Source: Parcubacteria group bacterium Gr01-1014_3 (lineage in GTDB: Bacteria > Patescibacteriota > Minisyncoccia > UBA6257 > WO2-44-18). Taken from it: a DNA stretch of 44,505 nt. The stretch's first letter is position 1; the number at the start of each line of letters is the position of its first letter. The stretch covers positions 97,024 through 141,528 of the forward strand of contig VMGF01000003.1 of the NCBI GenBank assembly GCA_007376445.1. Reading direction: 5' to 3'. This document shows, piece after piece, positions 1 to 44,505 of the stretch. Made by a program: the position numbers and the translations under genes. The notes beneath the pieces are model-generated. The model had not been told where the DNA came from. It searched no databases and saw nothing but the letters and a program-made list of their open reading frames with translations.

Positions 1-25
1 CATTTGAGCTGGTTTAGAGTCTCTA

Positions 26-889
26 CTAAAAGTCGTCGTCCTTGTCCTTCTCGGGCGGGAGGATGCCGGGCGGCACCATCTCCTTCGCCTTCTCCATCAT
101 CTCTTCGAGCTTCTTCTGAAGGTCCTCGATGGCCGGAATCTCGCCCTTCAGCCGCTCGATCTCCGCCTGGGCCTTCTCGAGCTCCTGGGCCATTGAGACA
201 CCGTCTACTTCGACGATCAGCACGCCCCTTTCGAGCATGTAGCCGACCGCCGCGCCGAACAGGATGATGATGGTCAGGATGCCGCCGACGATCCAGTTGC
301 GCCGCTTGATCGCCTTCTCGTCGTCGTCGAGCGCCTTCTTGAGTCCGTTGATCTCGTGCTCGTAGGCGTTCCGGGCCGCGCTCGGAACCGTGGGGTCATC
401 GACTTTCGTCGCGGACTTGCCCGCCGTGGCGGGCGGCCAGGAAATTTTGGGTTCCACCGACACCTCCTTGTTTGTTTCCGCTGGCAGAACTGCCTGCGGC
501 TTGGCCACAACGTCCTCTACCTTCGGCGGAGCATACGCCCTTCCGATCTCATAGAGACCAGAGAGGACGATGCCTGCCGCAATCGGTAGCGTGAGATACC
601 AGACCTGGAACAGCCAGGACTGGGTGAACAGCGTGTTCGGATATTCTCTAGCACCGCAAAAACCGTAAGTCATTACTGTAGCGATCACGAAGAGACTGGA
701 GTAGGTGCCGGGCACGAAAAATCGTACTAACCCTCTTTCTTCAGAATAACGATCAAGGTTTTCCGACCAACGCCGGGCAGTCGTCCATGGCAACAGAACA
801 AATGGCAACAGGTTTTTGAACAAGACGTTCTTTAGAAGATACCATCCTCCGAAAAACGCCAATCCAACACCACGCGCAACATTCCTCAT
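26..889 (-). CDS. hypothetical multi-pass membrane protein with coiled-coil and acidic C-terminal tail (GC-rich segment)
   Basis: ORF track gives 26..916 from a TTG. I place the start at ATG 889 (MRNVARG...) because GGAGGA (897-902) lies 7 nt upstream. Hydrophobic N-terminal half, a further TM segment, and a tail ...MVPPGILPPEKDKDDDF. No family recognised. Confidence 0.6.
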   Translation of the reverse strand: MRNVARGVGLAFFGGWYLLKNVLFKNLLPFVLLPWTTARRWSENLDRYSEERGLVRFFVPGTYSSLFVIATVMTYGFCGAREYPNTLFTQSWLFQVWYLTLPIAAGIVLSGLYEIGRAYAPPKVEDVVAKPQAVLPAETNKEVSVEPKISWPPATAGKSATKVDDPTVPSAARNAYEHEINGLKKALDDDEKAIKRRNWIVGGILTIIILFGAAVGYMLERGVLIVEVDGVSMAQELEKAQAEIERLKGEIPAIEDLQKKLEEMMEKAKEMVPPGILPPEKDKDDDF

Positions 890-929
890 GCCGGAATCCT
901 CCAAAAAATACGTCAAAGAACTTGGCGAT

Positions 930-958
930 ATATTAGCATAGACATTTTAAGCCGTCAA
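930..958 (-). promoter_or_regulatory. sigma70-like promoter (TTGACG - 17 nt - TAATAT) for the 26..889 gene
   Basis: Read on the minus strand: -35 TTGACG at 958-953, 17-nt spacer, -10 TAATAT at 935-930. Confidence 0.5.
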
Positions 959-962
959 TATT

Positions 963-998
963 AAAAAGAGCCCGGGATTTACCGAGCTCTGTTTTTTT
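963..998. terminator. bidirectional intrinsic terminator hairpin
   Basis: AGAGCCCGG (967-975) pairs with CCGAGCTCT (982-990) with one mismatch. An A-run precedes it and a T-run (992-998) follows. It lies just downstream of the 1045..1506 gene on the minus strand. Confidence 0.55.
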
Positions 999-1044
999 AA
1001 TTCTAGCTATTAGATACTAGCTTCTAGATTCTAGCTATTAGTCT

Positions 1045-1506
1045 CTAAATCGCGTCATCCCGAACAGGCTTCTTCTTTGGCGGCACAGTCTCTTCCTTGC
1101 CCATCCGGATCCACTCATGGAACTTTTCGATGTCTTCCTCGAGTGGCATCAGAATGACCGCCGAGCGACAAGTCCCGTCCCATGGCGCTTCCGTGACCTT
1201 GACCGAGTAGTTGTCTCGATTGTCGGGCCGAAGCTCAACCTTGACCTTACTCATCTCGACGACCACCGGCCGGACACGCTCCCCATCATTCACATAAATG
1301 ACCAAAAGATCGGTAGCGGCAGAATAACTGAATCCGCCAGTCAGCCTGTCCTTCGGATCAAAATGGCTCAGCTCAACCGCATACTCCTTTTCGGGAGCAT
1401 AAGCGCGGGCATAACTAGTGACAATCAATCCGAACAGCACAACTGTCACAGCTCCAGCGCCACAAACGAGCGCGAGCAGGATCGAAGAAAGCGGGATCCT
1501 TTTCAT
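1045..1506 (-). CDS. hypothetical protein with N-terminal signal/TM anchor (GC-rich segment)
   Basis: 153-aa ORF. GGAGG lies 6 nt upstream of the ATG. A plausible TTTACA-17-TAGTAT promoter is upstream. Tail is ...ETVPPKKKPVRDDAI. Confidence 0.6.
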   Translation of the reverse strand: MKRIPLSSILLALVCGAGAVTVVLFGLIVTSYARAYAPEKEYAVELSHFDPKDRLTGGFSYSAATDLLVIYVNDGERVRPVVVEMSKVKVELRPDNRDNYSVKVTEAPWDGTCRSAVILMPLEEDIEKFHEWIRMGKEETVPPKKKPVRDDAI

Positions 1507-1569
1507 TAGACACCTCCAAAATACTAAGCATATACTACAATATAAAAGTTCCGTTGTAAACGCTAGCTG

Positions 1570-1676
1570 AATTTTAAATGCTAAATTTTTAATTTTAATT
1601 TAATTACCAAATGTTAAATTTCAAAAATTAAATCATTGAAAATTAATTTAAAATTTATAATTCAAAATTTAAAATT
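1570..1676. repeat. AT-rich palindromic intergenic repeat, full-length copy A (107 bp)
   Basis: Starts AATTTTAAATGCTAAATTTTTAATTTTAATTTAAT and ends ATTAATTTAAAATTTATAATTCAAAATTTAAAATT. The two arms are imperfect reverse complements. Near-identical by eye to copy D (13894..14000). Confidence 0.85.
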
Positions 1677-1703
1677 AAAAAACCACCAAAATACTGGTGG
1701 TTT
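1675..1703 (-). terminator. rho-independent terminator of the 1712..2107 gene
   Basis: CCACCA (1683-1688) / TGGTGG (1695-1700), extended by A/T pairs. On the minus strand the hairpin is followed by a T-run. Confidence 0.6.
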
Positions 1704-1711
1704 GTGTAGCG

Positions 1712-2107
1712 CTATCCGTCATACTCACCGAGTTTTCGCCAGCCGCGGCGGCCAAGCACCATATCGCAACTACCATGCTTACTGCCATCAGTTGCCTGGT
1801 GGCAGTCCGGACATCTGTATTTAAACCGCCTGTCTTTCTTCTTTTTCTCTAACTTCTCTACTTGCAGATGGCTCTTGGCGGCGTAGAAAGTGTCCAAACG
1901 CTTTTTGATCAGTTTTTCCAGCGCTTCAATCGTCTTCAGTGGAAGGTAGCTGATCAACGCCCGCCAAATATCCACGGCTTCGCTTTCCGGAGTAGCGTTT
2001 TTTAGTTTTCGCGCCTTAATCACGACAACCTTAACAATCAGTAGATGTCCTTTGGCGACAGAATGCAGATTCAAAAAATAAGTCGGCGCTTCGCTTTTCT
2101 TGGCCAT
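1712..2107 (-). CDS. hypothetical protein with C-terminal Cys/His cluster (YRCPDCH...HGSC)
   Basis: 131-aa ORF. GAGGTG (2113-2118) lies 5 nt upstream of the ATG and is preceded by a small hairpin (2123..2141). It has its own terminator. No family recognised. Confidence 0.55.
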   Translation of the reverse strand: MAKKSEAPTYFLNLHSVAKGHLLIVKVVVIKARKLKNATPESEAVDIWRALISYLPLKTIEALEKLIKKRLDTFYAAKSHLQVEKLEKKKKDRRFKYRCPDCHQATDGSKHGSCDMVLGRRGWRKLGEYDG

Positions 2108-2162
2108 TGCAACACCTCAAATAGCTATGGAAAGTATAGCTGATAACTATTAAAAATCTATA

Positions 2163-2293
2163 GCGGGAATACGGATTGCTTTTTGGAACGTCTCGCAGGC
2201 GGTTTTGCTTGGTTTAAAAACCGCCGAGAGAGAAGAAAACCGGCCCGCTGGAGGCCGGTTATTCTGGTTCTAAAAAGCAATCCGTATTTTCGC
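2163..2293 (+). ncRNA. conserved structured element, copy c1 (27-bp closing helix plus 87-nt two-hairpin core); family unknown
   Basis: Core 2185..2271 is near-identical to 16606..16692. The outer arms GCGGGAATACGGATTGCTTTTTGGAAC and GTTCTAAAAAGCAATCCGTATTTTCGC pair fully if three G-T pairs are allowed on the plus strand. The element ends 2 nt from the pheT stop codon. Strand call is tentative. Confidence 0.5.
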
Positions 2294-2295
2294 TG

Positions 2296-4275
2296 TTATC
2301 TAACTTCCAATTCAAATTTCGCTTTAAGTTCAGAAATGATCTTCGCCATCTCTTGCCCTACTTCCTCGTCAGTCAGGGTTTTTTTATCGCTGCGAAACAC
2401 CAGACGGAAAGACAAACTCTTCTTTTCCATACCTAAACTTTCATCTTCATACCAATCCACCAAGTCCACGTCTTCCAATAAATGACTGGCATTCTCAATT
2501 AGATCCTGTATCGGCCCTACCCGCTCGGTCGATTTTACTAAAAGAGAAATATCCCTCATCACATTCGGATATTTCGGCAAAGGCAGGAATTCTTTTTCGC
2601 CCACGATCAATTTCAAGAGTTTTTCGAGATAAATTTCTGCAACCGCCATCTTGAGCCCGCCAGAGGCGGGCAAGTCCGCTTTGACCGAACCAACGTAACC
2701 CAAGATCTGATGATCGGATTCAATAATCAAACTTTCCCCGTGATTCAAAAATCGAATGTCGGTATCAAGATCACGAGTAAAATAATCGGTCAGACCAAGT
2801 CTTTCAAGCAATTGTTCCGCCAACCCTTTTAGCTCCAGCGTCGGTGAACCTTTTTTGTAAGCGATCGCCATGCCCAATACCAGCTCCTCGGAAACTTTTC
2901 CCTGAATATCGTTGAAAGTTTTACCAATCTCAAAAATCCGGACCTGATCATGGAATTTCAGGTTATGCTCCAAATTTTTCACCAAGTTAATACCGAGCCA
3001 TGGCCTCATTAAAGCTAGGTCTGAGCTGACAGGATTAGCCACGTGGACAGTCTTCCAAGCGGTCAACTCGCCATACCGAATCAGATCTTTTTCAGAGACA
3101 AAGGAATAATTATAAACCTCGCTCAAACCGAAGCCGGTCAAAACCCGCCGAGCCTGATCTTTCAGCGCGATCAAATCTTCCTGCCCGGAAGCGCGTAGGC
3201 CGATCATGGGAGCGATTGCCGTAAGGTTATTGTAGCCGTGCAGGTTTACTATCTCTTCGGCCAAGTCCTCGAATCGAGTGATGTCCGTGCGGTCGCTTGG
3301 AGGCGTAACCATCTTGCCCTTGATAGCAAAATCCAGGCGCTTCAGATAATCCAGGGCCTGCTTTTCACTAAGCGCCATGCCGGTTAAATGATTGAATTTT
3401 TTAATATCAAATTTTATTAAAACTTTGGCCGATTTTTGGTAATTAAGATCTACCCAATCGCCAATCGTGGCGCCATAAACTTCTTTTAATAATTGCGCGG
3501 TCCGCTGGATCGCCCTCTCCACTAAAGTTCCGCTCAAGCCATGCGCAAAGCGGCCAGAGGCATCCGTGATGAGGTTAATGCGCCGGGAAGTTTTATAAAT
3601 TCCCACCGGTTCGAATGACGCCGCCTCCACGATGATCCGCTTGGTCTGTTTATTGATCTCTGCTCGCTTTCCACCTTTGATACCCGCTATCGCAAGCGGT
3701 CCGCGTGAATCCGCGATCACTAGATCTTCACCGCTCAACGAATACTCCGCGCCATCAATCGTCTGGATTTTTTCTCCCGAAATTCCGCGCCGGACATCAA
3801 TACCAGCGCTGACCAAGTCCGCGTCAAAGGCATGGAGCGGCTGGCCAACTTCAAGCATCACATAATTCATCAGATCCACTATCCCGTTGATCGGCCTAAG
3901 TCCGCAACTGATCAAAATATCCTGCATCCATTTCGGCGACTCCCCTACATTTTTGATCTCGGCATAAAGACCGCTGTACCTTGAGCACTTTTCTTTGTCG
4001 GAAATCTTTAAATCAAAGCGATTCAGCTGTTTTTTTGGCTTCATTGAAGCTAGGCTCGGTTCATCGAACTTGGCATCTAAGATCGCGGAAAGCATCTTGC
4101 CGATCCCCCAATGAGACGAAGCATCAGAATACCGATTAGCGGTAATTTTAATATCGATCATATCGCCCGTGAAAGATTCTACCTCGAGGGCATGCAAGGG
4201 CAACAGCTCCGCGACAGTACCAATACCCTTTAGGCTTGGTAAAAACTTTTTTAATAAACTATAGCTGAATTTCAT
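2296..4275 (-). CDS. pheT: phenylalanine--tRNA ligase beta subunit
   Basis: 659-aa ORF with a typical PheT N-terminus (MKFSYSLLKKFLP...) and overall PheRS-beta layout. It lies directly downstream of pheS. It is shorter than the E. coli protein. Confidence 0.9.
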   Translation of the reverse strand: MKFSYSLLKKFLPSLKGIGTVAELLPLHALEVESFTGDMIDIKITANRYSDASSHWGIGKMLSAILDAKFDEPSLASMKPKKQLNRFDLKISDKEKCSRYSGLYAEIKNVGESPKWMQDILISCGLRPINGIVDLMNYVMLEVGQPLHAFDADLVSAGIDVRRGISGEKIQTIDGAEYSLSGEDLVIADSRGPLAIAGIKGGKRAEINKQTKRIIVEAASFEPVGIYKTSRRINLITDASGRFAHGLSGTLVERAIQRTAQLLKEVYGATIGDWVDLNYQKSAKVLIKFDIKKFNHLTGMALSEKQALDYLKRLDFAIKGKMVTPPSDRTDITRFEDLAEEIVNLHGYNNLTAIAPMIGLRASGQEDLIALKDQARRVLTGFGLSEVYNYSFVSEKDLIRYGELTAWKTVHVANPVSSDLALMRPWLGINLVKNLEHNLKFHDQVRIFEIGKTFNDIQGKVSEELVLGMAIAYKKGSPTLELKGLAEQLLERLGLTDYFTRDLDTDIRFLNHGESLIIESDHQILGYVGSVKADLPASGGLKMAVAEIYLEKLLKLIVGEKEFLPLPKYPNVMRDISLLVKSTERVGPIQDLIENASHLLEDVDLVDWYEDESLGMEKKSLSFRLVFRSDKKTLTDEEVGQEMAKIISELKAKFELEVR

Positions 4276-4283
4276 GTTGTTAT

Positions 4284-4347
4284 AATTTTAAAGTTTAAAT
4301 TTAAAATTTTAATTTAATTTATAATTTATAATTCAAAATTTAAAATT
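4284..4347. repeat. AT-rich palindromic repeat, short 64-bp form (copy B)
   Basis: Both arms are present without the central segment. The right arm overlaps the last codons and stop of pheS. The left arm ends 9 nt before the pheT ATG. Confidence 0.75.
4285..4290 (-). promoter_or_regulatory. candidate -10 box TAAAAT, 9 nt upstream of the pheT ATG
   Basis: Minus strand reads TTTAAAATtataacaacATG. There is no SD. The box is part of the repeat arm. Confidence 0.35.
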
Positions 4348-5326
4348 GATCCACGAAGCGTAGGTCGCCCGAATAAAACAGCCGGATATCATCGATCTTG
4401 TATTTGATCATCGCCAGGCGCTCTAATCCCATTCCGAAGGCGAATCCTTTAACTTGTTGCGGGTTATATTTAACGGCGTCAAAAACATTCGGATGCACCA
4501 TTCCCGCGCCCATCACCTCCAACCATTTTCCTTTCCATTTAATATCCACTTCAAGACCCGGCTCCACGAACGGGAAATAACTCGGCCGCAAACGGATATC
4601 GGTTTTCTGATTTAAAAGCTGATTAAAGAATTCGGAGATTACATATTTGAAATTGGCCAGATTTACATCCGGACCGACCATCAGGCCCTCTACTTGATGG
4701 AAGTTCACCTCGTGCGAAGCATCAGTGGCCTCAAAACGAAAAACTCGGCCGGGCACGATGATCTGAAATGGGGGCTGATGGGTTTCCATATAGCGGATCT
4801 GCATCGGCGAAGTATGCGTTCGTAAAAGCTGGCGAGAATCTTTATCTTTATATTGCGCCGGCAACCAGAAAGTGTCCCACATATCCCTAGCCGGATGATT
4901 TGGCGGAATATTCAAGGCGTCAAAATTGTAATGCTCGCTCTCTACCTCCGGACCCTCCACGATAGAAAAATTTAAACCGAGAAAAATTTCCTTGATCCGG
5001 TTCTCCATTAAGGTCAGCGGGTGAAGGTGGCCGACCCGGACTTTTTCACCAGGGCGGGTGATGTCCAATCGAGAACTGCTACTGCCCGCGCCAAGAACGC
5101 CTAGTCTCGATTTCATCGCGGACTCGATCTCTCCGCGAAGCGCGTTGGCCGCCGTTCCCGTCTCCCGCTTTTCCTCTGGCGGCATGTCTTTAAGGGAGCG
5201 CAAGATCGTAGTAAGTTCGCCGTCCTGACGGCCCAAAAACTCGTTCTTAACCGCCTCTAAATCTTTGAGATTTTGAGCTTTCGCGATCGCGGCCAGCGCT
5301 TTTTCTTTGATTTCACCGAGTGTCAT
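4340..5326 (-). CDS. pheS: phenylalanine--tRNA ligase alpha subunit
   Basis: 328 aa with class II motifs (e.g. FQIIVPGRVFRFEATDASHEVNFHQVEGLMVG and GFAFGMGLERLAM). Confidence 0.93.
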   Translation of the reverse strand: MTLGEIKEKALAAIAKAQNLKDLEAVKNEFLGRQDGELTTILRSLKDMPPEEKRETGTAANALRGEIESAMKSRLGVLGAGSSSSRLDITRPGEKVRVGHLHPLTLMENRIKEIFLGLNFSIVEGPEVESEHYNFDALNIPPNHPARDMWDTFWLPAQYKDKDSRQLLRTHTSPMQIRYMETHQPPFQIIVPGRVFRFEATDASHEVNFHQVEGLMVGPDVNLANFKYVISEFFNQLLNQKTDIRLRPSYFPFVEPGLEVDIKWKGKWLEVMGAGMVHPNVFDAVKYNPQQVKGFAFGMGLERLAMIKYKIDDIRLFYSGDLRFVDQF

Positions 5327-5358
5327 CTGAATATTCGTAGTTTAACACAAGGGGTCTT

Positions 5359-5422
5359 AATTTTAAATTTTTAATTATAAATTTTAATTTAATTTAAAAT
5401 TGAAAATTTAGTATTTAAAATT
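5359..5422. repeat. AT-rich palindromic repeat, short 64-bp form (copy C)
   Basis: Near-identical by eye to copy K (34129..34192). Confidence 0.75.
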
Positions 5423-5435
5423 ATTAAGAATTAGA

Positions 5436-7259
5436 TTAATTAATAATTCCTGATTCTTCATTCTTAATTCTATTCCAGTAATACCAATCTAAAACATCTT
5501 TCGCGATCGGAACGGCATTCAAGCTGCCTTCGCGCGCGTTTTCGATAAGAACTAGGACAGAAATTTCCGGATCTTCCACCGGCGCGTACCCCACAAAGAA
5601 AGCGTTGGTCTTGGTGTTATTGGAAACCTGAGCGCTGCCGGTTTTGCCCGCCGCCTTCATCGGTAAATTCCAAAGCATGTTAGCCGTGCCATATGGCTTA
5701 CTGACCGCGTCCTCCATGCCGATTTGAACTTCGCGGATCTCTTCCGCCAGATCGGAACGGTCCGATAACACAACCGGCTGGGCGCCAAGCAGAAGATGCG
5801 GCTGATAAAACTTGCCGCCGTTCGCGATAGCGCCGATAAAATTCAAAAGCTGCAATGGAGTCACCGACAAATCTCCCTGCCCGATGCTGACGTTATAGGT
5901 ATCGCCGATACGCCAGATCTGACCGGTGCGAGCCTCTTTCTCAGTCGGATTTGGCAAAAATCCTTCGCCCTCCGACGGCAGATCCACGCCCGTCTTTACT
6001 CCAAAAAGAAACTGCCGCCAATATGCGCCAAGCCTCTCAATTCCCAATCCTTTCAAGTCTTTAAACCCGCCGCCAATCTCGTAGAAGTAAACGTTACTGG
6101 AACGGGCCAACGCGGAGTGAAGATCTACCCAGCCATGCGGCTTCCAGTCCACGAATCGGCTCGGCTGATCCGGATTAAATGGATTTGGAAGTTCGATGTA
6201 TCCAATTGAAAGCACGGAAAAATCCGTCGTCACCACATTTTCCCTGAGCGCCGCGAGCGCCACCAACGGCTTGATGGTAGAGCCGGGATTGTATGATCCG
6301 GATACTGCTCGGTTAAATAAAGGCTGGTGGGGCGCGTTCAGATATTTTTTTAAATTATTATTATCAAACGAAGGCAGGCTGATAAGGGACAATATCTCCC
6401 CTGTTTTCGGATTCATCGCCAAACCCACGCCGCTATCCCGGCCGAGCGAGGCGAGACCGCTCTGTAGGCGCTGATAAAAATATCTTTGCAGTTCCGCGTC
6501 GATGGTGGTCGAAAGTTCCTGGCCCTGAGAAGCAAAGTAGAGAACTTTTTTATCCAATATCTTACCCTGCGCGTCCCGGTAAGCGATCATGCTGCCATCC
6601 GTGCCGCGCAGTTGTTCATCATAAAAAGCCTCCAGGCCAACTTTACCAACCACACCGTTGTCATTTTCGGCGGGACCGGTATAACCGATCACGTGGCTGA
6701 ATATCTGGGCATCAGTATAATCTCGGATATAGTCGGCGCCAACCTGCACGGCGGGTAATTTTAAATCGATCAACGCGATCATCTGCTGAGGAGTAATGTT
6801 CCGGGAAATCGGCACCAGATTGGATTTTTCAAAGTTCGCGTGCTGAAGCCTGCCGCGGATCTCTTCCGGATCAACTTCTAGAACTTTGCCCAGTTGCGCG
6901 AGATAATCTTCCAGATCCAGAGAACCCTCACGAATCATTTTAACCAGATCTGTAGATGCCAAAAACACGCTGAAAGAATTGCGGTTCTCCACCAGTGGCG
7001 TACCGAATCTATCCAAAATAGCGCCGCGTGGCGCCGGAATGTTCACCTCTTTGTAAACATTCGAAGCGGCGCGGTTCTGATAAAAATCTCCGTTAAAAAT
7101 ATTCAGACCGATCACTCGACCGAAAATTAAAATTGTCAGAAGCAACACTGATCCACCAGCTAATAAAAAGGTTTCTTTGGAAAGAGGCAGCTCTAAAACA
7201 TCCGGCTCCTCTGACCGGTGCGCGAAACCCAATTCTTCAAAATTTAGATCTTCTTTCAT
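5436..7259 (-). CDS. mrdA: penicillin-binding protein 2 (elongasome transpeptidase)
   Basis: SxxK (STIKP), SxN (SSN) and KTG (KTGSA) motifs, an N-terminal TM segment, and position after mreBCD. The ORF track starts at TTG 7292; I prefer ATG 7259 (MKEDLNF...). Confidence 0.85.
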   Translation of the reverse strand: MKEDLNFEELGFAHRSEEPDVLELPLSKETFLLAGGSVLLLTILIFGRVIGLNIFNGDFYQNRAASNVYKEVNIPAPRGAILDRFGTPLVENRNSFSVFLASTDLVKMIREGSLDLEDYLAQLGKVLEVDPEEIRGRLQHANFEKSNLVPISRNITPQQMIALIDLKLPAVQVGADYIRDYTDAQIFSHVIGYTGPAENDNGVVGKVGLEAFYDEQLRGTDGSMIAYRDAQGKILDKKVLYFASQGQELSTTIDAELQRYFYQRLQSGLASLGRDSGVGLAMNPKTGEILSLISLPSFDNNNLKKYLNAPHQPLFNRAVSGSYNPGSTIKPLVALAALRENVVTTDFSVLSIGYIELPNPFNPDQPSRFVDWKPHGWVDLHSALARSSNVYFYEIGGGFKDLKGLGIERLGAYWRQFLFGVKTGVDLPSEGEGFLPNPTEKEARTGQIWRIGDTYNVSIGQGDLSVTPLQLLNFIGAIANGGKFYQPHLLLGAQPVVLSDRSDLAEEIREVQIGMEDAVSKPYGTANMLWNLPMKAAGKTGSAQVSNNTKTNAFFVGYAPVEDPEISVLVLIENAREGSLNAVPIAKDVLDWYYWNRIKNEESGIIN

Positions 7260-7695
7260 CGGAGGAGAAGGCAAAAAACAGCAATGTACCAATAATAACG
7301 TTATAGATTATTTCCCCCAGTACCACAAGCCAGCTGCCGATAATAAATGAGGGTTTAGCCAAAATATAAGTAGCCAGAGTACCGACTACTATCAGAACCG
7401 TGTTGTTGAAGATCCAGTTCCAGGGCATCTCTCTCCCTAGCCAAAAAGCCGCGATGGCAATTAGTCCTGTGCCTAGCAATGCCCCGTCAAAGCCGGATTG
7501 AAACTTCAAAAAAAACAAGCCCAAAACTATGAACCAGAGATATTCATAAAATTTATCCGGCAGAAACGATAAAGCTATCAAAAGAACCATCACGAAATTT
7601 GCCCGAATACCATGCACGGCTAAAAGCGGCCATTGCTGGAAAAATCCCACTAGAACTACCAACAGGCTATATCCCGTTAATTGGACAAAACCCAT
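7237..7695 (-). CDS. mreD: rod shape-determining protein MreD (by position and topology)
   Basis: 152-aa polytopic membrane protein between mreC and PBP2, overlapping both neighbours. Confidence 0.6.
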   Translation of the reverse strand: MGFVQLTGYSLLVVLVGFFQQWPLLAVHGIRANFVMVLLIALSFLPDKFYEYLWFIVLGLFFLKFQSGFDGALLGTGLIAIAAFWLGREMPWNWIFNNTVLIVVGTLATYILAKPSFIIGSWLVVLGEIIYNVIIGTLLFFAFSSDERRSKF

Positions 7696-8288
7696 AATTC
7701 ACGGAGCTGATTAAAATTGTAATCTAACCCGACCTTGGCCTGAATAAAAGCGATCGTCGGCGAATCATAGATCTCTTTGATGACGCCGATCTTCATGCCG
7801 AGCGGGAATTCCCGGCCAGCCGAATATATCGGATCTCCGACCATGACTCCCTGGCTTTTTTCGATCGTGGTAACCAGAGGATCCTGCCGTCCGATCAATA
7901 ATCCATCGGCAGCTTTGGCGCCGATCCGCACCGGTAAGGACCACTCGCTGTCAAAAATAGTTTTAACCAAGCTGTAATCCGGATTCACCTCCACTACTTG
8001 GCCGATCAAAGTCTGCCCATCGGTCGTCACCGCGTCTCCGGGCTTGATCGAGCTGGACCGGCTGCCAAGACTGATAGCCACTAGATTCCTGTAGTTGAAG
8101 GGGTGCGTGGAATAAAGCCGGGCCAGAACGAACTGCCGCGAACCGACTTTTTTCACGATCGGCGCCGGTTCAAAAAAACTCGGATCAGAAACAAAGCCAA
8201 AAACTGAATGCTTGGCGGAATTTAAAATATTGCTGAATAAAATTACGATCAACAGTCCTATCAGAATTACAAAACCAACATAACGCAT
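7677..8288 (-). CDS. mreC: rod shape-determining protein MreC
   Basis: 203 aa with an N-terminal TM segment and a beta-rich periplasmic part, immediately downstream of mreB. Confidence 0.7.
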   Translation of the reverse strand: MRYVGFVILIGLLIVILFSNILNSAKHSVFGFVSDPSFFEPAPIVKKVGSRQFVLARLYSTHPFNYRNLVAISLGSRSSSIKPGDAVTTDGQTLIGQVVEVNPDYSLVKTIFDSEWSLPVRIGAKAADGLLIGRQDPLVTTIEKSQGVMVGDPIYSAGREFPLGMKIGVIKEIYDSPTIAFIQAKVGLDYNFNQLRELWVLSN

Positions 8289-8290
8289 GA

Positions 8291-9340
8291 TTAGATCTTA
8301 ATATCGCGCGGGCGGAGCGGATTATCCAGAATATGCTTGTATTTCTCTAAGTTCTCGATCGCCACACCGGTACCACGGGCCACGCAAGTTAACGGATCAT
8401 CGACGACCGTAGTGTTGACTCCCAGTTCCCGGGCCAGCAAGACATCCATGCCCTTCAAAAGACTTCCGCCACCGCAAAGATAAATACCACGGCGCAAAAT
8501 ATCACCCGCCAGCTCCGGAGGCGACAGCTCTACGACTTCTTTGATAGTTTCTACTATGGATTTCAAAGATTTAACGATCGCGGCGCGGACATGGGTGTCT
8601 TTAACCACCGCTTCTTTCGGCAATCCGGTAGCAAGATCGCGGCCGCGGATCATGAGCTCCATTTTCTGGTCCATCGGAATAGCCGAGCCGATCGAGATCT
8701 TTAATTCTTCGGCAGTCGGTTCGCCGATAGCCAGACGAAATTCATCACGAATAAACCTAATAATATCGTCATTTAATTTATCTCCGGCGATCTTCAGGCT
8801 TTTCGCGGTAACGGTGCCGCCCATGGAAATAACGGCGATCTCCGTGGTGCCGCCGCCGATATCCACGATCATGTTCGCGGTCGGCTCATCGATTGGCAGG
8901 CGCGCGCCTAAAGCGGCGGCGAGAGGCTCTTCGATCACGTAAGCCTTTGAAACTCCGGCCCCGATCACCGCGTCCTCCACGGATTTTCTTTCTACTTCGG
9001 TAAGATTGCTCGGTACGCCGATAACCGCGTGCTTGAAATTATAAAAAACTTTCGAACCGACAACTTTTTTCAAAAGATGACGCAACAACTCCTGGGTCAT
9101 ATCGAAATCCGAAATGACGCCACCAACCAACGGACGCACTACGTTGATATGAGCCGGTGTCCGGCCGATCATTTTCTTGGCCTCTTCTCCGATCGCCAGC
9201 ACATGGCCGGTCTTATTATTCACCGCCGCCACCGAAGGCTCATTGGCGATGATGCCGCGACCGGCAAGGTAAATCAGCGTGTTCGCGGTGCCGAGGTCAA
9301 TTCCGATATTTTTAGAAAAAAATGCGATTGGTGACTTCAT
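8291..9340 (-). CDS. mreB: rod shape-determining protein MreB (copy 1, in the mreBCD-PBP2 operon)
   Basis: IGIDLGTANT and DIGGGTTEIAV actin-fold phosphate motifs. The ORF-track start at 9466 adds 42 residues that run through a repeat; ATG 9340 (MKSPIAFFSKNIGIDLG) fits MreB. Confidence 0.9.
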   Translation of the reverse strand: MKSPIAFFSKNIGIDLGTANTLIYLAGRGIIANEPSVAAVNNKTGHVLAIGEEAKKMIGRTPAHINVVRPLVGGVISDFDMTQELLRHLLKKVVGSKVFYNFKHAVIGVPSNLTEVERKSVEDAVIGAGVSKAYVIEEPLAAALGARLPIDEPTANMIVDIGGGTTEIAVISMGGTVTAKSLKIAGDKLNDDIIRFIRDEFRLAIGEPTAEELKISIGSAIPMDQKMELMIRGRDLATGLPKEAVVKDTHVRAAIVKSLKSIVETIKEVVELSPPELAGDILRRGIYLCGGGSLLKGMDVLLARELGVNTTVVDDPLTCVARGTGVAIENLEKYKHILDNPLRPRDIKI

Positions 9341-9440
9341 TGCGTAAAAGACTTTAGCTATATTGTTAGCTATATTGTATACGAATAAAAAACCGCTTGC
9401 AAATCTAAATCTACGAATATCGAATTTATGCGAATAAACT

Positions 9441-9500
9441 AATAAACGAATCGCGAATTGATTCATTCGCTTATTCGTATATTCGTTCAGATTAGTTATT
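9441..9500. repeat. CGAATA-rich intergenic repeat (family 2), copy 1; contains the proS terminator-like hairpin
   Basis: About 60 bp, near-identical by eye to 14618..14680. Minus strand reads ACGAATAAGCGAAT-loop-ATTCGCGATTCGT followed by a T-rich tract. It overlaps the proS stop codon. Confidence 0.7.
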
Positions 9501-10730
9501 AGTTAATTTTTGAAGTTCTTGCAAACCTACCAACTTTGCCTCTTTAGAATCCCGTTTTTTAAGTTCGATCTTCGCTCCAGATTTTTCACTGATCACGGCG
9601 CGCCACGGAATGCCAAGCAAGTCGGCATCCGCGAACTTTTCTCCAGCGGAAACGTCCCGATCATCAAACAATACTTCGATTCCGGAATCTTTTAAGTCTT
9701 TGTAGATCTTTTTGGCGTTCAACTTCAGCGCGCCATTTTTACTTTTCAATTCCAGCAGATGGATCTGATATGGGGCAACTGACTCCGGCCAAATAATTCC
9801 TTTTTCATCATTATGCACTTCCACCAGCGTGGCCATAATGCGGGTTGGACCGATACCATAGGAGCCCATGATCACCGGCTGACGATTGCCGTCTTTGTCG
9901 GTGTAGGTCAGGTTGAAAGCTTCGGAATAACGCGTGCCAAGCTTGAAAACATTCGCCACCTCGATCGCCGGAGAAGATCCGATCTCACCGCCACACAGAG
10001 GGCAGATATTCCCCTTCTGAACGTGCGCGATCTCTTTATTTTGGGCGAAATCACACTGCTTGCAATAAAAAACCACGTCTTCACCCGCTGGGGCGAGCAC
10101 CTGGAATTCATGCGTGTACTCTTTGGTGAAAGCTCCGCCACTCGCTTCCGTCACCAGCGCCTTTAAACCAACTCGTTTTAAAATTTTCTGATACGCCTTA
10201 ATAACCTGCTGATAAAAATCATCCAGGCTTTCTTTTGAAGAGTGGAAACTATACAGATCCTTCATCATAAACTCCCGGCCACGGAGCAGGCCGTTTTTGG
10301 CGCGGGGTTCGGCCCGATACTTGGTCTGGATCTGATAAACCGAAAGCGGCAGGTCTTTGTAAGAATTTATAAAATGCGTGGCGATAGCCGTCACGACTTC
10401 TTCGTGGGTCCAGCCCAAGGCGAACTCTTCGCCAAATGGCGATTTGAATTCGTAAGCGACATCAGTATGCCAACGCTTGGATTTCTCCCAGTATTCTTTA
10501 GCGACGAGGGCCTGCATGAGCATTTCCTGCCCGCCGATCGCGTTCATCTCTTCCCGGATGATCCGGTTAATCTTGTCTAAGACCCGCAAACCCAACGGAA
10601 GCTGAGCGTAAACACCGGCGGACATCTTACGGATAAAACCGCCACGAATGAGCATTTTCGCGTTTATCGCCTCTTCATCCTTCGGAAAGGACTTAAGAGT
10701 TTTAGTAAATAATCTAGATTGCAACATCAT
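9492..10730 (-). CDS. proS: proline--tRNA ligase, bacterial type lacking the INS editing domain
   Basis: N-terminus MMLQSRLFTKTLK...AINAKMLIRGGFIRK, motif 2 RGREFMMKDLYSFH, C-terminal SYGIGPTRIM. Only 412 aa. CKQC...CPLC sits where INS normally lies. Confidence 0.88.
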   Translation of the reverse strand: MMLQSRLFTKTLKSFPKDEEAINAKMLIRGGFIRKMSAGVYAQLPLGLRVLDKINRIIREEMNAIGGQEMLMQALVAKEYWEKSKRWHTDVAYEFKSPFGEEFALGWTHEEVVTAIATHFINSYKDLPLSVYQIQTKYRAEPRAKNGLLRGREFMMKDLYSFHSSKESLDDFYQQVIKAYQKILKRVGLKALVTEASGGAFTKEYTHEFQVLAPAGEDVVFYCKQCDFAQNKEIAHVQKGNICPLCGGEIGSSPAIEVANVFKLGTRYSEAFNLTYTDKDGNRQPVIMGSYGIGPTRIMATLVEVHNDEKGIIWPESVAPYQIHLLELKSKNGALKLNAKKIYKDLKDSGIEVLFDDRDVSAGEKFADADLLGIPWRAVISEKSGAKIELKKRDSKEAKLVGLQELQKLTNN

Positions 10731-10749
10731 AGTAAATTTAGCAATTTTT

Positions 10750-10777
10750 AAATAAAAACTCCAGGATTAACCTGGAG
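10750..10777 (-). terminator. rho-independent terminator of the 10778..12778 gene
   Basis: CTCCAGG (10759-10765) / CCTGGAG (10771-10777) starts right after the stop codon. On the minus strand it is followed by TTTTTATTT. Confidence 0.7.
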
Positions 10778-12778
10778 TTATTTCTTCTCAGTCAACGCAT
10801 GCAAACGAACTCTGTAAACAAATTCTTCCTGCTTTTTCTGCCAAAACTCATCTGTCTTTTTCGAGAAACACTGCTCCTCGGCTTCCTTGCCAAGTCCGGC
10901 GAGATGAAAGACTCGGCGAGCCGGCAAATCCAAGCTGTACTCAAAAAGATGGTGAGCCAACGAGCGGAGGCCGATCCGAAAATTTAAGGATTCATATAAC
11001 TGGATGATTCCATCCAGCTCCACGAAAGCGGCGGCGCGCAGGCTACAGAGAGCCTTTACCCGGATCGCGTCTTTGAATTTGCCCAAGATTAATTTTCCGT
11101 TTAGCCCAAAAGGAAGTTTGGTACTAGCCCAGGTGCGTTCGGTTTGCGCGTAATCACTTTGAAACCTGGTCTCGAGATCATTCGCCTCGGCCCGGATCTT
11201 CGCCAAAATATACATCACCACCTTATCCGACAGCTCACGAATTCTCACGGGATCATTAACGTGTTCCGCTAATTCTATAGAATCCGCGAATGGCACAAGC
11301 CGATCTCCGAAATCATTTAAGAGCCAGACATAATCTCCGATCTCGTCGTAATAAACTCCGCTGGCGCTGATCTGTTTTTCAGCGATCCGTTTGTCCAGTT
11401 TTTCTAGAAGAAAAGAAGACTTCCGCGGGTCTAATCCGGTCAGGCTATAAGCGAAGATCAGATCGCGGGTGCGTACATTCTTATCTTCTCCGGCGTTGAT
11501 CAGCTGCTGCTTCCGCTGATCCGCTATCCTCAGCTTGTCTACGCGTTTAGCTAAATCTTCATCGTGGTTCTGGGCAAGCTGAGCGTCCGCTTTTTCCACA
11601 AAATCCTGAACTCGCCGATAAGATTCGATCGCGGCGTGATAATAGTCTCCCGGATCATAAATACCCTTCCGGATGGTTCTGCTCTTATACCAATCCCAGG
11701 CGTTATTCGCGTACCTCTTCCAAAATTCCGGATCACTCTCGGTCACGGCAATGGAAATCATATACTCAATATCTTCAATCTGGCCAAAGTCTTCCAGGAG
11801 AGCGTCGCGATATGCTTCCGCTAATTCTTTGGGGAACTTCATGTTCAATAAACGGAAATCGGTGATCACATTCGGGATCGGCTTATCAGCGCGGCGGATA
11901 TGCTCGGAAAGCGACTCTTCAATAACCTCTTTAGAAAATTGAACTCCGCTCGCCTTGGAAGCCGCCATAAAACCAAACTCATACTTCTCGTCCATTGAAA
12001 GATAAGAGCTGGCGAGAGTCTTAATAACCGAAGGCCGGATCACTGCTCCACGGCGGGCTAATGTACCGTACATTTTCGCGTAATTCTCAAAAAGGTTCGA
12101 CTTACCGCTCATTGGGTTGGCTGGATCGACTTCTCCACGGTCAAAGCGCTTATCCAAATTTTCAAGCAAATAATTAACTGACGAACCGGCTTTTAATTCG
12201 CAAAGAAATTCGAAATATAACCGGCGCGGATCGCTTACTGTCGACATGCCGCCTTGTGATCCGTGTAATGATTTCCAATCTTCGGCGGACATCGTTCCAG
12301 GCACGGCTTCATCGAGATAATACAGGGACTCAACCCAATTCGTGTTCATATAGCCAACGCGAAGCTGGGCGATTGATTCGGCATCAATGATCCCTGTACC
12401 GAGCAGATATTTGATCAGGTTCAGGAAATAGGCATTGAGATTAGTGAAGGCATTTGGATTATCCGTAACACCATATCGCAGAATACAATGCATGATCGAA
12501 TAGAACTTCTCCCGATCCACTTCTTTATTCGGTTCTATACAAAAGCCCCGATGATCCACGATATTCATCGCGTATTTCCGAATAATTCCTTCAGGAATTA
12601 TCAGTTTCGGGGAATTGTTTTCCCAGCTGCCGGAACCCGGTGTGGATTCATAAAATTTCGGAATAGTAATCACGATCGTCTCATGCTTAACGGCATCAGG
12701 CTTGATCGGCTTTTTCGGTTCATCTTGTCGTAAGTAAAGTAATGGAACGACGCTGGTGATGAAGAGAAATATTCTCAA
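10778..12778 (-). CDS. hypothetical protein, 666 aa, short hydrophobic N-terminus, largely helical; orphan
   Basis: Long uninterrupted ORF with a TTG start, GAGGTG 4 nt upstream (12783-12788), a 5' hairpin and its own terminator. No family recognised. Confidence 0.65.
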   Translation of the reverse strand: MRIFLFITSVVPLLYLRQDEPKKPIKPDAVKHETIVITIPKFYESTPGSGSWENNSPKLIIPEGIIRKYAMNIVDHRGFCIEPNKEVDREKFYSIMHCILRYGVTDNPNAFTNLNAYFLNLIKYLLGTGIIDAESIAQLRVGYMNTNWVESLYYLDEAVPGTMSAEDWKSLHGSQGGMSTVSDPRRLYFEFLCELKAGSSVNYLLENLDKRFDRGEVDPANPMSGKSNLFENYAKMYGTLARRGAVIRPSVIKTLASSYLSMDEKYEFGFMAASKASGVQFSKEVIEESLSEHIRRADKPIPNVITDFRLLNMKFPKELAEAYRDALLEDFGQIEDIEYMISIAVTESDPEFWKRYANNAWDWYKSRTIRKGIYDPGDYYHAAIESYRRVQDFVEKADAQLAQNHDEDLAKRVDKLRIADQRKQQLINAGEDKNVRTRDLIFAYSLTGLDPRKSSFLLEKLDKRIAEKQISASGVYYDEIGDYVWLLNDFGDRLVPFADSIELAEHVNDPVRIRELSDKVVMYILAKIRAEANDLETRFQSDYAQTERTWASTKLPFGLNGKLILGKFKDAIRVKALCSLRAAAFVELDGIIQLYESLNFRIGLRSLAHHLFEYSLDLPARRVFHLAGLGKEAEEQCFSKKTDEFWQKKQEEFVYRVRLHALTEKK

Positions 12779-12833
12779 TGGTCACCTCTTTCTATTTGTT
12801 AAGGAACGAATTTACTTTATACCCTTAAATGGC

Positions 12834-13886
12834 CTAAAACAAGATGATGATATCACGCACGGTTACCGCGATCATTAGGAGCAAGAGGAATCCAAAACCA
12901 ATAGCATTAACAAACGCTTCCCGCTCCGGCGCGATCGGCGATCCCTTAATTTTTTCGATCAATAAGAAGAACAGCCTTCCGCCATCCAAAGCCGGAAATG
13001 GGAGCACGTTCAATACGGCGAGGTTAAGTGAAATCAGCGCCAGAAGTTGAACCAAGTAAAGCAATCCTAGGCTTCCCGCCTGATTGGCGATACCAAAAAT
13101 TCCTACCGGCCCCACAAAACCGTCCAGCACCTTGCCTTCGGTAAACAAAGTTAAAAGTAATCCATAGAGGCTTTGAAAGATCATTCCAATGGTGGCGATG
13201 GCCTGTTGAAAGCCTTCGCTCAAACTACCGAAAAAGGATTGACGATCCACGCCGGTGTCGCTCAACACCACGCCAAGCGGACCTTGCCCGTCTGGAGTTT
13301 TCACCCTTGGCACTACGGCTAATTCCAATTCTTCCTCACCACGTAAAACGGTCAACGCGACCTCCTTCCCGCGGTTTTTATCTATAAAACTAATAAAATC
13401 TGGTGAAGCCAAATAATCTTTTAAAATATCGCCGGATTGAATTCCAGCGCCCGCCGCAGGCGAACCATCGATAACATTCGACACCAACACTGCCTTCGGA
13501 ACACCGATCATAAAAATAAACGAGATCAACAGCCAGCCCAAAAGAAAATTCATTATTACTCCGGCCGCCACGATAGCTACTCTGCGCGAAATAGACTGCG
13601 CCGCGAAAGAGCGCGGATCGCGCGCGGCATCCCCTTCTTTTCTTTCCAGTAAATGCTCTCGTCCGAGAAGCTCGCCATGCTCTCCATAGATACGAACGAA
13701 ACCGCCGAACGGCAGCCAGTTCAAACTATATTTTGTTTCTCCGATTGTTTTAGACCAAAGACGAGGCGGAAAACCGAATCCGAACTCTTCAACCTTAAGT
13801 CCGAAAAGTTTGGCGACCAAAAAATGCCCGAGCTCATGGGCCAAAATCAAAACCGAGATACCAACTAAAATAAATATAATGGACAT
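12834..13886 (-). CDS. rseP: RIP metalloprotease RseP (site-2 protease, M50)
   Basis: HELGHF (HExxH) in TM1, a central PDZ-like segment, and NLAVLNVLPFPALDGG (LDG motif). Confidence 0.9.
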   Translation of the reverse strand: MSIIFILVGISVLILAHELGHFLVAKLFGLKVEEFGFGFPPRLWSKTIGETKYSLNWLPFGGFVRIYGEHGELLGREHLLERKEGDAARDPRSFAAQSISRRVAIVAAGVIMNFLLGWLLISFIFMIGVPKAVLVSNVIDGSPAAGAGIQSGDILKDYLASPDFISFIDKNRGKEVALTVLRGEEELELAVVPRVKTPDGQGPLGVVLSDTGVDRQSFFGSLSEGFQQAIATIGMIFQSLYGLLLTLFTEGKVLDGFVGPVGIFGIANQAGSLGLLYLVQLLALISLNLAVLNVLPFPALDGGRLFFLLIEKIKGSPIAPEREAFVNAIGFGFLLLLMIAVTVRDIIILF

Positions 13887-13893
13887 TGACTTA

Positions 13894-14000
13894 AATTTTA
13901 AATGCTAAATTTTTAATTTTAATTTAATGACCAAATGTTAAATTTCAAAAATTAAATCATTGAAAATTAATTTAAAATTTATAATTAAAAATTTAAAATT
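13894..14000. repeat. AT-rich palindromic intergenic repeat, full-length copy D (107 bp)
   Basis: Same length and nearly the same sequence as copy A. The left arm ends 8 nt from the rseP ATG. Confidence 0.85.
13895..13900 (-). promoter_or_regulatory. candidate -10 box TAAAAT, 8 nt upstream of the rseP ATG
   Basis: Minus strand reads gcattTAAAATttaagtcaATG. No SD. Confidence 0.35.
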
Positions 14001-14024
14001 ATTAGGATTTGGGTTATTTAGCGA

Positions 14025-14576
14025 TTACTCCGCTATTTCCTTTATTTTAGCATTCAAAAGCGATTCCATCTCCTCGTTGGTTTTATCCACGGCGTTTTGA
14101 ATTTTTTTGCGGCCGTTGAACTTTTGGTCCTCCGTAATCAACTTGGTTTTAAAAGACACTTCAATCTTTTTATTAGCGTCATCGCGCGAATTACGGACGC
14201 GGATCTTGACCTGCTCGGTCAGGGATTTAACCAATTTCTCCAGATCCCGTCGCCGGTCATCGGTCAATTGCGGCAAAGTAATGCGGACTAAGCTGCCGTC
14301 CGCGGAAGCGCTCACGCCCAATCCGGAAGTCTCAATAGCTTTCGCGATCGGACCGGCGGCGTCTTTATCCCAACAACTCACATTGATCTCACGCGGCGGA
14401 AGTATGCTAATCGAGCCCAATTGTTTAATGGTGAATTGCTGCTCCATATAATCCACCTTAACGTTCTCGATCAGCTTGGCGCTCGGGCGGTTAGTGCGGA
14501 TATTGGAAAGTTCTTGTTTTAATCCATCCGATAAAGCGCGGAGAGATGTTTCTAGGTCTTTTATGATTTGATCCAT
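14025..14576 (-). CDS. frr: ribosome recycling factor
   Basis: MDQIIKDLETSL...RTNRPSAKLIENVKVDYMEQ...LTDDRRRDLEKLVK is typical RRF. The ORF-track start at 14618 runs into the family-2 repeat; ATG 14576 gives a normal-length protein of 183 aa. Confidence 0.9.
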   Translation of the reverse strand: MDQIIKDLETSLRALSDGLKQELSNIRTNRPSAKLIENVKVDYMEQQFTIKQLGSISILPPREINVSCWDKDAAGPIAKAIETSGLGVSASADGSLVRITLPQLTDDRRRDLEKLVKSLTEQVKIRVRNSRDDANKKIEVSFKTKLITEDQKFNGRKKIQNAVDKTNEEMESLLNAKIKEIAE

Positions 14577-14617
14577 GAATATAAATCTACAAATAACGAA
14601 TTCATACGAATATACCA

Positions 14618-14680
14618 ATAAACGAATTACGAATTAATTCATTCGCTTATTCGTATATTCGTTCAGATTAGTTATTCGTT
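14618..14680. repeat. CGAATA-rich intergenic repeat (family 2), copy 2
   Basis: Shares AATAAC-TAA-TCTGAACGAATATACGAATAAGCGAATGAAT... (minus strand) with copy 1, including what looks like the last codons and stop of proS. Confidence 0.7.
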
Positions 14681-14682
14681 AA

Positions 14683-14766
14683 TTACGGCTTACAAACTAT
14701 CGGAAGGAAGTATAATAAAACCCCCGCGAAAATCAAGAATAAAATTATTGTGTACGCTTTGTCCAT
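14683..14766 (-). CDS. candidate 27-aa hydrophobic micropeptide (MDKAYTIILFLIFAGVLLYFLPIVCKP)
   Basis: Read by hand; it is below the ORF-track length cutoff. Single TM-like stretch. TATAGA (14775-14780) lies 8 nt upstream of the ATG. The family-2 terminator module follows the stop. Confidence 0.3.
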   Translation of the reverse strand: MDKAYTIILFLIFAGVLLYFLPIVCKP

Positions 14767-14856
14767 ATCATTAGTCTATAAAGTCAAAAGTTAAAAGTCC
14801 ATAAAGCATTTTTCATTTTTTGACTTTACGAACTTTCAGACTTTACAGACTTTCGA

Positions 14857-15582
14857 CTAGAGAAGAGCCGCTTCGAGTTGCAAGCGCTTATTCACATTAA
14901 ACTGATTAATCAGCGCCCAGCGATAGGTCAGCCTCCGTAAAACCTCAAAATTTTTCACCGGGTCTTTAGCGAGATCGCGCATCACGGCAAACACAAAATC
15001 GTCTATCAGCGCCTCGCCTTCTTTCTCCCGATCCGCTAGGTCCCTCAAAAAATCTTTTTTACCCTTTAGATCGGACATTAAAAAATCATCGGCGCTTACT
15101 TGCCCGCCTTTGGCGTTGGCTTTCGCTTCTGGAATCTCGCCAGAAATAAAAATCCTCTGAAATCGTGAAACTACGGCCGGTAAAATGGCGTCGGGAGATT
15201 TAAGCAGTAAGAAGATCAGTGCGTGCGCTGGAGGCTCTTCGCCTATCTTCAAAATCGCGCCTTGGGCTTGCGGGGTCAATTGATCGGCGTTATCGATGAT
15301 CAAAGTCCGACGAACCGACTTTATCGGCTTCTGCCATAAAAACTGAGTGGATTCACGCACCAGATCAATACCGCCGGCGATGTTGGCGTCTATGAATTTA
15401 TAATCAAATAATATCTGCTCCGCTTTTTCCCATTTATCATTCTCTAAAAAATTCGCTAAATAATTCACCGCGTTGACCCGTTCGCCTATTCCCGTGTGGC
15501 CATACAAAAGATACCCATGGGATAACTTTTCACTTTTAATTAAACGTTTAAAATATTTTTCTAACTCCGCAACTTTGGCCAT
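14857..15582 (-). CDS. holB: DNA polymerase III subunit delta prime
   Basis: SHGYLLYGHTGIGER (degenerate P-loop), RTLIIDNADQLTPQAQGAILKIGEEPP, LPAVVSRFQ. I prefer ATG 15582 over the ORF-track GTG 15597. Confidence 0.8.
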   Translation of the reverse strand: MAKVAELEKYFKRLIKSEKLSHGYLLYGHTGIGERVNAVNYLANFLENDKWEKAEQILFDYKFIDANIAGGIDLVRESTQFLWQKPIKSVRRTLIIDNADQLTPQAQGAILKIGEEPPAHALIFLLLKSPDAILPAVVSRFQRIFISGEIPEAKANAKGGQVSADDFLMSDLKGKKDFLRDLADREKEGEALIDDFVFAVMRDLAKDPVKNFEVLRRLTYRWALINQFNVNKRLQLEAALL

Positions 15583-15588
15583 ATCACA

Positions 15589-15594
15589 ATTATA
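15589..15594 (-). promoter_or_regulatory. consensus -10 box TATAAT, 6 nt upstream of the holB ATG (leaderless configuration)
   Basis: Minus strand reads gtgTATAATtgtgatATGgcc. Confidence 0.45.
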
Positions 15595-15601
15595 CACGAA
15601 A

Positions 15602-15635
15602 CCCCTCCCTTATCGCTTCGCGCAAAAGGGAGGGG
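15602..15635. terminator. 10-bp GC-rich hairpin (CCCCTCCCTT / AAGGGAGGGG) between element c3 and holB
   Basis: Perfect 10-bp stem with T-rich sequence on either side. On the minus strand it would insulate holB from the upstream island. Confidence 0.5.
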
Positions 15636-15641
15636 TTATTG

Positions 15642-15809
15642 TTTTCTCGCAAAAATTTCGGTCGAGAGCAACTCCTTCTTCGGAACGTCTCGGAGGCGGT
15701 TTGGCTTGGTTCAGCAAACCGCCGAGAGAGAAGAAAATCCGGCCGCTGGAGCCGGATTATTCTGGTTCCGAAAAGGAGTTGGTGGAGGGTACCGAAATTT
15801 TTGAGAAAG
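15642..15809 (+). ncRNA. conserved structured element, copy c3 (core 15682..15769 plus two nested closing helices)
   Basis: The core aligns with c1/c2. Both internal hairpins carry paired substitutions (GGCGGTTT/AAACCGCC; ATCCGGC/GCCGGAT). Outer helix TTTCTCGCAAAAATTTCGGT pairs with ACCGAAATTTTTGAGAAAG. Confidence 0.5.
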
Positions 15810-16034
15810 CCAATAAAAAAGGCCCCGCTCAGAGGGGAGGTATCGTTCTGGAAACTCCAGACGACCCTCTTTCCCTCCAAGCGGGGCACCGTAGACCCAG
15901 CTGTCATCCAATCTAGCCATGCCGCCAGGCACGCTTCGCCAGCTAGACCGCTGTCGCCTTCGGCCGCGCAGGCTCTTACCGCAACCGGATGGGCGGCAGA
16001 ATCGAACGGACATCATCTTCGGACCGGGCGTTTT

Positions 16035-16187
16035 CTACTGCTCGCCGTGGTCTTCGGACTTGGCCGTCAGCTCCGGCGGCACATCCACCGGCTTCGGATC
16101 CTTGCACCGATCCTGCCGACGGACCGCATCTTCGTTGTCGTTGTCCTCGGACGTACGCTCGTTTGCGAACATCTCGTATTCCTCCAT
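16035..16187 (-). CDS. candidate 50-aa acidic small protein (MEEYEMFANERTSEDNDNEDAVRRQDRCKDPKPVDVPPELTAKSEDHGEQ)
   Basis: Hand-translated. AAGGTGA lies about 12 nt upstream, which is distant. It sits in the GC-rich island downstream of the first small ORF. Confidence 0.3.
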   Translation of the reverse strand: MEEYEMFANERTSEDNDNEDAVRRQDRCKDPKPVDVPPELTAKSEDHGEQ

Positions 16188-16270
16188 TTTCAAAAGAACT
16201 CACCTTGCACTCAGGCCACTACCACCCTTCGACAAGCTCAGGGTAAACAAGTAATGGGCTGAGAAAAGGT

Positions 16271-16293
16271 GGGGATGGCGACAGGCCATCCCC
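16271..16293 (-). terminator. 9-bp GC hairpin (GGGGATGGC / GCCATCCCC) after small ORF 1
   Basis: Perfect stem with a 5-nt loop. On the minus strand it is followed by ACCTTTTCTC. Confidence 0.45.
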
Positions 16294-16347
16294 GACTCCC
16301 ATGGTATGTCCAACTCTCTCGCAAGAGTGAGGCCATGGAAGAACTAG

Positions 16348-16482
16348 CTACAGCCGGATCTCGGCTTCGATGCGGCCGTTGCGCCGCTTGACCGTCTCCT
16401 TGACGACGGCCACCTTGAGCCGGCGAGCCAGATTGATCAGCGCCAGCGTCGACACCCTGAAAGCCTGCTTTCTGTCCTTCAT
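16348..16482 (-). CDS. candidate 44-aa basic small protein (MKDRKQAFRVSTLALINLARRLKVAVVKETVKRRNGRIEAEIRL)
   Basis: Hand-translated. AAGGAGGG lies 4 nt upstream of the ATG, a near-consensus promoter is just upstream, and a hairpin terminator is downstream. Confidence 0.55.
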   Translation of the reverse strand: MKDRKQAFRVSTLALINLARRLKVAVVKETVKRRNGRIEAEIRL

Positions 16483-16508
16483 TTGTCCCTCCTTAAGGAT
16501 CTGTCGGT

Positions 16509-16536
16509 ATTATAGCATACCCACAGAATCTGTCAA
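16509..16536 (-). promoter_or_regulatory. near-consensus sigma70 promoter (TTGACA - 16 nt - TGcTATAAT)
   Basis: Minus strand reads cTTGACAgattctgtgggtaTGcTATAATaccgacagatccttAAGGAGGGacaaATG. Confidence 0.65.
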
Positions 16537-16582
16537 GCCCTCCTTCCCTTCCAGCCACCCCCCCTCAAATAAGCCTATTTAT

Positions 16583-16715
16583 GGGGGTTTCGGGAATCAC
16601 TTTTCGGAACGTCTCGGAGGCAGTTTTGCTTGGTTTAAAAACTGCCGAGAGAGAAGAAAACCGGCCCGCTGGAGGCCGGTTATTCTGGTTCTGAAAAGTG
16701 ATTCCCGAAACCCCC
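16583..16715 (+). ncRNA. conserved structured element, copy c2 (28-bp closing helix, core 16606..16692)
   Basis: GGGGGTTTCGGGAATCACTTTTCGGAAC pairs with GTTCTGAAAAGTGATTCCCGAAACCCCC, with one G-T pair on the plus strand. It ends 7 nt from the stop codon of the second mreB. Confidence 0.5.
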
Positions 16716-16722
16716 AACCAGC

Positions 16723-17730
16723 CTAGCGCTTATTCAGCAAAGTCCTCTTATAGACCTCTAAATGGTTCAAAATAAGCCCAGTTCCCTTTGCCACGCAGAA
16801 CAACGGCTCATCGGCAATATAGGCCTGCACGCCCGTCATCCGCTTGAAGAACTCATCGATATTGCGAAGCTGAGCGCCACCGCCGGAAAGGATCAGGCCT
16901 TTTTCCATAATGTCCGCCACCAGCTCCGGCGGGGTTCTGCTGAAGACATCTTGCACGGAAGCCGCTATGTCCAAAAGATATGGATTCAGAGCCTCGGCAA
17001 TCTCATTGGAGTTGATCACAATATCCCTCGGCAAGCCAGAAACCATATCCCTTCCGCGGGTTTTAAATTCCAGACGCTCCTTGGTCGGCAAGGCGGAACC
17101 GGCTTCGATCTTGGCCGCTTCAGCGGTCTGCTCACCGATGTGCAGGCCGTACTTCTTTTTAATATAATCCATGATCGCGTGATCAAATTTATTACCGGCC
17201 ACCCGCAAACTAGACTGGGCCACGATACCACCCAGAGCTACTACAGCCACCTCGGAAGTACCGCCGCCGATATTGATTATCAGGTTTCCGGAATGATTGT
17301 TGATTGGAACACCGGCGCCCAGCGCGGCCAGAATCGGCTCCTTGACGATATAGGCGTCTTTAGCGCCCGCTTCCCTCGCGGCATTAACTACCGCGCGCCG
17401 CTCAGTCGGCGAAATACCGGCCGGCACAGAAATAACAACTTCCGGACGGAAGAGGTTGAAGGAGCCAGTAGCTTTGGTAATAAAATACCTCAGCATCGCT
17501 TTAGTGATGTAGTAATCGGCGATTACGCCATCTTTCATTGGGCGGTACGCGATGATATCGTCCGGTGTGCGACCGATCATGTCTTTTGCTTCTTTACCGA
17601 CGGCCAAAACACCATTATCCGGACTACTCAAAGCCACGATGGTCGGCTCGTTAACAATAAAACCGCGTCCCGGCACGAAGACGATCGTATTCGCGGTACC
17701 AAGATCTATGCCAATTTTTCGAGTGAACAT
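16723..17730 (-). CDS. mreB: MreB paralogue (copy 2)
   Basis: 335 aa with IGIDLGTANT, NIGGGTSEVAV and a full-length actin fold. Confidence 0.88.
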   Translation of the reverse strand: MFTRKIGIDLGTANTIVFVPGRGFIVNEPTIVALSSPDNGVLAVGKEAKDMIGRTPDDIIAYRPMKDGVIADYYITKAMLRYFITKATGSFNLFRPEVVISVPAGISPTERRAVVNAAREAGAKDAYIVKEPILAALGAGVPINNHSGNLIINIGGGTSEVAVVALGGIVAQSSLRVAGNKFDHAIMDYIKKKYGLHIGEQTAEAAKIEAGSALPTKERLEFKTRGRDMVSGLPRDIVINSNEIAEALNPYLLDIAASVQDVFSRTPPELVADIMEKGLILSGGGAQLRNIDEFFKRMTGVQAYIADEPLFCVAKGTGLILNHLEVYKRTLLNKR

Positions 17731-17737
17731 GGGGCGT

Positions 17738-17830
17738 AAATTTTTAATTTTAAGTTTTAAGTTTTAAATTAATTTTAGAATTTATAAATTTGATCATTTG
17801 TTTAAAATTGAAAATTTATAATTTAAAATT
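17738..17830. repeat. AT-rich palindromic repeat, degenerate copy E
   Basis: Recognisable left and right arm motifs. The right arm overlaps the murA stop codon. Confidence 0.55.
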
Positions 17831-19145
17831 ATTCTTTTCTAATAATGCTAGCTCCCAATTTTCTCAATCTCTCATCTATCCGCTCATATCCCCTATCAAT
17901 TTCCTCGGCGCCGGTGATCACCGATTCTCCATCAGCGATCAGGGCGGCGATGATATGAGCGATCCCAGAACGCAGATCTCTTACTTCTAAATTCGCGGCT
18001 TTCAATTTGCTCGGTCCATGTATCGCCGCGCTATGGTTATGATCGCGTCCGGCAAAGCGGCAGGAACCTCCTCCTAGACACTGTGAGAATACTTTAATCT
18101 CCGCGCCCATTAAATTCAAGTCTTTCACATAACTGAAGCGATCTTCATAAACTGTTTCGTGAATGGTCGAATCGCCATCGGCTTGCGTCAGAAGCACCGC
18201 CACTGGCTGCTGCCAATCGGTCATGAAGCCCGGATACGGATCTGTTTCTATATTTGCCGGTTTTAAAATTTTATTTTCCGGAGGCCGATAAAATACTATG
18301 CCTCCACTTTGAATTTCATACTCGCCGCCGATTTTCCTCAAAACATTTAAAAAAGTGATCAGGTCGTCATGCCTGGCTTCTTTGACTAAAATGCGCCCAC
18401 CGGTGGCGACCGCCAGAGACGCGAAAGAAACCGCTTCGTTGCGATCCGGCATAATCCGATAAGTCACTCCGCGCAGCTCTTTTACGCCATCGATATAAAT
18501 ATTTCGGTTAGCGCCCACTTCAATGATCGCCCCCATCTGCTGAAGCATTTTTATTAGATCCAATACTTCCGGTTCGACGGCGGCATTATGAATCTCCGTT
18601 AGTCCAACGGCCAAAACGGCGGCCAAAATCGTGTTCTCGGTCGCGCCAACGCTTGGATAACGAAAAGTAATATTCGCGCCATGCAATCCATTCTTCGCCG
18701 AAGCGACATAGCGATCTTCAAGGATTTCGATCTCGGCGCCCATCGCCGTCAAAGCGTTAATATGAATATCCACTGGACGTGGACCGATTTTATCACCACC
18801 CAAGATCGGTACTTCCGCCTCCCCCACCCTGGCAAGGAGCGGACCGAGCGCCAGAATCGGAATGCGGTTACGGCGGCTTAAGGAAATTACTTTGGAATTT
18901 TTAATCTCCGGCGTGTGAATTTTCAGAACCGAACCATCCGGCCGATTTTCGACTTCGATATTAGACCCGATAGACCGGCAAAGTTCAGCCGTGATCTCAG
19001 TGTCTCCAATCTCCGGAAAATTCTCCAGAACGCACGGCTCGGAAGTCAGAATAGAAGCCACCATCATTTTGGTCGCCGCGTTCTTCGCTCCCGCAAGACG
19101 AATCTCGCCTTCCAGCTTTTTTCCTCCTCGGATAATAAACTTCAT
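17829..19145 (-). CDS. murA: UDP-N-acetylglucosamine 1-carboxyvinyltransferase
   Basis: MKFIIRGGKKLEGEIRLAGAKNAATK..., GGDKIGPRPVDIH. 438 aa. Confidence 0.92.
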   Translation of the reverse strand: MKFIIRGGKKLEGEIRLAGAKNAATKMMVASILTSEPCVLENFPEIGDTEITAELCRSIGSNIEVENRPDGSVLKIHTPEIKNSKVISLSRRNRIPILALGPLLARVGEAEVPILGGDKIGPRPVDIHINALTAMGAEIEILEDRYVASAKNGLHGANITFRYPSVGATENTILAAVLAVGLTEIHNAAVEPEVLDLIKMLQQMGAIIEVGANRNIYIDGVKELRGVTYRIMPDRNEAVSFASLAVATGGRILVKEARHDDLITFLNVLRKIGGEYEIQSGGIVFYRPPENKILKPANIETDPYPGFMTDWQQPVAVLLTQADGDSTIHETVYEDRFSYVKDLNLMGAEIKVFSQCLGGGSCRFAGRDHNHSAAIHGPSKLKAANLEVRDLRSGIAHIIAALIADGESVITGAEEIDRGYERIDERLRKLGASIIRKE

Positions 19146-19259
19146 TGTGGCTTAATTTTACACCAAATTTAAAACTCCACCAATATGGCTAATCTAGCGC
19201 GAATATACTAATTCAAAAATTGGTATATTGGTGCTCTATTCGTATATTAGTGAAGTTTT

Positions 19260-19673
19260 CTATTTAGAGTCTGAAATCAAAGCCTTGAGCTTATAGAACA
19301 GCGCGAACGCGGTTCCGCCCAGCATATCCAACAAAAGATCGCCAAAGACGTCATCCAGTGGATCCTGTTTTATGCCAACAATTGAAGCAACCACGTACTC
19401 ATACCATTCCCAGGCAACCCCAATAAAAATGGAGAAGCCGACGATGATCAGTCCGTTCAAAACCGCTGACCGGCTGAGGCGGAAATTATTGGTTAATAAA
19501 AGATAGGAGCTCAAACCGGCGATCCAAAATCCGCCAAGAAAATGTAAAATCAAATCGGTATAAAACGGAGCCGGATTGGCAATGGAGTAATGCGTGTTGA
19601 AGAAATAGAAACCGATAGCGATTACCAGCAGTAATCCTGCTAAAAAGTATTTCAGTTTTAGCGTTTGGCCCAT
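19260..19673 (-). CDS. hypothetical 4-TM membrane protein
   Basis: 137-aa ORF overlapping the rpsI 3' end by 16 nt. No family recognised with confidence. Confidence 0.55.
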   Translation of the reverse strand: MGQTLKLKYFLAGLLLVIAIGFYFFNTHYSIANPAPFYTDLILHFLGGFWIAGLSSYLLLTNNFRLSRSAVLNGLIIVGFSIFIGVAWEWYEYVVASIVGIKQDPLDDVFGDLLLDMLGGTAFALFYKLKALISDSK

Positions 19674-20092
19674 TGTGGAGCGCGGCGAGCTTTCTTAAGG
19701 CCGTACTTCTTACGCTCAACCATTCTGGCATCACGAGTCAGATAACCGGCGCCTTTTAAAACCAACCGAAGAGAAGCGTCAGAGAGAACTAAAGCCCTGG
19801 AAATGGAGTTACGAACAGCGTCAGCCTGCGCGTTGATACCGCCACCGGAGACCATTACCGAAGCGCCCATTTTCTCCGCCAATTTTACCAAAGCTAAAGG
19901 AGCCATCGCGACCATCTGGTTGCGCGTGGATTTAAAATATTCTTTGTAGTCTTTTCCGTTGACGGTAAGCACTCCACCCTTGGCGAAAACGCGAGCCACG
20001 GCATTCGCGGTCTTCCGGCCGCCTTTCGCGGAAACATAAGTAATCGCCTTTTCTTTAACTTCTTTTTTGGTTGTAACTTTGGCAGTCATCAT
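19658..20092 (-). CDS. rpsI: 30S ribosomal protein S9
   Basis: C-terminus KKYGLKKARRAPQWAKR, downstream of rplM. Confidence 0.92.
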   Translation of the reverse strand: MMTAKVTTKKEVKEKAITYVSAKGGRKTANAVARVFAKGGVLTVNGKDYKEYFKSTRNQMVAMAPLALVKLAEKMGASVMVSGGGINAQADAVRNSISRALVLSDASLRLVLKGAGYLTRDARMVERKKYGLKKARRAPQWAKR

Positions 20093-20099
20093 GATGATA

Positions 20100-20441
20100 T
20101 TACTTTTCCACGACTAAACGGTTCATGCGATCCTGACGGATCCAGTTCTTTGGAAGCATTCGAGACACGACTAACTTTAAAACCTTCTCCGGAGATCGCG
20201 CGAAGGCCTCCTTGTAAGTGCGCTCACGAAGATGACCCATATAGCCGGTGTGGCGATAGTAAACTTTCTTTGTTTCCTTTTGCCCGGTAACTACGATCTG
20301 ACCGGCGTTTTTGACGACTACCTTATCGGTGCCTGGCAAGCGCGGATTATAGCTAGGACTCAATTTGCCCTGCAGAATGAGGGCGATCTTCGAAGCCAGC
20401 CGGCCGAGTGTTTGATTTTTAGCGTCAATTACGTGTTCCAT
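20100..20441 (-). CDS. rplM: 50S ribosomal protein L13 (short form)
   Basis: IDAKNQTLGRLASKIALILQGK...YYRHTGYMG. 113 aa; the usual N-terminal segment is missing. Confidence 0.88.
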   Translation of the reverse strand: MEHVIDAKNQTLGRLASKIALILQGKLSPSYNPRLPGTDKVVVKNAGQIVVTGQKETKKVYYRHTGYMGHLRERTYKEAFARSPEKVLKLVVSRMLPKNWIRQDRMNRLVVEK

Positions 20442-20464
20442 ATATCGGGAAGAGTTTAGCTAAA

Positions 20465-20800
20465 TTACTTTACAAATTCAATAGTGGCCACATAAGCCGC
20501 GTCGCGCTTGCGCGCCTTGCCGCCTTTTATGATACGAAGATACCCGCCGTTTCTGGTCAAATACCTGGGACCAATATCAAAATACATCTTTTTGGCAGAT
20601 TGAGCCGGAAGTTTTTCTAACAAGCTACGCAAAGAAGCCAGTTGCTGTTTTTTCGCGATCGAAACCATGCGCTCCACTATCGGACGAATTTCTTTAGCCC
20701 GGGTTATCGTGGTCTCGATCCTCTCTTTCATTATTAAATTGTTAGCGAGGCTCTTAAAAAAAGAGATACGTGGGCCTCGTGTTCGATTGAATTTACGCAT
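20465..20800 (-). CDS. rplQ: 50S ribosomal protein L17
   Basis: MRKFNRTRGPRISFFKSLANNLIMKERIETTITRAKE..., after rpoA. Confidence 0.9.
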   Translation of the reverse strand: MRKFNRTRGPRISFFKSLANNLIMKERIETTITRAKEIRPIVERMVSIAKKQQLASLRSLLEKLPAQSAKKMYFDIGPRYLTRNGGYLRIIKGGKARKRDAAYVATIEFVK

Positions 20801-20820
20801 GGTGTTTAGGCTTGGACTTC

Positions 20821-21621
20821 TTATTTAGCCTTTTTAACTTTAGCAGTCTTGGCTTTTTTTTCTTTTCCTCCAGAGGCGGATCCTCCTTTGGCGGACTTTT
20901 CACCCTTGGCTTTAACCTCCTGCTCTTTCACTTCAATTTGAGAAACTTTGGCGAAGTGATCCTGCAAAATGTTGCTCGCCTTATGAAGAGCGGACGAAGG
21001 AGAGATGGAGCCATCGGTCTCAATCACCAAGCGGAGCTTGTTGTAGTCGGCTCGTTCACCCACGCGCATGTTTTCCACAGTGAAGTTCACCTTGGAAACA
21101 GGAGAGAACAAGGCATCAACTGCTACGACACCAATCGGAAGCTTCTCGCTGCGGCGAGCTTCGGCCGGAACATAACCCAGGCCCTTCTCCACGGTAATTT
21201 CCATGTCTAATTCGGCGCCCTTGCTGGTAAGGTGCGCGATCTCCACGTCCGGAGTGATCAAATCAACCTCCGCGTTGGTCTTAATATCGGCGGCGGTGAC
21301 ATCCTTTTCGCCCTTCACTTTCAAGGTCAAAACCTGCGGTTCATTGGTGTGGATCGCGAAACGGATCTTCTTGCAGTTCAACATGATCTCAACGACATCC
21401 TCACGGACACCCTCGATGGTGCTAAACTCATGGCTGACGCCATTGATCTTGATCTGAGTAATAGCCGCGCCCGGAAGCGAAGACAATAAAGCCCGGCGCA
21501 AAGCGTTACCCAAAGTAATGCCGTAGCCGGTGTACAAGCCTTCAATCTCAAAAACACCCTCAGTATTGGTTTCCGAGACCTTTTTGATGCTGACGCTATC
21601 GCTTAAATATTGATATTCCAT
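20821..21621 (-). CDS. rpoA: DNA-directed RNA polymerase alpha subunit, N-terminal domain only, with a Lys-rich tail
   Basis: A typical alpha-NTD (GITLGNALRRALLSSLPG...) runs up to ...ILQDHFAKVSQIE. It is followed by a K/E/G/A-rich tail of about 36 aa. No alpha-CTD-like sequence. Confidence 0.88.
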   Translation of the reverse strand: MEYQYLSDSVSIKKVSETNTEGVFEIEGLYTGYGITLGNALRRALLSSLPGAAITQIKINGVSHEFSTIEGVREDVVEIMLNCKKIRFAIHTNEPQVLTLKVKGEKDVTAADIKTNAEVDLITPDVEIAHLTSKGAELDMEITVEKGLGYVPAEARRSEKLPIGVVAVDALFSPVSKVNFTVENMRVGERADYNKLRLVIETDGSISPSSALHKASNILQDHFAKVSQIEVKEQEVKAKGEKSAKGGSASGGKEKKAKTAKVKKAK

Positions 21622-21634
21622 GTGTTTTGTTTTG

Positions 21635-22249
21635 TTATTTAGAATAGTAGTCGATGACCATATTTACGTCAAACGGGATTTCGAAGTCTTTTGGCAGAGA
21701 TGCCACCTTGCCTATCATCTTATCCTTATCCAGGGCAAGCCAGATCGGAGTCTCATACTTCGCCAGATCCGCCGCAAGGTTCTTGTAGAGGTTGTAATCC
21801 TTAGATTGCGGTCGGATGGTGATCGTGTCCCCTACCTTTACCTGTAGCGAAGGCACGGTAACTTTACGATCATTCACCATGATGTGTCCGTGGCTGACTG
21901 CCTGACGCGCCATCGAGCGAGATGGAGCGAAACCCAGACGATAGACCACGTTATCCAGTCTCCGCTCAAGCAAACTCACGATCAACGGACCGGTGTTGGA
22001 AGGAGTCTTAATGGCTTTTTCCACTACCCGGCGCATCTGGGCCTCACGAAGACCATAGGCGAACTTGAACTTTTGCTTCTCTTGGAGCTGCTGGCCAAAC
22101 TCAGACAATGCCCGGCGACGAGCGCCACCATGCTGACCAGGTTTATTCGGATGCCTCATCATCGCGCATTTCGGTGAATTACAACGATGGGCTTTTATGA
22201 AAAGCTTGATTCCTAGTGATCTTTCTTTTTTCTCTGTTCGCGCGTACAT
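21635..22249 (-). CDS. rpsD: 30S ribosomal protein S4
   Basis: 204 aa with an S4 N-terminal Cys cluster region and an S4 RNA-binding domain, in operon context. Confidence 0.9.
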   Translation of the reverse strand: MYARTEKKERSLGIKLFIKAHRCNSPKCAMMRHPNKPGQHGGARRRALSEFGQQLQEKQKFKFAYGLREAQMRRVVEKAIKTPSNTGPLIVSLLERRLDNVVYRLGFAPSRSMARQAVSHGHIMVNDRKVTVPSLQVKVGDTITIRPQSKDYNLYKNLAADLAKYETPIWLALDKDKMIGKVASLPKDFEIPFDVNMVIDYYSK

Positions 22250-22258
22250 GTTTTTATT

Positions 22259-22726
22259 TTATACTCTACGGACTTTTGGCGGCTTCGGGCCGTTGTGCGG
22301 AATCGGAGTTACGTCTTTGATGGAAAGAATATTGAAACCCTGATTGGCCAAAGAACGGATCGCCGAATCCCGGCCACCGCCTACACCGCTCACGAATACC
22401 GACACATTCAATGGACCGGATTTCTTTACCTTTTCCGCCAATGCGGCGATTATCTTGGAAGCGGCGAACGGAGTCGCCTTTTTCGGACCGGCAAAACCCA
22501 ATGAACCGGCGGAACTCCAGGCAATCAGGTTGCCCTTTTCATCGGTTATGGAAATCAAGGTGTTGTTGTAAGAAGCTTTGACATAAACCCGGCCCTTATC
22601 CAACTTTTTGGAAATTTTTGATTCAACGGCAACCGTCTCCTCGGCCACGGCTTTAACTTCGGCCTGTTCCGGGGCTTTCTTATCTTTGACCTCTTTGACT
22701 TCAGTTGTAGCTTTTTTTGCTGGCAT
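22259..22726 (-). CDS. rpsK: 30S ribosomal protein S11 (with N-terminal K/E-rich extension)
   Basis: GRVYVKASYNNTLISITDEKGN...GFAGPKKATPFAA. Confidence 0.9.
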   Translation of the reverse strand: MPAKKATTEVKEVKDKKAPEQAEVKAVAEETVAVESKISKKLDKGRVYVKASYNNTLISITDEKGNLIAWSSAGSLGFAGPKKATPFAASKIIAALAEKVKKSGPLNVSVFVSGVGGGRDSAIRSLANQGFNILSIKDVTPIPHNGPKPPKVRRV

Positions 22727-22740
22727 ATTTTTACGATTTT

Positions 22741-23124
22741 TTATTTCAGTTCACTCTTACGGCGACCGCTACCGGCAGTCTTACGGACATTGCCGCGAAC
22801 GGTGCGGGAGTTGGTCTTGGTGCGCTGACCGCGGACCGGCAATTTGCGGGAGTGGCGGGCGCCACGATAAGTAGCCAAATCTTTCAAAAGATTCACGTGT
22901 TGTTTGATAATCTGGCGCAATTCACCTTCTACTTTGTAGTGCTTTTCAATATAACCCTGAATCTTGTTGAGCTCCGCCGGTGTAATTTCTTTGGCGCGCT
23001 TGCCCGGTTCAACTCCAGTTTCGGCCAAGATTTTAGTAGCCAAAGAACGGCCAATGCCGTAGAGATAACCGAGAGAGATCTCGATTCGCTTATTGTCTGG
23101 AATGTTAATACCGAAAATTCTCAT
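22741..23124 (-). CDS. rpsM: 30S ribosomal protein S13
   Basis: MRIFGINIPDNKRIEISLGYLYGIGRSLA... Confidence 0.92.
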   Translation of the reverse strand: MRIFGINIPDNKRIEISLGYLYGIGRSLATKILAETGVEPGKRAKEITPAELNKIQGYIEKHYKVEGELRQIIKQHVNLLKDLATYRGARHSRKLPVRGQRTKTNSRTVRGNVRKTAGSGRRKSELK

Positions 23125-23127
23125 TTT

Positions 23128-23244
23128 TTAACCTTGTCGTTGTTTATGCTTCGGCGTTTTTTTGCAAATAATATAAACACGGCCACTCCTTCGAACGGCC
23201 TTGCAGTGATCACAAATTACTTTTACAGAAGATCGAACCTTCAT
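23128..23244 (-). CDS. rpmJ: 50S ribosomal protein L36
   Basis: Hand-translated and missed by the ORF track: [38 protein letters not shown]. It sits in the canonical position between infA and rpsM. Confidence 0.9.
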
Positions 23245-23251
23245 TTAATTT

Positions 23252-23476
23252 TTATAGCCTGCGAGTAATCCGGCCCCGATTGTCATCGTACGACGTCATT
23301 TCCATAGTCACCCTATCACCTGGCAAAATCCGGATGCGGTGTAATCGCATCTTACCAGAAAGATGAGCAAGTATTTTCTTGTCCCCGTCGATTCTGACCC
23401 AAAAGTTCGCGCCTGGCAGAGCTTCTTCAACCTTGCCATCCACTCGCTTTATATCTTTACCGCTACTCTCAAGCAT
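23252..23476 (-). CDS. infA: translation initiation factor IF-1
   Basis: 74 aa S1-like OB fold: ...GKVEEALPGANFWVRIDGDKKILAHLSGKMR... Confidence 0.92.
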   Translation of the reverse strand: MLESSGKDIKRVDGKVEEALPGANFWVRIDGDKKILAHLSGKMRLHRIRILPGDRVTMEMTSYDDNRGRITRRL

Positions 23477-23532
23477 GTAAGTACCAAGTATATATTACTC
23501 TCATAAAAACGTCAACTCCGCTATAATCCCCA

Positions 23533-25143
23533 TTATTCGACGGTAATTTTAACCTTACTTGGAGCCGTTGGCACCTTTGTGACCCAGAATGGCCAAAGCG
23601 AGATGTGAGCGGTGTCGAGATCCGGCAAGGTCAAAATTAGGGCCCTAAGATCCGCCTCTGTCTTACCCAAAACCTGCTGGCGCAAAAGATCCACGTCCAC
23701 CGTTCGGCTGGCCACGCTCTTAAAGTCCAATGGGAAGCTCAATCGGCCGGCATCCGAATCGAGCCGGGCCTTCGCGTAGATGATTTCCTGGCTCTTAAAT
23801 GTGTATTCAGCGCCGATATCCTTTTGCATCTTCAACGACAGCATTTTCAAAAGGTCCTCTTCTTTGAAAGCGCCGAGGTCCAGCTTGGCCTCGATAGTCA
23901 CCGAAAAATTACCGGCCTCGTCAGTGTCTTGGTTAATTTTTTGTGAAAGCACCACGAAGCTCGACGCGCCATCGATTATTTTCAAGATGGAAGGAATTTT
24001 GCCGGTAATCTTGGCTTTTAACTCGGCCTCGATCTTGGCGACTGCCTCGGTCTTGGCCATTTTGATATCCGAATCAGTCGGCACTGGAACTTCCCCTATC
24101 ACGCCGCCGGACATCGGATCTTTAGACTCGCCATAAAACCCCTGGTACTTCGGCGTACCCTCAAAACCCGGCACGCTGAAATAATTCACGGGACCGATGT
24201 TGTAATCAGAACCAGGCTTATCCGCGATCACAGCCAGATCAATGCTAGATGGGATTACTTTACCGCTAACGATCTTAGCGCCAGGAATCGTCGTGCTCTT
24301 TATAAGGCGGAAAATTTTTCCATCTGGAGTCACGAATCTCGTGGAGGCGACTAATGGCTGAGGGTCGGAGCTATACCCGTTGTAAACAGTGATCTTGCCG
24401 GTGGCTTTCTTCTGCACCGCTTTTTTACCGGTAGCCGGGTAACGTGATTCTAAAGTTTTTCTTTCTGAAAATATCTGCGCCGGAATCTTTGACCTCGTGG
24501 AATCGATCGCGGTTAATTTCTCGGCCACGATCGCGTCTTTATAATTCCAGGTATTTTTCTTGGTAACTGCTTTAACTTCCGCTCTCGGCAGAATTACCAA
24601 GACCAGCCAAGCGATAACGCCAAGAACGACTACCGCGCCGGAACCCCACATCATCCTCCGGAACATACTTGATCCACCTTCGCCTGCTTTAGCAGATACG
24701 CGGGCTGGTAAACGGATTTTTGGGAAAAAACTTTTTGGCCGGATACCTTTTAAAACTCCAAAGAGGCCTTTTCCGCGAACGGTTTCGGAGACTTTCTTTT
24801 GATTCACGGAATCTTCAGCAGCCTCAGACCTATCGGATCGACTAGAGACAATGTCAGAAAATTGGCGGCGGGATCGGATAAAAACTGGATTCAATGACTC
24901 CAGACCAGACAAACCGGCAAGCTCGATAACCTTGTCGTCTACTGATTCAATAATTACTTTTTTATTTAAAAGCTTGGACTCTCTTTTGATCAAATGAAAA
25001 TTCGCCAACGAATCGGCGAGCTTGGAGAATCTGGGAATGTTTAAGATCACCTCCTTCGCGTCGGCGTCGATAATTTTTTCCACAACCAAAGCCACCTCGT
25101 CGCTCTTATTTACCAGAAGTTTTTTAATGGGCTGTTTGGGCAT
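23533..25143 (-). CDS. hypothetical bitopic membrane protein (cytoplasmic N-domain, one TM, large beta-rich extracytoplasmic domain)
   Basis: 536-aa ORF with a TM segment at MMWGSGAVVVLGVIAWLVLVILP. No family recognised with confidence. Confidence 0.65.
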   Translation of the reverse strand: MPKQPIKKLLVNKSDEVALVVEKIIDADAKEVILNIPRFSKLADSLANFHLIKRESKLLNKKVIIESVDDKVIELAGLSGLESLNPVFIRSRRQFSDIVSSRSDRSEAAEDSVNQKKVSETVRGKGLFGVLKGIRPKSFFPKIRLPARVSAKAGEGGSSMFRRMMWGSGAVVVLGVIAWLVLVILPRAEVKAVTKKNTWNYKDAIVAEKLTAIDSTRSKIPAQIFSERKTLESRYPATGKKAVQKKATGKITVYNGYSSDPQPLVASTRFVTPDGKIFRLIKSTTIPGAKIVSGKVIPSSIDLAVIADKPGSDYNIGPVNYFSVPGFEGTPKYQGFYGESKDPMSGGVIGEVPVPTDSDIKMAKTEAVAKIEAELKAKITGKIPSILKIIDGASSFVVLSQKINQDTDEAGNFSVTIEAKLDLGAFKEEDLLKMLSLKMQKDIGAEYTFKSQEIIYAKARLDSDAGRLSFPLDFKSVASRTVDVDLLRQQVLGKTEADLRALILTLPDLDTAHISLWPFWVTKVPTAPSKVKITVE

Positions 25144-25151
25144 GCTTTTGA

Positions 25152-25257
25152 AATTTTAAATTCCCAATTTTTAATTTTAATTTAATGACCAAATATCAAA
25201 TTTAAAAATTAAATCATTTAAAATTAACTTAAAATTTATAATTAAAAATTTAAAATT
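25152..25257. repeat. AT-rich palindromic intergenic repeat, full-length copy F
   Basis: 106 bp with the same arms and centre as copies A and D. The left arm ends 9 nt from ATG 25143. Confidence 0.85.
25153..25158 (-). promoter_or_regulatory. candidate -10 box TAAAAT, 9 nt upstream of ATG 25143
   Basis: Minus strand reads gggaattTAAAATttcaaaagcATG. Confidence 0.35.
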
Positions 25258-25334
25258 CGATGTCTTCAAGGTGCTAATTTTCAAAATTTTGGATTTTAGT
25301 CATTAGAATTTGTTTCAAGCTTCGTGTTTAGAAT

Positions 25335-26516
25335 TTATTCGCTTGCGCTCGGCGCTAACCAGCGGACCCGCCGCATCGCTATTTGGCTCATTTTGTCGTC
25401 CAACGGCGACATCTGCCACTCGATAAAGTGGGCTAAAAGGCCGAATAACTGCTTATTATCAGCCTCACATTTACATTCTATCTTGAAACCCAAGTTTTGA
25501 CTAACTAAGTCAAGGTCAACCGGCACTAAAGTCACCGGCCGATCAAACTTATTCTTAAAGCTGTTAGAAAATAGGTTGGGCACTTCGAATAAGGAGTGAA
25601 TGTAGACCATCTTCGTGTCAGATTTAGCCATTACTCCGCTAAGACTGTTTGCTAGAAGGTGCAGCTCTTTCATAAAAAGCGATTCCAGACGACGCTTTAA
25701 AGCCGGTGACATATTGTCCGTGAGATACCGCTGTATAATTTCTTTTGAGATTGGCGCGCTCACTAACAACTCCTCCGCTAAACTTTGCATCACGTTGTAC
25801 TGCCCCCATAAAAAGTTGTCCCAATAATTCCGCTGACCGCGATCGCCGATGAAAACCGAGGTTTTATCAAAAAATAAATTGGCTAGCACGAAATTCTCCG
25901 CTTCGGTCGCCCGGCCGATCACGTTAGACCAGGTCGTGCCGCACTCCCCCACGAAAACGATCTGATTCTTCGGAAAAAGTTTTTTGATCCGGTTTACGAT
26001 ATCTCTGGTTAAAAATGTCTGACTGAACTGGATCTCCACGCTCTTCGCTTTGAAGCCAAGCGGATTTACCACCTTGTGGCCATCGAGCTTGATGCCGCGA
26101 ATACGCACATCGCTCAAAACAATATCCATATCGCTGACGCTCATCTTGGAAGCGACCCTCGCGCGCTGGCGGTCGAAAAATTTCCAGATCGCTTGCGAGA
26201 TCAGATTGTCCAGATTCGGTTCGTCAATCAGGTCTTTAAAATTATCGCGTACGACAACCGTGGCCGCGTAGACCGTGGTGGCCAGATGCGAATCCAAACC
26301 CAGAATTATTTTGTTGCCCGATAGGTTTCCAAAATGTTTTAAAAATTTCTTTAAGCTCGCGTCGTCAACGCTGTTACCCTCCTTGAACCGCAAAACTCGA
26401 ACCTGCTTTTCCGCAGGATCTGCCTTGATAAGAGCGCCACGCACATACTTATCAAAAATTTCAAGCACTAAAAACCTATCGTCACGCCTAAACAGCGACA
26501 GGATTTTCCCGAACAT
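25335..26516 (-). CDS. divergent FtsA-like actin-fold protein with degenerate nucleotide-binding motifs
   Basis: By-eye alignment to E. coli FtsA: DRFLVLEIFDKYVRGAL vs RKLVVGLEIGTAKVAAL; GHKVVNPLGFKAKSVEIQFSQTF vs GIKNPVGLSGVRMQAKVHLITC; NLFFDKTSVFI where DIGGGTMDIAV is expected. Confidence 0.4.
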   Translation of the reverse strand: MFGKILSLFRRDDRFLVLEIFDKYVRGALIKADPAEKQVRVLRFKEGNSVDDASLKKFLKHFGNLSGNKIILGLDSHLATTVYAATVVVRDNFKDLIDEPNLDNLISQAIWKFFDRQRARVASKMSVSDMDIVLSDVRIRGIKLDGHKVVNPLGFKAKSVEIQFSQTFLTRDIVNRIKKLFPKNQIVFVGECGTTWSNVIGRATEAENFVLANLFFDKTSVFIGDRGQRNYWDNFLWGQYNVMQSLAEELLVSAPISKEIIQRYLTDNMSPALKRRLESLFMKELHLLANSLSGVMAKSDTKMVYIHSLFEVPNLFSNSFKNKFDRPVTLVPVDLDLVSQNLGFKIECKCEADNKQLFGLLAHFIEWQMSPLDDKMSQIAMRRVRWLAPSASE

Positions 26517-26544
26517 AATCTACCTTTAGTATAACATTTTAGAT

Positions 26545-26650
26545 AATTTTAAATTCTAAATTTTTAATTTTAATTGAATGATTAAATGCTAAATTTAAAA
26601 TTAAATCATTGAAAAATTCATTTAAAATTTAAAATTAAAAACTTAAAATT
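26545..26650. repeat. AT-rich palindromic intergenic repeat, full-length copy G
   Basis: 106 bp, more diverged in the centre than the other full-length copies. Confidence 0.8.
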
Positions 26651-26676
26651 AAAAGCTGCGCTATAGCGCAGCTTTT
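26651..26676 (-). terminator. rho-independent terminator overlapping the stop codon of the 26661..27632 gene
   Basis: AAAAGCTGCGC-TATA-GCGCAGCTTTT is a perfect palindrome with the TAG stop lying in the loop. On the minus strand it is followed by TTTTAATTTT. Confidence 0.7.
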
Positions 26677-27632
26677 GTGTCTTCATTCCAGAAATGAATC
26701 CTCCTTAACGTCAGGCAGGCGGCGGCCAGAATCTCGTCGTTGGCATTGGTATCACCAAGCACGATCACTGCCCCATAGTCATTTTTTTCTCTCTTAAGAA
26801 TATCCAGCACTCTTCCGATCTTCACGAAGTCCGCGACCCTATCGCCAGGATCGCCAAAAGCTAGTTCGTTGCCGAAGCGGTTAATATATTCTTTGGGGAT
26901 TTTCAACTCTTCAATCAATTCCCTCAGGCTGTGCCAATGACAGTCAGTCTCAAAAACCCTTAAAGCTCCGAGGGGCATCCTGGGATTGATCTTAGATAAA
27001 GACTTTTTCAGCGCGTCCGCGTATGCCGAATTCGGATCCAGCGAAACATTGTACAATTCGGCAATCGGAACAATGCCGAAATCTTTTATCGCTTTCTCGC
27101 TCACCAGGGCAAAAGAGGCCGCGGCAAAAACCCTAACTCGTCCCTTCGTCCATTGAGTGAGCTCATCTTTTATGACGTAATGGTAGTCGTTCGCAACAAC
27201 CGGAACGATTCTCTCCAAGAAAATATTGGCATGATTGCCTTTGATTGTTTTTTGAATCGAATCGTCCGCCCATTCTTTTTCATAATGAAACAGATGCTTG
27301 CGCTGTAACCGCCGGGAATTTCCAGTATAGAGAATGATGTCCGCCAGGCTATTTTGAATTCTCTCAATCCCGGCCTTAACCCAGTTGAGGCCAAATGCTC
27401 GTCTGTCCTGACAAGATTCCGTCACGATTGATTTTGATAATCCAAAATCCTTGTGCTTGAACTTATTCGGACCAAGTGAATAGATCCTATCAATCTTGTC
27501 GGTCATTCCGAGCCTTGACTCAGCAAGAGTCCGCAGAAGACATTTCTGAGTAGCTAAAACCTGTTCGCTTCTGGATATCGCCATTTTCACCATCGGCGTC
27601 CGATAATAGCCAGCCAAAAAGACTCTGTTCAT
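26661..27632 (-). CDS. thiolase-fold-like protein lacking two of three catalytic residues
   Basis: By-eye alignment to E. coli AtoB: RVFLAGYYRTPM vs VIVSAVRTAIG; TESCQDRR...ADIILYTGNS vs VNKVCGSGL...QSIVAGGME; ELAFGDPGDRV vs AIALGHPIGASG; AVIVLGDTN vs ATLCIGGGQ. GAGGTG lies 4 nt upstream of ATG 27632. Confidence 0.45.
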   Translation of the reverse strand: MNRVFLAGYYRTPMVKMAISRSEQVLATQKCLLRTLAESRLGMTDKIDRIYSLGPNKFKHKDFGLSKSIVTESCQDRRAFGLNWVKAGIERIQNSLADIILYTGNSRRLQRKHLFHYEKEWADDSIQKTIKGNHANIFLERIVPVVANDYHYVIKDELTQWTKGRVRVFAAASFALVSEKAIKDFGIVPIAELYNVSLDPNSAYADALKKSLSKINPRMPLGALRVFETDCHWHSLRELIEELKIPKEYINRFGNELAFGDPGDRVADFVKIGRVLDILKREKNDYGAVIVLGDTNANDEILAAACLTLRRIHFWNEDTKAAL

Positions 27633-27708
27633 CAAACACCTCGTTGTTAAGGAACGGAACTAGCTTAACAGAAAATTTACAAATTATCTAGCTAACCTCT
27701 TTTCAAAT

Positions 27709-27817
27709 AATTTTAAATTCTAAATTTTTAATTTTAATTTAATGACTAAATTAACAAATTTTTAAACATTTTATCATTTTGATTTAATTTAAAATTTATA
27801 ATTGAAAATTTAAAATT
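27709..27817. repeat. AT-rich palindromic intergenic repeat, full-length copy H
   Basis: 109 bp with both arms conserved and a diverged centre. Confidence 0.8.
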
Positions 27818-27821
27818 CTTA

Positions 27822-29576
27822 CTACCTCACCGTAGCCCTAATACGGCGTGTACCCGCGCCAACCGCCTCATCTTTCAGTATCTTAAACTTCCCTACCTCG
27901 GCGGTGTGGGTTACGTGCGGGCCTCCGCAGAATTCTTTCGAGAAAGCCTCGTCCAGGGAATGTCCGGCGAAATAAACATTCACCTCGTCCGGATATTTTT
28001 CCTTGAAAAAGAATAACGCGCCGGTTTGCTTGGCTTCGTCTTTATCCATCTTCACGCAGTTCATCGGCAGGTCTTTCTCGACTATATCATTTACCATATC
28101 TTCCACTTTTTGAACTTCATCGGTCGTGAGCTTTCTAGAAAAGGCGAAATCAAAGCGAGTCCGCTCGGCGGTGATATCTGAACCTTTTTGTGAAACTTCA
28201 TTACCTAAGACTCTCCGAAGCGCGGCCTGCAGTAAATGGGTGGCGGTGTGCAACCGAGTCACTTTTTTAAGCTCAACTTCGTCCTTCGCCTTCAATTCGC
28301 CGGTATCTAAAAGCAGGCCATGGCCGCCGAACTTCTTCTCCGCTCCCGCGCGGGAAATTTCTTGATGTTTTTTAAATTCTTTCTGAAAATCTTCTCGAGA
28401 AACACCGGCCACCTTTTCTGGCGCCAACTCCTGAACTAATTCAAATGGCAAACCGAAGGTTTCATAAATAGAGAAAGCTTCCGCGGCGGAAATCTTTTCA
28501 TATTTTTTGACCGCGGAAATTCCGTTGGCGATCGCCCGCTCAAACTTGCTCTTCTCCGCGATCATCACCTCCATTATCTTTGAATCTTTGACCTCCGGAT
28601 AAATTTTGCCAAACTTCTCTTTCACGAACTCGTGCGCGATCGGAAAAAGATCCGCGTGCACATCGTAAATTACTTGATAAGCTAAAATTCGGCGAAGCAG
28701 GCGGCGTAAAATATATCCAGCCTCTTTATTGGATGGGCGGACGCCATCGGCAATCAAGAATATTGAAGATCGAAGATGATCGGCAAAAATACGGACCTCC
28801 CGCTCTTTTAATTCTGGCGCCACTTCATTAATTTTCTTGATCAGATCCGCGAAAATATCGGAATCATAAACGCTCTCCACGCCTTGTAACATCACTACTA
28901 AGCGCTCAAAGCCCATGCCCGTGTCCACGCCCGGAGTTTTTAATAGCTCCAGCTTTGCTTGCCCTGAGCCCGCCGAAGGGTCGGATTTCTGGTAATACAT
29001 ATTAAAAACCAAGTTCCAGACCTCCACGCCATCGACATATATTTCAGTAGTCGGACCGCAAGGACCTTCATTACCAGTCGGGCCCCAGAAATTATCTGAG
29101 CGGCCGTGCTTAGAAATCTTATCAGCCGGAATACCGATCTCTTTATGCCAAATATCATAGGCTTCTTGGTCATAAGGCACGCTGCCTTCGCCGGAAAATA
29201 CCGTCACGGTAATCCGCTCGCGGTTAATACCAAGAACCCCAGTCAGATATTCATAGGCGAAATGGATCGCCTCTTTTTTGAGATAACCGCCAAAACTAAA
29301 ATTGCCGAGCATCTCGAAAAAGGTCAGGTGGGTCTTATCCCCCGTTTCTTCAATATCCGAAGTGCGGAAGCATTTTTGAATGGAGCAGGTGTTTTTGCTA
29401 CCAAAATCCTTTTCGGAATCCAACTCACCGGTAAAATACTTCTTGAACTGCTGCATGCCGGCAGTCGTCAAAAGCACCGATGGATCATCTGGCAATAAAG
29501 ACGAAGAAGGCACCGCTGCGTGACCATTTTCTTGGAAAAACTTTAGGAAACTTTTTCTGATTTCTTCAGAAGACAT
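27822..29576 (-). CDS. alaS: alanine--tRNA ligase, short form (catalytic, tRNA-recognition and editing domains; no C-Ala domain)
   Basis: MSSEEIRKSFLKFFQENGH..., GVDTGMGFER, editing-site HTATHLLQAAL and CGGPHV. It ends about 30 aa after CGGPHV, at 584 aa. Confidence 0.9.
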   Translation of the reverse strand: MSSEEIRKSFLKFFQENGHAAVPSSSLLPDDPSVLLTTAGMQQFKKYFTGELDSEKDFGSKNTCSIQKCFRTSDIEETGDKTHLTFFEMLGNFSFGGYLKKEAIHFAYEYLTGVLGINRERITVTVFSGEGSVPYDQEAYDIWHKEIGIPADKISKHGRSDNFWGPTGNEGPCGPTTEIYVDGVEVWNLVFNMYYQKSDPSAGSGQAKLELLKTPGVDTGMGFERLVVMLQGVESVYDSDIFADLIKKINEVAPELKEREVRIFADHLRSSIFLIADGVRPSNKEAGYILRRLLRRILAYQVIYDVHADLFPIAHEFVKEKFGKIYPEVKDSKIMEVMIAEKSKFERAIANGISAVKKYEKISAAEAFSIYETFGLPFELVQELAPEKVAGVSREDFQKEFKKHQEISRAGAEKKFGGHGLLLDTGELKAKDEVELKKVTRLHTATHLLQAALRRVLGNEVSQKGSDITAERTRFDFAFSRKLTTDEVQKVEDMVNDIVEKDLPMNCVKMDKDEAKQTGALFFFKEKYPDEVNVYFAGHSLDEAFSKEFCGGPHVTHTAEVGKFKILKDEAVGAGTRRIRATVR

Positions 29577-29583
29577 TGTTATA

Positions 29584-29620
29584 AATTTTAAATTCTAAAT
29601 TTTTAATTTTAAATGAATGT
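29584..29620. repeat. AT-rich palindromic repeat, left arm only (copy I)
   Basis: AATTTTAAATTCTAAATTTTTAATTTTAAATGAATG. The arm ends 8 nt from the alaS ATG (TAAAAT at 29585-29590). The matching right arm lies on the far side of the next gene. Confidence 0.7.
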
Positions 29621-29634
29621 TAAAATGAGTAATT

Positions 29635-29997
29635 TCAAATTTTTCTTTCGAGTGTTTGGGTTATTTTTGAAAATATCAGAGTAAGCTCCTGTACCTCTTT
29701 CCATAATTTACGAGCAACATCTTCTATCTCTGGGTTGGCCTTTGCGATCCGCTCCAGCCAATACTTGGTTTCTCGAGCTTCTTTTTTACAAATGTATATC
29801 TTGTTCTTAAAATCTTTTTGAGAACTGGCTCCATTGGCTTCCATATAGTTCGCGCCTATAGATGTCGCTGACCGTACTAATTGACTGACTAGTGGCGTAT
29901 TTATAAGGTCTTTCTTTATGCTGCGCGCAAATGGAAGCACTTCATCGCTAAATTTAGCGGTTCTATCCTCTAGGTCGTATTTTTTATCATTTGGCAT
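29635..29997 (-). CDS. four-helix-bundle protein (23S rRNA intervening-sequence protein family)
   Basis: LVSQLVRSATSIGANYMEANGASSQKDF...ICKKEARETKYWLERI matches the family signature from memory. Confidence 0.8.
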   Translation of the reverse strand: MPNDKKYDLEDRTAKFSDEVLPFARSIKKDLINTPLVSQLVRSATSIGANYMEANGASSQKDFKNKIYICKKEARETKYWLERIAKANPEIEDVARKLWKEVQELTLIFSKITQTLERKI

Positions 29998-30003
29998 TGT
30001 GTC

Positions 30004-30038
30004 ATTAACTTAAAATTTAAAATTGAAAATTTCAAATT
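30004..30038. repeat. AT-rich palindromic repeat, right arm only (copy J)
   Basis: ATTAACTTAAAATTTAAAATTGAAAATTTCAAATT aligns with the right arm of copy H. Confidence 0.6.
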
Positions 30039-30065
30039 ATAAGATTCCGAATAAGCTTATAGTCC

Positions 30066-31427
30066 CTATCTTAACAAACTATCCAGCGTTGCCAAGATGA
30101 GCTTGATGCTCTTGATAGCGGCATTGATCCTTTCGGGACTAGTCGCGTTGTTGCGGATCACACCGGACAGCTCAATGATCTTTTTTTCCGCGTTTTTAAG
30201 TAAAAGCAAGACACGAGGAGTTGCCGTGTGAGACTGCGCCCGCCTTAAAAGTTCGTCATACTGCGTCTTCAAAACCTGGGCCTGCTTTGCCCAACCATCG
30301 CTGGAGGCGGAAAGCTGATTAAGCGCGCTTTTGATGATCGCGATCGCGGAAGTAGCCTGACCCAAGGCGCCGGAGAAATTCTCCTGTCGGTAAAGCGACT
30401 CGGCCTGCATTAAATTAAATTTGGCCCGCTCCATCAACAGCTTTACGGAACCATTCACATCCCCTTCCCGCTCTCCTACTTTTTCGTCCAACTGCTCCAT
30501 TAAGGCTTTCGCCTCATCGATAATAGCCAAGGCCTGAACTCCGCCAATACCCTCCTCTTTTAAAATTTCTTCCAAAAGCCGCTGGCGAAGCAGGTTTAAT
30601 TCGGTTTTAATATCGTTGTTAACCAATCTCTCGCGTAACTCTTCCAGGACATTCAATCGTAACTGGCGATTACCGGCATCAACGCTCAAAAGACTCAAGA
30701 GGCTGACATCTCCAGACAAGATCAGCCCACCTTCCAGCTGACCGCTTAACTTGATCAAAAAGTCTTCTTTCAAGGCTGATACGGAATTGCGATGCTCACC
30801 AGCCATCTTTTCTTCCAGGGCAGATAAAAACTCCGCCGCTTTTAGGTCGTTGATACCGCCATTCTCCACGGTTAGGGCATTTTCTAGGCGGTCGATGAAT
30901 TTCTCGATTGAATCAATGCGGATGGTCAAATTACCCAGCAAAGACATCATTACGCCTTGAAGATCATAAATTTGGGACCGAATATCCGCATCCAGCTCCG
31001 AATTCAATAAAATCGCGTTCAAAACGGCGTAATGACGGAGAGTATTGATTATCAAAAGGTTCAAGAGCCGGTCTAACTCTGGATTCTGGCTGGTTTCCTT
31101 GATTTGCTCTACTCGGGAGAGCAAGACCGAGAGCTGGCCACTGTAATTCTCGATAGCATCAGCCAAGGCTTCGTGATTCTCCGGGGTAATCTCCTCCATT
31201 TTGCGCAATTCAGCTGCCTTTTCATTGGCGGTTTCGATCTCTAATTCAAGCTTACGAATCTCCTTAAAAGCCAAAATTTTCCTCACATCCCGTCGTAATT
31301 CCTTTAGGAAATAGAAGGGATTGCTCGGCAAAAGACCGACATATCCACCTTCCTGCGCGAAAGCAACCGACGACACAGTAAGGCCGGCTAAAATCACTGC
31401 CAACACACTTAATTTAAGAGATTTCAT
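30066..31427 (-). CDS. secreted all-helical protein (N-terminus resembles DUF5667)
   Basis: Signal peptide MKSLKLSVLAVILAGLTVSSVAFA, then LLPSNPFYFLKE. The ORF-track GTG at 31487 adds 20 unlikely residues. The family call is from memory only. Confidence 0.6.
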   Translation of the reverse strand: MKSLKLSVLAVILAGLTVSSVAFAQEGGYVGLLPSNPFYFLKELRRDVRKILAFKEIRKLELEIETANEKAAELRKMEEITPENHEALADAIENYSGQLSVLLSRVEQIKETSQNPELDRLLNLLIINTLRHYAVLNAILLNSELDADIRSQIYDLQGVMMSLLGNLTIRIDSIEKFIDRLENALTVENGGINDLKAAEFLSALEEKMAGEHRNSVSALKEDFLIKLSGQLEGGLILSGDVSLLSLLSVDAGNRQLRLNVLEELRERLVNNDIKTELNLLRQRLLEEILKEEGIGGVQALAIIDEAKALMEQLDEKVGEREGDVNGSVKLLMERAKFNLMQAESLYRQENFSGALGQATSAIAIIKSALNQLSASSDGWAKQAQVLKTQYDELLRRAQSHTATPRVLLLLKNAEKKIIELSGVIRNNATSPERINAAIKSIKLILATLDSLLR

Positions 31428-31514
31428 AAAAAATAGCCCTTTACAGGCTATGATCAAACAATCTTTGCGACTTAACCAATATAGCACAAAGCCCGGTTTT
31501 TGGGAATACCCAGA

Positions 31515-31730
31515 TTAAGCTGGGATTAATATCTTTTTCTGCCCAGCCGAAACCTGAAAACGCTCCCTACCCGGATTAGTTTTCGTATAGTTCAAAACTT
31601 CTATGCCAACAATCTCTCCCTTTCTGTCTATATCCATCAAAAAGTGGCCTTTTTCTAAGGTTTTGGAAATTTTGTTGCGATTAAGTTCTATATAAAGCGC
31701 GTCCGCTTCTTTGTCGTATTTTATTTTCAT
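31515..31730 (-). CDS. DUF2283-family protein (putative antitoxin partner)
   Basis: MKIKYDKEADALYIELN...GEIVGIEVLN is the characteristic DUF2283 pattern. It overlaps the upstream gene by 4 nt (ATGA). Confidence 0.75.
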   Translation of the reverse strand: MKIKYDKEADALYIELNRNKISKTLEKGHFLMDIDRKGEIVGIEVLNYTKTNPGRERFQVSAGQKKILIPA

Positions 31731-31942
31731 AAGTAGTAGGTTGTTATAATCGTGAATCTTTCTTTGTATTGATGATAGATAACGACTAATTTTTTACCAT
31801 TTTTTACATAAATGCATTTAATTGTTCCGTGTTCCTGGATTCGCCGCTCTTGTCCTTTCAGTAAAGCTTCTTTAACCGCTATTTTGGAGATGCTCCTTTT
31901 CTTTAATCGGTGTAACGCATGCTTACTATACCTTATCTTCAT
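31727..31942 (-). CDS. DUF4258-family protein (putative toxin partner)
   Basis: MKIRYSKHALHRLKKRSISK... is a typical DUF4258 N-terminus. 71 aa. Confidence 0.7.
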   Translation of the reverse strand: MKIRYSKHALHRLKKRSISKIAVKEALLKGQERRIQEHGTIKCIYVKNGKKLVVIYHQYKERFTIITTYYL

Positions 31943-31950
31943 TATACCCC

Positions 31951-31979
31951 ACTATAAATTTAGGGTGTTGATAAGTCAA
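31951..31979 (-). promoter_or_regulatory. sigma70-like promoter (TTGACT - 17 nt - TATAGT), 8 nt upstream of the DUF4258 ATG
   Basis: Minus strand reads caTTGACTtatcaacaccctaaattTATAGTggggtataATG. Confidence 0.55.
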
Positions 31980-31989
31980 TGTTTACTGA

Positions 31990-34116
31990 TTATTCCCGCT
32001 TTCCGGCTCGGTAGATTTCGGCGACTTCGGTGGCGGAAAGGGCGCGGTTGTAGGCGCGGACTTCGTCGAGGAGGCCGTCAAAATAAGCCGCGACCTGGGC
32101 TGTCCTGCCGATCCATAAAATGGACTTAGCGGTTTGCGCTCCGGTTGAAACAGTCGCGTTGGTGGATTGTAAAACGCCATCAACATAAATGGCGGAAGTG
32201 GTTATGTCCGCGTCAGCGGTGCCGGGAATTGTAAAAACCACATGATGCCAATTATTATCAGCGAGGTTTGTATCGGCATTGAAATAACGATAATTAGAAC
32301 CGCCCATATAAATAATATGCCTTGTAGTATCCCAATAAAGAGAAACTAGGGGTACGCCGCCGGCCGCTCCAAAATTTACGACAGGGTGTACGCCGGTTCC
32401 GGAAATCCTAACCCAGCCGCTGATAGAAAAGGCTGTTAGTGTTGGAGGAGTCACGACGTCAACATAATCATTTATCCCGTCAAATTTTAACGCCTGGCCA
32501 ACCACACCCGACGCGACAGTTGGGCCGCCGGTTAAAGTTCCATTATTCCCCCCGCTCCCTCGGTCGGTTGCTACCGTCCCACTCACATCCGGGCCATTGA
32601 ATGGCCAAAAACCGACTAAGCCGCCGTCGAAGCGATTGTTTTGAGAAATATTTTGCTTGCTTCTTTGTTCCGGAGCGCCGGCGCGGTAGATTTCGGCTAC
32701 TTCTGTGGCGGAAAGGACGCGATTGTATAAACGAATTTCGTCTAGTGGGCCGTTCCAAAAACCGCCCGGCGATTGATAAGCGGCTATTTGAATAGTGTTA
32801 GCGCTCGTAATATCCCAGGCACTGACACCAGTCGTTGGCGTTCCGTCTTGCGCGCCATCAGTATATAGGGTGATGGTATCACCGTCTCTTACTCCCACTG
32901 AGTGATGCCATTGATTATCATTTATTGCTTTTGTTCCAACGGTTTCGGCTTGCGCTGCACCGTTTGCAATTCTAAACCTCATTGTGTTGGTGTTTGTATT
33001 TACATACAAATTAAACCCGGCCAGGTTTGTTCCGGCCTGTTTGTTGTCGATTGGGGTCATATAACCTAGGCTACCAGTTTTATACCAAGCTGAAACCGAC
33101 ATTGGACCAGTGCCGAAGTCATCTGCTCCAGGATTAGCTATAGTAATATAATCATTCACGCCATCAAATTTAAGGGCTTGACCAACAACGCCGGTAGCGG
33201 TTGTGGGGCCGCTAGTTAAAGTCCCGTTATTCCCCTGCCCGCTTCGGTCAGATGCCGTTACACCGCTAATATCTGCTCCATTGAATGGCCAAAAACCGAC
33301 GAGACCGCCGTCGTAACGATTATTTTGAGAAATGCTCTGTTTATCCCCTTCCGTCCTCGCGGTAGTTTTATAATGTTCCGCGACTTCGGTGGCGCTCATG
33401 GCCCGATTATAAACACGAACTTCGTCGATGGCTCCGTCCCAATAAGATCCGCTCGGCGGTAAACCGATGGAAAGAGTCGAATCAACATATGTAATACCGG
33501 TGGCGTAAGAAAACGGCGTACCAGAAACCGCGCCATCAATATAAAGAGTCACGGTCGCGCCATCATAAGTACCTACGACATGGTGCCACTGACCAAGTGA
33601 TGGCATATCAATAGTCACATAGCCACCAGGAGAAGCGCTGGCGTCATAGTCATCCACCCACCAAGTAAATTTACTGTTGGTGGAGCGATTATAAAAACCA
33701 TAGCCATCATTCCACGTACCGCTGGAGGTTTTCATGACCGGTCCTTGGAAATTTACCTCCCGGTTGGCTAGCATCCAGAACTCAACGCTAACTGAAGCAG
33801 GACTAAGCAACGCGTTATGTGCCACCGAAACAGTATTGTCGGCGCCATCAAAATCCAATGCTTGGCCGACTACGCCACCGCGCCTTTTCGGAGCGCCAGC
33901 GATAGTGCCGTTCAATCCGCCACCGCTCCGATCGGTCGCCGTGGTTCCGCTCACATCCGATCCATTAAATGACCAGTAGCCGACTAAGCCACCATCAAAC
34001 CGATTGGTGGGATAAACTATCTGCCTCAAAGCGGCGACGGTTGGCTGCCAACCGAGGGTTATGATAAGTAAGCCGCCGATGACTAGCAAGGTTATGATGA
34101 TTACTTTGGGTTTCAT
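31990..34116 (-). CDS. secreted or anchored protein with four LamG (concanavalin A-like lectin) domains
   Basis: N-terminal TM/signal. Four repeats of GGLVG(Y/F)W(S/P)FNG.D.SG......DRSG.G.NGT...G.....G.VGQAL.FDG ... DEVR.YNRA(L/M)SATEVAE.Y. Confidence 0.85.
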   Translation of the reverse strand: MKPKVIIITLLVIGGLLIITLGWQPTVAALRQIVYPTNRFDGGLVGYWSFNGSDVSGTTATDRSGGGLNGTIAGAPKRRGGVVGQALDFDGADNTVSVAHNALLSPASVSVEFWMLANREVNFQGPVMKTSSGTWNDGYGFYNRSTNSKFTWWVDDYDASASPGGYVTIDMPSLGQWHHVVGTYDGATVTLYIDGAVSGTPFSYATGITYVDSTLSIGLPPSGSYWDGAIDEVRVYNRAMSATEVAEHYKTTARTEGDKQSISQNNRYDGGLVGFWPFNGADISGVTASDRSGQGNNGTLTSGPTTATGVVGQALKFDGVNDYITIANPGADDFGTGPMSVSAWYKTGSLGYMTPIDNKQAGTNLAGFNLYVNTNTNTMRFRIANGAAQAETVGTKAINDNQWHHSVGVRDGDTITLYTDGAQDGTPTTGVSAWDITSANTIQIAAYQSPGGFWNGPLDEIRLYNRVLSATEVAEIYRAGAPEQRSKQNISQNNRFDGGLVGFWPFNGPDVSGTVATDRGSGGNNGTLTGGPTVASGVVGQALKFDGINDYVDVVTPPTLTAFSISGWVRISGTGVHPVVNFGAAGGVPLVSLYWDTTRHIIYMGGSNYRYFNADTNLADNNWHHVVFTIPGTADADITTSAIYVDGVLQSTNATVSTGAQTAKSILWIGRTAQVAAYFDGLLDEVRAYNRALSATEVAEIYRAGKRE

Positions 34117-34128
34117 GTACTTATACTG

Positions 34129-34192
34129 AATTTTAAATTTTTAATTATAAATTTTAATTTAATTTAAAATTGGAAATTTAAAATTTAAAATT
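34129..34192. repeat. AT-rich palindromic repeat, short 64-bp form (copy K)
   Basis: Near-identical to copy C. It lies between the stop of the 34194 gene and the LamG start. Confidence 0.75.
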
Positions 34193-34193
34193 G

Positions 34194-35192
34194 TTATGGT
34201 TGCGGTTCAGGCGTAGGTTCTAGAGTTGGTTCTGGTTCCGGCGCAGGCTCGCCCGCCGCGGCCGGTTCTGGAGCTGGTTCCGGTATTGGTTCAGGTGCAG
34301 GTTCTGGGGTTGGTTCGGCTTCGCTCACCACAGGCGGTTCCGGAGTCGGAATGGGCTCTGGCGTGGGTTCGGGGGTCGGCTCTGGAGTCGGAGTTGGTTC
34401 TGGGATTGGAGCAGGTTCAGGGGTCGGCACAGGAGTCGTCGGAGGAAGCTCAAAAGTACACTCCCCCGGGATCGTCTCGGCTTTGCCGTCACGAACTACC
34501 AAGCAGAATGGCTGGCGGGTATTTAAGTCATACGTGGTGATGCCGGTCGGTTTGTCGGCCGTACCAATTTGGAGCTTCTCGGTTATAAGAGATTTCAATG
34601 CCAAGAAGCCGTCCTTAATACCATTCAGTATGCTCGCGAAAAACCCGCTGACCGTTTCCACGGTCGCAGCGATAAATGATGGCGGTGGCGCAGTATCGCT
34701 AAGCGCGAGAATATCTTCTGGCTTTAAAATAGAATCCGTAATTTTTTTGGCTTTTTCAATCTTTCTCTGAAGCTTCGCTACTTTAATAGAATCAGGATCT
34801 TCTTTGTCTAACTCCTCATCAAATTTTTGCTGTAATTCTTGGATTTTCTCGTTCTTAGTCACTAACTTATCATCGACCCACACTCCTTTTCCTTTTTCGC
34901 CGCGCCACTTAGCCCTATCTTTCCGATCTTTTGGTAATTGATCCGGATCAATATCATCGTATTGCAAACCAATCGTGCCTGGATTTTGAGCAGAGATTCT
35001 ATCCATACACTCAACGAGTGTCTCTTTTTCAACGCAGGCTGATGCCACAAATTGAGTTACGGTAATACCTCCATCCGGTCTATAAAAAACACGGACATTT
35101 GGTAGCGTTGATACATCAGCAAATACCAAAAATGGCATTGCTGATGCAGTCAGCGCGATGGAGAGAATTGTTTTCTTCATAGAATATGTCAT
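34194..35192 (-). CDS. secreted protein with C-terminal (E/T/A/I)P low-complexity tract
   Basis: Signal peptide ([21 protein letters not shown]). The last ~90 aa are PEPTPEP-type repeats. The start could be ATG 35180. It begins 8 nt after the giant gene's stop. Confidence 0.75.
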
Positions 35193-35200
35193 TGATTGTT

Positions 35201-38200
35201 CTATTGTAATCCGGTTGCAGTTACTGTTGCGCCATTACAATCAGCCGCTGAATTAGTCATAGTTTTCGTTTGAATACGCACAGAAGAAGGTGTTATTGGA
35301 GATTGGCTTTGCGGATACATTTCCATAATGCAGTCCGCGGCGGCCGTACCCCAGCCACCCAGAGCCACGGCATAATAGCCGGTAGAGAATGGCTGCGCCC
35401 AAGTAACCGTAAAGTCGCCAGTCGTGGTATCGGTTACCGAGCTAACATTAAATGCGTTTCGGATAGCCGCTGTTGCCGTGACTTGATCATACATCAACCA
35501 TCCCTTCACTATATTATTAGCATACAACGTATTCTTCGCCGGTGTCGAAGAGGCAATATCAAATGGAGCGAAGGTAATTTCGGTCACGGTAGTAGAAGCG
35601 GTAAAGGTAACATTGCCATTAAACTGCGCGTCGCCATTTACAGTCAGCTTACCCTGGACGTCAGAGTTATTTTGAACATTCTGATTACCCACATCAAGAG
35701 AGCCTAGCCTAGCCGAACCGGTTTCAACACCGCCAAGATCGTATACAGCGAGTTCGCAATGATTCAGGTTATCGCCGCAGATACCGGTATTCGCTTGAGC
35801 TCCGGTATAAAGATATTTGCCCACAGGCCAGGCCTTAAAAGTTCGAATATCCCGATTAATGCCAGCGACAGGCTTGGCATTAAATGGATTAGAAACATCC
35901 ACGATTGCCACCTCGCAACCTGTCAGCGTGCTTCCAGAGCACGATCCAGAGGAATTTACGCTAGCGACATAAGCATATTGGCCAGCAACCTGCACGCTCG
36001 AAGTACCGGCAGTCCCGCCAATACTCACACCACTCAGCGCCGACACAGAACTGGTCGAAGTATTCAAAATGATCAATTCACAGCCAACCACGGTTGTGCC
36101 CGAGCAAGTTCCGGAGTTTGTTTCTTGTGTGACATACGCGTATTTATCGACCATGTAAGGATTCCGGATGGTGTTCGGAGAAAGATCGATACCCGCGATT
36201 TGAGTGGTAGAGGCCGGATTGGAAATATTATAAATAGCAAATTCGCAACCGGTGAGGTTTGTGCTGTCGCAGGTCCCAGTTTTTGCATTCTTGGTGACGT
36301 ATGCCCGATTGCCGACTATAGACAAACCGGTTCCATTCACCTCGCCGAGTTCCGTTCCGCCAATAACATACGGGACACTTGATGTTGACCATTCATACGT
36401 CAAGAATTCACAGCCTCCGAAGGTCGTCGCGGAACAAGTGGTGTTATTTTTGTCACTGACTACGTAGATGTATTTACCAACGGCGACGACATCTTGAAAG
36501 CCTTCGGCTCTATTCGCCGCGGCAACCGCGACCGGCGCCGTCGGATCGGAAATATCATAGATTACAAGCTCGCAACCATTCGGCCCGTCAAAAGCTCCTT
36601 CGCAATTATTAAGATCATCAAGGACTTTAACTACATAGGCATACTTGCCGGATACAAATATTTTATTCGCGGCAGTACCGCCTGAATCATCAGCTCCACC
36701 AATCGCGGTCGTAGAGGCAACATTGGATATATCATAAATACTAAGCTCACAACCCTCCAGGGATTGTCCCGCGCAGTCGCCGCCGGATGCAGACCTTCGG
36801 ACGACATAGGCATACCTGCCGACTATCACAAAATCCTGGACGCCTGATGTGGAGTTGAAGTCAACTCCACTGATCGGTTTGGGCTCCCCTGGTACCGCGA
36901 GAATCGTCGAACTCGCGATGGTAAACCTCTCTGTCGGAGTACTGGTGCCAATGCCGATATACCCATTCACGCCGCTCACAATAAATAACGGGTTTGTGAC
37001 AGTCGTGGTGCTACTGTCGCCGATCACGAAGATCGGAGTATTAGAACCAACCACTCCCTGCACCGCCTCAATAGAAATCTGACCCCATGGCGTTGTGGTG
37101 CCAAAACCAAGCTTTCCATATTCACCATGAATAGTAGATGTGGCGACAAGGCCATTACCGATATAAATCTGGCGGCCAAAGATATCGATACCGCCAGTAA
37201 TAGTGGTGGTACCGACCACTTCAAGCGCTGTGCTTGGATTGATATCGCCGATACCAAGTTGTCCGGTGGGACTAATGACCACTCTTTCGGTAGCCGATCC
37301 GCCAGTCGCTTGCGTGAAGAATCCGATCTGGCCCGCGTCAGTACCAGCGCTGGTGACATATCCCACTATTCTGGCGACAGAATCATACCCCGCGTCTGCT
37401 GTTGCAGCTCTGATAAATTCAATTCCGCCAAGCAAGTTGCCAGAACCCACTCCGTTACCATGACTGCCCAGCTCAATCATACCTCCTCGATTACCGGTAT
37501 TACGACCGAAGATCGTCAGCGTAGGATAACCGTTCGGATCAGAGGCATAAATATCTCCCACTCCGGCATTTGGCCGGCCAATGGCCACGCCGCCGCCCTG
37601 CGCGTTGAAGGTCGGGCTAGCTTCGCCATTTCTTCCGCGTACCAACAACCCATCATAAATATCCGCTGAACCCTTCACGAATAATCCGCCAGCGGAGGAA
37701 GTCGCCACGCCAACTCCAAGCCCTTGCGTGATATACGCGTTGCCCTGTACAGAAAGCGCGGAAGAAAGCGTGGCCGGACTGGTAGTGCCAACGCTCAAAG
37801 TTGACGTGGCGATAAATGATGAAGCGGTGGATGTGGCTTCGATGTTGAAATTGCCATGAGCTAGACCGAAACCGTGAATAGCGAATGTCGCTCCCGGAAC
37901 GGTAGTTCCGATGCCGACATTATAATTCGCATCAACATGGAGACCTTCGATGGCGGTACCATCTCTTGTAAGGGTCACCGTGTCGTTAGTGGCGATGTAG
38001 CCGACATAACCCAGGAAAGCACCCGCGTTCCGGAATTGCATGGCAGCATTACCAGTCGTGGGATTAACCCAAAAAGAATTGCTGTTGATCTCCAGCTCAG
38101 CACTAGGATTATCTGTGCCGATTCCGACAAAGCCATTATTCCCGCTCACATAAATAAACGGAGTCGCGGTGCCTTGATCCCCCACCACGAAGATCGGGGT

Positions 38201-41200
38201 ATTCGATCCCGTAATTCCTTGAACTGATTCAATGGAGACTTGGCCGAAGGGAGAAGTAGAACCAAAACCTAGCTGGCCATATTCTCCGTGGATAGTAGTA
38301 GTTGCCTGAAGGCCGTTGCCAACAAAAAGATCTGAGCCGGAAACATACAAATCCCCGCCGACAAAGGTATCGGCGCTACTGACTGTTAAGGCGGAAGTAG
38401 CTCCAAAGGAACCGCCGTTATTAAATTGTACTCCACCGCTGGAACCTCCCGGAGTGCCACTGCCGCAACCCGTGCAAGTTCCTTGAATATCAATAGTGCC
38501 AGTAAATGCCACGTCACCGCTGAACACGGAAGTAGTGGCGACCGACAAACCAGTTCCTGGAGTCGTCGTACCAAGCGCTAATTTTCCGCCTTGCTTTATG
38601 CTGACGGTTGTCACGCCACGCGCTCCAACATTAAACGAGTCGCCATCGGCGGCTTGATTGATCAGTACGGCCGGAGATGTAGACGAATGCGAAACTGACA
38701 ACAAGCCGCCAGGAGTAGTTGTACCGATACCGACACGGCCATTTATGATTCCGCCTTTGCCATCTGACTCGGCATAGATTGTCAAAATATCCGTAGAGTC
38801 AACCTGCGCGGAGTAGCCCTCAACAGTTCCCCAAATTGCCGCCGAGGTTACTGGAAGATCAACCCAAGCCACCGCGCCGGCGTTGGTTTCAAAACTCATG
38901 ATCCCAGTTTGCAAATTTTCGATCACCGTCGCCCCACTGGAATAAACTGCAAAGGATGGAGTCGAGGTTCCCTCATCGGCAATGACAAATGATGGCAATT
39001 CCTCGTCTCCTGTATCGAGAATTTCAACAGATACCTGACCCCATGGAGAGGAAGTGCCGAAGCCTGTATAACCATTAACTCCGCTCACATAAATAAATGG
39101 CGAAGAGGAACCTTGGTCGCTGACTACAAAGATCGGAGTATTAGAGCCGACTACGCCTTGCAAGCTCTCAATCGCAAATTGTCCAAAAGGTGAGGTAGTG
39201 GCATAACCGAAAGATCCGTCGCTTGTAACGCGTAATCTTTCAAGCGCCCCCGACTGGAATGGCCGAGTCACAATTGCCAAATCGGCGCTGACATCTCCAG
39301 TTTTCGACTTAACTGCCGCGATACCCACACCAGCGTTGCTATTATAGTCACCCAGCACAAAAGCCAGTCCAGCGGCGGCATTTGCCTCCGAGCTAGGGTT
39401 GTTAATAATAATATCGTGCCAATTATCAGCGCCAGCTCCAGCGCTAAAAGCGGTTGATCGAGTTGGAGTTTGAATGTGGAGCAATCCCAATGGACCAGTT
39501 AATCCAATTCCAACTCTTTCCGTGAAGTAGCTTTCGCCTCCCGACACCACCAATCCCCCGGCCGTAGCCGCGAGACCGTTGGTAGAAGTAACTCCGGCGA
39601 AGGTCGTCGTACCTGATCCCGCAAAATTAACTGTTCCCTGTACATCCAGGCCACCGGTAATATTTACATCCCCGCCAAATATGCTCGTTCCAACGACTGC
39701 GAATTCAGATGACGGCGAAGATGAGCCGACACTCAAAGTCGAAGTCGCGATAAAGCTGGAAGCAGTCGAGGTGGCTTCAATGTTGAAGTTGCCGTGCGCT
39801 ACGCCGAAGCCGTGGATGGCGAATTGAGTGCCCGGAGTGTCAGTTCCAATACCAACATTGGTGTTGTTGGCGAGATACAACTGGTTAGCATTGGTCGTAT
39901 CCGTCACGCCACTACCTGCTTCTAATAATAAATCACCAATGTTCGATCCTTTATGTAGGGCGTAAATTTTGGCATTTATATTGGCGTTATCATAGAAAGT
40001 GATCGCACTACCAGAATTTGCGTTACCATCGCTATTTGTAAATCGCATAGCCTCCTCTGCCGTGTTAAGAGTAGTCTGTATAGTTAATTTCGCGGCTGGA
40101 TTATCGGTGCCAATACCGATCAATGGAGCGGCGTCAGTGGATCTGCCAGAAACATAGAAAACTGGAGATGAAGAACCTGAATCTCCTATCACGAAGATCG
40201 GGGTATTCGATCCCGTAATTCCCTCGACTGATTCGATTGATACTTGGGCGTATGGACTACTGGAACCAAATCCTAGATTCCCGTACTGTCCATACAAAGT
40301 GGAAGTAGCGCTTTTGCCATTACCAATGAAGAGTTGCTTGCCATAGATGTTTAATCCATTGGTGATGCTGGTGGTGCCCACGACCTCCAGTCTTACCTCC
40401 GGATTCGTGTCTCCAAGACCGAAATTGCCAGTCGTCGCGCTTACGGTTAGAAAACGACCCGTAGTAGCGTCATCATTATATTGCAAAAAGAAAGCATTGG
40501 TAGCCGCCGCGGTGTTGTCCGTGATGAGCTGCCAAAGATTAGTAGTGTCAATTCGTAGGTTATATCCTGCAATACCATTAGGAGCGCCTGACACATTGCT
40601 CGCAGTGATCTGTGGCGAGGCATTAGCAAAAACCTCTAAATGCGAAGTTGGGCTAACCGTTCCAATACCAACCTTTTCCGCCAGATAAGTTTCTCCACCA
40701 GATACATGCAACCCTCCCGCCGTCGCCGCGAGACCATTAGTCGAAGTGACGCCGTTGAATGTGGTCGTGCCTGCTCCCGCGAAATTAACTGACCCTTGAA
40801 CATCAAGAACGCCGGTAATATTCACATCACCTCCAAAGACTGAATTTCCTACTACTGCAAAGGGTGATGACGGAGATGAACTGCCGACAGACAATGTGGA
40901 GGTGGCGATAAAGCTGGAAGCAGTAGAGGTGGCTTCGATTCCTAAATTACCTTTAAATAATCCGCCACCTCCAACACTCAACTTTTGGCCAGGAGAAGCA
41001 GTGGCCAGTCCAAGATCGCCATCGCCTTGCAACAAGAGAGCGCTAGTAAAATCACCAAGCTGAACTCGGATAGCTTCAGCGGTTTCTTCACCCTGATAAA
41101 GATAAAATGCCGGTTGAGAAGAAGTGGCGGATTGAATAGTGAAAGTACCGCCTGGGGTAGTGGTGCCGATACCGACTCGCTCTCTGAATACTCCGCCTTT

Positions 41201-44182
41201 GCCATCTGACTCGGCATAAACCGTAAGAGTACTGGTGGCATCAACTTGTGCCGTATAGCTTTCTATCGTTCCCCAAATAGCCGCGGAAGTTACCGGCAAA
41301 TCTATCCAAGTAATCGCGCCAGCGTTGGTTTCGAAGCTCATGACTCCTGTTTGTAATTGCTCGATTGTAGTTATACCGCTTGAGTAAACTGCTAATGCCG
41401 GAGTTGAGCTGCCTTCATCACCAACTATAAACGATGGCAACTCTTCATCGCCGGTATCAAGGATTTCTATGGAAACCTGGCCCCATGGGGACGAAGTGCC
41501 GAAACCGGTATAACCATTTACTCCGCTCACATAAATAAACGGAGATGAAGATCCTTGATCGCCGACTACGAAGATCGGAGTATTCGAACCCGCTACGCCC
41601 TGAACCGCCTCAATCGAAACTTGACCGTATGGAGTGGCAGTGCCAAAACCAAGCAAACCATATTGGCCAAAAATAGAAGAGGTGGCAGTTTTGCCGTTGC
41701 CAATGAAAAGCTGGCTACCGTAAATGTTTATGCCATTGGAAACACTGGTGGTACCGACAACCTCAAGGGCAACTCCTGGGTTTCCATCATTGATGCCGAC
41801 ATTACCGCCATTAAGAATAGTGAGTCTTTCAACAACACCAGGATCAAAAATGGTAAGACGGTCGCTTGGAGCTTCCGCGCCGCGATGATCAATAAACCAA
41901 GAAGTTGCGTTAGCCGTCAGCTCTATTCCAGCGATGCCTGTTGAGGTATTTTCAATTTTAGTTCGTAAGCTAGCGGAACTCGCGATATGTAAAAGATTGG
42001 TATCTGATGGATTTGCAGTTCCAATCCCAACACCCTCGGTGAAATAACTTTGTCCCCCCGACACGACCAATCCCCCAGCTGTCGCCGCTAGGCCGTTGAT
42101 GGAAGTGAGTCCATTCACCGTGGTCGTTCCCGAACCCGATAAATTTACTCCGCCCTGAACTTCTAAATTACCCGTGATAGTGACATCTCCTCCAAAGACC
42201 GATTCACCTACTACGGCGAATGGCGTGGATGGCGAAGATGAAGCTACTGAAAGGGTGGAAGTCGCGTTGAAGCTGGAGGCAGTCGAGGTGGCTTCGATTC
42301 CAAGATTTCCTTTGAATAGTCCACCCCCGGCTACTGATAGTTTTTGACCAGGAGTATCGGTGCCAACGCCAATGTCGCCATCGTTTTGAATTCGGAAACG
42401 CTCCAAGAAGGATGGTGAAACATATGTCTTAAAAACTAAATCTCCAGCAACCGCCGCTGAAGAATTAACCTGAATATAACCGCCATCAGACGCGCCAAAA
42501 GCCAGGATATTCGTATCTTGAACTTGAAGTTGTGAATTTACCGTAACTGCCTGGGTCGTTAACGGGGCATCCGTAAAGAATCCGACTCCCCCATTAGCAC
42601 CGCTGACATAAATAATCGGTGTCGCGGTTCCTTGATCGCCGACTACGAATATAGGAGTGTTGGAGCCAACCACATCTTCATCAGATTCGATTGAAAATTG
42701 GCCGTATGGAACGGTGGAGGCGAAACCTAGATTTCCGTATTGTCCATAGATTGAAGAAGTCGCCTGAAGACCATTGCCGATGTAGAGTTGGCGACCAAGA
42801 ATATCGATGCCGGTTGTTGTGGTGGTCCCGACAACTTCAAGCGCGGTAGTTGGCGAGCTCCTAGCGATACCAACTCGACTGCTGCTGGTGTCCACATTTA
42901 ACACTACGGCGCCGGCAGCGTTAAGAATTCTGAACATGGTAGCAGAATCAGTTACTGGCTGCGAAGTCCAAGTGCCTCTATGGGTAACTGCGATGTTACC
43001 GTCGGTTCTTCCAATGGCAATGGCATCCGTGCCTCCTTGTCCTAAAGTAAGTGAGCCAGCAGGATTCACGATAATATTACCACTGGCATTATTAGTGCTA
43101 AGAGTTAGCGAGCCATTGGTACCTACATCAAATTGAGCGACATCGGCTGTGCCATCTCCGGCTCCGATAGCCAGCTCAACTCCGCCTGGAGCATTGTCTG
43201 TAAAAATACCCACACCGCCATCATCGCCAGTCACGTAAATGATCGGAGAATTCGTACCCTGATCTCCTACTACAAAGATCGGGGTATTCGAACCAACAAT
43301 TCCCTGAACTGCTTCCACTGAAACTTGTCCGAATGGAGTCGTGGAACCGAAGCCTAGATAGCCATATTCTCCATGAATCGTAGTCGTTGCTTGTAGTCCA
43401 TTGCCGACAAAAATATCGGAGCCGGTTACATATAGATCGGAGAGTTCTACCAGATCGGTGGCGGTTTGTAATCTCACGATCGTACCGGTGTCGGTCCAGC
43501 CGGAGGTGGCGCCGGTATCGGCATCCGTGCCGCATTTCACTACTCCGTTCGCGTCGGTATCGAGCGTGTTGCAATCCGGCAGACCGGCTAAGACTAACTG
43601 GGTATCGGAGTGTAACAAGTTGGCGTTGATGTCTCCGGCAAAAGTGGAAGTTCCGGCTCCGACCGTGATCTTTTGATCAAAGATGGCGTCACCCACATCG
43701 ACACGGAGGCCTTCGGAGAGAGTCAGGCTGGTGGCAATGATTCCTCCGGCAAAAGTGGAAGTGCCGGCTGTCGTCACTTCCAAAGTTCCGGAGAGAGTTA
43801 ATGAAGTTGTATTGATATTAGTCGCGGAGAAATTGCTGACGGTCGAAGTTCCACCTCCCGTGAAATCAAAGGTTCCGGTGGAGATGAGGTCTCCTCCGAG
43901 AACGAGACCGTTCTTCACTTCCAGACTTCCTTTGATGAGTTGATTGGCGTCAATGATGGTGGAGGTGCCGGAATTTGAAACAAATAACGAAGCGATATTT
44001 CCTAGGGTTGAGATATTGGTATTGGGGAGGGTGGAGGTTCCTGAGCCGGTAATGGTCAGTTTACCGACAGATTGGATGTCGCCTCCGGAGATGGTCAAAC
44101 CAGCCGCGGAAGATAATCCTCCGGTCAGAGCCACATTCAATCCCCCATCAAAGGTAGAAGTTCCAGTGGATTGGACATTCAA
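35201..44182 (-). CDS. giant repeat-mosaic surface protein (at least 2993 aa): GTSTF repeats, tail-fibre-like modules, 7-blade LVIVD-like propeller, C-terminal domain
   Basis: Single uninterrupted ORF. The 44182 start is only the first TTG after an in-frame stop; homologous coding sequence continues upstream in another frame. See findings for the module map. Confidence 0.85.
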
Positions 44183-44192
44183 GACGGCCGCG

Positions 44193-44504
44193 TCAATGGA
44201 GACGTTGCCGGCAAAGACGGTGTTGGTAGCAACTCCGAAGCCAGAGAGTCGTAGTGGCTGAAATTGTTACGAATTCCGGAGTATCAGCTGATTCGGTGGT
44301 AGTGCCGATGAGGGTTTGAGGAGAATGGATAACTAGAGAGGATCCATTGAGATCAGTGGTGAAGCCGGAAGAACCGAGACGTAATGGGCTGGTGGTAGCG
44401 TAGACAGCTTTGACTTCCAGGTTAGTGACGGCGATGCCTCCGGAGAAGGTGGAGGTGCCAGAGTTGGTGAGATCGATAGAGTTGGCGGTTAACGTGGTGA
44501 AGGT
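44193..44504 (-). CDS. upstream continuation of the giant gene in a different frame (open at the window edge)
   Basis: Hand translation: TFTTLTANSIDLTNSGTSTFSGGIAVTNLEVKAVYATTSPLRLGSSGFTTDLNGSS...ISATT. It has the same GTSTF and PLRL(G)S(S)GF motifs as the main ORF. It terminates at TGA 44193-44195 after leaving the homologous frame. Confidence 0.5.
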   Translation of the reverse strand, partial: TFTTLTANSIDLTNSGTSTFSGGIAVTNLEVKAVYATTSPLRLGSSGFTTDLNGSSLVIHSPQTLIGTTTESADTPEFVTISATTTLWLRSCYQHRLCRQRLH

Positions 44505-44505
44505 G

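Follow-up and report, generated by a model that had tools for sequence, protein, structure and literature searches.

The window, that is, the whole 44,505-nt stretch analysed here, comes from an uncultured groundwater bacterium, and its repeats are wedged amid housekeeping genes. Its GC content is 47% overall, and eleven AT copies of one repeat family are the only islands with ≤15% GC and a length of ≥59 nt. All eleven copies proposed by an earlier, sequence-only reading were found in place: a 27-mer of the R arm (≤3 mismatches) matched the window nine times and a 34-mer of the L arm ten times, with 0.00 matches expected by chance for each. As had also been claimed, every copy in the window lies between two minus-strand genes.

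The full copies are typified by c1 (1570..1677, minus strand, 108 nt), which is ORF-less, has the canonical L-to-R order in the gene sense, and is set between a GC-rich terminator (1678-1705) on one side and the native promoter and Shine-Dalgarno (SD) sequence of the 1506 gene on the other. It shares 98% identity with c4 (13894..14001, minus strand, 108 nt) at the frr/rseP junction across all 108 nt, a stretch that takes in the non-repetitive central segment; the flanks of the two are unrelated. In c4 a TAAAAT box stands 8 nt from the rseP ATG, and in c6 (25152..25258, minus strand, 107 nt), the sense RNA of which has three U-G wobbles, it stands 9 nt from the ATG of a 536-aa gene (the 25143 gene). 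A second GC-rich terminator (26651-26676) lies directly upstream of c7 (26545..26652, minus strand, 108 nt), and the gene downstream of c7 has its own AAGG SD. The last full copy, c8 (27709..27817, minus strand, ~108 nt), is located 3' of alaS, and the next gene, 73 nt on, has a GAGG SD.

Three copies are short (64 nt). One of them, c2 (4284..4347, minus strand), occupies the pheS/pheT junction with TAAAAT 9 nt from the pheT ATG. The other two are inverted relative to the genes: c3 (5359..5422, plus strand) in the PBP2/pheS gap, with TAAAAT 33 nt from the ATG, and c11 (34129..34192, plus strand), which is 93% identical to c3 and has the box 13 nt from the ATG. The orientation of c3 was read from a plus-strand L-arm pattern with one mismatch (5359-5392) and a plus-strand R-type arm (5396-5422), and the calls for c3 and c11 are robust, whereas that for the degenerate copy c5 (17738..17835, 98 nt, murA/mreB junction), also inverted, is weak.

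Two arms on the minus strand, at 30004..30043 and 29584..29617, had been described as split arms. They belong to one cassette and flank a single gene encoding a 120-aa four-helix-bundle protein (29635..29997, minus strand), which sits in the "loop" between them. The L arm ends 6 nt ahead of the ATG of this gene, and the R arm is an exact match to the 27-mer with TAAAAT 8 nt from the alaS ATG. The protein matched the profiles Pfam PF05635 (E 6.8e-17) and NCBIfam TIGR02436 (E 6.1e-23) as well as PDB 2rld (E 2.1e-12). PF05635/TIGR02436 proteins are the ones known from 23S-rRNA intervening sequences (IVSs). The gene is the only one of its kind in the window, and 29584-30043 is a complete cassette composed of the L arm, the PF05635 gene and the R arm. 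The 64- and 108-nt copies aligned collinearly with composites of the upstream and downstream flanks of the cassette, subterminal leader AAATCAATTTTAAATGATT included, and are therefore ORF-deleted miniatures of it, a derivation that the earlier account overlooked. Pfam searches identified no mobilising enzyme; no transposase was associated with the element, and no target-site duplication was definable for it.

At least two further heptad-palindrome families, likewise missed before, are present in the window. The second family, with units ACGAATA/TATTCGT, has one copy at 9402..9508 (minus strand; MFE −29.3, z −4.8), a 90% identical one at 14578..14684 (minus strand; MFE −34.5, z −6.9) just upstream of frr, and a further member at about 19188-19252. 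The third palindrome, with units TAAAGTC/GACTTTA, directly follows the holB stop codon (14774..14857, minus strand; MFE −29.0, z −7.0).

Relatives of the PF05635 gene in CPR, in many other phyla and on viral contigs are usually flanked by inverted arrays of 7-nt units. In a sample of 75 relatives with intact flanks, the complementarity score of the gene's own arms was ≥15 in 49, and the median of 18.5 compares with 9 for the arm of another locus, 9 for direct comparison and 8.5 for shuffled arms. The unit is homogeneous inside one locus and varies between loci (AATTTTA, AATTTTC, CAAATGN, TCTAATTA, GACGAAT), with arm complementarity kept. Consistent with a 7-nt periodicity, the lag-7 autocorrelation was 0.63 for the window copies (0.44 shuffled), 0.44-0.49 for cassette flanks (0.27 control) and 0.42-0.45 for viral-contig homologues. 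Across cassettes, protein identity correlated with arm similarity (rho 0.47), a value reached in 0 of 500 permutations. When the hairpin was projected on 16 copies drawn from 12 or more genomes, 86% of cells were paired, as opposed to 24-63% with the partner slid. The AT copies have AU-only stems with MFEs of −7 to −21 kcal/mol (z −0.2 to −3.7), which are weak at 37 °C. RNAalifold found no consensus structure, covariation inside the AT family was not above shuffles, and arm mismatches were not biased toward sense-strand G-U wobbles (38 vs 41), suggesting that the arms do not have to pair at the level of the sense transcript.

The element has spread across genomes. The exact 27-nt R arm occurs at 21 loci in GTDB representative genomes and at 40 metagenome loci, and in MAGs whose records label them Campylobacterota and Sphingobacteriales it lies directly 3' of a PF05635 stop codon. 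Cassettes are co-oriented with their upstream neighbours in 62 of 69 cases and with their downstream neighbours in 65 of 68, at tight gaps (medians 53 and 70 nt); PF05635 genes are also known from the gap between cmr3 and cmr2 (PMC3936711). The pheS/pheT junction is empty, with a spacer of ≤37 nt, in 49 of 78 relatives, so c2 is an insertion. The spacer of other lineages holds heptad palindromes of other units, and in one of them a TIGR02436 ORF. In a Microgenomates genome, too, the frr/rseP junction is occupied. In other groundwater runs, repeat bins reached a word depth of up to ~800x, compared with roughly 0-6 for adjacent gene bins, and heterogeneous loose ends were seen at the repeat borders. 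The portability ascribed to the repeat in the earlier reading is thus borne out by near-identical dispersed copies, by their occurrence in many genomes and by an orthologous pheS/pheT junction that is empty in most relatives.

We consider with moderate confidence that the repeats are selfish, IVS-type hairpin elements, which would be transcribed together with the genes around them and probably cleaved by RNase III. The complete form consists of an L arm of tandem 7-nt units, a gene of ~120 aa for a four-helix bundle and a reverse-complement R arm, and its ORF-deleted miniatures of 64 and 108 nt have spread independently into the short spacers of co-directional housekeeping genes. Transcribed within host operons, the arms would pair over about 30 bp into an AU-rich duplex, and by analogy with rRNA IVSs of like architecture RNase III may cut this duplex, which would part the cistrons on either side and, where the element is complete, also release the ORF. 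Such insertions are probably tolerated because most genes start without an SD, on A/U-rich leaders, so that an AU-only element 6-8 nt before the ATG would do little harm. The outward TAAAAT boxes may confer a degree of promoter activity, as the ends of Correia elements do in Neisseria, and any such activity would be a by-product of the symmetry of the element rather than its purpose.

The sequence-only reading had instead proposed that the hairpin ends transcription of the upstream gene and that the downstream gene is transcribed from the proximal-arm TAAAAT as a leaderless or near-leaderless mRNA. Overall we regard this interpretation as weak and unlikely to be correct, and any promoter activity of the repeats is putative. 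The spacing on which it was built holds at four junctions, namely the 8-9 nt given above for pheT, rseP, alaS and the 25143 gene, and fails at the other seven of eleven (13, 16, 19, 33 and >45 nt). At 16 sense-oriented sites in other genomes the distance is 2-57 nt and ≤18 nt in 14 of the 16, and at sites with 2-4 nt the transcription start would lie within the ORF. Since tandem heptads give a TAnnnT box every 7 nt, the spacing observed is weak evidence in any case. The copies c6, c7 and c8 and the R arm c9R carry a sigma-70-like TTAAAA-N16-TAAAAT at their gene-proximal end; TAAAAT, being part of the terminal inverted repeat, recurs on the antisense strand at the opposite end of each copy, again pointing outward. 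Copies occur in both orientations: c3 and c11 are inverted, and the sites outside the window are split into 16 sense and 10 antisense. At c1, c7 and c8 the repeat is followed by a promoter-like sequence and an SD that belong to the downstream gene itself, and other cassette families have GC-containing units without a −10-like box. Against a terminator role stands the absence of a GC-rich stem and a U-tract: no AT copy scored as a terminator, and canonical GC-rich terminators are separately present directly upstream of c1 and c7. Nor would pheT need an internal promoter, as pheST is tightly coupled (spacer 0-8 nt) in the closest relatives among the matches listed.

Part of that proposal nevertheless fits this genome. 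Native −10-like boxes lie 6-9 nt from the ATG of repeat-free genes with the same geometry (murA, TGTAAAAT+9; holB, TGTATAAT+6; secE, TATAAAAT+9), so leaderless or very short-leader mRNAs appear plausible in the host. The boxes cited earlier at holB and as TATAGT and TATAGA are present, but the TATAGA + 8 nt box is not repeat-free, because it sits in the R arm of the third palindrome (14774-14857). Repeat-linked genes do lack an SD, as noted before; with an SD of any kind in only about 6 of 32 window genes, starting without one is the rule here and the lack is not specific to the repeat. A documented precedent for a palindromic repeat making promoters at its ends exists in the Neisseria Correia elements (PMC2649163).

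Another reading, which we likewise find doubtful, takes the heptad arrays as candidate binding sites, in RNA or DNA, for the PF05635 protein, either the cassette's own product or one acting in trans; each protein would recognise the 7-nt unit of its own cassette, the sites would serve autoregulation, nuclease protection or mobilisation, and the ORF-less copies would be parasites of this recognition. It would account for the way arm similarity tracks protein similarity and for units that are uniform per locus and different between loci. The DGR homologue of the protein, Avd, works with a reverse transcriptase. The proteins of the family are oligomeric four-helix bundles, a form that would suit repeated sites, and the one from Xanthomonas assembles as a toroidal pentamer (cited in PMC4990558). 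Co-inheritance of ORF and arms can, however, by itself yield the correlation, one PF05635 gene in the window faces at least nine ORF-less AT copies, and the other heptad families of the window have no cognate gene here. To our knowledge, nucleic-acid binding has not been shown for family members outside DGRs. In Coxiella the protein is apparently not made (PMC4990558).

A role in translation seems more improbable still. Here the ribosome ending the upstream gene would melt the stem and free the A/U-rich leader, keeping the two genes coupled despite the insertion. The claim that the distal arm reaches the upstream stop codon was confirmed at pheS and murA, where the L arm overlaps the stop by 8 nt (c2) and 7 nt (c5), and c11 begins 1 nt past the stop. 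The R arm ends 6-8 nt ahead of the ATG at 6 of 11 junctions, SD-less initiation is general in this genome, and the 0-8 nt pheS/pheT spacer of the closest relatives among the matches listed implies that translational coupling was ancestral. This geometry is not general because most copies (c1, c3, c4, c6, c7 and c8) sit 6-76 nt from the stop; weak AU stems may occlude nothing, and the idea rests purely on inference. Finally, formation of non-mobile AT heptads in place by replication slippage, with their likeness due to convergence, is strongly disfavoured and very improbable: heptameric simple-sequence repeats are over-represented in bacteria with copy numbers that vary by strain (PMC4692102), and repeat number varies in Coxiella (PMC4990558), but slippage is at odds with the 98% identity of c1 and c4 through their non-repetitive centre amid unrelated flanks, with exact 27-mers common to many genomes at 0 expected by chance, with the collinearity of copies and cassette flanks, and with empty orthologous sites in relatives.

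The IVS-type element that we favour resembles several known systems. The 23S rRNA IVSs with an S23p/PF05635 ORF (Leptospira, Coxiella burnetii, Brucella, Haemophilus) share with it the family of the loop-encoded protein, a long stem made by terminal inverted repeats, an ORF with a poor SD or none, and tandem heptamers adjoining the ORF (GACAGAT in Coxiella), and they are regarded as selfish. The Coxiella IVS has its S23p ORF in a stem-loop with tandem heptamers upstream, and RNase III cleavage has been mapped inside the stem (PMC4990558). The rRNA IVSs sit in helix 25/45, whereas the window elements lie in spacers of protein-coding genes, are mostly ORF-less and have AT-only arms; the RNase III cut is proven for IVSs and probable here. 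None of 13 sampled cassettes without protein-coding flanks lies in an rRNA gene, and with no intermediate observed the link to true IVSs rests on protein family and architecture.

Within the same protein family and four-helix-bundle fold, the Avd genes of diversity-generating retroelements differ in adjoining a reverse transcriptase and a template repeat, and Pfam found no reverse transcriptase in the window. Those viral-contig homologues that lack heptad arms are preceded by strong SDs and may belong to the Avd type. Intergenic tandem 7-nt units are also known as STRR in heterocystous cyanobacteria and as GGGAATC or GGGGA(C/T)T repeats in Xanthomonas and Nostoc. Such heptamers are over-represented and of unknown function (PMC4692102), and the text of that article contains neither "S23" nor "intervening" and mentions neither inverted pairs nor S23p/PF05635. 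Bacterial MITEs and REP/BIME are likewise short, multi-copy, non-coding and intergenic, with terminal inverted repeats and a longer ORF-bearing parent; here neither a transposase nor a RAYT is recognisable in the parent, target-site duplications cannot be defined, and the arms are tandem heptad arrays rather than unique TIRs.

Correia elements (CREE/NEMIS) of Neisseria have 26-bp TIRs, contain an IHF site and duplicate a TA target. They show no sequence relationship to the repeats described here, no 7-nt periodicity and no parent bearing a four-helix-bundle ORF. They are multi-copy intergenic palindromic miniatures of ~100-150 bp that are co-transcribed with their neighbours, can create promoters at either or both ends, and form a hairpin bound or cut by RNase III (PMC2649163). 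Correia elements are the best functional analogue for both the promoter idea and the processing idea.

Eleven islands of at least 59 nt and at most 15% GC stand out in the window, whose GC content is 47.4% and nearly all of whose genes are on the minus strand. They lie at 1570, 4284, 5359, 13894, 17738, 25152, 26545, 27709, 29584, 30004 and 34129, exactly where the sequence-only reading had placed its eleven copies, and a repeat finder sorted them into direct-repeat families. The copies of this AT family are 64-108 nt long with termini AATTTTAAA...TTTAAAATT, and each has a left (L) and a right (R) arm built of tandem 7-nt units. The 34-nt L-arm consensus has 10 matches in the window and the 27-nt R-arm consensus 9 (at most 3 mismatches), whereas dinucleotide-preserving shuffles gave an expectation of 0.00 for either. 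As had been claimed, every copy lies between two minus-strand genes, the host junctions by Pfam being PBP2/PheS, PheS/PheT, RRF/RseP, MurA/MreB, AlaS and several unknowns, and the L arm indeed runs over upstream stop codons, covering that of pheS by 8 nt and that of murA by 7 nt.

The islands at 30004-30043 (L arm) and 29584-29617 (R arm), described before as split arms, enclose an ORF of 120 aa (29635-29997) that belongs to PF05635 (Pfam E 6.8e-17) and TIGR02436 (E 6.1e-23); its nearest solved structure is PDB 2rld (E 2.1e-12), and the PADLOC library gave no match for the protein. This is the only full cassette in the window; in the sense orientation, its arms are predicted to pair with an energy of -14.4 kcal/mol. 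The other nine AT-family copies within the 44.5 kb, numbered here by coordinate from c1 (1570) to c11 (34129), have no ORF and are short, non-coding and bounded by terminal inverted repeats, as MITEs are.

To see the cassette in other contexts, we collected the 80 genomic relatives closest to the window PF05635 protein (47-72% identity), which come from MAGs of CPR, Gammaproteobacteria, Bdellovibrionales, Dehalococcoidia, Nitrospirae, Planctomycetes, Verrucomicrobia and Omnitrophota. Nearly all of them are bracketed by arrays of ~7-nt units. The unit varies by locus (AATTTTA; AATTTTC/AATTTAC; CAAATGN; TCTAATTA; GACGAAT; CTAATGT), and in every case the array downstream of the gene is reverse-complementary to that upstream. 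Complementarity of a locus to its own second arm had a median score of 18.5 over 75 relatives and was 15 or more at 49 of these loci, against medians of 9 with another locus's arm, 9 in direct comparison and 8.5 after shuffling. The heptad period is also visible as autocorrelation, which was 0.63 (lag 7) and 0.58 (lag 14) in the window copies versus 0.44 and 0.42 in shuffled sequence, and 0.44-0.49 (lag 7) in the cassette flanks versus 0.27 in a control region 630-700 nt upstream. Between cassettes, arm similarity rises with protein identity (Spearman rho 0.47, a value reached by 0 of 500 label permutations); gene and arms therefore travel together.

The cassettes are oriented like their neighbours, upstream in 62 of 69 cases and downstream in 65 of 68, at median gaps of 53 and 70 nt, and none of the 13 cassettes without clear protein-coding flanks was located in an rRNA gene. 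About 12 of 17 PF05635 homologues on viral contigs showed the same architecture with other units (ATTCGTA, GTAATGA, GACAATG) and a lag-7 autocorrelation of 0.42-0.45.

The exact R-arm 27-mer was found at 21 loci in GTDB representative genomes and at 40 metagenome loci. Many of these are ORF-less CPR copies at conserved housekeeping junctions, such as rpsB/tsf (2 genomes), groES/groEL, the junction of a YqeY-like gene with ybeY (2 genomes), and frr/rseP of a Microgenomates genome, which is the junction occupied by c4 (13894) in the window. MAGs with the labels Campylobacterota and Sphingobacteriales have a PF05635 gene (E 1e-25 and 6e-23) whose stop codon is followed directly by the arm. The 108-nt window copies and other CPR ORF-less copies are collinear with composites joining the upstream and downstream flanks of ORF-bearing cassettes, and the alignment takes in the subterminal AAATCAATTTTAAATGATT, which precedes the PF05635 start codon in two of the loci fetched for comparison (L024, L026). 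Judged by these alignments, the ORF-less copies are derivatives of the PF05635 cassette. The copies c1 and c4, 98% identical across 108 nt, have a common non-repetitive centre and unrelated flanks; the miniature form itself has thus spread, since independent deletions in place would not give such copies.

Some further loci bear on the life of these elements. A Minisyncoccales locus (L002, 213-571) has an ORF-less copy with a PF05635 pseudogene, disrupted by a frameshift, nearby, and a Sphingobacteriales locus (L015, 2864-3217) has two PF05635 genes inside 1.6 kb; both observations are consistent with cassette turnover and multiplicity. In a 56%-GC Clostridia MAG (L007) and a Gammaproteobacteria MAG (L021), the AT arm adjoins widely seen motifs, e.g., ...GGTTCGACAGGCTCACCATGACC... 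and ...GCTCCTCGCAATGACA..., which hints that different small palindromic repeat families cluster together.

If the copies are mobile, related genomes should differ in whether a spacer is filled, a comparison proposed by the sequence-only reading that we ran at pheS/pheT. The end of PheS (...QF and stop, CAATTTTAA) is the same in the window and in its relatives. In the closest relatives listed, 0-8 nt follow the pheS end before ATGAAATT... of pheT, and the spacer is at most 37 nt in 49 of 78 genomes (median ~5 nt among those 49); the window has 64 nt of element there. This contrast between filled and empty sites spans a deep phylogenetic distance only, as the closest PheS relatives, Paceibacteria-type CPR (Harrison-, Jorgensen-, Wolfe- and Colwellbacteria), have ~70% identity. 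With these as the nearest PheS sequences, a Doudnabacteria origin was rejected. Other lineages fill the same spacer with heptad palindromes of other units, and L151 fills it with a TIGR02436 gene. No target-site duplication could be defined from the flanks, which have no common direct repeat, or from the empty pheS/pheT sites, where the native pheS end already matches the terminal repeat over its first 8 nt. Taken at the level of such spacer comparisons, the AT-family copies are insertions. At the same junction, Wolfebacteria and Patescibacteria MAGs (L133, L139) have insertions of 330-403 nt with flanking palindromes of their own, whose translations look like small putative GIY-YIG nuclease genes; the pheS/pheT spacer seems to attract small selfish ORFs of several kinds.

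The sample is a groundwater metagenome, and in other groundwater runs the word depth reached ~800x in repeat bins versus ~0-6 in adjoining gene bins, and the loose ends bordering the repeats were heterogeneous. When contigs of four related groundwater runs were compared with the window, they broke at the repeats; at the strain level, no clean excision or empty site is therefore readable, and only the high repeat depth is informative. A Logan contig that extends the window ~3 kb to the left (L222; gyrB, secE, nusG) ends inside c1, another sign that assemblies break at these repeats. For CPR/Patescibacteria assemblies this means that contigs end at these elements.

An alternative is that of the sequence-only reading, in which the repeat is a portable terminator-plus-promoter cassette that yields leaderless or near-leaderless mRNAs. 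Its terminator half failed: the stems are AU-only (MFE -7 to -21 kcal/mol, z -0.2 to -3.7), no T-run follows the R arm, and a terminator scan called none of the AT copies, although it did call the GC hairpin at 26651-26676 beside c7 (26545). Both c1 and c7 directly follow canonical GC-rich terminators consisting of a hairpin plus T-run. As to the promoter half, TTAAAA-N16-TAAAAT stands at the gene-proximal end with 9/12 consensus matches, a score that counts sigma-70-type matches in AT-only DNA and is not evidence of function. The box is part of the terminal inverted repeat and hence points outward at the distal end as well, there on the antisense strand. The spacing of TAAAAT to the ATG is, as claimed, 9, 8, 9 and 8 nt at pheT, rseP, the 25143 gene and alaS, but 13, 16, 19, 33 and >45 nt elsewhere; it is thus right for a leaderless start (-10 box ~6-9 nt from the ATG) at 4 of 11 window junctions. 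In other genomes, sense-oriented sites have spacings of 2-57 nt (n=16; at most 18 nt in 14). Since tandem heptads supply TAnnnT every 7 nt, a box near the ATG is almost guaranteed.

Copies do not always follow gene direction. Two of them, c3 (5359) and c11 (34129), are inverted, having both the canonical L-arm pattern (1 mismatch) and the TAG-containing R-type arm on the plus strand, and c5 (17738) is weakly inverted. Outside the window, the TAG-type arm was sense at 16 and antisense at 10 co-directional junctions, a count of limited value because the marker is imperfect and in some genomes (L202) the 27-mer is on the other arm. The canonical strand gives the better fold in 8 of 9 window copies regardless of gene direction, which points to an inherited asymmetry and not to selection on the host transcript.

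The lack of a Shine-Dalgarno (SD) sequence, stated before for pheT, rseP, alaS and the 25143 gene, is not specific to the repeat: ~26 of 32 window genes, including a repeat-free ribosomal-protein cluster, lack one. A recognisable SD precedes only ~6 of the 32. Most starts, including those of the S13-S11-S4-RpoA-L17-L13-S9 cluster, are preceded by A-rich stretches (...AACAC ATG, ...ACAAC ATG), and the pattern suggests that SD-independent initiation is the norm in this CPR lineage. Of the places where a -10-like spacing was said to occur without the repeat, holB stands, but the TATAGA + 8 nt example sits in the R arm of a different palindrome (TAAAGTC/GACTTTA). Repeat-free native -10-like boxes were found 6-9 nt from the ATG at murA (TGTAAAAT+9), holB (TGTATAAT+6) and secE (TATAAAAT+9, read on the extension contig L222), so that transcription with no leader, or a very short one, is plausible in this organism. 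Element ends could be co-opted for it. A 71-aa ORF (MKIRYSKHALHRLKK...) in the 502-nt gap 31488-31989, formerly proposed as part of a toxin-antitoxin locus, has TATAGT + 8 nt + ATG at 31940-31956.

Other candidates were rejected: REP/RAYT, integron attC and transposase-MITE are out because the arm-flanked ORF is PF05635, not a Y1 transposase, and the window lacks a recombinase (by Pfam, it has no transposase, integrase, reverse transcriptase or RNase III gene), and a phage vector for the exact AT arm was rejected as viral contigs have no exact match, though viral PF05635 genes carry arms of other units.

Other repeats are present beside the AT family. Heptad palindromes of ACGAATA/TATTCGT (9402-9508, 14578-14684, ~19188-19252) and TAAAGTC/GACTTTA (14774-14857) fold far more strongly than the AT family (MFE -29 to -34.5, z -4.8 to -7), and no cognate PF05635 gene for either was found in the window. 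For two genes, the second mreB (8291-9466) and frr (14025-14618), the longest ORF starts within a heptad hairpin. In MreB, Pfam similarity sets in only at residue 52, and frr has an ATG at ~14576, past the hairpin; the true starts are therefore probably downstream. Heptad-hairpin elements will lead automatic start calling astray.

A GC-rich structured repeat of ~100-130 nt, read on the minus strand, occurs at 2160-2290, 15660-15790 and 16583-16712. Its conserved two-hairpin core sits in an outer stem that varies in sequence from copy to copy but is always self-complementary (MFE -60 to -69 kcal/mol, z -10 to -12), and hairpin 2 shows a compensatory G>A / C>T change between copies. Matches to this repeat (D10) in GTDB representative genomes were at chance level only, and Rfam, searched over the window at gathering thresholds and over 15590-16730 at E <=1, gave no match. 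One possibility is a novel structured RNA; another is an element that targets the loops of hairpins already in place. Two of its copies lie in the ~1.1-kb gap between mreB and holB (15598-16722), which contains no convincing gene and whose plus-strand ORFs have no Pfam match. A tRNA scan of the window found none. A giant ORF of at least 2993 aa (35201-44182), running toward the window edge, has many internal repeats with a period of ~1.1-1.4 kb (families D1, D3-D5, D8, D9) and only faint Pfam matches (LVIVD / beta-propeller), and is probably a huge surface protein. A 708-aa protein (31990-34116) has three tandem Laminin_G_3 (concanavalin-like lectin) modules, which are visible in the DNA as 684-nt periodic repeats (D11, D12).

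How the AT elements act may be explained at the RNA level. They would be co-transcribed with the host operons, the arms would fold to an AU duplex of ~30 bp, and RNase III would probably process it; insertions beside start codons may be tolerated because initiation in this organism appears not to depend on an SD. In 16 ORF-less copies from at least 12 genomes, 86% of cells were paired versus 24-63% with slid partners. RNAalifold gave no consensus fold for the 16 copies, and covariation among them was no better than in shuffles, partly because the R arm is fixed in this sample. In 49 cassettes, mismatches between the arms showed no sense-strand wobble bias (G-U-compatible transitions, 38 sense versus 41 antisense).

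A wider reading, possible though on balance doubtful, would place PF05635/TIGR02436 genes flanked by self-complementary heptad arrays in a single large class of mobile hairpin cassettes that has gone unrecognised and extends over CPR, many bacterial phyla and phages. rRNA intervening sequences (IVSs) would then be only its best-known landing site, and as its relics one would count the unexplained intergenic heptamers of cyanobacteria and Xanthomonas as well as the ORF-less AT hairpins in CPR operons; the protein would recognise its own arms, and the hairpins would be RNase III-dependent, sometimes promoter-bearing, operon punctuation. If so, three long-standing questions would be linked and would each become testable: the origin and mobility of rRNA IVSs (open since about 1990), the function of the very abundant, uncharacterised S23p/four-helix-bundle family, and why heptameric repeats are in excess in the intergenic DNA of bacteria. 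The elements sit exactly where a ribosome-binding signal would be expected, raising the question of translation start and operon punctuation in reduced genomes, and if their hairpins serve as RNase III or promoter sites, operons of an uncultured radiation would have a layer of regulation that is portable.

Parts of this picture are already known, namely IVSs with S23p ORFs, the heptamers of the Coxiella IVS, MITE-like repeats and heptamer repeats in bacteria that are unexplained (PMC4692102). PF05635 genes have been reported wedged in unrelated operons, e.g., between cmr3 and cmr2 (PMC3936711), and in CPR rRNA insertions (PMC11270868). In the literature we found no match for a general arrangement, outside rRNA and spanning phyla and viral contigs, in which self-complementary heptad arrays flank PF05635 genes, for ORF-less cassette miniatures in CPR operon spacers, or for a link of either to intergenic heptamer repeats. 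Compared with MITEs, whose related autonomous element has a transposase, the ORF-bearing form here encodes a four-helix-bundle protein only. Neisseria Correia elements, palindromic repeats with promoters at either or both ends (PMC2649163), offer a precedent for the promoter idea. In the Coxiella IVS, the S23p ORF lies inside a stem-loop, tandem GACAGAT heptamers in variable number precede it 5', and RNase III was shown experimentally to cut at the first heptamer, within the stem (PMC4990558). In the window, every copy has protein-coding genes on both sides and none is inside a 23S/16S rRNA helix, and Rfam found no rRNA there; like the Coxiella GACAGAT array, the window family has tandem heptamers adjoining the ORF, with autocorrelation peaks at lags 7 and 14.

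Follow-up and report, generated by a model that had tools for sequence, protein, structure and literature searches.

An mRNA for a small protein that also carries a functional RNA domain is referred to as a dual-function RNA, and examples include RNAIII/hld, SgrS/SgrT, SR1/SR1P and AzuCR (reviews PMC12612679, PMC12310071). Another point of comparison is provided by structured non-coding RNAs, for which a long GC-rich intergenic region (IGR) in a genome with AT-rich IGRs is the classic signature and the basis of GC-IGR screens (PMC6429828, PMC8632094). The region described here lies between mreB and holB in a window of 44,505 nucleotides (the whole stretch of DNA that was analyzed) from a member of the Patescibacteria, and it shares features with both. 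Patescibacteria genomes are tiny and poorly understood; their small RNAs, small proteins and promoter logic are, to our knowledge, almost entirely unexplored, and literature searches on Patescibacteria promoters and non-coding RNAs returned nothing relevant.

Like the dual-function RNAs, the GC-rich interior of this region (the island) is laid out as a promoter-to-terminator unit that stands alone among housekeeping genes and combines a Shine-Dalgarno (SD)-led open reading frame (ORF) of fewer than 50 aa with a conserved, predicted structured RNA; unlike them, it is known from sequence alone, is longer (~0.7 kb) than typical sRNAs, and has no sequence or structure homology to the known examples (no Rfam match). 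Like the RNAs of GC-IGR screens (PMC6429828, PMC8632094, PMC11109978), it occupies the longest and most GC-rich IGR, contains covarying hairpins and has its own terminator, but it differs from them in carrying a peptide gene under purifying selection and in not lying upstream of a gene that it could regulate in cis, since it is separated from holB by a strong terminator and by the -10 box of holB itself. It is probable, in our judgment, that the island (~16536 to 15815, minus strand) is a self-contained, natively promoted transcription unit, an RNA plus small-protein gene passed down vertically between mreB and holB within a subclade of groundwater Patescibacteria, and that the two structured elements bordering it, c2 and c3, are independent insertions.

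The gap between mreB and holB measures 1140 nt (window 15583-16722, between the holB ATG at 15582 and the mreB stop at 16723), which makes it the longest IGR of the window, and its GC content of 0.56 is the highest of all (0.06-0.44 in the 19 other IGRs), in agreement with the 1.1-kb gap, GC-richer than its flanks, of an earlier sequence-only reading. The core (15815-16540) has a GC content of 0.583, a value reached by 0.5% of 726-nt windows. The elements, promoter, ORFs and hairpin that had been described from the letters were all recovered in place, and the features of the gap are as follows (window coordinates).

15583-15636, minus strand: holB upstream region, with a GC hairpin at 15600-15636 and TATAAT at 15594-15589, 6 nt from the holB ATG at 15582
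15637-15815, plus strand: element c3, core 15669-15781, flanked by the island terminator and the holB promoter hairpin
15815-15886, minus strand: predicted intrinsic terminator, a ~30-bp hairpin CCCCGCUUGGAGGG...CCUCCCCUCUGAGCGGGG followed by U6 (sequence and fold)
15894-15964, minus strand: 3' RNA hairpin with an 11-bp stem whose positions covary and an apical UGGYGAAGCG...GGCGGCAUGG
16035-16172, minus strand: orf45, gene for a 45-aa acidic peptide, SD GGAGG at 16185-16181, ATG at 16172, stop ending at 16035
16203-16266, minus strand: predicted leader stem, CACCUU:AAGGUG around hairpin H2 (CAGCCC...GGGCUG), from RNAalifold
16261-16293, minus strand: H1, a 9-bp GC hairpin (itself at 16293-16271) with a conserved tail ACCUUUUCUC, from a terminator scan
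16348-16482, minus strand: orf44, a 44-aa basic ORF, SD AAGGAGGG at 16494-16487, 4 nt ahead of the ATG
16509-16536, minus strand: island promoter, TTGACA, 16-nt spacer and extended -10 TGcTATAAT, a 12/12 match
16582-16716, plus strand: element c2, with a 29-bp outer stem specific to c2, starting 6 nt past the mreB stop codon

The region directly upstream of holB is part of the backbone and lies outside the island; a -10 box adjoining the holB ATG is found in the same arrangement in three relatives (L130, L131, L153; L numbers denote related loci). The neighboring genes have AT-rich IGRs and mostly lack an SD. A simple motif check flagged an SD at backbone genes 1045, 1712, 10778 and 26661 only, and GGAGG was seen by eye ahead of an internal ATG in the gene at 26-916, so that the earlier statement that backbone genes have no SD at all holds for most of them and is a slight overstatement for a few.

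The minus-strand promoter TTGACA-16-TGcTATAAT was verified at 16536-16509, and it is the sole 12/12 match to TTGACA-16-TATAAT in the window, against 0.02 expected. Its 26-nt core, GACAnnTTnTGTGGnTATGCTATAAT, is common to the window, L132, L140, L143 and nine GTDB Patescibacteria loci; the search, with 22 specified bases, returned nine GTDB genome matches, all Patescibacteria (~0.07 expected by chance), and none in viral contigs. Downstream of most of the matches lie 250-1000 nt at a GC content of 0.55-0.67, in genomes of 0.40-0.46. This distribution indicates that the promoter is native to Patescibacteria and not foreign. The suggestion that the island uses a different expression grammar from its host therefore stands in part: the consensus -35 and -10 boxes, the long leader and the SDs are unlike those of the neighbors, but the grammar is not foreign, since nine Patescibacteria genomes, and no viral contig, contain the promoter core.

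The acidic ORF had been read as 50 aa; it is present and acidic, but is 45 aa long, since seven homologues indicate that the upstream 'ATGGAGG' is its SD. Eight variants of the peptide are available (homologue ids P0002-P0008), among them P0008, the single further distant member recovered by an exhaustive HMMER search with the peptide profile. They share the sequence MFxSERxSxDNxNEEAVRRQDRCKDPxPVDxxPE, with the first 34 residues conserved and the C-terminus variable, and every variant has GGAGG 3-8 nt upstream of its ATG. Over 34 codons the reading frame is unbroken by indels, which are numerous in the flanks; the variable columns are distributed 9/8/17 over the three codon positions; and dN/dS, based on those 34 codons, ranges from 0.06 to 0.82 with a median of ~0.24, the pair window versus L140 (0.82) being close to neutral. 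GC3 is 0.80 (codon-position GC periodicity, p = 7e-5), and is kept high in homologues with dS up to ~1, which argues for a maintained property and not for a signature of fresh transfer. Taken from aligned homologues, these patterns point to selection on orf45 at the protein level. The AlphaFold2 model of the peptide is of low confidence (pLDDT 62) and uninformative, with disorder predicted for most of the peptide. The peptide string MFANERTSEDNDNEDAVR and the related peptides offer a handle for metaproteome matching.

The segment from the promoter to H1, in which orf44 lies, varies between lineages, with other content in L143, L140, L141 and L132 (~35 nt in L143, and non-coding sequence in L140 and L141). 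As in the earlier description, the SD AAGGAGGG precedes the 44-aa basic ORF by 4 nt. Its GC content by codon position is 0.61/0.39/0.89 (p = 7e-6), and AlphaFold2 predicts a single helix (pLDDT 94); a fold search with orf44 would be meaningless, since the prediction is one single helix. A word-indexed search recovered no homologue other than orf44 itself, and none of the other genomes recovered in the analysis contains the ORF. A 59-aa ORF in the same slot of L132 shows weak similarity (E = 0.045), a single comparison that is not relied on. With its strong SD and marked GC3 periodicity but without a homologue, orf44 is a candidate for a translated gene. No match to Pfam, PHROGs, NCBIfam or PADLOC was found for orf44, orf45 or the ORFs of L132 (E <= 1 for the island ORFs).

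Between the two ORFs, the 9-bp GC hairpin noted earlier is present at 16293-16271; six homologues, as well as L132 and L001, have an invariant tail, and the stem shows covariation. By its form, H1 looks like a terminator or attenuator. The leader fold that follows is the same in four genomes (window, L140, L130, L142), and since its paired bases are invariant it carries no evidence of covariation. In the 3' region (fold z = -3.9), the stem of the hairpin at 15894-15964 contains three pairs with double changes, including one pair that appears as AU, GC, CG and GU, and its apical sequence is invariant. A covariance model of this hairpin, R2, matches island homologues only (70-92 bits), and in L141 the hairpin is duplicated in tandem. 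The terminator before c3 had been called weak; on the contrary, it is strong, with T6 preceded by a GC-rich hairpin of ~30 bp (15886-15815). Relatives whose contigs extend this far (L130, L140, L141, L153) retain it. The window copy lacks ~190 nt of the 3' domain that are present in these same four relatives, and may be degenerating. At gathering thresholds, Rfam gave no match in the window (the strongest matches by E-value, below 20 bits, are at chance level) and likewise no family for L130, L140, L141 or L153; nor did ARAGORN detect any tRNA or tmRNA. With no Rfam match in the window, island or homologues, the candidates considered (a divergent RNase P, tmRNA, 6S or SRP gene) were dropped.

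The structured elements c2 and c3 flank the GC-rich interior in the same (+) orientation, as had been proposed, and a covariance model, R1, detects them at 134.3 and 116.1 bits, together with a further copy, c1 (135 bits). Relative to shuffled sequences, both fold strongly (c2, -89.1 kcal/mol, z = -10.3; c3, -84.9 kcal/mol, z = -6.4). The element is a dispersed three-way-junction repeat with a conserved core of ~95 nt, in which 31 of the 44 pairs show compensatory changes across five genomes; the sequence of the outer stems differs between copies while their pairing is almost perfect. Copies without the island are found elsewhere (c1, L131, L152, and L139 with two clear copies and a weak third). 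In GTDB, a 17-mer of the core gave chance matches only, and a gapped pattern gave one chance match. Like REP/BIME, ERIC, Correia, BOX/RUP and MITE-like repeats, c2 and c3 are short (~135-180 nt) and strongly self-complementary, are found in multiple copies strictly between genes, and vary in presence among close relatives, but they differ in their conserved three-way-junction core, covariation and variable outer stems. They lack conserved terminal inverted repeats, no flanking target duplication was seen by eye, and no transposase was found in the window. To judge from its covariation, this pattern fits better with a selected RNA or single-stranded DNA structure than with a transposase substrate.

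There are several other ways in which the unit could be explained. That it is a purely non-coding structured RNA gene, with incidental and untranslated ORFs, would suit its long, GC-rich IGR, its covarying hairpins and the predicted disorder of the peptide, but is unlikely in view of the third-position excess and low dN/dS of orf45, its freedom from indels over 34 codons whose flanks have many, the SD kept at the correct distance from the ATG, and the GC periodicity (p = 7e-5). It is highly improbable that the island is GC-rich DNA that was acquired horizontally, such as from a host bacterium or phage, and is now decaying and functionless: although it is a compositional outlier with GC3 values of 0.8-0.9 that resemble those of high-GC organisms, and the window copy has both the 190-nt deletion and the strain-specific insert orf44, the unit is conserved, under purifying selection and with covariation, across lineages whose housekeeping genes are 14-22% apart, and its promoter is native to Patescibacteria. 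Neither GTDB representatives nor viral contigs contain a match to the island leader pattern, no island homologue was found in a high-GC donor among GTDB representatives, and for the one comparable GC-rich gene that was checked, a 146-aa ORF in L132, homologues are named only in Patescibacteria. The alternative offered in the sequence-only reading, a toxin-antitoxin-like module, had two small adjacent ORFs of opposite charge to recommend it, each with an SD and both under one strong promoter as in type II systems, and one of them (orf44) is confidently predicted as a single long, highly basic helix. As a two-gene addiction module of this kind, the unit would be expected to keep its partners together, but orf45 persists without orf44 in L140, L141 and L143, ~175 nt and a hairpin resembling a terminator lie between the two ORFs, and no toxin-antitoxin or defense family is matched in Pfam, PHROGs, NCBIfam or PADLOC, leaving this reading only a slim chance. 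The fallback of the same reading, a small regulatory module, is close to the RNA plus small-protein gene favored here.

The two remaining alternatives concern the borders of the island. Repeat copies are typical break points of chimeric assemblies, and several short contigs do end within elements (L126, L128), as might be expected if GC-rich foreign reads had been joined at c2 and c3; since the same sequence occurs in three other assemblies, whose contigs jointly span 15735-16926 at 99.8-100% identity and reproduce both mreB-c2-island and island-c3, and since the island occupies the same locus in the relatives L130, L140 and L153 (the last with the same terminator-c3-holB junction), a chimera appears excluded as far as is possible without reads, and we give it almost no credence. 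The proposal that the elements delimit or target an inserted cassette, like attC sites around integron cassettes, drew on the direct copies flanking GC-rich DNA, and the junction does vary by lineage (580 nt in L131, 2158 nt in L132) and is empty in more distant relatives, as the proposal anticipated (mreB and holB adjacent with gaps of at most 140 nt in L002, L003, L004, L133, L134, L135, L137 and L138), which indicates that the island DNA is an addition in one subclade. The cassette model nevertheless fails, since relatives carry the island without the flanking elements: by R1, c3 is absent in L130 and L141 and c2 is absent in L140, in each case on the flank covered by the contig, so that cargo and site do not move together. 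In addition, the elements occur singly elsewhere (c1, L131, L139, L152), identity between c2 and c3 is only 87%, and Pfam found no integrase, recombinase or transposase in 34 of the 35 large ORFs of the window (all but a 2993-aa repeat ORF at 35201-44182), nor was a reverse transcriptase found in the 44.5 kb. An attC site has the architecture R''-L''...L'-R', with RYYYAAC and GTTRRRY cores and extrahelical bases. The present arrangement resembles integron cassettes in its order of structured site, cargo and structured site in direct orientation, with sites that fold as imperfect hairpins, but it lacks both an integrase and an R''/R' core (RYYYAAC...GTTRRRY), the GTTC of its inner stem GGAAC...GTTC[TC][GA]A being incompatible with GTTR; its cargo has a promoter of its own; and its elements are conserved at the core while the stem and ends vary, the opposite of attC sites or MITE terminal repeats. 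We consider the cassette model already refuted and assign it a very small residual probability.

Inheritance of the island instead appears to follow that of its neighbors. Compared with the window, mreB is 86% and the island 88% identical in L140, and holB is 78% and the island 77-85% identical in L130, with the order mreB-island preserved in L140 and island-holB in L130 and L153. As divergence of the island tracks that of the flanking genes, vertical inheritance is indicated. An ortholog of c3 is present in L153 (123 bits with R1), and c2 is present in a 97%-identical relative, L128, which places c3 in the ancestor shared by the window and L153 lineages, and c2 in the one shared by the window and L128. 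The elements would then represent independent insertions of a dispersed repeat into the spacers on either side of the island, which is older than they are. The integron-like look results from chance, or from a site preference, in the placing of two copies of the repeat next to a gene that already resided there.

Based on these features, the RNA plus small-protein gene may be expressed as follows. A strong sigma-70-type promoter would drive a GC-rich RNA of ~0.7 kb, the first ~220 nt of which would constitute the lineage-variable slot, occupied here by the SD-led 44-aa basic, helical ORF and in relatives by other sequence or by almost none. Next would come H1, the P2/H2 stem and a U-tract able to pair with the following SD, which together probably gate read-through and translation. 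The 45-aa acidic peptide, with its conserved 34-residue N-terminus, would be translated from the conserved GGAGG SD, and the transcript would continue into a 3' structured RNA domain with the covarying hairpin, presumably functional, and end at the strong intrinsic terminator. Co-transcription of the whole unit assumes read-through past the terminator-like H1. No convincing candidate for a separate promoter was found upstream of orf45; TTGAGT-17-CAAAAT was rejected because it is weak and its start would fall inside the SD. With a small ORF under protein-level selection and covarying RNA structure outside that ORF (the 3' hairpin and the H1 stem), the unit would be an mRNA that both encodes a small protein and contains a functional RNA domain, that is, a dual-function RNA.

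A broader and more speculative reading, which we regard as somewhat unlikely, is that the island belongs to a phylum-wide class of self-contained GC-rich mini-genes, marked by a nearly invariant 28-nt promoter (cTTGACAnATTnTGTGGrTATGCTATAAT) and by SD-dependent translation where core genes mostly lack an SD. The unit would then be a new RNA-plus-peptide regulator, its 3' hairpin could be the binding site of a dedicated partner, possibly the acidic peptide, and the variable slot could swap modules between co-occurring lineages. Such exchange is supported by L130 and L132, whose terminator motifs share 97% identity over 38 nt despite holB proteins that have only 84% and 47% identity, respectively, with the holB of the window. 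R2 has no match among the other RNAs driven by this promoter (L131, L132, L144-L152), so that these units do not represent the same RNA.

The available evidence removes the tempting idea of an integron-like cassette system in these organisms and leaves four items for follow-up, namely a conserved orphan peptide family, a conserved RNA hairpin motif, a phylum-wide promoter core with which similar units can be searched for, and a covarying three-way-junction repeat. If the promoter-marked GC-rich mini-genes do form a coherent class, they would represent a second expression regime in these reduced genomes.

The window covers core-genome DNA in which all genes lie on the minus strand (pheST, PBP2, mreCB, aminoacyl-tRNA synthetases, rseP, frr, holB, a second mreB, murA, ribosomal proteins, rpoA and alaS). 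Its longest intergenic region is the 1140-nt gap between holB (ATG 15582) and the second mreB (stop 16723), which holds the island, a GC-rich minus-strand unit (~16536-15815). The GC content of this gap (0.56) is by far the highest among the window's intergenic regions (0.06-0.44 elsewhere), and the core (15815-16540) reaches 0.583, a value attained by only 0.5% of windows of the same length. These values confirm the sequence-only reading of an interior richer in GC than its flanks, and the promoter, AAGGAGGG-led 44-aa basic ORF (orf44), 9-bp GC hairpin (H1), acidic ORF (orf45) and GC-rich tail that it described are all found on the minus strand.

Features of the window and counterparts in relatives (L-numbers denote relatives' loci or contigs; R1 is the covariance model of the structured element)
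2162-2293, plus strand, element copy c1, an R1 match (copies elsewhere: L131:17724-17901; L139:3136-3265 and 15552-15627; L152:1316-1452; L153:681-792)
15582-15594, minus strand, holB -10 box and ATG (L130:864-885; L131:9985-10003; L153:866-882)
15637-15815, plus strand, element copy c3
16509-16536, minus strand, island promoter core (L132:2052-2079; L140:1959-1986; L143:19-44; L144-L152, GTDB Patescibacteria)
16582-16716, plus strand, element copy c2
29635-29997, minus strand, gene of the 23S rRNA-intervening-sequence protein family (PF05635)
35201-44182, minus strand, 2993-aa ORF full of internal repeats, preceded by Laminin_G_3-repeat proteins
1535-1681, 4281-4352, 5356-5427, 13891-14036, 17736-17835, 25149-25262, 26542-26655, 27706-27821, 29581-29651 and 34126-34196, examples of AT-rich repeat intergenic regions

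Large surface proteins such as the repeat ORF and the Laminin_G_3 proteins are typical for such organisms. The backbone intergenic regions are mostly filled by a very AT-rich repeat family (AATTTTAAATTTTTAATTTTAATTTAAT and inverted versions; GC 0.06-0.22), which probably represents backbone promoter/terminator modules, and many backbone genes have a TAAAAT-like box a few nt ahead of the start. A 107-nt intergenic repeat occurs in two copies that are 90% identical (9402-9508, upstream of the first mreB; 14578-14684, downstream of holB), and its motif TATTCGTATATTCGTTCAGATTAGTTATT (9472, 14648) recurs a third time near 19237. At holB, a TATAAT box lies 6-7 nt ahead of the ATG in four lineages (window, L130, L131 and L153), and for at least three of these a GC hairpin comes before the box; because this box, its own -10, is 6 nt before the ATG in the window, the holB mRNA is probably leaderless.

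A homologue alignment was used to split the island into conserved and variable parts. Among the homologues, the promoter is kept, the H1 stem covaries and its tail (CCCCACCUUUUCYCAG) is invariant, and conservation extends to a leader stem (P2; CACCUU-AAGGUG pairing around hairpin H2), a U-tract able to pair with the GGAGG that follows, a 3' hairpin (11-bp covarying stem, invariant apical UGGYGAAGCG...GGCGGCAUGG) and the terminal terminator. In the window, the structured GC-rich tail has a fold z of -3.9, and a long hairpin followed by T6 terminates the island. Searches with R2, the covariance model of the 3' hairpin, matched island homologues only. The window copy is without ~190 nt of the 3' domain present in L130, L140, L141 and L153 (the extra sequence is ~190 nt in L130 and L153), and L141:537-669 carries the conserved hairpin motif twice in tandem. 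The acidic small ORF is real, at 45 aa from ATG 16172 rather than the 50 aa first proposed. Its first 34 codons are conserved, with eight variants sharing MFxSERxSxDNxNEEAVRRQDRCKDPxPVDxxPE, beyond which sequence and length diverge.

The stretch from the promoter to H1 is the variable part: L143 has ~35 nt there, L140 and L141 have ~190 nt that do not code, L132 has a 59-aa basic ORF and the window has orf44; orf44 is not a conserved part of the island unit. It has a strong SD (AAGGAGGG, 4 nt upstream of the ATG), a GC content by codon position of 0.61/0.39/0.89 (p = 7e-6) and a predicted single-helix structure (pLDDT 94), a homologue search found none, and it is possibly translated. A 31-nt match with 81% identity (296-326 versus 16378-16408), in frame in both ORFs, links orf44 (..VVKETVKRRN..) with gene 26-916 (..DDEKAIKRRN..); by a rough estimate it is expected ~0.1 times by chance, and it may be a coincidence or a shared fragment.

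The gene order murA-mreB-holB-frr-rseP is conserved among relatives. The comparison with syntenic relatives proposed earlier yields empty sites, since mreB and holB are adjacent (gap <=140 nt) in eight more distant loci (L002, L003, L004, L133, L134, L135, L137 and L138). Within one subclade the junction is filled (580 nt in L131, 1.1 kb in the window, 2.2 kb in L132), and true island homologues were recovered in L130, L140, L141, L142, L143 and L153/L154. The L153/L154 holB N-terminus is ~90% like that of the window (roughly, by eye), and the mreB directly upstream of the L140 island has 86% nucleotide identity. Island identity parallels that of the flanking genes (88% and 86% for L140; 77-85% and 78% for L130), which indicates that the island was inherited along with its neighbours and is no recent arrival. 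At the L131 site there is a different promoter-to-terminator unit of ~300 nt. The L132 gap (L132:1006-3163) carries three perfect TTGACA/TATAAT promoters in 2.2 kb, with an AT-rich ArsR-like gene between 22-nt direct repeats (ttaacctattcgcacgaatagg), a GC-rich 146-aa ORF, the 59-aa basic ORF followed by an H1-type terminator, and an unclassified RNA-like unit of ~460 nt. Over 38 nt, L130:30-67 and L132:2387-2424 share the H1 terminator motif at 97% identity. The two genomes come from one groundwater sample set and their holB proteins are 84% and 47% identical to that of the window, which hints at recombinational exchange of island modules among co-occurring lineages.

The island promoter (TTGACA-16-TATAAT with an extended -10) is the sole perfect one in the window. 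Its core, GACAnnTTnTGTGGnTATGCTATAAT, was matched in nine GTDB genomes, every one of them from Patescibacteria (Portnoybacteria, Harrisonbacteria, Parcubacteria and MAGs labelled Saccharibacteria), had no match in viral contigs, and is near-invariant across distant Patescibacteria lineages (cTTGACAnATTnTGTGGrTATGCTATAAT). Because 22 bases are specified, ~0.07 chance matches were calculated for 596 Gb on both strands. A G-run often precedes the shared promoter, and at most loci the 250-1000 nt downstream have a GC of 0.55-0.67 versus 0.40-0.46 for the genomes. These stretches are terminator-ended RNA-like sequence or small SD-led ORFs (GC3 >0.8), and the promoter-driven units had no match in Rfam. 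One such cargo, the L132 146-aa ORF, has named homologues only in Patescibacteria, including one in a Sungbacteria genome, where the locus is unrelated and the ORF comes with a TTGACA/TATAAT promoter, a structured leader, an SD and a terminator of its own. A simple motif check placed an SD-like motif ahead of only 4/33 larger backbone genes, so the absence of SDs from the backbone holds mostly but not universally. The grammar of the island does differ from that of the backbone but is not foreign, since the promoter core is native to nine Patescibacteria genomes; judged from sequence, the island appears to use a second expression regime that is native to these organisms.

The second compositional outlier of the window lies at 1-1560, downstream of c1. 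Gene 26-916 (GC up to 0.64, GC3 0.73) has predicted membrane and coiled-coil segments, a weak Rz-like spanin match and a TTGACG-17-TAATAT promoter with TATGC before the -10 and TATGCTAATAT at 930-940; like gene 1045-1506 it has a GGAGG SD, unlike the backbone, and in promoter, SD and GC3 it resembles the island.

The two same-orientation element copies beside the island are real. R1, which was built on these two and c1, gives plus-strand scores of 135 (c1), 134 (c2) and 116 bits (c3), and all three copies fold well beyond shuffles (z -6.4 to -10.3). The core is a conserved three-way junction with the motifs GGAACGUCUCG.AGGC, loop GCUUGGUU, GCCGAGAGAGAAGAAAA, loop CGCUGGA and UUAUUCUGGUUC. Across eight copies from five genomes, compensatory changes occur at 31/44 pairs and the paired cells comprise 310 Watson-Crick, 11 G-U, 3 A-C and 7 other (G-U:A-C 11:3), in an alignment that was fitted to the model and is biased towards structure. 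From copy to copy the outer stems vary in sequence yet pair almost without fault, and the folds of c1 and c2 show only G-U imperfections on the plus strand. The P2 hairpin of the element is wholly missing from one L139 copy and its loop carries a 66-nt insertion in L131. The element had no match in Rfam. Copies occupy varied intergenic sites in both orientations, some of them solitary (c1 after pheT; L131, L139, L152), with two clear copies and a weak third (E = 0.004) in L139; the element is treated as a dispersed structured repeat.

L153, a closer relative, has an orthologous c3 (123 bits), and c2 is kept in the 97%-identical L128. The R1 search beside the island found no c3 in L130 or L141 and no c2 in L140, and Pfam scans of 34 of the 35 large ORFs of the window detected no recombinase, transposase or reverse transcriptase. 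The proposal that the elements delimit or target an inserted cassette fails on these relatives, which hold the island without them, an outcome that the sequence-only reading had itself listed as counting against the model; such a cassette is very improbable, and one with a foreign grammar is not supported. A chimeric join at the island is very unlikely because contigs of three other assemblies, jointly covering 15735-16926, match the window at 99.8-100%, and assembly chimera is hardly credible as an explanation. The high GC3 of orf45 persists over homologues with dS up to ~1, which points to a property that is maintained and not to foreign DNA that has yet to ameliorate; a decaying acquired remnant is quite improbable. 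The island matched no described family in Rfam, Pfam, PHROGs, NCBIfam, PADLOC or an exhaustive HMMER search, and a toxin-antitoxin pair is scarcely probable. In the conserved part of orf45, the median pairwise dN/dS (~0.24) and the variable columns (9/8/17 at codon positions 1/2/3) mark it as a translated gene by substitution signature. A long GC-rich intergenic region is a classic flag of structured RNA (PMC6429828, PMC8632094); that the island is a pure non-coding RNA is unlikely.

The best reading, held with moderate confidence, is a single-promoter dual-function RNA/small-protein unit, and the build of known dual-function RNAs matches the proposed layout (PMC12612679, PMC12310071). One strong promoter would yield a ~0.7-kb transcript, whose read-through and peptide translation are probably gated by H1 and its U-rich tail, followed by the P2/H2 stem and the hairpin that the U-tract can form with the SD; the 3' domain would be the functional RNA part, and the terminator would insulate holB. 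We infer co-transcription, gating and any activity of the RNA. By type, the island is an orphan gene that combines a small protein with a structured RNA. Four leads are left: the family of the peptide, the motif of the hairpin, the covarying repeat, and the promoter core that is linked to GC-rich mini-genes across the phylum.
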